From positions 1 to 45,805 of the forward strand of contig NIVC01001627.1 in NCBI GenBank assembly GCA_002269645.1: a stretch of DNA of 45,805 bases, given 5' to 3'. The position numbers were made by a program, and so were the translations under genes. Positions 1 through 45,805 of this stretch are shown here, piece after piece (within the stretch, counting starts at the first letter, position 1; every line of letters starts with the position of its first letter). The stretch is from Macrostomum lignano. Lineage: Eukaryota. Under the pieces are notes generated by a model. That model saw nothing but the letters and a program-made list of their open reading frames with translations, was not told the DNA's origin and did not search any database.

Positions 1-238
1 AGCACCAGGGCGCCAGCACCAGGGGCGCCAGCACCAGGGGCGCCAGCACCAGGGGCGCCAGCACCAGGGGCCTAGCCAGGGGCGCCAGCACCAGGGGCGC
101 CGCACCAGGGGCGCCAGCACCAGGGGCGCCAGCACCAGGGGCGCCAGCACCAGGGGCGCCAGCACCAGGGGCGCCAGCACCAGGGGCGCCAGCACCAGGG
201 GCGCCAGCACCAGGGGCGCCAGCACCAGGGCGCCAGCA
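1..238. repeat. 15-bp GC-rich minisatellite (AGCACCAGGGGCGCC)n, ~16 copies, running off the window start
   Basis: Direct tandem repeat with occasional 1-bp indels, which explains the spurious (PWCWR)n ORF 72..320. Confidence 0.95.
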
Positions 239-2006
239 CTAGACGACGCCATGCAGCACCATATACATGTACATGTACATGTACTTCTGGCAGCCGATTT
301 GCGGGCCGCATGGATTGCACAAAAATCTTACAAAAGGCACAGATCAGTAAGGTGTCATGTATATTTTAATGTTTGCTACCTGCAATTTTACTAGGCCCTG
401 CATTATTCATTATGCAATAACCATGATTTAGTCAAGGACTACTTAATTAAGTAATTTACGTAGTCCTGGATTCGTTACGTAGGTGCACGCAGGATCGATA
501 CAGTAATTAGAAATAGGAATTACTGAAATAGAAAAACGAATTTTTTGATACACAAAAATACACGGGATTTTCGAAAGTCTTTAATTTGTAGCGCTCTTCT
601 AATATATGTAAGTAACGATCGACCTGTTTGAAAAATTGTAGCATTTTGGAACAGTTCTTTAGGTCAGAAATCGATTTTTCTGAACGAACGTACATGTATA
701 CAGTGTATATGTAAATAATAAAGTCCCCTAGTTAAAACCCTCTTAGTAAAACATTAGAGATCTTTTATTAATCGCATTTTTTATTGTGTAGCGTTTCCGA
801 AAACTTTTAATTATAATCGGTGACTGCTTTTGCTGAAATGATTCTTCTAAGCTTAACAAAGCTACATTTATTTATCATAAAAATGCACAAAAACTGCAAT
901 CCTAGAGATTTTTGTATCAAAAAATTTATTGTATTAAAAAATATTAAATTTAAGACTTAGATAATGTATAATATATTTATAATGGATACCGTTTTCGACA
1001 AAGTCAATTAGGTTATTATTCTACATTTTTCATAGCGGCCGTAACAAATACTAATTCGTGTAGTTTTGATTTTGAAATTATATAGCTTTCATATTAATTA
1101 ATAAAAAAAGATAATAAACTTTCTGATTTATTTTTTATATATCTTTACCTCCTCTAACTTATGATCAGCTCATACGAGGTATGAATTTGTCCAGTGTTGT
1201 GTTTCCATCTTGTCTTGGCTATTTATTTTCAGCTCAGCTACATATTTTTAGTATATTGGATTAATCTTTTATCGATGCATTATATTAAAATACTTTTTTA
1301 AACTCTGTCATATTCTGTTGGAGTTTTATCTAACATAAAGTAACACTTTATGATAAGTGCAAACTTTATGCAAAGTAACTTAAAAATATATAGTTGATAA
1401 GTTGATAGATAAGTTGATAAGGTATCAAATGAAAATTATTTTCTTGCTTTCTTATGAAAATTTTATACTTAGCAAAGTAAATTTCAAAGCAAATGTCCGC
1501 TTTTATAATTGATTGAACAATACTGCTTATGTGTTTTTTGTATATTGTTCTATGTACATAGGCATTTGCTAGATTTTCTAGATTTTTTCAGAGTTTAAAT
1601 TCTGAAATAAAGTTTTTTTAACTTTCTTTCAAGCTCGCAATGGAATATTCTCTGCGTACTATGCGGCTTGGCAACTCACTTCACCATATGCTATGAGAAT
1701 TTTAACGAAAAAGTTTCAGGTTTGATCACTGACATTTGAGTTGCTAAGCCACAGGGTACTCAGAGAACATTGAACCATTGCGAGGCCTTTACTTTTCTGA
1801 CAGAAAAATGAAAAAAGCACTGAAGAATCAATGAAACAAAGTAGCCTTTGGCCCAAATACGTTCGTATATCAAAACTGGACTTCTGCCGCTAGTGCTTTT
1901 AAATGATTCCGTGGGGATTGATGTGGGCTACTGATGTTAAAGAAATCAATAAAATATTAAATCACATGCTTAAAAAACATTAATTTTTGCAGTCGCCACA
2001 GTAACC

Positions 2007-4681
2007 ATGCCTAACACATCGCATGCTGCGCCAGGCGTCACTTCACCAACAATATTCGACAGTGTCGACACTGTCTGTTACAATGGCGGCGGCAATAGCG
2101 GAGGCGTGCTATTCTGCATCGACACCTCAGGCAGCATGCACTCTAAGCTGCCAGCCGTCCGCTCCGAGCTAGTAGAGCTGCTCAACCGATGGTCGGGCAG
2201 TTCGCGCCGATTCAATTTGATCAGATTTGGCGCCGGCTCTCTGCAGCGCTGGTCTGAAGGCATGGTGGACTGCACACCCGCAGCCATTGTCGACGCGGAC
2301 AGATGGCTTTCGATTGGCGGCACGTCCGGTTGCTGCTCCGACACCCGAGCCGCGCTGACCACAGCCTCCGTTGAGGCAAAAAATTGCGGCGCATCGTCCG
2401 TTTGCCTCGTGACAGACAGTTTGCCAGAGGCCACCCTGACATCTTCGGAGATGTCCTCGCTGCCGCTGCCGGTGCACTGCGTCTACCCCAAAGAGTCGGA
2501 GCTGACGCCGCAGCCGGGTTTGATGGCCGAGCTCCAGCAGATTGCCGGCGCTACCGGCGGTTCGTTGACAGTTGCCAACGTCAGCCATCGAGGTGTCATC
2601 GAACGGGTAGCTCCGGTTGCTCGGACGGCTCCGCCAGCGACTCGCTGGGGCCGTCCTGGCGGTCAACAGGTTCCACCTGCCATTAACGGTGGGAAACTCT
2701 GCTCGGTGACAGCTTCGCTGCGCTGCGACCCGCTGCTAGACGCTCCGGCTCTGCTATTCGAAGGCGAGGACAGAGACGGCTGGCGGTTTGTGTATTCAAA
2801 CCAAGGCCCGCCAGGGACTCACTGGGGCGGCAGCTGGAGCAAGTTTCAGGCTAGTCGGCCAAGAGTTCGAGCCGCAGAACGAGGCGCCTCGCCGCCCAGA
2901 TCACCGCCGCCTTCAATTGCTGGAGTCAGCCTGCTGGGACGTCGAGTGTTGGCAAGGAGACGGTCGGACGGACTCTTCTATGAGGGCACCGTCTTATCAG
3001 AGGTGAGCAAATTTTTCCTTAAAAGTCTTTTCTGTCTTCAATAGAGTATCTCTAATACTCTAATTAGAGAAGCTAGAATTTCAGTAGGAAATTTCCTACT
3101 GATACCGATGGGAATCAGTAACGCGCCTGAATCTCGATATTTTAATAAAGAAATTTCTAACTTCGATTTCAGACATACGTCTAAAAAGACGATATCTTAC
3201 GAGAAAAAATGTCTGTAGTTTTAAAACTCGTATAATACGAGAATACTCGTATAACGTGTACATTCATTGCATCCATTACGCAGGCATCAACTCCCGGCCA
3301 ATTCAACGTAGAACTGCAGACAAACAGACCCAAAAACTGTGCTGGAAAAGACGGCTTCTCAGACACCGAGTACCAAATTACTCCGGTTGGCGAGCTTATC
3401 GCCCTGGACGACGCGCTGCGCCGACAACTGCTCCCAGGAGACTGCGTCCTGGCGCCGCGCGGCCCCAACAGACCCGACTATGGGCCTGCAATCGTGCTGG
3501 ACGGCTACGAGCTGCGTCGGAGACAAGCAGCAGCAGGAGATCGCGTCGAAGACCAACCAGACGACAGCGTCGACGACTGCAAAAGCGGGGGTGGCGTGCG
3601 ACCGTTGGCCGTCGCTTTCACGGACGGCGCGAGCTGCGTGGCGGAGCCGGGAAAGGCAGTTCGTATCAGCCACTCGATGTACCACCGACTGCAGCTCGAG
3701 GCCGTCATGCCAAGGCGGGAGCGGCTCGCCCTGGCCGACTGGACGCCCGAGTACCCGGAGGCGACTCGTCCGGGCTATTTGGCTACGCGGCCGCTCAGGA
3801 ATCCAGACGAATTCGAAGCAGTGCGGCCGGTTTGGCCACCAGGTCGCATGCTTCCGGAAGCTGTTCCGGCTCGATCTCACCGCAGCGGAAGCGTTGATGG
3901 CGGCCGGATGCTCTACGACTCGGCAGAATACGACGAGTTCGAACAGTGGCCAGACGATACGGATCGGCGCGCCGACCAGCTGATTGCCGACTTCGACAGG
4001 CGCCTTGTCGACGCCTCTGTGGGACCAGAAGCTCCAGCTGTTAAGTCAAAGAGTCGCACAGCGCCGACAAAGTCGATTCTGAAGAAGCCACCGCCGGCGC
4101 CGTCAAAGCAGCGATCGTTTGCTGTCGGGGCGAGCACCAACTGGGCTTCGGAGAACGGCTTCTCCTGCGGCTACTCGGGCCATCGGCAATCTTCCAGATG
4201 GACGGTGCGTTCGGCCAATATGTACAACCGACGGCCACTTGAGATCGGCTCGTGTCTCGGCCGGGGCGACTTGGAACTCGAGACTCGTCAACATCGAATT
4301 TACGAGCACAGACGCGCCGTGTCGGCGGAACGCGCAGATGCACTGTTGCGCTCTCGAGCAGACGAGGAGTCTGCCAAGGCCGCTCGACTGGCGCGCATGG
4401 CTGAAACTCGCGGCTCCACAGCCGCTGCCGCCGTAAGCGTCGAAGAGACGCCCGACGGTCGATTCGGTGGCCGACGTCGCATTACTGCCACGCCGCCAGA
4501 CGAGCGATCGCGCGAAAGTCGACGCCGCTACGTTACGCCGCCCTCGGTGCCGACAGAGGAGCGGCCCTGCCGGGTGAGGCGAGTCACTCCGTGCGGCGAC
4601 AGAGGCATCCAAGTGGTCGGAGATGGAAGCGGTGGCGGCGGACTGCAGCGAAGCGTTCGGTTCAGCTCATCAGAGCCGTGA
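2007..4681 (+). CDS. vWA domain + DUF4537 (C11orf16/VWA3B-like) protein with a low-complexity C-terminus; exons 2007-3002 and 3284-4681, ~797 aa
   Basis: MIDAS-type vWA start VLFCIDTSGSM...RFNLIRFG...SVCLVTD. Donor GAG|GTGAGC at 3003 and acceptor TACGCAG| at 3283 join in phase 0 to give GRRVLARRRSDGLFYEGTVLSE-ASTPGQFNVE...LLPGDCVLAPRGPNRPDYGPAIVLDGYELR...LAVAFTDG, which matches my recollection of the DUF4537 pattern. An acceptor TTTGCAG (AG at 1991-1992) lies just upstream of the ATG. Confidence 0.8.
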
Positions 4682-4799
4682 GTTGACAATGAAATGGATT
4701 TGTCGCAAATGTCTAAGATCTGCTATAGTATAAGCGCAGTCCGGGGGCGTCATGGACGTCTGTCCGTGAGCAAAGGACTTCTGGAGGGTGTCTTTGTCC

Positions 4800-4935
4800 C
4801 AGCAGCTGAGGACCTACTAGGGTGGCCCAGCAACTGAGGATTTGGAAGGCTGGCACAGCAACTGAGGTTTAGGAGGCTGGCACAGCAACTGAGGATTTGG
4901 GAGGCTGGCCAGGAAACTGAGGATTTGGGAGGGGT
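4800..4935. repeat. ~28-bp minisatellite (CAGCAACTGAGGATTTGGGAGGCTGGCA), 4-5 imperfect copies
   Basis: Direct tandem repeats seen downstream of the vWA gene stop. Confidence 0.85.
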
Positions 4936-4970
4936 GGCTAGTGGCTTGACGAACGTAGCCTTAAAATTTA

Positions 4971-5303
4971 GTGTCCGCGGTGTCTGAAGTTGAAAACTAT
5001 TGTCATTCTACTCATGAGTACCCACTCGCGCTACAACTCGCTTGCAGAACGGTCACCGCCTGGATCAAGCGCCAGGATCACATGACCCCATCGGAGGTGA
5101 GAAGCAGCGCGCAGCAGCTGGCCGCCAGGCACAAAGACTGCGTCGACGGTCTTGAGCGACAAAGATGGTCAGCTGCGGCGGCTTCAAAGGCACCGCCAGC
5201 TTCAAAGACGACGTCAAGCAAAAAGTCCAACTCGTCGAAGTCAAAGTTGACGTCCACTAAGACTTCTTTGAGTTCCGCCTCCACCGCCAAGGCGTCAGCC
5301 TAG
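4971..5303 (+). CDS. Possible orphan terminal exon with a Ser/Lys-rich tail
   Basis: GC-rich open frame after a TTTAG acceptor-like site. No ATG start, and I could not phase it with the GTGAGT donor at 4678. Confidence 0.25.
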   Translation: MSAVSEVENYCHSTHEYPLALQLACRTVTAWIKRQDHMTPSEVRSSAQQLAARHKDCVDGLERQRWSAAAASKAPPASKTTSSKKSNSSKSKLTSTKTSLSSASTAKASA

Positions 5304-7018
5304 ATAGACGTCCATATATTTTGGAATTTAAAGATTGACCCTCTTCGCGAATGGTAACAACGGGTACTTTTACGTTACCCCGACAAGTTACGACGACATT
5401 CATCGACTGACTGTCGGTGTTATATAAAAGTATCCGCTTGGAAGCGACGTCCATTGACGTTGAGTACGTCGGATAGGTTGGCGAATGTCGAACGTATAGC
5501 TACTTAAAGTGTAAGTAACTGCGGTACAGTTTTTGACTCAGATATCGAATTCGTAAGTTTTTTTAATAAACTTTTTTTCTTAAGAATATTTATTCAACTT
5601 ACGTTATAAATGATTTGTTATTTGCACCTATTTTCATTCCACAAACCTTTTATGTACCATTTTACAATGCAAAAAATACACTCTGTTTGATGACTTTCGG
5701 TTTCAAAACTATTATTAAGTTAGTTTATTTAAATTTGTTTGTTTACTTGCTACTCCTCTAGTTCTGAGCTACGGGACAAATGAAAAAACCCAGAAGTACA
5801 TGCATGAACAACCTCTGCAAGAATTTCGATGCAAGTAGGTAAATTTGTCGATTCAAAGTTGTCCGTTTAAGCTAGTAAATATATATTGTAAGTTTGTCTG
5901 AATGCTACATGTTCAAGGACGTGGAACTTTACAATGATATCATTTGGATTTGAGGCAGGCTACTTTTCTTTAATACAACTCGTAAGCCTAGAAAGACAAA
6001 GCCGACAAAAAATTTCTTTTTCGAGGATTTGTGGATATTGATGGCGAATAAAACTAAAACTTTATTTGTACGACATGTTTCGCTGAACATACAGCATCGT
6101 CAGGTAGAATGAAATATGCTCGTATTTGTGAGACCAACAGGTTACCAAAAAGCTAGTATTGGAAAACATTAAAATTACACAGTCGATAGAACTAAAAAAT
6201 TCTGAGGTGCATACTGCTGCCTCTCCCTGCTTCCAGCACCAAAGTATGAAATTTTGATGACTGGATTAGAAGTTATTTTTTCCTTTGCGTACTTTGTTAT
6301 TTCTTATTAAATTTATTGAGCAGGAACTGAAATCTCATTATTCTATCATTAAATCCATTACTGTCATTAGAGTACAAAAAACAATAAAAACAATTGAGTC
6401 TTTAAAAAGCAGCGTCACAGGCGTGCCTCTGAGCCAGGTCGCCAACGAAGGCCACGGGGGCGCCAGCAGCAACCAGCATGTGGGCCTTATATTTTCAACT
6501 TTTGTTAGTCCAGGAGACTGCTGGATTATCAGAAAAAAGCACCATACTTCAAAACCTTGCTATATATGGCTTAAAGAGCGAAAGCAAATTTGAATCTGTG
6601 GAGATGGCTTTAATGATTTAAAAAATTAAATAAAATTGTTAAAATAAAAAACTCAAAAACAAAGACTTAAAATAAAAATATACACGAAGGAGCAAAAAAT
6701 AAGTTTCACATGACAGTAAAAAATGAAAAACATTTATAAGTATTCACACATCGCACTATCGCAAAAGAGCAAAGACAGGCAATATGATAAAAAATTTCTA
6801 CCATTCAATAAGTGCTCAAATGAGTACAGACTAAAAGTGCTTGAGGCCCATAAGTACATAAAATCACGTAAACAAATCCTGAAAAAGCAACTTGTCAATC
6901 GTGGTGTCAGTGCCCTCCTAGAGCACGAGCTCCTCTCGCTCTCTAATTCCATATCTCTTCCTCTTCGTTGCCGCACTCAAGGACGACTAAATTAAGTAAT
7001 AAAGTAAGTCCTTGGCCG

Positions 7019-7420
7019 CACTGTGCACCAAGCCTTTCTCACTAATTGCGACAACTTCTCACTCACAATTCAACTCCTAAGTTACGCAACTAAGCCGCCG
7101 CGAGGAGGGAAAAGTTGACTGAATCAATAATAAACGTCAGTCGCACAAAATCATAAGTTTATTTTTTATACAAAATGCAATTAGAATCGCGATGCTTAAT
7201 AACGCGTGTTATATCCTCTTGCGTGCAGATTGCGGCGACTCTGCAGGGCATCCCCAGGATGAGGCGGCGCAGAAAGTCCTGGGGAAGCTGCTGCCAAGCG
7301 TTTTCAATGGCATGACGCAGCTTCGCAGCATTCTCTAGCGGACTATCTTTTTGAATGCTTAGATAAACACAAGTGGCAATAAGCTTCGCGCTTACCGTAA
7401 ATTGCGTCACTCGCAATAAG
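7019..7420 (-). mobile_element. 3' remnant of a Tc1-family DNA transposon
   Basis: ENAAKLRHAIENAWQQLPQDFLRRLILGMPCRVAAI (~7200-7340) resembles the Tc1 transposase C-terminus. 7019-7100 resembles the TIR of the element at 19868. Confidence 0.65.
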
Positions 7421-7901
7421 TGAGAAAAATTCATCTTCATTGACTGTTGAGTATATATATATAAATACATCGTTTCCAATTCATTAGGAGCCTGACGATG
7501 CCTGTCGCTTAGCCAAAAATTCCAGTGCTCGCATTCTTATTTTTACGATTCTTACTAGAACAGGCGTCAGTGAACAATTTCTCTTGGACAATTCTAAAAT
7601 AAAAAATACAAGAAAACTATCGGGGTAGCTTTATTCCGTCCGATCCTCGCACACCGCTCCCCCCACTTCATTCTGCAACTCAATTCTTCCGCTTGGCGTA
7701 GCTAAGTTGCGTCACTGGCAAAGATCGAGAGACTTAACCTGCACTCTCAAAAGTGGTGACTACAGATGGAATCTGCTATGATGGCGACTTTTCGATGGTG
7801 TTGAGCACAAATTTCATTTACCAGTATACTACAATCTACGTACATTACATCAAGTAAAGTTTACCGATGAATGTTCACGAAAGCAATTTTAGCTGCCGAT
7901 T

Positions 7902-10900
7902 TCAGCAATCTGCTGTGATCTCGCGGACTTTTGATGACTCAGCGCGTTTTTTCTGCTGCTGATATTTCTCCTCCAGCCACTGAGGCACGTCACCGAACAT
8001 CTTCGTGCTTTTTCTCAACAGCAGCCGCAGCAGCTCCACATCTTGGCAATTCGCTGCAGCAACCACCAGCTCCTGCTCGTCTGCATATTCCATGTGAGCC
8101 ACATGCCGGATCCAGCGTTGAGCATCTGAGTCTCCTGTACCCAACAACTCAAAGCGGAGCGCTTGCAGCAGAGCGTCGAAGTTTACAAAGAAGTAGGTGT
8201 TGTAGTTCTCTAATTCGAGGGGGATGTAATTGAGGATCACAGCAGTGCTATCTGAAATCGGTAGCTTAGGCCGCTTGCGAAGCCAAAAGCAGAACTTCCA
8301 CGCGGAGTCTCGGCTCGTCAGGTGCTCCCTCACGAATTCCGTAGTCGCCTCACTCGCCGACCCCTCAGCGGGCCAGTAGATGCCTCTGCTTGCACTGGAC
8401 GGCCCGCAGTCGCTCACGACTTTCGCTGCAGCATCTCGGTCGCCGAACTTCAGGTAGCTCAGCGCTCTGAGAGACTCTCGCGCCGAGCGGGCGCAGTCTG
8501 GCAGCTTGTCGATCAGCTCCGAGAGACGCTGTCGGGACTCTGTGCTTCGGTCTTGGTCCGACACTCCGAGAAGCGACTCTCTCACGATGTCGTAGATCTC
8601 GTGGTACTCGCAGGTCTTCGCCGTTGACACCGGTTTATCAAACTGCATGAGCGGCAGAATGAGGAACGGGTAGAAGTGGAATCGGCCCGAGTCGGTGACG
8701 GGTCGCAGGCTGTCCTCGAACTCCAGCAGCAGCTCAGGCAGCCTATCGATCGCATCTTTCACTGCATCGGCTGCCTCAGTCAACGCTTGAGTCGCCTTCT
8801 CAGCTGATGAGGTGTCCACGCCTCTCAGGTACACAGCGGCATCGCGAAGGAAAAAGTGATCCATGATCCTGGCGTCAGGTCTGCCTGATCTGCAGTCGCT
8901 CTCAAGCATCTGCAGCGAGCGTCTGGTGAGACTCACGAGATTCCGGGGGTCGTTCCACTGCTCAACCGGTGTCTGGTCGAGCATTCGGAACGCGATGGTT
9001 TTTGCGTGATACGACTTGAAGCCGTTGTGCCGGACGGCCTTCTTCAGCAGCCACTTGAGCGTGACGAACAGCTGGCCCTGCAGAGTGCTGACACTCCGCA
9101 GCAGCCGCCTCTCCAGGAAGCTGGTGCTCACTCGGAGCTGCTGGCCTTCTTTTCCGGGAGGCGCTGCGTGCACCACGTGACAGGGCGATAAGGCAGAGGT
9201 GAGATCGTGCTCTAGCAAACGCAAAACGGACTTGGGGATGTTGGAGACTCTGTTGGTGGCAAGTGGCGCGATAGGCGGGTAGCGGCAGAGGCGGCGGGCC
9301 TCAACAATGTCTACAGCCGGTCTCAGGATGGAGCCATTGTACTGAGTAGCTGGCCTGGATGCTGCAAGCGTAGTTTTGCGAGTGTAAAGAGCGTTAAAAA
9401 TAACATTTTTCGTAAATCTCTCTTATAATTTTTTATTCTTTCTAATAATGAAGTTGCCGAAGTTTAGGACGAACTACTGTGTTAATAGCATCTTCCTCCC
9501 GTGTTTTATGGAGCATGCCAATCATTTATTGAGCTATCCTTTATTGCTTTTATTCCTTAGAATGCCGGGTAGGTGAAAAAGCAACTCTCACCGAAACCAG
9601 GGCAGAATACGTGTCCATTGCTGTACTTCAAAGTCTCAGCAGCCGTCTCTTCAGAGCACTCGCACACATCCTTCGCGTGCAACGAGATGCCTCTGTGCAG
9701 CTGCATGGCATCGATGTCGGACTCCACGCCAGTTCTGCCATCCAGCGAGACCAGGCTGTTCCCCCAGCCCTCGGAGAAGCTGCCCACCAAATAATAGTTA
9801 TCTTTCTTTTGCCTTTTCCTCAGAATATCCTGCAGGACATCAGCCACAGCGCTCTGCAAGGCGGCTCTCGAGTCCACGAATCCCGACCGAAAGAGCTTCG
9901 AGTGCAGCTGCTGGCTGAGGTCCGAGTCGCTGATAGGAGCTCTGAATGAAGAGTTTCGTAACTTTTAGTGCATACTATGCGGAAATTTTATTTTGTGAAA
10001 GGGATTAAAGCTATCAATATTATTTTACACTGCATGTGAACCAGGAGCAATCGTCAAGTAAAAATATTTTTGCGGTGGCAGTTGTTACAATTCCTCATTT
10101 TGTTAAAAGTTTGCTGGGCATATAATAGGGTGTAGGGCACATTTGGCTGCCTTATTACGATTTGAGGGGGTTTCATTATTTTGCATTATATATTCATGAT
10201 ATACAGAAAGTTCTCGCGGTTTCCAAAGTTACGGTTTGTAAGCCTACGGCTCGGCTCGTACATAAATTTCTAAAGGCTTCCAGAAGGTTTGGTGTGCAGA
10301 GGTATACAAATGTCTTTGACTGATGCAGAGCAACCCAAATTGAAGTTTCAGCTACTGTGCTACAGTACCATTACATTAACTTTAAGTACTTGATTTCATT
10401 TAAGGCTTCAAAAACCACCAGAACTTTTTGCTTTACCCATTATTTTTCTCGAAACAAAGGAACTTGCAACTTTATGTTAAATAAACTGAATTCAAATGAT
10501 CTCCTTTTCGCAACATAACAGTTCTTGAGTCGAGCACATACCTTTTATTCGGTGGTTGCAGGCTTGCTCCCCGATTGCCATGCAGTGCACGCTGCAAAAT
10601 CTCTACGGATTTTTTGCTACCAAAGTCCCGAGCGCGCTCAAGAGCCGACTGAATCGAATGCTGAGAGTCGTCGATTACTCGTATGTGGGAGCTGAGCAGC
10701 AACTCGACGATGAGATAGTGGTCATTTTGTGAGGCAATGTAGAGAAGCGACTTGCCTGAGCTAATTTCAACATTGACGTGGGGTTGAGCATCAATGAGCA
10801 ATTTAGCTACGAGATGGCGGCCTTGCTGAGCTGCAATGTAAAGAGGCGACTCGCCGGTGTCTCGACGAAGGCTGACGTCGGCTTGCGCTTTGATGAGTGA

Positions 10901-11665
10901 GTCCACTACAAGATGGTGACCGTTACGGGATGCAATGTAGAGAGGTGACTCGCCATTGTCTTGTTGAAGGTTGACGTCGGCTTGTGCTTCAATAAGCGAG
11001 TAGACCACCTTATTACGACCAAAGCGAGATGCAATGAAAAGAGGTGAAGAACCAGTTCTGCGTTGAAGATTGACATCGGCACCTGCTTTGATGAGCGAAT
11101 TGACCACGTCGAGATGACCGTACTGTGATGCGATGTAGATAGGTGCTTCACCAGGCATTCGCTGAAGATTGACGTCGGCCATTTCCTTGATGAGCAAATC
11201 GACTACGATATGATGACCGTTGCAGGATGCAATGTACAGAGGTGAGGCACCAGTTCTTCGTTGAAGATTGACGTTAGCTTCTGCTTGAAGGAGCAGTTGA
11301 ACCACCCGGTAGCAACCAAATTTTGATCCGATGTAGAGAGGCGTCTCACCGTCGTTGTTTTGTAGATCGACGTCAGCTCCAGCTTTGATCAGCGTCCGAA
11401 CCGCCAGATGTTGGCCGTGCTCTGAAGCGAGGTGAAGTGCAGAGGATCCATCGCAGTTTCTCTGGTCGATATTCAAGTTCTCCTGAGCAAGTCTTAGCAA
11501 GATTTTGTCCCTCCCTAAGCAGCTCGCAAGCATAACTAGTGTGATCTCGGATTCATTCCAAGTGTAAAAGGTGTCAATATTGTGTCCACAAGATATGTAA
11601 TTCTCAAGGGCTTGAATTTCGTTGGCTTCAATTGCGGAAATGATTGCAGCATTTTTGGGCTCCAT
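7902..11665 (-). CDS. Ankyrin-repeat / Mab-21 (cGAS-like receptor, cGLR) fusion protein; exons 11665-10542, 9941-9592, 9361-7902, ~977 aa
   Basis: Exon 1 has ~10 canonical 33-aa ankyrin repeats (SPLYIAS.NGH..VV..LI...ADVNL). Donor AG|GTATGT (10541, phase 2) matches acceptor TTCATTCAG| (9942). Exon 2 has YLVGSFSEG...ESDIDAM. Donor G|GTGAGA (9591, phase 1) matches acceptor GCTTGCAG| (9362). Exon 3 has [30 protein letters not shown] and FKSYHAKT...TPVEQW, all Mab-21 family motifs. The frame stays open across both junctions. Confidence 0.85.
10590..11650 (-). repeat. Coding ankyrin array (~10 x 99 bp) of the ANK-cGLR gene
   Basis: 33-aa periodicity in ORF 10472..11665. Confidence 0.92.
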
Positions 11666-12065
11666 TGCAACCTCCTTGATTGGCTCGCCGCTGCTAAAGA
11701 AGGACCAAAATTAGGCAGACAGCCCTGCAATAATTCGCTGCAACAACTTCAATGTCGAAAGGTACCGTGTTGAAATATTGACTAGTTAAAGACCTAGGTC
11801 TGGAGTTCTGCACAAATAAAAAGCAAATTGAGCTGTTCATAAAGTGAAAAGTCGGTCCTTATCTCTCCTTATCTTTAAATGCGAGCTACGTCACAGTGTT
11901 CGCTCACTGTACAACAGACATTTAGCTAATATGGAATGCGGACGCAGATCGAAGAAGACGAATAACATTATAACATTTAGCTCGTAGCTATTACTGTGTT
12001 GGTTTGTGACTGGTCTTGACTAGTCAATAACCAGTTTTAAACCCCTCTCCCTCTGTCCGTGCTGT

Positions 12066-13690
12066 GTGGGGGGGGGGTGCTTGGCTCTGCGTGCGTGGGG
12101 TGGTGGCCTGGTGGGGTGGGCTTTAGCCTCTGCGCCGTCGCCCCTTTTATTGGCGTCTCACTCAGTTGAATCTGCGTTTTTCGGCTGCCTGCATGAGCTC
12201 AATTTTTTTAGCTCTAAGATTTTTTCATCTGGCACCATTTCTGACCTAAACCGGTTAACAGTAGCCCAACTGCGAGTGGCCCTAAGAGACAATGGCCTAC
12301 CGGTTTCGGGAAACAAGCAAGAGCTTGTTGAGCGGCTTCAAGCTGCTCCACCACAGCCAGGCGACGCCGAAGTCCCAGACTATGCAGAAGGGGACGAAGC
12401 AGATACTGCGATAAATCAGCTGCTGAACGGGGAAGAATCGGAGAATATTGACGCCGCCAACAGCCCCCAAGAGAGCCGACTTGACAGCAAAATCCAGCAA
12501 GCTAGGTCGCGGATCGAGCTGCTAGAACTGAAGAAGCGAGAGGCGCAACTCCGGCAGGAAATCGGTCTGCATGCCGCCGCCACAGCTGAAGAGGTCGACC
12601 CGATTTCGGCACTTTTTGGCTCGCTTTCAGCGAAGGCGCGGCCGGCTCGACGCCCTCTGCTCATCCCGAACTTCGTGGATGGCAGACGGGAGCAGATGAC
12701 AGGGCTGACGCATGATCGCGACCGGCGCGCGGCGAAGAGCGGTGCGTCCAGCCTCGACAGCATCAGCACTAGGCAATGGATCGCTGCTAACGCCAGAATA
12801 ATGCAGCAGCTGCTTGAGTCCAACCAGCTCGTATCAAAAGGAAGCGATGGAAGCATCGATGTGCGGCACTTGAAGGCTTACCTCAATTTCAACATACATA
12901 TCGGCTAGCTCATGGAAGCAGACTACGATTGGAATGTCGTCCTACGATACATGCGTCTGTTACAGCACGAGCGGCAGAGACTGGGACAGCCCAGACCTCA
13001 ATCTCATAATCAAGCACATGACCGCGCCTAAGAACCTGCGAAAGACAGGCAGCAAAAAGTCTTCCAGATGAAGCCAAGCAGCACCATGAGGCCAGACGAT
13101 TTGCGGCCTCTTCAACAGCAACCGTGACTGCCAGAAGCAGCCTTGCAACTTCGCACATGTCTGCCGCATCTGTGAGGCTCCGCACCCGGCCCATCAGCAC
13201 CAGCACAACAATGGCTCGGGTCCAAAAAACTGATTGACCTCCGCCTCCCCTGCTGCCTTGCCTGCTCCGTCTTTAACTTCGCCACCCAACTCGCCTACAG
13301 CTTCATTCTTATCCATCTCGCCTCATCCATCATCGGCTACTGCCGCGCCTGGTGGTGCCATTGCTGCCTCCAGATCGTCCAACCCGCCAACCCCGCCCCC
13401 AGCCCAGCTGCCAGCTAAGCCGCCAGCCCAGCTGCCAGCTCAGCCGCCAGCCCAGTCACCGGTATCGACCTGGTCGCTTTCGCCATCAGCTTGGGAGCCT
13501 GTTCTAGCCAACGATCCGGATGCGGAGTTTTTCCGTACTGGCCTGCGCCATGGATTCCTCATCGTCGACAAGCCAGCTCAATCGGCCTCCGAATTCAGCA
13601 ACTACGAATCCGCTCTTTGTGAGGACACCTACCAGCTGGTTGAGTCTCAGATCAGAGAGGAACTTGAGACTGGCTGCTATGTGTGCGCTT
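12066..13690 (+). mobile_element. Degenerate, 3'-truncated DIRS/Ngaro-like (tyrosine-recombinase) retrotransposon: SAP-domain gag plus the start of pol
   Basis: SAP motif DLNRLTVAQLRVALRDNGLPVSGNKQELVERL (~12243-12338). Gag core WIAANARIMQQL...Y..FNIHIG*...DWNVVLRY has a premature stop at 12906 and frameshifts. C-terminal zinc finger ICGLFNSNRDCQKQPCNFAHVCRICEAPHPAHQH ends in PKN* (~13230). Overlapping pol N-terminus WEPVLANDPDAEFFRTGLRHGFLIV...NYESAL...VESQIREELETG. No RT catalytic core or recombinase is present. Confidence 0.75.
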
Positions 13691-14288
13691 CAGAGTTAAG
13701 CTCTTTAAACGCTGTCGTTCGAAAGTGGCAAGTCTCTTCTTTATAATGACTCAACCGCGATTGATTTGAATGTGTATTTTACGAGATATGTGCACTTGAG
13801 TAGAGAGAGATCGGTCATGTATCCCCCACTTGCCCCGGGCGAACGTCTATGGTCTCAGTGTAAACTTCATTTATTTGCATCGGTGCAAATAAACGGTTTC
13901 TTTCACTCGCCCAAAGGGAATATTAAAACGCTGCTTCTAACTGCTCACTTGGCTGCATAGAGAGAGAGAGAATTCAGAGTGCTAGCAAAGTAGCTTTCAT
14001 TGCGCTTTGTACGCACCTCCAGAATGAAACTTTAAAGGAGGTAATTTAGATCTCCTCCTCCTCCTCACGCTGTAGGCACCCTACCGGCGAGGACAGGCGC
14101 GCACTCGGCGTTTCGTCGACTGCCTGCTGGCTGACGCCGGCGCCCCGGACTCTGCCGGCGGAGCGGCCTATGTTCGCACTCTGGCCTTGAGACGCGCCCT
14201 GTGACACTATAGACTATCCAGTGTACTTTGTTGTTGTTGTTGTTAGATCACTCTCCGACAGTTTGCTGATCTCCTTCAAAACCATTAG

Positions 14289-14450
14289 CTAGGATCCACC
14301 TCCAGTGCACCAGGCCGTTTTCTTTGCTTCGTGCCATTCTTTAAACGTTGTAAACATCCAGGTACATTTTTTCAATGTATTTGGTGGAACCATGCCTACG
14401 ATTAGTCCTAGTTCGTCTTCAATCAGATTCACAAATCTATCACCAGCCAT
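14289..14450 (-). mobile_element. Possible Crypton/DUF3504-type tyrosine-recombinase N-terminal fragment
   Basis: MAGDRFVNLIEDELGLIVGMVPPNTLKKCTWMFTTFKEWHEAKK resembles the RF...E.EL......P.NT.K.T.W....F.EW motif of Crypton-derived proteins. Recalled similarity only. Confidence 0.45.
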
Positions 14451-14620
14451 CGCAGTTGATTTTTTTTCAAAACTGAACAAAACCTTTTTCTCTGCATGTA
14501 TATGTAAAGAAACTCTTTCATTCTTTTCCTTCTCTGAGCAACAGCACATTTTGTGGCCATAGACAAAAAACTTCGCATTCACCACTGTCGGAATCTGCAG
14601 AATATGGTATAGAAATACGT

Positions 14621-14702
14621 ATAAGATATTCTATGGCTTTAAGGTCGGTGGCTCGAGGAATTTAAGTGAAATACCGACCTAAAAAGCCATAGAATATCTT
14701 AT
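14621..14702. other. Near-perfect hairpin (29/30-bp arms, 23-nt loop)
   Basis: ATAAGATATTCTATGGCTTTAAGGTCGGT ... ACCGACCTAAAAAGCCATAGAATATCTTAT. Confidence 0.85.
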
Positions 14703-14780
14703 TTAAACTACTTTAATTTTGCGGGCTGTATTCAGATAAATCCTGGAGCCATACTTGTATGTCTATGGTTGAAGTTGGGG

Positions 14781-14852
14781 CTGGGGGTGTGGGGGCGAAG
14801 CCCCTGCTGGGGGTGTGGGGGCGAAGCCCCTGCTGGGGGTGTGGGGGCGAAG
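14781..14852. repeat. 26-bp G-rich tandem repeat (CTGGGGGTGTGGGGGCGAAGCCCCTG) x ~3
   Basis: Direct tandem repeat. Each complete unit contains a GGGGC-GAA-GCCCC mini-hairpin. Confidence 0.9.
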
Positions 14853-16599
14853 CCGCTACATTCTTACCATAGAAAAAATTTCATTAAGAAATTTCCCGAG
14901 TCACGAAGAAGAGAAGAGAGAAGCTCGCTTATTTAGATACATACAATGTATGATTATCGAGAGGTCACGCTTCACACACAATAATCCTTGCAATATGTCC
15001 GGGAAAGTGATCGATTAAATCCCGCAAAACAAAATCTATGTCAATAACCTACCTGAAAGTGAGCTTTAAAGTGGTTTAAAGAAGCTTAAACACGAGCGTA
15101 ACTGCTAAAATTAGCATTCTGCTCAATGACGAATCGATATTTTTGCATGCATGTAGTTGTTTTGTGGTCAAATATGGCACAGTGAAGAGTTTTCTCAAAA
15201 GAATACGGCTGCACCAGTTGTGTCAAAATTTTTTCACTGTTGCTCAAGTTTGATCCACCAATTGTCAAATGGACATGCATTCAAAGACGGTAGCGACATG
15301 CCATCTTTACACTTTAGAGCTCCGGATGCAAAGCAGCTGACATTCACAAGCAACTCTGAACTGCGCAAGGCGACCATTCCGTTAGCACGATGACAGTGAA
15401 CAGTGGGTGAACGACTTCAGGGGTGGAAGAGCTGACATGAACTGGAACTGAACTGACTGAAGGTCAGGACGCTCTGAGATCCATGTCAGTGGCGGCCTCG
15501 TCTCGGATCCATTTTCGACTTGATTGATGAAGACAGCCATCAAAGCATCCGCGAAATAGCCGATAGACGATGATTGCTTGAAGTTCACAGTTTACAAGTG
15601 TCTGCAGAAGATGATCCATGCCAAGAGTGCCCGTTGGGTTCCCTGACGGCTCACTGAGGACATGAAACTGTATCGTCTGTACAGAAGGCTTGTGTCTAGG
15701 CTCTGTAAGTCTATGACCGATCTCCCTCTATTCAAGTGCACATATCTCTTAAAATACAAATCCAGATCAATCGCGGTTGAAGTCATTATAAAGAATAGAC
15801 TTGCCGCTTTCAAACGACACCAAATTTATGTCAATGCAGCTTACCAAACGTCCGCAACAAGTAAAAGTAACACTACTTTCCGGACACCCCTCGTAATTGA
15901 GCAATTAAGAATCAGGATCAATCAACACAACGACCGCGCGCTTATTTTTTTATAATTGGATCACAACACAAATTACCTTATGATCGATAAGTTTCGTTAC
16001 ACAAAGAATATTTGTTTGTATAGACGTTTAATTATACTAGAGTAGTAAGAAAACTGCTCGCTTTATTAAAACTTGTAAATTAGTAAAACGGCCCTTTTTA
16101 AAGGGCCCCTTTGTCACACACTGACGCGACGCAGACAAGGCTTGTTTAATTTGAACAATAAAGCAGCGAACTGATATATTTGCTGAGTAAATATTACAAC
16201 GAAGAAAAGCTAGATTCAGTTATTTAAATACGTAGTGGTATAAAACGATATTTGAGTTATTGATAAAAGTTAGATTTGAAAGTACGCTATGTGCGCATTG
16301 ATGTACGCATGAGTGGGGTGGACGCTAGGCATGGTAAGCAGGGCACAAAATGAGTCAGTTTAATATCTAGCCAGTCAATAGTCAGCGACAACCCCCCAAC
16401 ACGTCACACACAACATTTGCTATTCGTCCATGTTGACAGTTTCCCATCATTTTGCTATTCTGATGTAACCACGCTCTGGTCGCGGGATAGGGCATGGGAA
16501 CTTTTTCGAAAGTGCCTCCTATCCCGTGTACCCTCTGCACAGAGCTGTCGAGACTCGGCCAGGTCTCCGCCCAGGCCTGGAGACTCCCGCTCTGCTGCC

Positions 16600-17200
16600 C
16601 CCCCTCCTGCTGCCTTGGTTCCGTCTCCCCTGCCGCCACACCTGCCTTTCCGGAACTCCCTGTCCCTCTCTGTACCCTCCCCTCTACCTTATCTCCCCTG
16701 CACTCCACCCTATTCTTCTTGTACTTTCCCTTTCCCCCCTCTTTTTGTCTCTCTCTGCACTCTTTTCCTGCGCTGTCCCCTCCTTCTCTGTGTCTACTTA
16801 CAGTATTTTGTGTGCTCACCGTCTCCCCATCCCCTCCCAAACTCCCAAACGGTGACGCAAGTCGTGTGACCCCTTCTTCCCCCCGATGACTCATCGATGA
16901 CTCATCTCCCTCTCTTGCGCAACCTTTTCTCATGCCATTGTTCTCCTCCCCAAATTTCTCATGCGACACCCACCCCACCTCCGCTTCTATTGTTCTCGTT
17001 TTTGATTCTTTTGTTCTCTCGACCCCACCAATTATCGCATTTTCTCCGATTTTCTCTTTCTTTTGTTCTCGTTTTCGCACCTAATTATCACCTTTTCTCC
17101 AATGTTTACTTTTCCATTGTTCTCAGTTTTCCCCAATTATCCCCGATTTCCAATTCCTTTGTTCTCGACCCCAGCCCTATTGTTCTCAATGTTTGCGTGC
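16600..17200. repeat. Pyrimidine (CT)-rich low-complexity tract
   Basis: Strong C/T strand skew; the overlapping ORFs in several frames are compositional artefacts. Confidence 0.7.
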
Positions 17201-17309
17201 GCAACACTTTCGCGACCACCCGCTGCGCCAATTATTCCCCCACCCCACCTCCGGATTGCGCAATTTCCCTATTTCTCATGTTGCTATGCCGGTCTCATGC
17301 TTCTCATCA

Positions 17310-17717
17310 TGACTCATTCTGACGTCATTCTGCCGGCAGCCAATCAGAGAGAGGGAGCCATGGTAACGACCTTGAGGAGGCGGCTGTGAGGTCTATAAAA
17401 GGAAGCGATTTCGGCATGAGAATCCTCAACTTTTCGCCTCTTTGGGCTTGCCGTCAGACTGAGTTCTGACCCATTCGTCTATAAGACGAATCCCTGCCGG
17501 TCCGCGGTCTGTTACCGCCAAGTTATCCTTAGCTCCCCAAGTGAGCTCGCCTATCGGCCAGCGGTCTGATACCGCCCAGCATCATCAGCATCGCCTGATC
17601 TACATCAGCGCCTCGTCGCTCCAGCGCATCGCCGCTTCACTGTCTGCCTGACTGCAGCCTACAGCCACCCTCGGTCACTCCGCCTCTCTCTCTCTCTCTG
17701 TGCAGCTGCCGGTAAGT
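17310..17717 (+). promoter_or_regulatory. Pol II promoter-like cluster with a first-exon splice donor (probably retroelement-derived)
   Basis: TGACTCA 17310, TGACGTCA 17320, CCAAT 17340, X-box-like CCATGGTAAC ~17358, TATAAAA 17394, and donor CG|GTAAGT 17712. Confidence 0.5.
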
Positions 17718-19359
17718 TCCTGTTACTAATTTGTGCTCTAATTGCCTTTGCTTATCCGGGGTTTGCCTATTTTCCATTGTCTGATTAGAGAGCTGAGCCA
17801 ATTGTGATACCGTATCTTTTGCTGTATTCTACTCAATAGTGAAGCCGCCTAATTGCCTGATTATTCGCCTAAGAGCCTAATTATTAACTAATAACTAACT
17901 TCATCATTATTCAATCTTTCACCATCATTTAACTCATGGCTTGCTAAGCCTTTCTCCCGGGGTGGCAAAGCATAAGGGAGTTTGGGTAAGCTAATGGCCT
18001 CTCCCCGTGCAAAGCCCGCCTGTGAGTGCGTGCTGCGGGGCCGCGTGTTCGTGTAGTAGAGGGGTTAGCGAGTCTTGGCACAGAATGGCAGTAGGAAGGT
18101 TGCACCCCCATGCTAACGCGTCCCTTCGCCCTGAGCAATCTAAACTGGAGACAGTACATGTTCGCCTCATACTACTCTTAGTAATTAAAGTCGCAAGTCA
18201 GCCTCGCTCACAGCCACAAAGGATCCCCTGCTGAGAAATCCTCCAGGATTGAGCCCAGAGTTCCCGATCATGCCCCAAGCAGAGTCCCTGTACTCGGCTG
18301 CATGCGTCTCCCCTGTTAGCCTAAATCCCCTGGTAACCAATCCAGGCGGGGCTCTAGCCTCGAGAGGTCTGGTAGAAAGATCCAGGTGCGCCAGGTCACA
18401 TAGAGTGGTGGCAGCCACTCGGTCATACCATGACCGAGTGACCAACTATTGCACCTTGGCTACAGGTGGGGTCCATGTGGGTCCTTGGCCCTCTGGTCAC
18501 GAAGCGCTACCAAAAGCTACTAATCATGTGGGCGGGACAGTCTGGTGCTGGAGGTCCGTCAGGTCGTTGCCCGGTCATAGGCAGCCTACGGTCATTGCCC
18601 CCTCTAGTCATGCGTTCGTCTCTCTACGGAGCGGACAGGCGACAAGGGCGGTTACATCAATTCTTCATTTTAGCGGTAATGCCAACCTCACTATAAACTG
18701 TGTCCCCGACTATAGTCTCGAGATGATTTAGTCTGGGCGATTGCTGGCTGCCTATGCCCATGCAGCTCTGTGCGGGCTCCACTACTGTCTATATTTTTGC
18801 TAACTTGTAGAACTTAAAGATCTGAGTTTGACCTCTTGATTAGACTTCGGTCCAAGGATCCCATGTTCCAGGAAACGAATTCCAACCATGCTTTCAACAT
18901 TGGCTACACAAAAGAAAATGTGTGGCGGTGCTTCGCTGTGTTCCAAGGCCAACTAGCTCGTAATATTCTTTGAAGCATTGTGGGATCGTTGCATATTTTG
19001 TTGATTTCTACTGCGTGAGCATCTATGGACCTTGTCGTGTTAAGATGAAATCCCAGGGTTCTACAAGCTGACCCAGCGGGAACAGCTGTTTTTTTTCTCC
19101 CTGAATAGTACTGCATACCTGAATTGAGGAATTGTATTTTGTTAGCAAAGTAATTTTTTCAAGTTATTTCACTTCAAGACGACTCATCAGATTTTTTTCA
19201 AGCATCGGAACGCGACCATGTATTTAAAGAGGGTTTTAAAACAATTTAAACGATCAACTTTGACCTTGAAATTAGGTTCCAGACTATAATGCTCCAACGA
19301 AACGGTTACTCTTCAGCCTATATCCCCCACCACAATATCCACAAATTCATTTCTGAAAG

Positions 19360-19860
19360 ACTGCTGTGTTGACCAGATCAACTGCTCTGTTGACCAGAGC
19401 GTCTCCTACGTACGTGGGGAAGACCAAAAGACACCTGCACACTAGAACCATGGAGCACTGGCTCAAACCGTCGGCCATCCAAACCCACTTTTTGGAATGT
19501 AACAGCTGCTCCAATTGTACACCTGAAGAACGCTTTAAAATCATCGATAAATGCCCATCTGATCACAAGCTCAAGATCTTAGAAGCCTTGTACATAAAAA
19601 ACCAGTCGCCCACCCTTAATACGCAACTCCAACATTGGTGCAGGCCATTTTCTCCGTGTATTCTGAGTGAGAGAGCACTGACCATGTTGTAACCAGTGCT
19701 CATTCAATTATATTTTGTTTTCTGCTCACTGGTCTTCGCCCCGCCCTACAGACTATCAACCTCCAACTACTTTGTACATACAAAATACTTACTCACCAGC
19801 TACATATGTTTCATTGACAAATAGTTTATAAATTCGCTTACTCACACCTTTCGTTTCAAA
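19360..19860 (+). mobile_element. Penelope-like retroelement 3' fragment (GIY-YIG endonuclease)
   Basis: YVGKTKRHLHTRTMEHWLKPSAIQTHFLECNSC...RFKIIDKCPSDHKLKILEALYIKNQSPTLNTQ in ORF 19366..19692 is the typical PLE GIY-YIG C-terminus. Confidence 0.85.
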
Positions 19861-19867
19861 CAATATA

Positions 19868-20467
19868 CACTCAGCAACAGTCAAAACCGCCACCCTACCG
19901 AGAGAGGCGACTTCTCTCTCACCTCAACTGCAAGTGACGTAGCTTGCGCCACGGCGTGGCTAAAGCTGGGTGAGAGTGAATTCCAGGGTGAGAGTACAAA
20001 AGGAACTGGGGTTGGGGTTGGGGGGTGCAACAGTACACGTGACAATGGTCAGGCATATGACAGACGCTGAACGATGCCGCACTGTTGGCATGCTAGAAGC
20101 TGGTGCATCCATCAGCGCAGTTGCGCCAATTTGGCCGATCACGTTCAACAATTCGAGCGCTGTTAACGAAGTGTCAAGATACTGGTAGTGTTCAGCACGC
20201 AGCCATAGGCAGCCAGCGTCATGATCTCCGCGGCTCAACAGCCAGGGCAAATCGACGTCTGCTGCGGATTTTCAGGCGAACTTCGACCGCGCCAGCCACC
20301 CTGCTCCGTCTAAGATGGGGCATCCCCTGCATCCCCTGATTGCCCTCTCCTGCATTCACTCTCACCCAGCTTTATCCACGCCGTGGCGCAAGTTACGTCA
20401 CTTGCCGTTGAGGTGAGAGAGAAGTCGCCTCTCTCGGTAGGGTGGCGGTTTTGACTGTTGCTGAGTG
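19868..20467 (+). mobile_element. 600-bp non-autonomous Tc1-type transposon with 113-bp TIRs, TA target-site duplication and a transposase N-terminal remnant
   Basis: TA|CACTCAGCAACAGTCAAAACC... (19868-19980) and its near-perfect inverse (20355-20467)|TA. Internal MVRHMTDAERCRTVGMLEAGASISAVA/QFGRSRSTIRALLTKCQDTGSV is a frameshifted paired-like HTH. Confidence 0.92.
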
Positions 20468-21156
20468 TACCTGACGATGCACCTTGGTGTGCGAAACGCG
20501 TCGTACAGTAACAACCTGACATGTTGATTTTCGGCTTTCCCTTCGAACAAAAACACTGACAACAAATTCAACTTAACGAATTGTGACACCTAATCCCGAT
20601 GTATTTTGGCTGAATAAATAGAAGAATAAATATTGGAACACAGCAGACAATAAATAAAGTATTGGCTAAGCACTCCATGACCCGGTCAAGTCTCAAATTG
20701 TAAATTAATCAATTTTGGCGTGACAGAAAAAAACAATATAATATTGGACAATAGACGGGTAAACAGGTAAGTGGAGGCGTTACGCTCACAAGGACTACCA
20801 ATAAGTTACCATTGTATCAGGACGTAAAACTCGTAAATAGTGCAGAAATATTTGAAGGCACGCTTGTTTACGTACGCGTATTTTTAGTGATGCTTGCCTT
20901 CTATTTGACTGCTTTAGGGAAACCTACGCTAGCTTGTGCCACAGAAACTCCAAGACAGGTGGTGTATTTATGATTGCCTAAGGCTTTAACCTGACTAATC
21001 TATGTATTAAACATTATATACACAGCGGCGACTTCTAGTGGTCCTTGTGCGCAAACTGAAAACAGACCGTCAAGCCTTCAGTACAAACTATAACAAAGTA
21101 AAATTATACGATGAAGAAAAACACAGAAGCTAACGTAAATTGTAGAAAAAAACAGA

Positions 21157-21331
21157 AGTTAAGGGACATTGTTGAAAAAACAGTGCAGTTGAGGGACATT
21201 GTAAGAAAGTACACATCAGTTAAGGGACATTGTAGGAAAGTACACAGCAGTTAAGGGACATTGTAGGAAAGTACACAGCAGTTAAGGGACATTGTAGGAA
21301 AGTACACAGCAAATAAGGAAATTGTCGGAAA
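21157..21331. repeat. 31-bp minisatellite (AGTTAAGGGACATTGTAGGAAAGTACACAGC), ~6 copies
   Basis: Direct tandem repeat. The paralogous region at ~37740-37845 has only ~3 degenerate copies. Confidence 0.9.
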
Positions 21332-22244
21332 AACACGACAGCCAAAGCCCGGTTTACTACGCCATCAAACGAGACCAATTTTTGCGAAATCACACTGCTT
21401 GTAATTTTCTCGTAGCACTATGTACCCCAATAATGCAATTTGATGGCTGATTTGATGGCGCTCTGAACAAGCCTGAGTAAAATGAGGCTGCGACAGGACA
21501 GACGCAGATAGATTGGGAAATTTACATACAGATATTCTGCATGCGAAAACCATGGTAGCGTGGAGTTGGGTTAAAAGTAGGAAAATCTTTTTTATGGAAT
21601 ATAGTAGTGGGTTCCGTCTAATCAATACCCATCAAAGCCCAATGAGTACTTCTGCTCAAGCTGTCAAATTTTTAATATTTTCCAGAAATTAAAACAAAGC
21701 AAGTTTAGAGAAAAAGCGAAAGTGACGCGTGAAGAAATAAAATATCATAAATAATTATTTTAGAGGCAGGTGCAGGAGGTGGTGTGCCAAGAGTTAACAG
21801 AGGTCTTTGTTATTAGTCACTCCTGTTAAGTCCATTTAAGTCCGCGACCCCTTAGTTGTAATCCTGACTCCATTAACCCTCTACGAAAAATGAAGCTAGT
21901 CCAGTCAATGGGATTAATTAGGAAGTTGCTTGCATTTTAATCATTTTCAATACCCAAAGAATCAGATTCCAATTCTATGCATTGAGTCTCGCGGAACCAC
22001 GAATGTTTTTATTTAAATAGCGTTTAAATTCAAGTTAAAGATGAATCAGTAACCGAATTTAGACAATCCAGTGAAATGTCGGTGTCTTCAGTGTCATCAA
22101 AACAACCAAATAAAACTCTGAGCAGGAGCTCGGGTCAGGCTTGATCCGCTCAGCTCATCCTGCTGTCTGAATCGAAACTCTGAAATTTTTCAGTCGAAGT
22201 TGCAGTTGGGAAATTTGGAATTAAGTCTAATTAGCTAATGAGCC

Positions 22245-22301
22245 GCGCCTGCGCCCCCCGCGGCGCCTGCGCCCCCCGTCAGTAGTAAGTAAGTAAGTAA
22301 G
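22245..22301 (+). mobile_element. 57-bp 5'-truncated non-LTR/SINE insertion with a (TAAG)n tail
   Basis: Flanked by a 13-bp direct repeat TAGCTAATGAGCC (22232-22244, 22302-22314). Absent at the paralogous site near 38545. Confidence 0.8.
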
Positions 22302-22378
22302 TAGCTAATGAGCCCCTATGTCAAGTTCAAGATAAATACTGGGTATTTAATCACTGGAGATATACGGCCGACTTACGC

Positions 22379-25300
22379 TTATTGATTTTCCTGCTGCATC
22401 TGCTGTAAAATGCTCATCACTTCCTCCAACTTTTTGTCCATTCCTTTTACCCGATCCTCCAGTCTGTCTATTTTCTCGTTGTCCTCTCTCTGAGCAACGA
22501 GCACATCCTGCCGCAAGTCCTTGACCTGGTTCTCAACGTGCGCCTTGAGCACATCGATGTCTCCTTTGTTCCGCTCCACAGGCCACTGCAGCCGGAGCCG
22601 GTGGTCTCGCAGCTGCTCAGCCTGGTAGATCAGGAAGCGCTTGAAGTCCTTGGGGTAGCCGCTGAAGTCCTCTTTGTGCTGCCACCACGGCTGGAACGGA
22701 AAAGTGTCTTATCTGATGTCACTGTATATTGACGAAAAACGAACAAAAAGTGTCTGAAAAATGATTTTGGAATTGAAAGTAACGAAGCACTCCGTCCTGA
22801 TCAGTTAAGCATGAAATATTTGTCAGCCTAAAGCATAATATAACATAAAATTGGAACGCTGCTCGGTAAAAGCTGCTTACCTCAGAATCTTCATCACGAT
22901 CAACTGGGGAATATCCTGGCTGGCTGGCACTGGCTGGCCTGGCTGGCTGGCCTGGCTGGCACCGACAAGCGTGGCATCTTTGCACCAGCTTCCAGGCGTA
23001 GTGCGGGAACGACAGCGGCGGCGGAACTGGACTGACCTCTGCGAACTCCCGCAGCAGCTCGAACAGATTCCTGCGCCACAGAACCTCCGCCCTGCTGGCC
23101 AACTCCGTCACGGTGCGGCTGAACAACGCGATCAGCAGGTTCCACATCACTATGGTGACCAGAAGGAGGTACACGAACACCAGAATTCCGTTGTAAGCCT
23201 TATTTCCAGCTTCATCCGCACAGGACTCTCCAGTCGCGAGACTGCTGGAGCTGCACGATTCGAACTGTGCGCTCTCCACCATTCCGAAGGCCAGCGACAC
23301 GGGCACCGTGAAAATCTTCGTCAGAGCCTGAGCATTTCTTGAGTCTGAGAAGGCCGGAAACAGCAGGTTGAAGAAGAAGATGCCGAATGAGTACACCAGA
23401 ACCAGCAAGACCAGCATGAATGGCACCAGGTCGCTGAACAGCAAGCTCTTTAGCATATTGATCTTCGGTCCGGTGACCTTGAAGTAGCTGAGCAGGGCCA
23501 CGGAGCGGAAGCCCAGAAACAGGAATGAGACGCTGAGCACAACCTGGCAGCTGCGCAGGAGGCTGGGGTCGCTCAGGTGGCCGAGCAGCTTCAGGACCAG
23601 ACCTGCCCACATCAGCAGCAGCCCAGCCATGTCAAAGTAGTTGAAAAGGTCAGTGAAGTAGCGTGGAATTCTTATGTCAAGCCCGAGTATTGTCAAGTCC
23701 TTCAGAGAAATACTGTTAATAAGTTGATTGACTTCCTGCAGCGTAAAGGACAGTGCGTACAAAAGCAGGATGATGTCTGGCACTGGAGATTGTTGAGTCC
23801 GACTGAAGTCCGTCACGTACCAGGCAAAGTAGAGCAGGAAGACCAGGAAGAAGATGGAGTAGATGATGAATCGCTGTTGGATTGTCACTTTTGCTGGAAT
23901 GTTGCAGGTGCAACAACGTTGAGGTCTGCTCCAGGACAACGGTGGATGCCTTACCCAATGCTGCTCCACCAAATTGCTGATGCACTCAGTTGCGAACAAG
24001 TCGTCGCAGTCCAGAGTCTCGACAAGGTCCATGACTGATTTGAACTTTTGAGACGCTGTATCATTTTCGGAAGAAAGTTTCCGTGCTTCGTTGCCCCTTT
24101 TCTGTTGAGTCTTGTCATTGTCCGCATGCGAGCTTTCCGGTCGCAAGAGCGATGCAAGTGGTGCCAAAAACCTCGGCCCAGCACTGCGCTGGTCTTCCGA
24201 GAGACGAAACGAACCAGTCAGGTAGGTGAACAGAAGTTCTCGCGTGTCTTTATCAGCATTTGCGTAAAGGTGGTCCAGAATGTTGATAATGATGTTATAA
24301 GCTTGAAGTTGCACTCTCTGAAGAATCTCACTCTTATCGATTTTCGGCTTTAGGTAAGTGAGCAGCCTTAGGGTCTGGGGGATGATGTCGAATTGAGGCA
24401 ACAACATGAGGTCAGTGAGAAGCCTTGGCTTCTCGAGCAGCACAGCGTATTCCATCAGCACAAGAGATTTCGAATTTCCGTCTTGTACTGAAAAATATTG
24501 CTCCAGAGTAGTCATAATCGGAGACTTAGCATTCGGCTGCTTTTCGCTGATCTGTGCCAAAATATGCTTAGAAAACTGGACATCAATCTCATCATTGACA
24601 AGGCCCAAACCGATCAGGCTGCGCAGCATTTCAGTTGAGTCAAGCTCGAAGGCCTTGAACAGCATCTGTACTTCAGGAGACTCTTCTGTCTTCGACATGC
24701 TGTCAACATCGTGCTCAGTCTTTTTATCATTTTTCTTTCTGCCTTCTTGAGAGTTTCTTGGTGCAGAAGTTCTATCAATCTGAATGCTGGCCTTAAGTGA
24801 GGAGTCAGTAAATTTAGTCAGGTGATTCCGTGCGCTCTGCTTGTCAGGAAGTTTCAGTGCCTTCTTTGCTACATCCACTAACTTGAGCAGTTCTCTGAGG
24901 CTGAAGCCCTTCTCCACAGGAATTTTTTCAATTTCATTTGCTACCTCAATGAGAACTTCGAGTTTCCCCTTGTTGCAAGCGAAATCGACGCATGTCTGCC
25001 CAGCTGCCGTCTCATCCTGCAGTTTCGCACCATTTTGAAGAAGGTATTCGATGTTCTCTTTGTGGCCAGACTTGCAAGCAAAGTGGAGACACGTTGCTCC
25101 TTTAAGAGGACCGTCGGAGACACGAAGGGCTAAAAGTTTTTCAGAACTGAGACCACAGAGATTTCCTAATTCTTGTGCAATTATTTGAAGGTCGTATGTG
25201 GAACAAAAAACGTGAGCAACGTGCAGACCCTCCGAGTTTCTTTGAAGGCTTTTGAAATCTATTGACGATCTCCTCAGAGCATTTAAAACGTCTTTTAAGT

Positions 25301-28217
25301 GAAATTCATTTGCTTCTGATGAGAACAGACAGTTGTGATTCCTCTTGTTTTCGGCTGCACGATCAACACCGTGATCTAAAAGCAGTTCGATGCGATCGGT
25401 GAGCATTTCCAGTTTATCTGATGTCCGAAATTCATTCAGTTTTCCGAACAGTGCATGCAGCATAGTATTGCCATCTAAGTCAGTTTCACGCATATCTACC
25501 AGATCTTTTTTGTCCACCTTTTTGTGCTGCTCAAGCAGCCATCGTAAAACATCCGAAAACGTGCTGTTAAAGACGGAAACGAAAAACTGGGTTTGCTGCA
25601 AATCATTGGCGACTGTCAAGCAGTCTCTCCATGAAAGATTCTGAATCAGATCAGAGATGGTCGGCACGTTTTGGCAACAAAAAGCGTAATGAATGGGAGT
25701 GTTTCCATCATCATCTCTGGAAAGGAACTGCTGCTTATTTTTAACTTCGGAAGCGAGCCACGTTAGCGGTGAAGGATCCCAACTGTTTTCAGCTGCTACA
25801 TGCAAAATTGTTCGGTTTCTGGGGCCTTTGGCCAAAATGCACTTTTGCAAATCGAGTTCTGTTGCCATTGCCTGAAGAGTGTCTAACTTTTGGCATTTAA
25901 AAGCAACGTGCACGGCACTCTCTCCATCGTCATCTAGATCGAAGAATCGTTTCTTGTCCCCAACTTCGAAAACAAGCCAGAGAAGCACTGACGGATCCTC
26001 ACTGTTTTCTGCTGCGGCGTGCAAAATTGTGCGATTTCTACGGCTTTTCACAGCAACGCAGTTTTGTAAACCGAGTTCCTCTGCCAATTTCTGAAGAGTG
26101 TCCAATTTTTGGCAATTGAAAGCAACATAAACGGCGCTCTTCTCGTCCTCATCTGGATCGAAGAATCGCTGCTTGTCTTCCACTTCTGAAAGAAGCCCCA
26201 GCAGCACTGATGGATCCTCATGTTCTTGAGCTGCAGAGTGCAAAATTGTTCTCTTTTTGGGGCCTGTAACAGAAATAAACTTCTGCAAACCGAGTTTCGT
26301 TGCCAATTTATTAAGAGTCTCCAAGTCTTGGCATTTAAAAGCAACATACACGGCACTTTTCCCATTCTCGTTTGGATCGAAGAATCGCTGCTTGTCTTCA
26401 ATTTCAGAAACAAGCCACAGTAGCACTGACGGATCCTCACTGTTTTCTGCTGCGGCGTGCAAAATTGTTTGTTTTCTACGGCTTTTCACAGCAAAGCAGT
26501 TTTGTAAACCGAGTTCCTCTGCTAATTTCTGAAGAGTGTCGAATTCTTGGCATTTAAAAGCAACATACACGGCACTTTTCCCATCCTCGTCTGGATCGAA
26601 GAATCGCTGCTTGTCTTCCACTTCTGAAAGAAGCCACAGCAGCACTGATGGATCCTCATGTTCTTGAGCTGCAGAGTGCAACATTGTTCTCTTTTTGGGG
26701 CCTGAAACAGAAATAAACTTCTGCAAACCGAGTTTTGTTGCCAATGTCCGAAGGGTCTCCAAGTGTTGGTCTCTGAGAGCAACATACACGGCACTCTCTC
26801 CATCATCGTCTGGATTGAAGAATCGCTGCTTGTCTTTAACTTCGGAAGCGAGCCAAAGAAGCACTGACGGATTGTAAATGTTGTGAGCTGCTTCATGCAA
26901 AAGTGTTCGGTTTTTGGGGCCTTTAATGCTAAGGCATTTTTTAAAATCCAGGTTTGAAACCAACGTTTGAAGAGTGTCCAATTTATGATGTTTGAAAGCA
27001 ACGTACACCGCACTCTCTCCATCATTGTCCAGATCGAAAAATCGCTGCTTGTCTTCAAGTGCACAAACAAGCCAAAGAAATGCCGACGGATTCTCGCTGT
27101 TTTTAGCTGCGGAGTGCAAAATCGTTCGATTTCTCGAGCCTTTGGCAGAAAGGCAGTTTTGCAAATCGAGTTCCTTTGCTAATGTCTGAAATGTCTTCAA
27201 GTCTTGATTTTCAAATGCAGCATACACGACAGTTTCTCCATCCTCGTCTGGATTGAAGAATCGCTGCTTGTCTTCCACTTCGGAAACGAGCCACAAAAGC
27301 ACTGACGGATTCTCACTGTTTTCAGCTGCCGCATGCAAAATTGTCCGACTTCTGGAACCTTTGGCGGAAACGCAGCTTTGCAAACCGAGCTCTGTTGTCA
27401 ATGCCTGAAGAGTGTCCAACTCTTGGTAATTGAAAGCAACATACACGGCACTTTTTCCATCCTCGTCTGGATCGAAGAATAGCTGCTTGTATTTAACTTC
27501 AGAAGCGAGCCACAGGAGCACTGAAGGATTTTTATTGTTTTTCGCTGAAATGTGTAAAATCTGCCGACCTCGGCATCTGACGGAAAGGCAGCTGTTCAAA
27601 CTGAGCTTTATTGCTAATTTCTTAAGAGTCTCCAAGTCTTGATATTTGAATGCAACATGCACGACACTCTTTCCATCATTGTATTGAATGAAGAACTGCC
27701 ATTTGCCTTCTATTTTGGAAGCAAGCCAGCGAAGCAAATCTGGGTTTTTGCTGTTATGAGCAGAAATGTGCACAGGTGTTTTCATATCAGCATTCAGCTT
27801 TTTGACCAGCTGTTGTCCACATTTGTCCCAAATAATTTGCAGTGCCTGGACTGTCGAATCTGTCTGCTTGCAGCAGCAGGCAAAGTGAAGCATGTTGTTG
27901 AATTTATCGCTTCTCAGTCTGAGGCACAGATCAGGAAGTCTGTCTGTCAATACTTTTAACAGCTGGATATCGGACGTGACAGCTGCCAAAAACAGCAGTG
28001 CCTTCACTTGTATATCATTCTGTATATCATTCTGATCCTCAATGCACGTTTTTAGTGTCCTTGCTATTCTGTTCTGCTCTTCAATGTCGTCATTCTTGCA
28101 AGCTTGGCGCAACTCCTTGTGCCATTCTCTGCACTGGCTGTCTGCGTCGCTCCAGATGGATTTAAAAACGAATTCATGCAGTCCAAACTGGCTTAAGTCG
28201 AAGTCCTCTTCATCCAT
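22379..28217 (-). CDS. Ankyrin-array TRPM-like cation channel, paralog A; exons 28217-22881 and 22690-22379, ~1882 aa (a further 5' exon is possible)
   Basis: Ten 73-aa di-ankyrin units, further ANK repeats (GATCLHFACKSGH), then six TM segments with YFTDLFNYFD (S3), FRSVALLSYFKVTGPKINML (S4-S5), PVSLAFGMV...C...C (pore), LLVTIVMWNLLIALFSRT (S6) and WRRNLFELLREF...PVPPPLS (TRP domain). Donor GAG|GTAAGC at 22880 and acceptor TTCCAG| at 22691 (phase 0) lead to PWWQH...-coiled coil-stop. The frame stays open upstream to an acceptor at 28288. Confidence 0.9.
25660..27785 (-). repeat. Coding tandem array of 10 x ~219-bp (73-aa) di-ankyrin units in paralog A
   Basis: Recurrent RTILHAAAENSEDPSVLLWL.SEVEDKQRFFDPDEDG.SAVYVAF..Q..DTLQ.L..EL.L..C.S.KG. 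Confidence 0.92.
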
Positions 28218-29389
28218 TAGGAGCGTCTGGCACAGCTGCTGTGAATTCTCCTGGCTGTAAAACAGTAATCGGTTTTTTAGATTTAGGCTAACAAAATAAT
28301 ACGTGAGCAGGAAAAACTTACGTCAAATATACAATGTAGAACCTAGTAAAAGTAGTGTGGAGGCGTTTATTTTCCCCTGTAGGTACAAAAAGACTTACGG
28401 ACATTTCCTCTCAGGCATTTCCCTTTTTGGCATCACCCTCTCGACAGTAGTATGGTGTAGTAGAGAGAGATGGATATTGGAGTTGCAGTGGCCGTGAGTT
28501 CAACTCACGACTTATAGCGTAGAGAAATGAACTTTAGCTACTACAAGCTGAGACTTTCATAAATACTTCACTTTATAACACGGTTCATTGTCAAAATAAA
28601 AAATTATAATTTTTTTTTCAAATAAAATGTACAATAACCTTATAGGGGTGTACATTAAATCAGCAAGTAGAGCTGCAAACCGGATCCCATTCTTGTCAAA
28701 GTGGACGTCAACAAAGCACCTAAAGGATTCCTGCAGTATTGTGTTCGTTTACGTTTCAACTACTCGTAAATTATCCCAACGATTGATTTTCAAATTTGAT
28801 ACAGTCTATGTGCTATTGGTAAAGTAGGCTAAGTATTTTAAAACAAAGTTCCAATGCTTCACTACCATTCACAAGAAAACATCACCATGCATATAACGTT
28901 TTAAGGACCATAGCTAATATTAATACTATTCTCTCGGGACTAACTTTGCACTTTATAGCGCAAAGCCTTTGGCGACATGGTTCCAACAACCAGCACAGAG
29001 GCAATTCTGCACATTCCGCTGACTCAAGCTCGCCAAGACTGTACGCAACTGGGCACTCGTACACACGCTCACACAGGGTGTACAGGCTGGCCCTGAATTT
29101 CTAAGCGCCAAGGGGCTGTACACTTTCTGCGCCTTGTGCATTTTGTGCTCCAGAAACAGAGTTGTTTACCGCTGAGCTGCTCTACCGGCCCCTAACCACA
29201 GGTGAAGATCCTGACTACACCGTCTGCTATCGATAAATTGCCGAAAAACGCCATGTAATCCCATGCAAGTTAAGTCGGTTGATTGAAGCATCTCAAACTT
29301 TTGACAGGCATCTATAAGCACATTGTGAGGATGTGAATCTTATGAGGATCCGGAATGTTTAGATGATCTACTAGAGGGCAAGCCTGATG

Positions 29390-29580
29390 CGGCCTTCTGA
29401 ACTGCTGCGCGAGCGGCGACACTTCGACTGGCTGGCCACGTCATGTGGTCGAAAGCTGCGGCGGGGAGCCGCTGAATTGACGTGCTGCTGCTTCCAGCGG
29501 CAGGGACCGCGTAGGCAAGGCCAAGGGCGAACGGCTCGCTACATTGACAGATTCATAAAGGAGGACGCTAGCGCCCATGA
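29390..29580 (+). mobile_element. RTE-like non-LTR retrotransposon 3' remnant
   Basis: Frameshifted ELLRERR.LRLAGHVM...DVLLL...R..GQGR...YID, resembling the post-RT C-terminus of RTE-clade elements. Confidence 0.5.
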
Positions 29581-31835
29581 CCACGCGGGTGGGTGTGAAT
29601 TTTTTATGGACCCGGACCCATCTGACTCCTCCCCCCTTCTGGCCACTTTGTGTGGTCGGTGGGAAGGGTTCTTAGTTGTTATTGTTGAACACATGATTGT
29701 TTGAACTGAGTACTACGGCTTATAGCCTACGAGTACAACAAGGCTACAAGGCTTCTTGATGACCTTTGCGACTTTCACAACAGGGGCTGCTACGACTTTC
29801 ATAGCCGAAAGGGATGTGAAGCTCTCACAGTCCACTGGCACGAGAGCTTATGCCCCGTGCTTCGAACTGATGATAAAACGTTTCTCATACCTCAAACTCG
29901 CTACTCTTAGTAGCAGATCGTTCCCCAGTCACTCGGTCTCATTCTCTCGGCCAGGCTACAATAGTGCTTTTCACCAAATTCTTACCTCTGCGAGGCAAAG
30001 AGTCTAAATTTACGAGTAGGAGTAGGCAGAGAGAGAACAATCGAGCATAAACAAAAGCTTTGTCGACTAAAGTGAGAATTAAGTTTTAACAGAAAGTGGA
30101 ATTATGCACAGTCGCAGTCGCAGCAAAATCTGAGGCTGACTCTCGTCTTCTTCCTAGTCTATCTCTTTCTACATTAATTTAAACACTACTGCAAGACCTA
30201 GAGTCATGGATCAATGCTAATGAGAATGACAATCAACAAGATCGGATATCGTACATGTACTACGTCTCTCGTACATGTATACATGTAAATAGAAACCCCC
30301 CATCAGCGAGACAGCTGATTCAAACCCTCAGTTACACCCGGGCAGTTTTCAGCCCAGTTTCACGGACAGTTTCATCTTTAAATTGCATTGCTTGCTTGCT
30401 TGAAAAAGAGGTTTTTTATTAATGGAAATCTTTGTCGAAGTTTAATTATCAGATCCAAGATCGCTAGAAAAATGACGTTGAGCCCCACACTACACCACTA
30501 CTTAGCAATGTGGCCGACTTCTCCTGGAAACCAATGCTGTCTGCCAGGAAATTAGAAGCAAGGTCACACTCTGTCACTAAAGAAACCGCAGCGATCTTGA
30601 CAAGCACAAGTCAAACCGCCGAGCAAATTTCCAGCTTGGTGATCCACATAAGCTTTGAAGAAAATTAATGCGGCGGTGGGTGGCAGATGCTATTTTTCTA
30701 TTGGATAAGAGAAGGAAAAGGTTTCTGATAATTCCTTTCACGACTTGATGAATTGTCCGTGTTATCAGAATATTTAAGCTCTAATTCAATATTTTGCTCA
30801 ACGTGAACTCAGGTCTTTCTTTTTTGCCTTCTCGAATCCAAAATAATTTTCTGCTAAAACTTCGTATAGTCTGCTTAGTTTCATTTGAATTACTTTTAAT
30901 CTTGTGTGAAATTATTAACTCTTCTTGAAATGAATTGCAAAGAATTTGGTCATACCTCACCTTGTCGTCAATTGGTTTCAGGACAATTTCCCGAATAGTT
31001 TGCTCCATTTTTACTATAGAAAATTTTACAAGTGCTTATTCGATTACTTTAGAAAGGACATTGACGTCCTCACTCAGGCCACAAGGTAACCTGCGAAATT
31101 ATATGATGGTATATGAAATTCTCCAGGATATTTTCCCGCGGAGAAAATAGGGGGAACCCTCGAGATTGCACTTTGGATGTCAATTGAATTGCCAAAGAAA
31201 ATATTTTTTCTAAAAGCCATTTTTACTGTGATATTTTGGTAAAATATTTGTTCCAGCTAATCTCCATTTCCTTCTCCGGAATGTAATTCATTCTCATGTC
31301 TATATATTCTGCTTGGGAAATTCAGACAATAACATTGACAAAACGAGCACCGCTTACTGCGGCATATTATCAATCCAAAGATGGTAAACGTGTATTTTCA
31401 ATCCAAAGTTGTTTTTAGCATACTACTTACATAAGTAGTATGGTTGTCTATAGCTTCTATTGTTTTCTTGAGAAACCAGCAATGAACGTCAATCGTTTCG
31501 AGTCTTTTCATATTGGCGAATAATGTTTGATTAAACAGACCTCCGATCTTCCTACTGCTTCCTTTGGCTTTCCTAACTGCCTCGTAAGAACGACGCCTAA
31601 GCTCTTTTTCAGACGGCATGGTTTGGTGTTGGAATAGAAAATTGTTCCCTTGTGAAAAATGATAGGAAGCTTCTTATTATATAAAATTTGGAGGTCTCCC
31701 ATTAGATGCCAGATTTTCTGCCAAAGTTCCGCAAAAATTTCGCCAAAAATTCCGTCAAAAATTTTGCCAAAAAATGCTGGTTTTGGCGGCCTATTGGGAT
31801 TAAAGAGATAAGGCCTCTTTCTGAGAATAATAGAG

Positions 31836-32577
31836 AAGCTGCAGGGAAGTTCCCCTTTTTCGAGAACAATAGAAACTGCGGGGAAGTTCCCCTTTTCCGT
31901 GAACAATAGACTCTTGAGAGTACTCAGTACTGAGAGGAGAAAGGAATGGTTGTAATTAGCGACTAGATGGGTAAGAGATTTTGAGTACTGTTGAATCCAC
32001 GTATAGGCAACGTAGTTTCCCTTTTCTGAGTACAATAGAAACTGCGGGGAAGTTCCCCTTTTCCGAGAACAATATAGACTCTTGAGAGTACTCAGTACTG
32101 AGAGGAGAAAGGAATGGTTGTAATTAGCGACTAGATGGGTAAGAGATTTTGAGTACTGTTGAATCCACGTATAGGCAACGTAGTTTCCCTTTTCTGAGTA
32201 CAATAGAAACTGCGGGGAAGTTCCCCTTTTCCGAGAACAATATAGACTCTTGAGAGTACTCAGTACTGAGAGGAGAAAGGAATGGTTGTAATTAGCGACT
32301 AGATGGGTAAGAGATTTTGAGTACTGTTGAATCCACGTATAGGCAACGTAGTTTCCCTTTTCTGAGTACAATAGAAACTGCGGGGAAGTTCCCCTTTTCC
32401 GAGAACAATATAGACTCTTGAGAGTACTCAGTACTGAGAGGAGAAAGGAATGGTTGTAATTAGCGACTAGATGGGTAAGAGATTTTGAGTACTGTTGAAT
32501 CCACGTATAGGCAACGTAGTTCCCCTTTTCTGAGTACAATAGAAACTGCGGGGAAGTTCCTCTTTTCCGAGAACAAT
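31836..32577. repeat. 168-bp tandem repeat (4 full units plus partials)
   Basis: Units start at 31870, 32036, 32204, 32372 and 32540 and are essentially identical. This explains the 56-aa periodic ORF 31508..32539. Confidence 0.95.
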
Positions 32578-33387
32578 GGAGACTGTATGTGGGCTTTCAG
32601 TAACAATGGAAGGTATGAAGCTCTGACTTAGTCAGCCTCCTCTTGAGAACACTCGTAATTACTATTATTCTCTTCTGAATCTACACTTGTAGCGTATTCA
32701 CTATAAAATAAAATTCACGTTTGAATGAGTTTTACAAAATCCTGGAAACGTTTTACTCATTTTCGATTACTTGAATTAAATGAATTTTACAAAATCATTT
32801 TTTTTCTTTTTTTCCTATCACTTTTTAAAAAGGGCATTGCCCTCACCCTTACCCTCCGAAAAAAGTTAAGCTCCAATCATTAAAAATTACAGTTTAAAAA
32901 AGAATAATTTGTAGTAGTTGTAGGTACTCGTATTATATTGGATGGATATCAAGTGAAGAATGAACGAATGAAAGAACGAGCGAAGCGAGTGAATGATGAA
33001 CGCCTCGACGAAGTCGAGTGTACGGCCACCCAATATAATACCTACAACTACTCTCGCCTTCTGAAGCTTCTGAAACTGAAGCTTTGAAGAAACAGCTCAC
33101 AAAACTACACAAAAGGGAATAAAACGAGGCAAGGATGGAACAATAGGAATCATTGAGCAAGGAAAAAACAAAAGAGAAACTCGCATTCACTCACCGCACA
33201 GTTGGCGCAAATAGGCGCTAAGGAGAGAAGATACCAAAAAATTGCACCAAAAAACCAGTTGAGCTTGATGTGAGTAGCCTCTAATTGTTGGCTTATATCT
33301 GAGCAAACTAAACTGAGTAACCAACTAAAACAAGGTCTCATTTAAATAGCGGCAGTTTTTACGGTGGGAGTGCTTATTGTCACGGTA

Positions 33388-33563
33388 CCGTAAGAATAGT
33401 GGGCAAATTATTCGCACGGTACCGTGAGAATAACTTTGAACTTATTCGCACGGCATAATATAGAGCCTAGCCCGCCTAGGCCTATCTTTGTAGTGTACCG
33501 TGCCAATAAGTTCAAAATTATTCTCACGGTGCCGTGCGGATAATGTTCCCACTATTCTTACGG
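33388..33563. mobile_element. 176-bp MITE of the pogo/Tc1-mariner superfamily
   Basis: TA|CCGTAAGAATAGTGGG...CCCACTATTCTTACGG|TA, with ~65-bp imperfect TIRs containing internal GCACGG(T/C)ACCGTG subrepeats. Confidence 0.85.
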
Positions 33564-34464
33564 TACATTTTAAATTTAATTTTTTAAAATCAAATAAATA
33601 TAGAAAACGGTAAGCTGCTGTTGAGTCTTTGGAGTGCTCTGCTGTAGTGGAAAAATATAGCTTATGCACTTGTGAATTTAGGAAGTATAGAAGTGTATTT
33701 GGCTTTTAATATTTATTGATAACAAAGGCATGGATCCACGTCCCATTGTCAACTGCCATTTCTTCAACAAGGAATTAGGGCACTTGAAGCAAATGGTCGG
33801 TTCCTCCACTAACTAGTGTACCTCATGTTTATGAAAAAGTTATCTGCATATTGTATTCTATAACTTTTATACACATTCGTAATTTTGTGTACACGTACAT
33901 GACTGAAACTGACAAGAAAGCTCCACAGTGCATGTACATAGAGTGCATACACAGTATGCTACATAAAAATTCACGTAACATTTTTTAAACAGGTAAAATA
34001 GCGATTTTTACATTTTTTTACAGAATTAAAAAAAATTAATTTTTACATAAAATTTACATAAAATTTTTACAGAATTAACAAAAAAATTTTTTACACTTAT
34101 TTTTGCAGAACGCAGCACCAGACAGTGGGCGGAGTTATGCTGCCACAAAGATTCAGCATGTACGGTAAATGTTGCAGAGTCTGCGTCTGCGCCAGATGAA
34201 GACAGCAACAAGACAAAAACACGATGACGTATCTGTCGGCTAACGAAAAGCAGCGGCGACCGCCAGCAGCGTTAGACAGTCTTTGTTCAGTGCTCTCAGA
34301 AATGCGTCGTCGTCAAGGAGCAATTGCGACGGCGCTTGCAGCAGCGGCAGCGCCAGCAGAGCGGAGAGCTGCGCTAATGGGCCTGTTGTTGCCAAACTTG
34401 CTTGCTGCCAAAGAGGCAGCAAGAAACTTTGGAGAAACAACAAAGACCAGCTGCTGCTGTTGTT

Positions 34465-35201
34465 TCTTCTTCTTCACATTCCAGACGCGGCCGATCCGGC
34501 GGTGCTGATAGGGCCGGGGGCTAGATGCGCCCCATCCTGCGCAAGCAATTCGAGAAGGGCCGCCGAGTTCCCCATCAGGTCTTCGGTCGGCGTGCCGCTG
34601 TGAGCTCTCCATGCGTCCCCGCGTGGGCATTGGTAGATCAGGTGTTCGACGGTGTCCTCCATGCCGCATTCGGGCAGAGGGGGGACGCGTCGAGCCCCAT
34701 GCGGTGACGGGTGCTGCCGTTGATCATACTGGCCCCCGCTCGGAGCTGGTTAATTAGCACCTGCTCATGTCTCGTCAGGTCCTTCGGTGGGGGCCAGGCC
34801 GGGCCCGTGACTGCGGCGTCAAGGGCTCGCCTGCAGCGGCAGTTGGCCGCCTTGACGGCGCTTAGTTGGATGGGCGTCCGGTTTTGGTCCAGGGTGGCAG
34901 CGCAGTTGGCCACCTGGTCCGCTGCTTCGTTGCCCGACATGCCACAGTGGGCTGGCACCCAGATGAATTTGACTCTAGTTGACTCAGAGGTCGAGTAGGC
35001 AGTCCCAACACTCAGCAGCGACGCTGTCGGTTTGGTTGAGCGGGCCGGCGCTCAGGGCCGTGATGGCACTAAGGCTGTCAGTTCTGGGTAGTTGCGACGG
35101 TTTGTCGACGGACTTTCCGGGTGTCCATCGTCCCGGGGGCCCCGCGGGGAGGGGGTCGCTTGCCACGAGGGGGTGATGGCGATCACGTACCGTGGTGTCC
35201 G
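34465..35201 (-). mobile_element. 737-bp 5'-truncated non-LTR retrotransposon with RNase H and a CCHC knuckle (I/Ingi/R1-like group)
   Basis: TDSLSAITAL...ECWDCL, VKFIWVPAHCGMSGNEAADQVA, CP..CGMEDTVEHLIYQCP (frameshifted), a (GAA)n tail at 34465-34475, and 9-bp TSD GCTGTTGTT at 34456-34464 and 35202-35210. Confidence 0.85.
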
Positions 35202-36399
35202 GCTGTTGTTGCTGCAGCTGCTGCCGCGGCAACAGTAGCGACGCAGAAGCAGCAAGCTGAAAGAAAGCCAGAACAAAGACCCGGCCACCCCTTAGCAATC
35301 TCCGCTAGGAATCTTCGATTTCCTCCGCTTCATAAACTGCGGGATGCTCTGCTCAAAGCCCTGGAGCTGGAGCCCTAGAGACAATGGCGAACAATTAAAA
35401 ATGTCAGTGTATCGAAAAAGCGACACAGACCACAAAATCACTAAGATGCACATGCAGGTAGAATAAGTTGATAATTAGTCAGATGAAAACGTTGCTTCTG
35501 CAATAGTGCTGTAGCAGCTGGGGTCCTGTTCCAGCTGGACGAGGCACCGGTAAGACCGGAAGAGCAGGCAGTGGCCAGGCTTCATGGCGGGACCTGATCT
35601 CCTGACTGTCGCGCAGGGCGCTGTAGGAGCTGTAGGCACTGCGGACACGCGGGTGCTGTAGAATAGGGTGGGGGGCAACCACACCTCGTATGTAGTTGGC
35701 AACGAGCTCAAAGATATTCGGGGCAGTAGCAGCGAGCGTCCTGCAGGTGGGTCAACGATCGCATCGTCTCTCCGTGGCGAACGGGGCACTGGTCGGGTGG
35801 CAGCACCCTAGGGGGGCAAACCAAAATACATCAATCCCTAGACCGCCGCGTTGGCCACAGCCCCAGCTCGACCGGTTCGGTAGAGAGCACCAGCTGCTGA
35901 TGCTGCTGCTGCTACATGCGGCTGTTGCTGTTTGTTACTGTTGCTGTTGCCACTTTTTGTCCGCCAACTGTGGAATGTGGCCAAGGAGAGATTTCGACAG
36001 GATACTTTTCCTGAAGAATCCTTGGATTTTTTCTGCAGCCACTCGTAACACTCTCGGGGCTGTCGCTCTATACATGTAGTACCCTGCATGGTGTTACCAG
36101 TGCATCGATGAGCGGGTACAGCGTCAGCTCTAGCCGCTCCGATCGGTGGTTGAGTAATCGGTGCCAACCCTCAACACCTCTTTGTTGGTGCTAATAGATC
36201 GGCCGAATACTAGTTTTTTTGGTATGAAGAACCGGGTTCGAAAGCCAAGTTGAATTTACGTAAATCCAGCAGTAGCGGGACAAGTGGCAGTCTCCTTTAG
36301 GCCTCTCTCCATGCTCAGCCAGCAGCTATATGCCAATGCCGTCCGAGCAAATTTGCTGGGTGCGAGGATCCGCCCTGGCCTGTAGGACTGTTGCAAGCC

Positions 36400-36560
36400 C
36401 AGATGCTGTACACGGCGAAAAATTGCTTGTGCGTAAATGGCAAAGCAAAACTGATCAGGCTGCGCAGCATTTCACTCGAGTCAATCAAGCTCAAAGGCCC
36501 TGAAAAACCATCTAATTCGGGAGACTCTACTGTCATCGAAATACTGACAGCATCTTGCAA
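36400..36560 (-). pseudogene. Decayed fragment of a third ANK-TRPM paralog
   Basis: QDAVSISMTVESPELDGFSGPLSLIDSSEMLRSLISFAL aligns with HDVDSMSKTEESPEVQMLFKAFELDSTEMLRSLIGLGL of both channels. The DNA TGATCAGGCTGCGCAGCATTTCA...TCAAGCTCAAAGGCCCTGAA matches ~24612-24660 and ~40818-40865. Confidence 0.75.
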
Positions 36561-38630
36561 GCCAAAAACCGCTTGAAAAACCGCTTAAAAACCAGTTATC
36601 TTTTTATCACTTTACGTTCTACCCTCTTAAGTGTTTCTTACCATCTATATTGGTCAATTTTGGGTGCACACTGTCAAAAATGGATGAAACATGCGCAAAT
36701 TATGTTACATAGACGGCCAGACAAAGACACTGTTTTGTAACCCAGTGTCAAAAAAGAATGCACACTGCCAAAATCGCGACACCTTTTCACTTTCAGTTTT
36801 GAACTACCTGCAGCAGTGCAGGGTTAGGCAAGAAAATTATGACTGTCCGATCATTTTGTGCTTACTTAAATGCTCATTGGTGTTCTTTACATTGCTCAGA
36901 TTGCTTGTTTTTGTTTGTTTCGATTTGCTTGTGTACATCTCAAAGCACATTGCCTGTAAAAGAGAGTCAATACATTGTGATGTAAAAAGTTTTGTGTGTC
37001 CAAAAAGAATGACAGAGTTCAGAAAAGAAGATACTTTATTGCCTATGTTTACCTGTCTTAATCGATTGGAAGATGTCGGGATTGAATTTGCGGAATGGAA
37101 ATTTCAACCTGAAAAACGATAATGCGCATTCTACCCCACTTGACGGAATTGGTTGGCTGTTGTTAGAACTGATTGACTGTTTGTTGGAAATTTATGCCAA
37201 CTGTCGAATCTGTATCGCAGTTTGTCGAAACTGGTTGAAAATCGAAGCTGTCACAACCAAACAGTGTCGGAATTGGATGCCAGAATATTAAAGTTCGATA
37301 TTAAATATCGAATGAACATTTGGAGTTATTGCTATTTAGTAGCTACATCTAATTTATTCTTTAATATGCTGTTTTTGTTCAATCCAAAAAATACACCTGT
37401 ATTTGCTATTACCCTTTGTTCGTTCGACAAATCCTAATTATATACGCATCGTACAAACTAATAATAAGTTGTTTTTTCACTTTCTTTATATTTTTATCCT
37501 TGCTTTTCTAAGAATAAATACTGGAACGCATCAGACAATAAATAAAGCATCGGATAAGCACTGCATGATCCGTTAAAGTATAAAATTCTAAGAGAAACAC
37601 TTAGCTGTCTAAAGAGGCAACTGGACAGTTGGCAGGTAAACAGGTGAGCGGCTCAGGCGTTTCACAGGCTTAAAATAGACAAAACAAACCTTGAGCACAA
37701 ATTATAACGAAGATAAAATAAATAATATAGATAAAAACAGCTAAACACAGCTAGGGACGAATTGTAGGACAAAAAGAGTACTCAGGGGATATTTTAGGAC
37801 AAACACAACAGCTAAGAATCATTGTGGGAAAAACATAGCAGTTAAAGCCCGGTTTAAAGTGCCATCAAGGAGACAATTTCTGCCAGTTCAAACTACTTGT
37901 ACTTATTTTTTCGTAGTTTTGTAGGACTGCGCCTTACAGTAAGATGTAAGATGGCAAGAAAAACGCAGATATATTCGAAAAATTACATGAAAACAACGCG
38001 AATGAATACAATGTTACCGTAGAAGTGAGTAAGAATATAAAATCAATTTATGGAATAAAAAAGTTCTTAGAAACGTGTTCCTTCCGATCACAAGCCCTGG
38101 TGAGTACTTCCGCTCAAGTTGTTAAAGTTTGAAAATTTCACAAAAATAATAACAAAGCAAGTTGAGAAAAAACAGCGAGAGACACGAGCAAAAATTAAAT
38201 ACCATGATGTAACTACAGTCGTCAACACAGTTCATTGGAATAATTAGGAAGCTGCTCGTGTATTTATCATTTTCAATACCCAAATGAATTGGTTTCCAAT
38301 TCAATGTATTGATTCAGGCGGCTTAGCTATTTAAAAAACATTAAATTCAAGTTAAATAATTAGAATCAGTAACGAAAGTTAGTCAATCCGGTGGCAAATC
38401 AAAACAAACAAATGAGACTCTGAGCAGGAGCTCGGGCCAGTCTCGATCCACTGAGCTCATCCTGCAATTAGGGAATCAGTCTGAGAACTGAGCTGAAGAA
38501 TGAATTTTGAAAATGACTAGAATGTACATCTAAATCATTGAGTAGCTAATCAGCTAAGTTCAAGAGTACGAGCATAAGTATTTACGAGTATTAACTTGAG
38601 ATATACGGCCAATTACACTGGAACGGCTCT

Positions 38631-41600
38631 TTACTGCTGTCTCTGCTGTTGCATCTGCTGTAAAATGCTCATCACATTGGTCATTTGTTGCTGCAGTTTG
38701 TCCAACCTTTCATCCATTTTCTCGTTGTCTTCTCTCTGAGTAGCGAGCAAGTCCTTGACCTGGTTCTCAACGTGCGCCTTGAGCACATCGATGTCGCCTT
38801 TGTTGCGCTCCACAGGCCACTGCAGCCGGGGCCGGTGTTCTCGCAGCTGCTCAGACTGGTAGATGAGGAAGCGCTTGAAGTCCTTGGGGTAGCCGCTGAA
38901 GTCCTCGGTGTGCTGCCACCACGGCTAAAGCGGAAGAGTGTCTTATGTAAATGGAACAACAACGTCAATTAAATAATAAATATAACAAACACTAAGTGTC
39001 TAGAAATTTGAAACAAAATAACGAATCATTCCGCTCTGATGAGTTTGGCAAAATGCCTACATGAAAATAGTCTGACATATAATTGCATTTTTGGTCGGCA
39101 AAAGCTGCTCACCTTCGAACTTTCAGCACCATCAGCTGGGCTGACTTCACCGGATCGTGGCTGGCACCGACAAGCGTGGCACCTTTGCAGAAGTTTCCAG
39201 GCGTAGTGCGGGAACGACAGCGGTGGCGGAACTGGACTGACCTCCGCGAACTCCTGCAGCAGCTCGAATAGATTCCTGCGCCACAGAACCTCCGCCCTGC
39301 TGGCCAACTCCGTCACGGTGCGGCTGAACAGCGCGATCAGCAGGTTCCACATCACGATGTTCACCAGTAGGAGGTACACAAACACCAGAATTCCGTTGTA
39401 AGCCTTATTTCCAGCTTCATCCGCACAGGACTCTCCAGTCGCGAGGCTGCTGGAGCTGCACGACTCGAACTGCGCGCTCTCCACCATTCCGAAGGCCAGC
39501 GACACGGGCACCGTGAAAATCTTTGTCAGAGCCTGAGCATCTCTTGAGTCTGAGAAGGCCGGAAACAGCAGGTTGAAGAAGAAGATGCCGAATGAGTACA
39601 CCAGCACCAGCAAGACCAGCATGAATGGCACCAGGTCGCTGAACAGCAAGCTCTTTAGCATATTGATTTTCGGCCCGGTGACCTTGAAGTAGCTGAGCAG
39701 GGCCACGGAGCGGAAGCCGAGAAACAGGAATGAGACGCTGAGCACAACCTGGCAGCTTCGCAGGAGGCTGGGGTCGCTCAAGTGGCCGAGCAGCTTCAGG
39801 ACCAGACCTGCCCACATCAGCAGCAGTCCAGCCATGTCAAAGTAGTTGAACAGGTCAATGAAGTAGCGTGGAATTCTCATGTCACGCCCGAGTATTGTCA
39901 AGTCCTTCAGAGAAATACTGTTAATAAAGTCATTCACTTCCTGCAGCGTGAAGGACAGTGCGTACAACAGCAGGATGATGTCTGGCACTGGAGATTGTTG
40001 AGTCCGACTGAAGTCCGTCACGTACCAGGCAAAGTAGAGCAGGAAGACCAGGAAGAAGATGGAGTAGATGATGAATCGCTGTTGAATTGTGACTTTTGCT
40101 GAAATGTTGCAGGTGCAACAGCGTTGAGGTCTGCTCCAGGACAACGGTGGATGCCTCTTCCAATGCTGCTCCACCAAATTGCTGATGCACTCAGTTGCGA
40201 ACAAGTCGTCGCAGTCCAGAGTCTCTACAAGGTCCATGACTGATTTGAACTTTTGAGACGCTGTATCATTTTCGGAAGAAAGTTTCCGTGCTTCGTTGCT
40301 CCTTTTCTGTTGAGGCTTGTCATTGTCCGCATGGGAGCTTTCCCGTCGCAGGAGTGATGAATGAGGTGCCAAAAACCTCGGCCCAGCATTGCGCTGGTCT
40401 TCCGAAACACGAAACGAACCAGTCAGGTAGGTGAACAGAAGTTCTCGCGTGTCTTCATCAGCATTTGCGTAAAGGTGGTCCAGAATGTTGATAATGGTGT
40501 TATAAGCTTGAAGTTGCACTCTCTGAAGAATCTCACTCTTATCGACTTTCGTCTTTAGGTAAGTGAGCAGTCTCAGGGTCTGAGGAATGATGTCGAATTG
40601 AGGCAACAACATGAGGTCAGTGAGAAGCTTTGGCTTCTCGAGCAGCACAGCGTATTCCATCAGCACAAGAGCTTTCGAATTTCCGTCTTGTACTGAAAAA
40701 TATTGCAACAAAGTAGTCATAATCGGAGACTTAGCATTCGGCTGCTTTTTGCTGATCTGTGCCAAAATATGCTTAGAAAACTGGTCATAAATCTCATCAT
40801 TGACAAGGCCCAAACCGATCAGGCTGCGCAGCATTTCAGTTGAGTCAAGCTCGAAGGCCCTGAACAGCATCTGTACTTCAGGAGACTCTTCTGTCTTCGA
40901 CATGCGTTCAACATCGTGCTCAGTCTTTTTATCATTTTTCTTTCTGCCTTCTTGTGCATCTTTCGGTGTAGAAGTTCTATCCTTCTGAATGCTGGCCTTA
41001 AGCGAGGAGTCATTAAATTTAGTCAGGTGATTCCGTGCGCTCTGCTTGTCAGGAAGTTTCAGTGCCTTTTTTGCTACATCCACTAACGTGAGCAGTTCCC
41101 TGAGGCTGAAGGACTTCTCTGTCGGAAATTTATTGATATCATTTGCTACCTCAATGAGAACTTCGAGTTTCCCCTTGTTGTAAGCGAAATCGACGCATGT
41201 TTGCCCAGCTGCCGTCTCATCCTGCAGTTTCGCACCATTCTGAAGAAGGTATTCGATGTTCTCTTTGTGACCAGATTCGCAAGCAAAGTGAAGACACGTT
41301 GCTCCTTTTAGAGGACCGTCGGAGACACGAACAGCTAAAAATTTTTCGGAACTGAGATCACAGAGATTTCCTAATTCTTGAACAATTTCTTTTAGGTCGA
41401 ATCTTGAACAAAAAACATGAACTACGTGCAGACCCTCCGAGTTTCGTTGAAGGTTTTTCAAAATTGCTGTAACCGGAGATTTCTTAAGAGCATTCAAAAC
41501 TTTGGCTAAATGAAATTCATACGCTTCTGAAGCAAACAGACAGTTTTGTTTCGATTCGTTTTCGGCTGCAGGATCAACACCCCGATCGACAAGCAATTTT

Positions 41601-44600
41601 ACGCGATCGATGAGCATTTCCAGTTCATCTGAAGTCCAAAAGTAATTCAAATTTCTGAACAGTGCATGCAACATATTGTTGCCTTTCAAGTCAGTTTCAT
41701 GCATATCTACCAGATCTTCTTGGCCCACCATTTTGACCTGCTCAAGCAGCCATCGGAAAACATCCGGAAATGTGCAGTTCATGACGGAATGGTAGAACTG
41801 GGTTTGCTGCAAATCATTGGCGACAGTCAAGCAGTCTCTCCATGAAAGTTTCTCAATCAGAACAGAGATTGTTGACAAATTTTGATAACAAAAAGCGTAA
41901 TGAAGGACAGTGCTTTCATCATCATCTCTGGAGAGGAGCTGCTGTGTATTTTTGACTTCGGAAGCGAGCCACATTAGCAGTGAAGGATCCCAGCTGTTTT
42001 CAGCTGCTACGTGCAAAATTGTTCGGTTTCTGGGGCCCTCAGCGGAAACGCACTTTTGCAAACCGAGTTCATTTGCCAATGCCTGAAGAGTGTCAAATTC
42101 TTGGCATTTAAAAGCAACATACACGGCGCTTTTTCCATCGTTTGTATCAAAGAATCGCTGCTTGTCTTCGATTTCAGAAACAAGCCACAGCAGCACTGAC
42201 GGATTTTCACTGTTTTTTGCTGCGGCGTGCAAAATTGTCCGACATTTGGAACCCTTAGAAGAAACACATTTTTGCAAAGTGAGCTCCGCGGCCAATGCCT
42301 GTAGAGTGTCTATTTCTTGGTAATTGAAAGCAACATACAAGGCACTTTTTCCATCCTTGTCAGGGTCGAAGAATCGCTGCTTGTCTTCTACTTCAGAAGC
42401 GAGCCACAGTAGCACTGACGGATTATATCTGTTTTCAGCTGCGACATGCAAAATTGAGCGATTCCAGGCGCTTTTCAAAGAAAAGCATTTTTTCAAATCG
42501 AGCTTAGTTGCCAGCGTACGGTTAGTGTCCAAGTTTTGACAATTGAAAGCAACGTGCACGGCACTCTCTCCATCTTCGTCTGGATCGAAGAATTGTCTCT
42601 TATTTTTAACTTCAGAAGCGACCCACAATAGCACTGATGGATTAGATCCATTTTCAGCTGCGGCGTGCAAAATCGTCCGACATCTGGGACCCTTGGATAA
42701 AATGCACTTTTGTAGACTGAGCTTCGTTACCAATGCCTGCAGAGTGCCCGAGTTTTGGTATCTGAAAGCAACGTGCACGGGACACTCTCCATCTTCGTCT
42801 GGATCGAATAATCGCTGCTTGTCTTCTATTTCGGAAACAAGCCACAGAAGCACTGACGGATCCTCACTGTTCTCAGCTGCGGCGTGCAAAATTGTGCGAT
42901 TTCTTGGGTTTTTAAAGGAAACACACTTACGCAAATCGAGTTCTATAGCCAGTTCCTGAAGAGCGTCCGAGTTTTGGCAACTGAAAGCAACATACACGGC
43001 ACTCTCTCCATCTTCGTCTGGATCGAAGAATTGCTGCTTGCCTTCAACTTCGGAAACGAGCCACAATAGCACTGACGGATCAGATCCATTTTCAGATGCG
43101 GCATGCAAGATTGTCCGACGCATGGGACCCTTGGCGGAAAGGCATTTTTTCAAGCCAAGCTCCGTTGCCAATTCCTGAAGAGTGTCCGAGTTTTGGCATC
43201 TGAAAGCAACGTGAATGGCGCTCTCTCTATCCTCGTCTGGATCGAAGAATCGCTGCTTGTCTTCCACTTCGGAAACGAGCCACAGAAGCACTGACGGATC
43301 CTCACTGTTTTCAGCTGCGGCGTGCAAAATTGTGCGATTTCTTGGACCTTTAGAGGAAACGCACTTTAGCAAATTGAGTTCTATAGCCATTTCCTGAAGA
43401 GTGTCTGAGTTTTGGCATCTGAAAGCAACATGGACAGCACTCTCTCCATCCTCGTCGGGATCAAAGAATCGCTGGTTGTTTTTAATTTCAGAAGCGACCC
43501 ACAGTAGCACTGACGGGATGGACCCGTTTTCAGCTGCGGCGTGCAAAAGTGTCCGACATCTGGGACCTTTGGAAAAAACATAGTTTTGCAAACTGAAGTC
43601 CGTTGCCAATTTCTGAAGAGTTTCCGAGTTTTGGCATCTGAAAGCAAGATGCACAGCACTCTGTCTATCCTCGTCTGGATCGAAGAATCGCTGCTTTTCT
43701 TCCAATTCGGAAACGAGCCACAGGAACACTGACGGATCCTCACTGTTTTCAGCTGCGGCGTGCAAAATTGTGCGATTTCTAGGGCCTTTCACAGAAATAC
43801 ATTTTTTCAAGCCCAGTTCCTTTGCCAACGTCTGAAGAGTGTCCAAGTTTAAGCAGCTGAAAGCAACGTGTATGGCGCTCTCTCTATCCTCGTCTGGATC
43901 GAAGAATCGCTGCTTGTCTTCCACTTCAGAAACGAGCCACAGAAGCACTGACGGGATGGATCTGTTTTCAGCTGCAGCATGCGAAATTGTTCTCCTTCTA
44001 GGACCCTTGGCGGAAACGCAGCTTTGCAAGCCGAGCTCCGTTGTCAATGCCTGAAGAGTGTCCAACTCTTGGTAATTGAAAGCAACATACACGGCACTTT
44101 TTCCATCCTCGTCTGGATCGAAGAATCGCTGCTTGTCTTCAACTTTAGCAACAAGCCACAGAAGCACTGACGGATCCTCACTGATCATTGCCGTAATGTG
44201 TAAGATCTGTCTTCCCTGGCATTTGACAGATAGGCAGTTTTTTAAACTGAGCTCCGTTGCCAATGTCTGAAGAGTCTCCAAATCTTGATATTCGAAAGCA
44301 ACATGCACGGCACTCTTTCCATCATTGTCTTTAATGAAGAACTGCTGTTTGTCTTTGACTGTAGAAGCAAGCCAACGAAGCAAATCTGGGTTTTGGCTGT
44401 TTTGAGCAGATATGTGCAAGGGTGTTCTCATCTCAGCATTCGGCTCTTTGATCAGCTGTTGTCCACATTTGTCCCAAATAATTTGCAGTGATTGGACTGC
44501 CGAGTCTGTCTGCTTGCAGCAGCAGGCAAAATGAAGAATGTTGTTGTTTTTATCACTTTTTACTCTGAGGCACAGATCAGGAAGTCTTTCTGTCAAGACT

Positions 44601-44851
44601 TTTAGCAGCTGGGTGTTGGAAGTGACTACTGTCATAAACAGCAATGCTTTCGCTTGTATATCATTCTGATCCTCAATGCACTCTTTTAATGTCTTTGCTA
44701 TTCTGTTCTGCTCTTCAATTTCGTCATTCTGGCAAGCTTTGAGCAATTCCCTGTGCCATGCTCTGCACTGGCTGTCTGCGTCGCTCCAGATGGATTCGAA
44801 ATCAAATTCATACTGTCCAAACTCGTTTAAGTCGAAGTCCTCATCATCCAT
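38631..44851 (-). CDS. Ankyrin-array TRPM-like cation channel, paralog B; exons 44851-39113 and 38924-38631, ~2010 aa
   Basis: Same architecture as paralog A, with 12 di-ankyrin units. Donor AAG|GTGAGC at 39112 and acceptor CTTTAG| at 38925 (phase 0, same position as in A). First ATG (MDDEDF) at 44851; the listed ORF start at 44935 is a GTG. Confidence 0.9.
41870..44430 (-). repeat. Coding tandem array of 12 x ~219-bp (73-aa) di-ankyrin units in paralog B
   Basis: Twelve (R/Q)T/S(I/L)LH..A.N...P..L.W motifs counted in the translation. Confidence 0.92.
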
Positions 44852-45660
44852 TGTGAGCGTCTCGCACAGCTGTGAATTCTCCTGGCTGTAAAACAGTAAT
44901 TGCTTGTTTAGATCAACGGTCGGCAAACTTTCCACCCGTTCTATAAAGCCATCGTAAGATAAGATCGTTCTTAGCTCCTATCTCCGTAGTTCTCCGTAGG
45001 TTCCGACGTACGATCGAGCTTACGCTACGACGGCTTTATTATACGACCCCTTTGTCCCGCGGGCCACATACGGCAGCGGAGCCTCTCTATCCCAACCTCG
45101 GCCCTCGGGTCCTTAAAAGCTTCACAATAGCAACCGGGTCCGCTCACTTCTCTCTTCTCCTCTCTCCTTTTCTATCATCTGCCTTCTCTCTTCTCTCCTG
45201 GCTAGTTTCATATTCGATTATAAATCAGTTGAATTGCATCGCTCGCATTCAATAAATATCATACCGGTATATTAAAAAATCTTTTACCGACTGAAATCTT
45301 GGTCAAAGTTTAAATAATCTATCGGCCCAAGATTGCTAGAAGAATGAGTGTTAAAATCCCGTACTCCGCCACTACTCCCTACTGCCTCTTCTCTCTACGC
45401 TCGTACATAGAGGATGACTTTACTGAAACCAATGCTGTCTGCCAGGACATTCGGAGCATGGATGAATAATCACTGAAGTGACCTCTAGGATGCCCGCCCG
45501 ATTCCCTGGCTACAAAGATTTCTGCAGCGATCTTGACAGGCACAGTCAACTTGGTGACGTCTTGTAGAGTGTTCTACCTCCCGTTAAGAGCAAGAATTAG
45601 AAATCTTAGAATGCTACTGTAAGTAAGCTAGTGCATGCATGCGCACCTAAACTTTAGAAA

Positions 45661-45770
45661 TGAATCATGATACTATTTATAGCAGTAGAGTGATTCATGT
45701 TACTAATTATAGCACGCAATGAGTCATGTTACCCCTTATAGCGCAACACATGAGTCATGATACTATTTTT
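45661..45770. repeat. ~30-bp minisatellite in which each unit starts with an AP-1-like heptamer
   Basis: TGAATCA 45661, TGATTCA 45691, TGAGTCA 45720 and TGAGTCA 45751, each followed by TG(A/T)TAC and, in the first three units, ...TATAGC. Confidence 0.8.
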
Positions 45771-45805
45771 GGATCACCAAATCGTCTATAAATACAAGAG
45801 GCCCA

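Follow-up and report, generated by a model that had tools for sequence, protein, structure and literature searches.

The minus strand of the window, by which is meant the whole stretch of 45,805 nt analysed here, carries between positions 11665 and 7902 a gene made up of three exons. A first reading, based on the sequence alone, had proposed that the open reading frames at 10472..11665 (397 aa, beginning with ATG), 9557..9877 (106 aa) and 7902..9224 (440 aa) are spliced into one protein of about 977 aa, in which ankyrin repeats are fused to a cGAS-like enzyme. The coordinates of the three frames agree with that proposal, and joining exons 11665-10542, 9941-9592 and 9361-7902 (1124 + 350 + 1460 nt) does give one open frame of 977 codons with no internal stop. 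The alternative that the frames are separate genes was considered and rejected.

Exon 1 (10542..11665) contains the start codon (11665-11663) and, as seen from the open reading frame, its translation and Pfam, encodes the ankyrin domain and a linker (residues 1-375, with the first two bases of codon 375). A candidate acceptor for a spliced leader lies about 35 nt upstream of the ATG. Exon 2 (9592..9941; residues 375-492) encodes the N-terminal spine helices, the Gly-Ser motif and the Asp-x-Asp of a nucleotidyltransferase, and exon 3 (7902..9361; residues 492-977 and the stop codon at 7904-7902) encodes the remainder of the nucleotidyltransferase core, the Mab-21_C helical lobe and a C-terminal domain. 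Intron 1 (9942..10541, 600 nt) has the boundaries AAAAG/GTATGT ... TTCATTCAG/A, and intron 2 (9362..9591, 230 nt) the boundaries TTTCG/GTGAGA ... CTTGCAG/C, where the slash marks the exon-intron border; both are thus GT-AG introns with good splice sites that keep the frame, as the first reading had supposed. Their base composition is AT-rich (GC 0.36 in each), whereas that of the exons is GC-rich (0.49-0.58).

These joins are not due to chance: in an alignment with 12 homologues from M. lignano, the spliced protein stays colinear and shows no gap at either junction, and the three-exon layout recurs at the locus of the closest M. lignano paralogue (locus L001, protein P0001). There, intron 2 has the identical codon position and phase (GGATACG/GTGAGA ... 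ATTGCAG/CATCCAGG), and intron 1 lies at the same protein position according to tblastn, its exact splice sites at that locus not being pinned down. Counterparts of exon 2 are found in L001 at 12190-12555 and 26619-26984, and exon 3 is 85% identical at the nucleotide level to the paralogue exon. A search for a second copy of the gene within the 45,805-nt window found none. The dN/dS ratio relative to the M. lignano paralogue is 0.35-0.44, and it lies clearly under 1 for each of the segments, which shows that the gene is under moderate purifying selection.

The cGAS-like core and its active site

Residues 376-715 (8691..9941, a span that includes intron 2) form a cGAS/Mab-21-like nucleotidyltransferase core, as found by Foldseek, hhalign and a profile search of PDB sequences. 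Simpler searches gave weak results: on the window protein, Pfam Mab-21_C (PF20266) reached 13.1 bits against a cut-off of 24.1 (E 0.11), Mab-21 (PF03281) gave no match in the Pfam search, and a single-sequence phmmer search against PDB sequences was marginal (E 0.005). The low Pfam Mab-21 scores probably reflect the distance between the models and the divergent Macrostomum clade; many paralogues carry a precomputed PF20266 match, and more distant profile matches pass the Mab-21_C cut-off, most of them passing that of Mab-21 too. The weakness of Pfam and phmmer here made a family profile and profile-profile comparison necessary. The family profile found cGAS (E 2e-5) and Drosophila cGLR1 (E 0.0025) among PDB sequences, and hhalign aligned the family core over 282 columns, with a probability of 97.5% and an E of 7.3e-12, to an alignment of six cGAS/cGLR sequences taken from Table S3 of Li et al. 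When the reference was one cGAS sequence, the C-terminal half alone was aligned (66% probability).

The fold itself was modelled with AlphaFold2 on a 75%-identical paralogue, the peptides of the window exons being entered as rows of the alignment, and this gave a pLDDT of 87.5 and a pTM of 0.89. A Foldseek search of such a model, suggested in the first reading as a check on the fold, returned among the best 50 PDB matches listed only cGAS, one cGLR1 entry of C. virginica and two chains of MAB21L1, with E down to 2e-6, a probability of 1.0 and target-normalised TM-scores of 0.42-0.58. The structural comparison and the profile-profile alignment therefore agree on a cGAS/Mab-21 fold, as predicted through the paralogue.

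The claim that the metal-binding triad looks intact is borne out by alignment, residue for residue. G428-S429 (VGSFSEG; codons at 9779..9784) align with G212-S213 of human cGAS, and D450-I451-D452 (ESDIDAM; 9710..9718) with E225-F226-D227, which include metal ligands; both motifs are at least 90% conserved in the family. The third catalytic acid, D509 (PAVDIV; 9309..9311), aligns with D319 and is invariant in 13 sequences, while R568-V-S570-T571 (LRVSTS; 9123..9134) correspond to the nucleotide-contact motif WRLSFS of cGAS, with R, S and T invariant and with R568 and S570 opposite R376 and S378 of the human protein in the hhalign alignment. Across 12 paralogues that are 33-75% identical, each of these residues is thus either invariant or conserved to 90% or more. 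The motifs also fit the patterns by which cGLRs are recognised: LVGS (opposite TGS in cGAS) has the form h-G-[G/S] after strand 1, D450-I-D452-A (opposite E-F-D-V) the form [D/E]-h-[D/E]-h on strand 2, and V-D509-I (opposite V-D319-I) the form h-[D/E]-h.

Two features set this core apart from that of cGAS. In the hhalign alignment, a family-specific insertion of nine residues, GNSLVSLDG, stands after the Gly-Ser motif and before the DxD strand, and opposite the EKTCCESSGAKCC of cGAS, which contains the zinc thumb (H-x5-CC-x6-C), the family shows a gap of 12 residues. Since the zinc thumb is absent, the protein is not a cGAS orthologue. The core is mildly basic (pI 8.5), and it has two groups of Cys and His residues, H463/C468/C470/H485 and C517/C552/H553, that are candidates for zinc binding.

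The ankyrin array and the C-terminal domain

On the spliced protein, ankyrin models were alone among Pfam models in passing (Ank_2, E 3.7e-70; Ank, E 1.1e-47). The repeat register and Pfam define eight regular 33-aa repeats (10661..11452; residues 72-335); about two degenerate repeats (residues 1-71) cap this series at its N-terminal end, and a helix caps it at the C-terminal end. The array thus has some 10 repeats in total, where P0001 has about 6 and P0006 about 15, and the sequence of its repeats is likewise its own. The dipeptides EH, KF, CN, QY, RF, RN, QQ and QN and the hairpins QRRTG, QRMPG and RRDTG, to which the first reading drew attention, are present in the eight repeats from residue 72. 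What was made of them is another matter. Variation was said to lie on the concave face, but the variable columns also include the helix-2 surface positions 19, 23 and 25. The arginine-rich hairpins, thought to be noteworthy, are not special to this gene, because arginine is the commonest residue there family-wide (QR being the commonest dipeptide at the hairpin position, in 23 of 105 family repeats). Finally, acidic residues outnumber basic ones in the array (38 D+E versus 28 K+R; pI 5.75), which weakly contradicts the binding of a polyanion. We infer that the array might act as a sensor or an autoinhibitor.

Downstream of the core, residues 716-977 (7905..8690, 262 aa) constitute a family-specific domain which, according to AlphaFold2 (pLDDT 84.6, pTM 0.85) and the alignment, is mostly helical with a small sheet. 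The first reading was silent on this region. The domain is conserved in the paralogues, with invariant columns throughout the alignment. A Foldseek search of the PDB for a structural relative gave no fold match (best E 0.35). The name "Terpenoid synthase", which UniRef attaches to one fragment (P0013), finds no support in the present results. This domain and the GWGNSL..LDG insertion are the marks of the Macrostomum ankyrin-cGLR family, and both are present here.

A large Macrostomum family and its relatives

The first reading cautioned that ankyrin-fused cGLRs might already be known, and rightly so: Li et al. 2023 (PMC9980059) list the fusion as a known architecture (Fig. 1C/S2A and Table S2), the Macrostomum family included, and their Table S2 assigns Ank_2 to six M. 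lignano proteins of the cGLR set. The same authors cloned five members of the family without the ankyrin part, cGLR-89 to -93 (Table S3), which are PAA86972.1, PAA45980.1, PAA57558.1, PAA93208.1 and PAA68676.1 and to which the window protein is 28-37% identical (E 1e-42 to 1e-65). Neither the architecture nor the family is therefore new; the gene is one more member of a very large, Macrostomum-specific expansion of ankyrin-cGLRs already included among the predicted cGLRs of Li et al. 2023. Literature searches on how STING or cGLRs function in Macrostomum or flatworms yielded nothing relevant beyond that paper and one review.

The size of the expansion is apparent from 39 M. lignano homologues, the best of them 75-80% identical and 26 of them with ankyrin Pfam domains, and from a profile search that gave at least 88 representative clusters (50% identity) at E<1e-30, the strong ones that were checked by name being all from M. 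lignano. The window protein shares with these ankyrin-cGLRs the placing of a cGAS-like core between an ankyrin array and a C-terminal domain as well as the catalytic motifs (GSFxEGWG, SDIDx, PxxD and LRVSTS), and its core is 75% identical to that of P0001 (P0001 and P0002 are BOX15_Mlig030176g1 and BOX15_Mlig022307g1). No entry in the protein collection searched is identical to the window protein, and the window copy is either a diverged paralogue or the orthologue in a sister species or subgenome. A neighbouring open reading frame of the window encodes a protein with 93% identity to one from M. lignano, so that the gene is placed in M. lignano or a close relative. Duplication is also evident at L001, which holds a truncated reverse-strand copy, and two tandem copies in M. 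lignano differ in the ankyrin exon by about 495 nt, or roughly five 99-nt repeats.

Further afield, the ankyrin- and death-domain-fused cGLRs of Stylophora pistillata (Fig. 4C of Li et al.) also join the core to a repeat or interaction module and also belong to a lineage-specific radiation; this coral is of a different phylum, the comparison here is one of architecture, and the fusions may have arisen independently. The family profile reaches TPR-fused Mab-21-domain proteins (E about 1e-13 to 1e-16), and bivalve sequences from the screen share with the window family the active-site version GSxxEG...SDxDxM, but these relatives have a C-terminal TPR or no appendage in place of an N-terminal ankyrin array. 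One lophotrochozoan enzyme, Cv-cGLR1 of the bivalve Crassostrea virginica (PDB 8gjw), is among the best structural matches listed, and its activity has been established by experiment, whereas that of the window protein is predicted. Vertebrate cGAS, about 15% identical, shares the fold, the catalytic triad and the RxSxS nucleotide-contact motif; it has the DNA-binding zinc thumb that the family lacks, and it has neither the ankyrin array nor the C-terminal domain. The inactive proteins of the Mab21L1/2/3 type lack a complete active site (Li et al., PMC9980059), and the window protein is not grouped with them because its own is complete and conserved.

What the protein may do

The locus is best explained as a three-exon gene for a cGLR of 977 aa, with an ankyrin array, a core with a complete active site and a C-terminal domain, that probably makes a second messenger when triggered by a ligand. 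By analogy with other cGLRs, the protein would be inactive at rest. An encounter with its ligand, which may well be something other than dsDNA or dsRNA, would lead it to join two NTPs into a cyclic or linear nucleotide, and this messenger would then activate a receptor further along the pathway. Binding of the ligand or of partners, or regulation, would likely fall to the ankyrin array and the C-terminal domain.

Two observations count against this explanation. The window protein stays below the thresholds of the Pfam Mab-21 models, and Li et al. (PMC9980059), who flag their selected active enzymes in a Note column, leave it blank for each of the five constructs from M. lignano; none of these is among the 15 active cGLRs selected, which are described as coming from insects, anemones, molluscs, hydras and corals. 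The apparent inactivity of the five is weak evidence, since they were without the ankyrin part, since the screen offered nucleic-acid ligands only and since, as its authors remark, many cGLRs seem inactive in vitro.

Could the protein nevertheless have the fold of cGAS without being a signalling enzyme? It might serve as a scaffold or an adaptor, the role that has been proposed for MAB21L1/2 or MiD49/51, and its flanking modules would then bind other proteins; this would fit the presence of MAB21L1 among the structural matches, the five screened family members not flagged as active in vitro and the position of the core between two large modules of the protein-interaction type. We consider it unlikely: the Gly-Ser, DxD, third Asp and RxS residues are invariant or nearly so in paralogues down to 33% identity, and such conservation is hard to explain without catalysis. 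A somewhat slimmer chance attaches to an active nucleotidyltransferase with another chemistry, such as the synthesis of OAS-like linear 2'-5' oligonucleotides or the nucleotidylation of a bound protein or RNA. The catalytic residues are, after all, common to all of the Pol-beta-like superfamily, the zinc thumb of cGAS is missing (the 12-residue gap), the GNSLVSLDG insertion is peculiar to the family, and a sequence cannot predict a product; yet the structural and profile matches listed are cGAS, cGLR and MAB21L1, neither OAS nor poly(A) polymerase nor another kind of transferase being among them, and the nearest relatives sampled outside Macrostomum are Mab-21-domain proteins, some of them TPR-fused.

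That the gene model is the remnant of a decaying duplicate is very improbable. A pseudogene might be expected in so large a family, with its tandem duplicates and partial copies (such as the truncated one in L001), and both the absence of the exact protein from the collection and a dN/dS of about 0.4, indicating constraint that is only moderate, could be read in this way. Against this, the 977 codons are free of stops and frameshifts, both introns have consensus splice sites, every catalytic and family-invariant residue is kept, and dN/dS is clearly below 1 in all segments.

On a bolder reading, which is improbable, the Macrostomum ankyrin-cGLRs would be a diversified repertoire of receptors. 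Ligands other than nucleic acids, for example proteins of pathogens or modified self, would be recognised by the repeat-variable ankyrin array together with the C-terminal domain, in the way that NLRs use their leucine-rich repeats, and binding would release the enzyme to produce a nucleotide signal for a receptor other than canonical STING. Three observations keep it open: the tandem copies differ by those 495 or so nt in the ankyrin exon, the family comprises at least 88 clusters at the 50% identity level, and the constructs lacking the ankyrin part carry no mark of activity with nucleic acids.

According to Li et al. (PMC9980059), cGLR signalling has been lost in most flatworms, yet Macrostomum has a very large expansion of ankyrin-fused cGLRs. 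The value of one more gene is incremental, since architecture and family were already known; what the present model adds is coverage of both the ankyrin array and an overlooked C-terminal domain. M. lignano is a flatworm well established as a laboratory model, and, given the size of the expansion, a full-length gene model is therefore a practical starting point for work on how appended domains may control a cGLR.

One gene from three exons

The minus strand at 7902-11665 holds a single gene, whose product joins an ankyrin array to a complete cGAS-like active site and carries an orphan domain at its C-terminus. The sequence-only reading had assembled this gene from three minus-strand ORFs, all of which are present where it placed them, and from two introns, both of which have consensus splice sites when read on that strand: intron 1 at 10541-9942 (-; AAAAG/GTATGT ... 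TTCATTCAG/A) and intron 2 at 9591-9362 (-; TTTCG/GTGAGA ... CTTGCAG/C). Joining exons 11665-10542, 9941-9592 and 9361-7902 gives 2934 nt, that is, 977 codons with no internal stop. The GC content is 0.36 in the introns and 0.49-0.58 in the exons, a contrast expected of real introns. The spliced product aligns with 12 homologues without gaps at either junction. Moreover, the layout of an ankyrin exon, an exon of about 122 aa and a large terminal exon recurs at L001, the locus of the closest paralogue (M. lignano contig NIVC01001606.1), where intron 2 has an identical position and phase and where tblastn mapping places intron 1, at the protein level, at the equivalent position. The gapless alignment, together with the layout and the intron 2 match at L001, indicates that the exon joins are no coincidence.

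At about 11695-11705 (-), some 35 nt upstream of the start codon at 11665, a pyrimidine-rich stretch with a terminal AG (ccttctttag/CAG) could be the acceptor of a 5'-UTR intron or a spliced-leader trans-splice site. An ORF with a clear SAP domain (12066-12908 (+); PF02037, E 3e-13) stands head-to-head with the gene, some 400 bp from the ATG; another ORF, at 13234-13746, might be one more of its exons or else part of a mobile element. Directly downstream of the stop codon, a short ORF at 7159-7479 (-) looks on visual inspection like a Tc1/mariner transposase C-terminus and has no Pfam match. Farther away, two large tandem paralogous single-ORF genes (22719-28217 (-) and 39026-44935 (-); 1832 and 1969 aa) each contain some 10-12 copies of an ankyrin-containing unit of about 99 aa followed by a C-terminal Pfam Ion_trans domain, and resemble channels of the TRP type; among database proteins, the best match of a TRP-like neighbour is an M. 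lignano protein with 93% identity over half of the query. An AT-rich stretch contains, at 31508-32539 (-), four to five tandem copies of a repeat unit some 57 aa (171 bp) long; this is a probable satellite or minisatellite rather than a gene. An ORF in a GC-rich block at 2007-3044 (+) has a weak, sub-threshold similarity to von Willebrand factor A (VWA_3, E 0.002).

Fold and active site

In the ankyrin domain (residues 1-345), eight regular repeats of 33 aa begin at residue 72 and are capped on both the N- and the C-terminal side. Pfam recovers this half of the proposed fusion as Ank_2 (E 3.7e-70) but not the other half, for which Mab-21_C stays below threshold (E 0.11). The assignment of residues 376-715 to the cGAS/Mab-21 nucleotidyltransferase fold comes from four other comparisons, which agree. 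A profile of the family matches cGAS (E 2e-5) and Drosophila cGLR1 (E 0.0025) among PDB sequences and, among 1.84 billion representative proteins, reaches proteins above the Pfam Mab-21_C cut-off, most of them also above the Mab-21 cut-off; some of these Mab-21-type proteins carry C-terminal TPR repeats. In a profile-profile comparison with a cGAS/cGLR alignment made from the sequences printed in Table S3 of Li et al. (2023; PMC9980059), the match has a probability of 97.5% (E 7e-12) over 282 columns, nearly the entire cGAS catalytic domain. An AlphaFold2 model was made of P0001, the 75%-identical paralogue standing in for the window protein (pLDDT 87.5, pTM 0.89), and the best 50 PDB matches listed for it are all cGAS apart from one C. 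virginica cGLR1 entry and two MAB21L1 chains.

The profile-profile alignment pairs G428-S429 with the Gly-Ser motif of human cGAS (G212-S213), D450 and D452 with its metal-binding pair (E225 and D227), and D509 with the third catalytic acid (D319). It also pairs LRVSTS (R568, S570) with WRLSFS (R376, S378), the nucleotide-contact motif of cGAS structures. Across paralogues that are only 33-75% identical, each of these residues is either invariant or conserved at 90% or more, and in the P0001 model the catalytic ones sit where expected: at the strand-helix turn, on strand 2 and on a later strand. The metal-binding triad is therefore intact, as had been proposed, and the profiles, the model and the residue alignment together support an ankyrin-cGLR fusion.

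The family differs from cGAS in lacking the zinc thumb, which appears as a 12-residue gap in the alignment, and in having a family-specific insertion of nine residues, GNSLVSLDG, which follows the Gly-Ser motif and precedes strand 2. Conserved in the family are H463, C468, C470 and H485 (H-x4-C-x-C ... NGH), along with the invariant C517 and C552-H553 (9611-9679 and 9177-9287 (-)). Judging from these positions in the sequence, the clusters could bind zinc at one or two sites in place of the missing thumb.

A catalogued and expanded family

Ankyrin-repeat fusions are among the minority cGLR architectures reported by Li et al. (2023; Fig. 1C, S2A and Table S2; PMC9980059), who also described coral cGLRs fused to ankyrin and death domains, so the suspicion that such fusions were already known was right. 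Their Table S2 lists Ank_2 on six M. lignano proteins within the cGLR set, and Table S3 lists five M. lignano proteins cloned for the biochemical screen (PAA86972.1, PAA45980.1, PAA57558.1, PAA93208.1 and PAA68676.1; samples 89-93), as constructs that begin at the enzyme domain and hence lack the ankyrin array. At 28-37% identity to the window protein (E 1e-42 to 1e-65), all five belong to the same family. For them the 'Note' field, which flags the 15 active enzymes that were selected, is empty; the active set is described as originating in insects, anemones, molluscs, hydras and corals (PMC9980059). Both the architecture and this specific Macrostomum family are already catalogued, and novelty is low.

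The gene is part of a large lineage-specific expansion. When the 602-aa part outside the ankyrin array was used as the query, 39 proteins matched, every one of them from M. lignano, a free-living flatworm, the best being 75-80% identical and 26 having ankyrin Pfam domains; the exact window protein is absent from the collection searched. Exon 3 has 85% nucleotide identity with the closest paralogue, and nucleotide comparison found no similarity between the introns. Together with the 93% match of the TRP-like neighbour, this points to another paralogue or a subgenome copy in M. lignano, or to a close relative. When clustered at 50% identity, the expansion comprises 88 or more clusters (E<1e-30), and the strong ones looked up by name are all from M. 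lignano, the first outsider being an annelid protein at 1e-21. L001 contains the closest paralogue twice in full, in tandem (10001-15161 and 23935-29442) under one annotated gene model that spans both (10001-29445), and once more as a truncated reverse-strand copy (4775-5856). Between the two full copies, the ankyrin exon varies by about 495 nt, or roughly five 99-nt repeats, which implies that array length changes quickly.

Probable function of the enzyme and its appended domains

The one addition to the sequence-only reading, which overlooked it, is a conserved C-terminal domain of 262 aa (residues 716-977; 7905-8690 (-)), kept throughout the family, for which the sequence in the window itself gives a confident model (pLDDT 84.6, pTM 0.85). 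A search of the PDB found no significant structural relative (best E 0.35). 'Terpenoid synthase', the UniRef name on the fragment homologue P0013, looks like an automatic label.

The ankyrin array had been proposed to bind a polyanion through Arg-rich hairpins and to vary on its concave, binding face. Yet the array is acidic (pI 5.75), 'QR' is the commonest dipeptide at the hairpin position in the family's repeats, and variable columns also occur elsewhere; at the sequence level, this proposal is not supported and is weakly contradicted. The core is mildly basic in the window protein (pI 8.5), and its spread from 6.1 to 9.0 among paralogues means that pI points neither toward nor away from nucleic-acid sensing.

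Could the gene be a relic? This is unlikely because the frame is intact and dN/dS is below 1 against an M. lignano paralogue (0.35 where exon 3 encodes the core, and 0.44 for both exon 2 and the C-terminal domain). These ratios indicate moderate purifying selection and do not suggest a pseudogene. That the protein is an inert scaffold is likewise unlikely given the conserved catalytic residues, and a nucleotidyltransferase with some other chemistry is an alternative of low probability. The window protein would most likely be a ligand-gated nucleotidyltransferase producing a nucleotide second messenger, in which the appended modules may supply recognition or regulation.

What the first reader, a model, noticed from the sequence alone, without database searches (positions are those of the whole stretch)
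22379..44851. TRPM-type channels whose N-terminus is a 20-24-repeat ankyrin array (ANK-TRPM chimera)
Seen: the pore domain carries TRPM-like signatures, namely GPKI after S4, P...FG.V pore helix/filter, a Cys pair in the post-filter loop (C-SSSSLATGES-C), N/T-I-x-x-x-NLLIA-x-F in S6, a W..N...L..EF...P.PPP TRP domain and a C-terminal coiled coil. No MHR1-4 region is recognisable; instead there are 10 or 12 di-ankyrin units plus further ANKs. Known: canonical TRPMs lack ankyrin repeats, whereas TRPA, TRPN, TRPV and TRPC have them. Inference: a lineage-specific channel subfamily built by domain shuffling. The TRP box (WRRNLF vs WKFQR) and filter (FGMV vs FGQI/FGEV) are also divergent, so gating and selectivity may be unusual.
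Basis: partly seen in the sequence, partly recalled or inferred. Interest (0 to 1): 0.82.

Follow-up and report, generated by a model that had tools for sequence, protein, structure and literature searches.

The report
Flatworm TRPM channels with ankyrin arms
Two neighbouring genes of the flatworm Macrostomum lignano encode melastatin-type (TRPM) ion channels whose usual N-terminal sensor domain is replaced by a very long ankyrin-repeat array, a design the TRPM literature says does not exist and that turns out to be shared by free-living and parasitic flatworms.

Summary
The minus strand carries two intact, tandemly duplicated two-exon genes. Gene A is 28217..22881 + 22690..22379 (1882 aa). 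Gene B is 44851..39113 + 38924..38631 (2010 aa).

Each protein has:
- 10 (A) or 12 (B) tandem 73-aa di-ankyrin units, plus flanking ankyrin repeats;
- a helical linker;
- an S1-S6 pore domain, a TRP helix with a PPP motif, and a C-terminal coiled coil.

The pore domain is clearly TRPM-type. All top PDB sequence and fold matches are TRPM. Profile-profile E is 9e-49 against TRPM, 1e-8 against TRPC5 and 8e-6 against TRPA/TRPN.

The SLOG domain (MHR1/2) is absent. However, the linker is a divergent MHR4, so "no MHR recognisable" is only partly right.

The locus is not unique. M. lignano holds more than 30 such clusters, and flukes and tapeworms hold relatives with shorter ankyrin arrays and a clear MHR4. 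All named members are flatworms.

The ankyrin-bearing groups form one clade in 80-87% of NJ bootstraps. Its position inside TRPM is unresolved.

No paper found describes this family, and reviews call TRPM/TRPS ankyrin-free. Verdict: a new variant of a known kind. Function is inferred only.

The parts
22379..28217 (-). Gene A, complete. Exon 1 is 28217..22881, the GT-AG intron is 22880..22691, and exon 2 is 22690..22379 (TAA at 22381-22379). The product is 1882 aa.
   Evidence: ORF and translation. Splice sites read from the DNA. The same acceptor and an equivalent donor occur in the database models P0001, P0005 and P0007.
25608..27797 (-). Gene A: ten tandem 73-aa di-ankyrin units (aa 141-870).
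   Evidence: Register print, TRF 219-nt period with 8.9 copies, Pfam Ank_2 E 3e-54. Units 6 and 8 are 90% identical.
24939..25607 (-). Gene A: irregular ankyrin repeats after the array (aa 871-1093). They end in the conserved pair GATCLHFAC...KGKLEVL.
   Evidence: The best Pfam Ank stretches lie at aa 1036-1090. This pair is conserved across the family.
23874..24686 (-). Gene A: helical linker (aa 1178-1448), a divergent MHR4-type domain that includes the pre-S1 helices.
   Evidence: hhalign against canonical TRPM MHR3/4 gives E 5e-6; reversed and shuffled controls give 0.07-0.98. Against the famP linker E is 5.5e-17 and against famX 1e-8. Foldseek alignments to TRPM span this region.
22998..23873 (-). 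Gene A: S1-S6 channel domain and TRP helix (aa 1449-1740). It holds the S2 E..Q and S3 N..D positions, GPK, the FGM filter, the Cys pair, NLLIALF, W-RRNLF and PPP.
   Evidence: PDB phmmer top 60 are all TRPM. hhalign E 9e-49 against TRPM. Motif table. dN/dS 0.12 against gene B.
22379..22690 (-). Gene A exon 2: rib-like helix and C-terminal coiled coil.
   Evidence: Translation. AlphaFold helices at model residues 764-785 and 792-852.
38631..44851 (-). Gene B, complete. Exon 1 is 44851..39113, the GT-AG intron is 39112..38925, and exon 2 is 38924..38631 (TAA at 38633-38631). The product is 2010 aa.
   Evidence: The database model P0004 shares exact stretches with it, including the spliced C-terminus.
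41819..44443 (-). Gene B: twelve tandem di-ankyrin units (aa 137-1011).
   Evidence: Register print, TRF 219-nt and 438-nt periods with 10.2 copies, Pfam Ank_2 E 4e-72.
41144..41818 (-). Gene B: irregular ankyrin repeats after the array (aa 1012-1236).
   Evidence: Pfam Ank stretches at aa 1183-1261.
40079..40891 (-). Gene B: MHR4-like linker (aa 1321-1591).
   Evidence: It is 93% identical to gene A's linker and belongs to the family linker profile used.
39203..40078 (-). Gene B: S1-S6 channel domain and TRP helix (aa 1592-1883).
   Evidence: It is 97% identical to gene A's. Motifs.

Best explanation
The locus holds two functional, tandemly duplicated genes of Macrostomum lignano.

Identity (shown). 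They encode subunits of a TRPM-superfamily cation channel. The SLOG/MHR1-2 nucleotide-sensing module has been replaced by an ankyrin solenoid of roughly 25-31 repeats. Ten or twelve of its units are a recently expanding 73-aa di-ankyrin tandem array. The rest of the TRPM chassis is kept: an MHR4-type linker helical domain, S1-S4, the S4-S5 GPK linker, a pore helix and filter with the TRPM pore-loop Cys pair, S6 NLLIALF, a TRP helix followed by PPP, and a C-terminal coiled coil.

The genes belong to a clade of ankyrin-bearing TRPM-like channels whose named members are all flatworms. Its less derived members, in M. lignano, flukes and tapeworms, have about 4-8 ankyrin repeats plus a clear MHR4. 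The window's subfamily is a fast-evolving Macrostomum expansion in which the array grew by unequal recombination.

Mechanism (inferred).
- The proteins assemble as tetramers through the coiled coil and form a non-selective cation pore.
- The positions that bind Ca2+ in TRPM2/4/5/8 are kept: E and Q/D in S2, N and D in S3, E in the TRP helix. Gating is therefore probably Ca2+-dependent.
- With no SLOG and no NUDT9 domain, nucleotide or ADP-ribose control is lost.
- The ankyrin arm instead couples the gate, through the linker and TRP helix, to a cytoskeletal or protein partner, acting as a tether or spring or as a docking platform.
For: Gene integrity:
- An uninterrupted ORF runs through both the ankyrin and channel parts in both paralogues.
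- The GT-AG intron is conserved.
- dN/dS is 0.12 in the transmembrane domain and 0.41-0.50 elsewhere.

TRPM identity of the pore:
- All of the top 60 PDB sequence hits are TRPM (best 1.5e-17).
- In pairwise phmmer, TRPM scores 65-86 bits, TRPC5 about 11, NOMPC below 9, and TRPA1 gives no hit.
- hhalign gives 9e-49 against TRPM, 1e-8 against TRPC5 and 8e-6 against TRPA/TRPN.
- For the AlphaFold model (pLDDT 67), the top 50 Foldseek hits are all TRPM.
- The pore-loop Cys pair occurs in 54/73 canonical TRPMs, 8/15 famM, 7/8 famP and 4/4 famX, and in none of the TRPC5 or TRPA/N sequences.

SLOG loss and ankyrin gain:
- There are no LSDAT hits.
- 22 of 26 close relatives carry ankyrin repeats and none carries SLOG.

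MHR4 kept.

One old fusion:
- The famX and famP N-termini are colinear at E 1.3e-48.
- The ankyrin groups are monophyletic in 80-87% of gamma-NJ bootstraps.

Taxonomy.

Array turnover:
- Only the end units are orthologous between A and B.
- Units A6 and A8 are 90% identical.
- The homeologous copy L006 aligns with about 500 nt less of the array.

Ca2+-site residues.
Against: - There are no functional or expression data of any kind.
- The window family's linker matches canonical MHR4 only at E 5e-6 directly; the case rests on the bridge through famP and famX.
- The trees are neighbour-joining only. The position of the ankyrin clade inside the TRPM/TRPS radiation has no support, and the first tree, rooted on TRPA/TRPN, put the ankyrin groups basal.
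- The filter (F-G-M/I/L-x-E) differs from canonical Y/F-G-E/Q, and the glycine is missing in famP, so conduction properties cannot be predicted.
- The ankyrin solenoid could not be modelled (pLDDT 41).
- Four members of the clade come from unnamed SRA/ENA assemblies, so restriction to flatworms is not proven.
Confidence: 0.8

Rival explanations
1. The family is an ancient, separate TRP family, sister to TRPM+TRPS. It would have kept the ancestral group-1 layout (ankyrin repeats + linker helical domain + channel) and never acquired SLOG. Flatworms would then be the only lineage sampled here that retains it.
For: - In the Kimura-NJ tree rooted on TRPA/TRPN, the ankyrin groups branch below all canonical TRPMs.
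- Burroughs 2015, as cited in PMC13143021, reads MHR3/4 as degenerate ankyrin repeats. An ankyrin-then-MHR4 layout could therefore be primitive.
- The position of the clade within TRPM has no bootstrap support.
Against: - All named members are flatworms, so this reading needs many independent losses.
- With gamma distances, the TRPC5 root lies next to the ankyrin clade in only 7-15% of replicates.
- famX and famP keep a TRPM-specific PF25508-type MHR4 and the TRPM Cys pair.
- These are long branches, so a basal placement is what long-branch attraction would produce.
Confidence: 0.12
2. The genes are decaying duplicates or assembly or annotation chimeras. On this reading the ankyrin gene and the channel gene are really separate, or the copies are pseudogenes.
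For: - The homeologous copy in the public assembly (L006, NIVC01001982.1) has its reading frame broken into pieces and is annotated as a 707-aa fragment.
- M. lignano carries very many paralogues.
Against: - In the window, both copies have single open frames of 1779 and 1913 codons that cross the ankyrin-channel junction.
- The same fused layout recurs in dozens of paralogues and in trematodes and cestodes.
- Transmembrane dN/dS is 0.12.
- The breaks in L006 may be errors of that assembly.
Confidence: 0.04
3. It is really a TRPN/NOMPC-, TRPA- or TRPC-type channel, all of which normally carry ankyrin repeats, whose pore merely looks TRPM-like.
For: - The ankyrin count is close to the 29 repeats I recall for NOMPC (own knowledge).
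- TRPC5 also has GP in the S4-S5 linker, N..D in S3, and PPP after the TRP box.
Against: - Pairwise scores are about 11 bits for TRPC5, below 9 for NOMPC and nothing for TRPA1, against 65-86 bits for TRPM.
- hhalign gives 1e-8 and 8e-6 against 9e-49.
- There is no TRP_2 domain.
- S6 reads NLLIALF, not NLLIGLAVGD or NMLIAMM.
- All fold matches are TRPM.
Confidence: 0.01

Closest known systems
Canonical TRPM channels (TRPM1-8, Nematostella and choanoflagellate TRPM2; Pfam LSDAT_euk + TRPM2-like + Ion_trans)
   Same: The S1-S6 fold and sequence, the GPK S4-S5 linker, the pore-loop Cys pair, S6 NLLIA-F, the TRP helix with W followed by PPP, the S2/S3 Ca2+-site positions, the MHR4-type linker (divergent here) and the C-terminal coiled coil.
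   Different: There is no SLOG/MHR1-2, no NUDT9 or kinase domain, and no PF25508 or TRPM_tetra hit at Pfam level. Instead there are about 25-31 ankyrin repeats. The TRP box is WRRNLF rather than WKFQRY, and the filter is FGM-V-E rather than Y/FG(E/Q).
Ankyrin-bearing TRPM-like proteins of other flatworms (famP and famX in this report). Examples: Opisthorchis viverrini KER32702/OON13731, Dicrocoelium CAH8570744, Fasciolopsis KAA0186122 and Schistocephalus A0A0V0J4K6 (both auto-named 'TRPM7'), and M. lignano PAA51132, PAA66045 and PAA64338.
   Same: The same overall plan of N-terminal ankyrin repeats, then MHR4, then a TRPM-type channel. They form one clade with the window genes in 80-87% of NJ bootstraps.
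   Different: They have only a handful of ankyrin repeats and a clearly recognisable MHR4 (76-134 bits against a canonical MHR HMM). They have no 73-aa tandem array. The window's subfamily is much more divergent in both linker and pore.
TRPN / NOMPC
   Same: A very long N-terminal ankyrin array on a six-helix TRP channel. The repeat number is comparable (NOMPC has 29, from my own knowledge).
   Different: The transmembrane domains are only distantly related (below 9 bits; hhalign 8e-6). NOMPC has no MHR4-type PF25508 linker and no C-terminal coiled coil of this kind. Any functional analogy as a gating spring is untested.
TRPS (soromelastatin, ced-11-like)
   Same: It is a sister family of TRPM with a related channel domain (PMC7306681).
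   Different: TRPS has SLOG and Nudix domains and no detectable ankyrin repeats. I had no labelled TRPS sequence, so a direct comparison was not made.

Membership tests
TRPM (melastatin) | The S1-S6/pore domain is closest to TRPM in sequence and fold. | tested here: met
   every top hit is TRPM. hhalign E is 9e-49, against 1e-8 for TRPC5 and 8e-6 for TRPA/N.
TRPM (melastatin) | An N-terminal SLOG/LSDAT domain (MHR1/2). | tested here: not met
   There is no PF18139 or PF18171 hit in either protein or in 26 close relatives. Canonical hits from the same search do carry it.
TRPM (melastatin) | MHR3/4 (the Pfam TRPM2-like domain, PF25508) preceding S1. | tested here: inconclusive
   There is no Pfam hit and no hit to my canonical MHR HMM. 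Profile-profile E is 5e-6 directly, and 5.5e-17 and 1e-8 to famP and famX. Those two families match canonical MHR at 6e-21 and 6e-32. So a divergent MHR4 is present, while MHR3 is not shown.
TRPM (melastatin) | A conserved Cys pair in the loop after the filter. | tested here: met
   It is present in A and B, in 54/73 canonical TRPMs, and in none of the TRPC5 or TRPA/N sequences.
TRPM (melastatin) | A TRP helix (W-K-F-Q-R type) followed by a proline-rich re-entrant segment. | tested here: met
   The W and the PPP are conserved, but the box is divergent (WRRNLF). PPP is also found in TRPC5, so it is not specific to TRPM.
TRPM (melastatin) | A C-terminal coiled coil for tetramer assembly. | tested here: inconclusive
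   AlphaFold predicts a long helix with heptad-like spacing, but there is no PF16519 hit. Oligomeric state was not tested.
TRPM (melastatin) | Absence of canonical ankyrin repeats, as stated in the literature (PMC7306681). | tested here: not met
   Ank_2 E is 3e-54 and 4e-72.
TRPN (NOMPC) | A TRPN-type channel domain (S6 NLLIGLAVGD) behind about 29 ankyrin repeats. | tested here: not met
   The ankyrin number is similar, but transmembrane similarity is negligible.
TRPA | A TRPA-type channel domain with an ankyrin array. | tested here: not met
   phmmer gives no hit to mouse TRPA1. hhalign E is 8e-6 for the pooled TRPA/TRPN profile.
TRPC | Four ankyrin repeats, a TRP_2 domain, and an EWKFAR TRP box. 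| tested here: not met
   There is no PF08344 hit. Similarity is about 11 bits to TRPC5, and hhalign E is 1e-8.
TRPS | SLOG and Nudix domains with a TRPS-type TRP domain. | not tested
   No SLOG or NUDIX domain was found. No labelled TRPS reference was available for comparing the transmembrane domain.

The most novel reading that the evidence does not exclude
Flatworms, at least some of which lack TRPN (schistosomes, PMC6287577), may have rebuilt a NOMPC-like mechanotransduction channel on a TRPM chassis. In this reading the 25-31-repeat ankyrin solenoid of the window's subfamily acts as a cytoskeleton-tethered gating spring that pulls on the MHR4 linker and TRP helix. The rapid gain and loss of 73-aa di-ankyrin units among paralogues would then tune spring length and stiffness. 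This would be an independent, convergent origin of ankyrin-spring gating. It would also define a flatworm-specific channel family present in parasitic flukes and tapeworms.
Probability: 0.15. Interest if true: 0.85.

Novelty: new variant of a known kind. Interest (0 to 1): 0.65.

Why it matters
Reviews and phylogenies of TRP channels treat TRPM and TRPS as the ankyrin-free families (PMC7306681). The most recent broad TRPM survey did not sample flatworms (PMC13143021). This family shows that the TRPM channel core can work, or at least persist under purifying selection, with an entirely different cytosolic sensor.

It offers three things:
- a natural experiment on how N-terminal modules couple to the TRPM gate;
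- a second, independent case of a very long ankyrin array on a TRP channel, to set beside NOMPC;
- a channel family, so far found only in flatworms, with members in liver flukes and tapeworms, a phylum in which another TRPM channel is already the praziquantel target.

The protein sequences are already in public databases, but only as "hypothetical" or "ANK_REP_REGION" entries, or mis-named "TRPM7".

Tried and rejected
- A home-made single-repeat ankyrin HMM missed even the window proteins and was dropped in favour of Pfam.
- To obtain outgroups I queried the protein index with remembered TRPV1/TRPA1/TRPC/NOMPC segments. The list was swamped by TRPC5 plus one mouse TRPA1 model with a duplicated exon, which I repaired by removing the duplicate. 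No TRPV sequence was obtained.
- A NOMPC-only query returned only S5-TRP fragments.
- The Kimura-distance NJ tree with TRPA/TRPN/TRPC gave saturated, unreliable rooting: TRPC5 landed inside canonical TRPM. I do not rely on its basal placement of the ankyrin groups.
- Gamma-distance NJ supports monophyly of the ankyrin clade but gives zero support for any particular sister group.
- No ML or Bayesian software was available.
- AlphaFold on the 1121-aa ankyrin region from a single sequence failed (pLDDT 41). The repeat count therefore comes from sequence register and Pfam, not from a model.
- Pfam found no coiled-coil (TRPM_tetra) or MHR domain in the window proteins.
- I considered that 'SmTRPM7' (Smp_035140) might be the schistosome member. 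It was renamed Smp_333650, which I recall as the meclonazepam target, so this lead was not supported. Whether Schistosoma or planarians have a member remains unchecked.
Full report
WHAT IS THERE

The window has two long open frames on the minus strand, 22719..28217 (1832 aa) and 39026..44935 (1969 aa). The last ~50 residues of each look like intron read-through. Reading the DNA shows a GT donor straight after ...DRDEDSE (gene A, exon ends at 22881) or ...GAESSK (gene B, exon ends at 39113). An AG acceptor lies before PWWQH..., at 22690 in A and 38924 in B. Splicing there yields proteins of 1882 and 2010 aa that end in a heptad-patterned helix. The acceptor and an equivalent donor appear in independent database models of close paralogues (P0001, P0005, P0007). 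One model of gene B (P0004) uses another donor.

The two genes lie head-to-tail about 10.4 kb apart. They are 83% identical in DNA over 5.4 kb.

ANKYRIN ARRAY

- Pfam scores Ank_2 at E 3e-54 for A and 4e-72 for B.
- Printed in a 73-residue register, A has ten units (aa 141-870) and B has twelve (aa 137-1011). Each unit holds two ankyrin-like helix pairs.
- TRF recovers the 219-nt period with 8.9 and 10.2 copies. In B it also finds a 438-nt super-period.
- Further irregular ankyrin repeats flank the array. I estimate about 25-31 repeats in total per protein. That total comes from sequence inspection, not from a model.
- Only the first two units and the last unit are orthologous between A and B (71-81% identity). 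The inner units are scrambled.
- Units 6 and 8 of A are 90% identical.
- A homeologous copy in the public M. lignano assembly aligns with about 500 nt less of the array.

The array is therefore turning over by unequal recombination.

CHANNEL DOMAIN

- A 391-aa stretch (pre-S1 to just past the TRP domain) finds only TRPM chains among the best 60 PDB sequences. The best is Nematostella TRPM2, E 1.5e-17.
- An exhaustive phmmer scan of 1.84 billion representatives gave 706 hits. Thirty-two have E<1e-30 and form a distinct family. After a gap to about 1e-22 come ordinary TRPMs.
- In pairwise scoring, canonical TRPMs reach 65-86 bits, TRPC5 about 11, NOMPC fragments below 9, and mouse TRPA1 does not hit.
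- Profile-profile comparison of the family's transmembrane domain gives E 9e-49 against canonical TRPM, 1e-8 against TRPC5 and 8e-6 against TRPA/TRPN.
- An AlphaFold model of aa 1030-1882 (pLDDT 67, pTM 0.63) matches TRPM8, TRPM3, TRPM4, TRPM5 and TRPM2 in all top 50 Foldseek hits. The alignments span 715-950 columns, so they cover linker, membrane domain and C-terminal helices.
- A motif table over 113 aligned sequences shows the following:
  - the post-filter Cys pair, GPK, S6 (x)NLLIA(L/M)F and W...PPP are shared with TRPM;
  - the Cys pair is absent from the TRPC5 and TRPA/N sequences;
  - the S3 N..D pair is invariant in the family (15/15);
  - the S2 glutamate is kept, with Q, D or E three residues later;
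  - the TRP-helix glutamate is kept.
  These S2, S3 and TRP-helix positions are the ones that coordinate Ca2+ in TRPM2/4/5/8 (established knowledge of those structures).

WHAT REPLACED WHAT

Neither protein hits SLOG/LSDAT or the TRPM2-like (MHR3/4) Pfam domain. Among 26 close relatives, 22 carry ankyrin repeats and none carries SLOG.

Of the next 37 hits, 26 carry the TRPM2-like domain, 16 carry LSDAT_euk and 11 carry ankyrin repeats.

Those ankyrin-bearing proteins that I could place, together with others found in the same search, fall into two further groups:
- famX comes from M. lignano only. Its layout is ankyrin repeats + the C-terminal half of PF25508 (28-46 bits, above the 27-bit cut-off) + Ion_trans.
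- famP comes from Opisthorchis, Dicrocoelium, Fasciolopsis, Schistocephalus and four unnamed assemblies. Its layout is ankyrin repeats + Ion_trans.

A custom HMM of canonical MHR3/4 scores famP at 76-110 bits and famX at 91-134 bits over its C-terminal half. It finds nothing in the window's own family, famM.

Profile-profile comparison closes that gap:

| Comparison | E-value |
|---|---|
| famX linker vs canonical MHR | 6e-32 |
| famP linker vs canonical MHR | 6e-21 |
| famM linker vs famP linker | 5.5e-17 |
| famM linker vs famX linker | 1e-8 |
| famM linker vs canonical MHR | 5e-6 |
| reversed or shuffled controls | 0.07-0.98 |

The aligned helices include the WAVL-type helix, the ...VLDxxY helix and the pre-S1 ...C...L...W segment.

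So the window proteins keep a strongly diverged MHR4. What was lost is MHR1/2 and much of MHR3.

ONE FUSION OR SEVERAL, AND WHERE IN THE TREE

- The whole N-terminal halves of famX and famP align colinearly, from the ankyrin repeats through MHR4, at E 1.3e-48. famM aligns to famP at 6.5e-10.
- With gamma-corrected distances and TRPC5 as outgroup, the three ankyrin groups form one split in 80-87% of NJ bootstraps.
- The TRPC5 root lies next to that clade in only 7-15% of replicates.
- No sister group among canonical TRPMs has support.
- An earlier Kimura-distance tree rooted on TRPA/TRPN put the ankyrin groups basal. In that same tree TRPC5 sat inside canonical TRPM, so its deep structure is not trustworthy.

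My reading is a single SLOG-to-ankyrin replacement early in rhabditophoran flatworms, followed by a fast-evolving expansion in Macrostomum. The alternative, an old sister family that never had SLOG, is not excluded. I give it about 0.12.

ORGANISM AND DISTRIBUTION

The closest proteins are all from Macrostomum lignano. P0004 shares exact stretches with gene B. A contig of assembly GCA_002269645.1 is syntenic with the window at 94-99% identity. From memory, that accession is the M. lignano Mlig_3_7 assembly; the tool confirmed only that it carries the M. lignano protein P0003.

All named members of the three groups are flatworms. One close relative, P0012, sits on a 5.1-kb contig binned into a Kangiellaceae MAG. 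That is probably a eukaryotic contaminant.

ARE THE GENES FUNCTIONAL

dN/dS between A and B is 0.12 in S1-TRP, 0.41 in the linker, and 0.43-0.50 in the N-terminal region (aa 1-140), the post-array ankyrin region and the C-terminus. The channel core is under clear purifying selection.

No expression or functional data were available.

HOW IT PROBABLY WORKS (INFERENCE)

- The subunits form a tetrameric cation channel assembled through the C-terminal coiled coil.
- Intracellular Ca2+ probably modulates gating at the conserved S2/S3/TRP site.
- There is no SLOG or NUDT9 domain, so nucleotide control is lost.
- The ankyrin arm acts as a tether or spring, or as a docking platform, and transmits force or binding events through the MHR4 linker and TRP helix.
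- The methionine or other hydrophobic residue after the filter glycine makes selectivity unpredictable.

KNOWN OR NEW

Himmel et al. [quoted passage not shown] The 2026 MBE survey of TRPM evolution did not sample flatworms. It mentions ankyrin repeats only as degenerate remnants in MHR3/4. The schistosome and planarian TRP papers that I read do not mention ankyrin-bearing TRPMs. One paper notes in passing "fewer ankyrin repeat domains" in its TRPM cluster, which includes flatworm sequences, without comment.

The proteins exist in databases as hypothetical or mis-named entries. I therefore rate this a new variant of a known kind: a TRPM-superfamily channel with an ankyrin N-terminus. It is of moderate to high interest to TRP specialists.

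Noticed in passing
window 10472-11665 (-): A separate 397-aa ORF made almost wholly of canonical 33-aa ankyrin repeats (Pfam Ank_2 E 4e-89). It is unrelated in repeat type to the 73-aa units of the channel genes.
   Followed up: partly
window 12066-12908 (+): A 280-aa ORF with a SAP domain (E 3e-13), probably an exon of a nuclear protein gene.
   Followed up: partly
window 2007-3044 (+) and 3494-4681 (+): GC-rich ORFs (local GC 0.58). The first has weak, below-threshold VWA hits (E 2e-3) and the second has no Pfam hit.
   Followed up: partly
window 19366-19692 (+) and 7159-7479 (-): Short ORFs that look like remnants of mobile elements. The first has a weak GIY-YIG hit (E 5e-4). The second resembles a Tc1/mariner transposase C-terminus by eye but has no Pfam hit.
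   Followed up: partly
window 31848-32584: A 168-nt tandem repeat, 4.4 copies, 98% identical, in the spacer between the two channel genes. It creates a spurious 343-aa ORF (31508-32539).
   Followed up: no
window ~34000-36200: A GC-rich block (0.56, against about 0.40 around it) with overlapping ORFs on both strands. One of them (34638-34958, -) has an RNase-H-like HCG..GNE.AD motif by eye but no Pfam hit. It may be a decayed retroelement.
   Followed up: partly
window genes A and B, per-region dS: Synonymous divergence between the paralogues is about 0.09-0.12 in the linker and transmembrane domain, but 0.24-0.33 in the N-terminal, post-array and C-terminal parts. This hints at gene conversion or mosaic history across the central and 3' part of exon 1.
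   Followed up: no
L006 (GCA_002269645.1 NIVC01001982.1, 100180-122303): This is a syntenic copy of the gene A region, 94-99% identical. It aligns with about 500 nt less of the ankyrin array. Its reading frame is split (ORFs 8160-9821 and 9737-12124) and it is annotated as a 707-aa fragment. The cause could be assembly error or a decaying homeologue.
   Followed up: partly
L001 (GCA_036350755.1 JAZBNS010000602.1, 5106 bp): A 1537-aa intronless member of the same family (43% identical in the channel part), with ankyrin repeats and a TRPM-like channel domain. It sits on a contig deposited as part of a Kangiellaceae bacterium MAG, which is most likely eukaryotic (meiofaunal flatworm?) contamination of the bin.
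   Followed up: partly
P0124 (GCA_003604175.2, gene range 124 kb): A canonical TRPM2-like model (SLOG + TRPM2-like + NUDT9_N) that also shows an N-terminal Ank_2 hit (33 bits). This could be a fused gene model or another, independent ankyrin addition to a TRPM.
   Followed up: no
P0004 versus window gene B: A database model of gene B (or an allele of it) joins exon 2 to an earlier donor (...LLQEFAE|PWWQ), which skips the PPP segment. It also carries an N-terminal extension from the in-frame upstream ORF. This could be alternative splicing or a prediction artefact.
   Followed up: partly
window 7902-9224 (-) and 9557-9877 (-): Two ORFs (440 and 106 aa) that may be exons of one gene. The upstream one has a GS..G...D.D pattern reminiscent of nucleotidyltransferases by eye, but neither has a Pfam hit.
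   Followed up: partly
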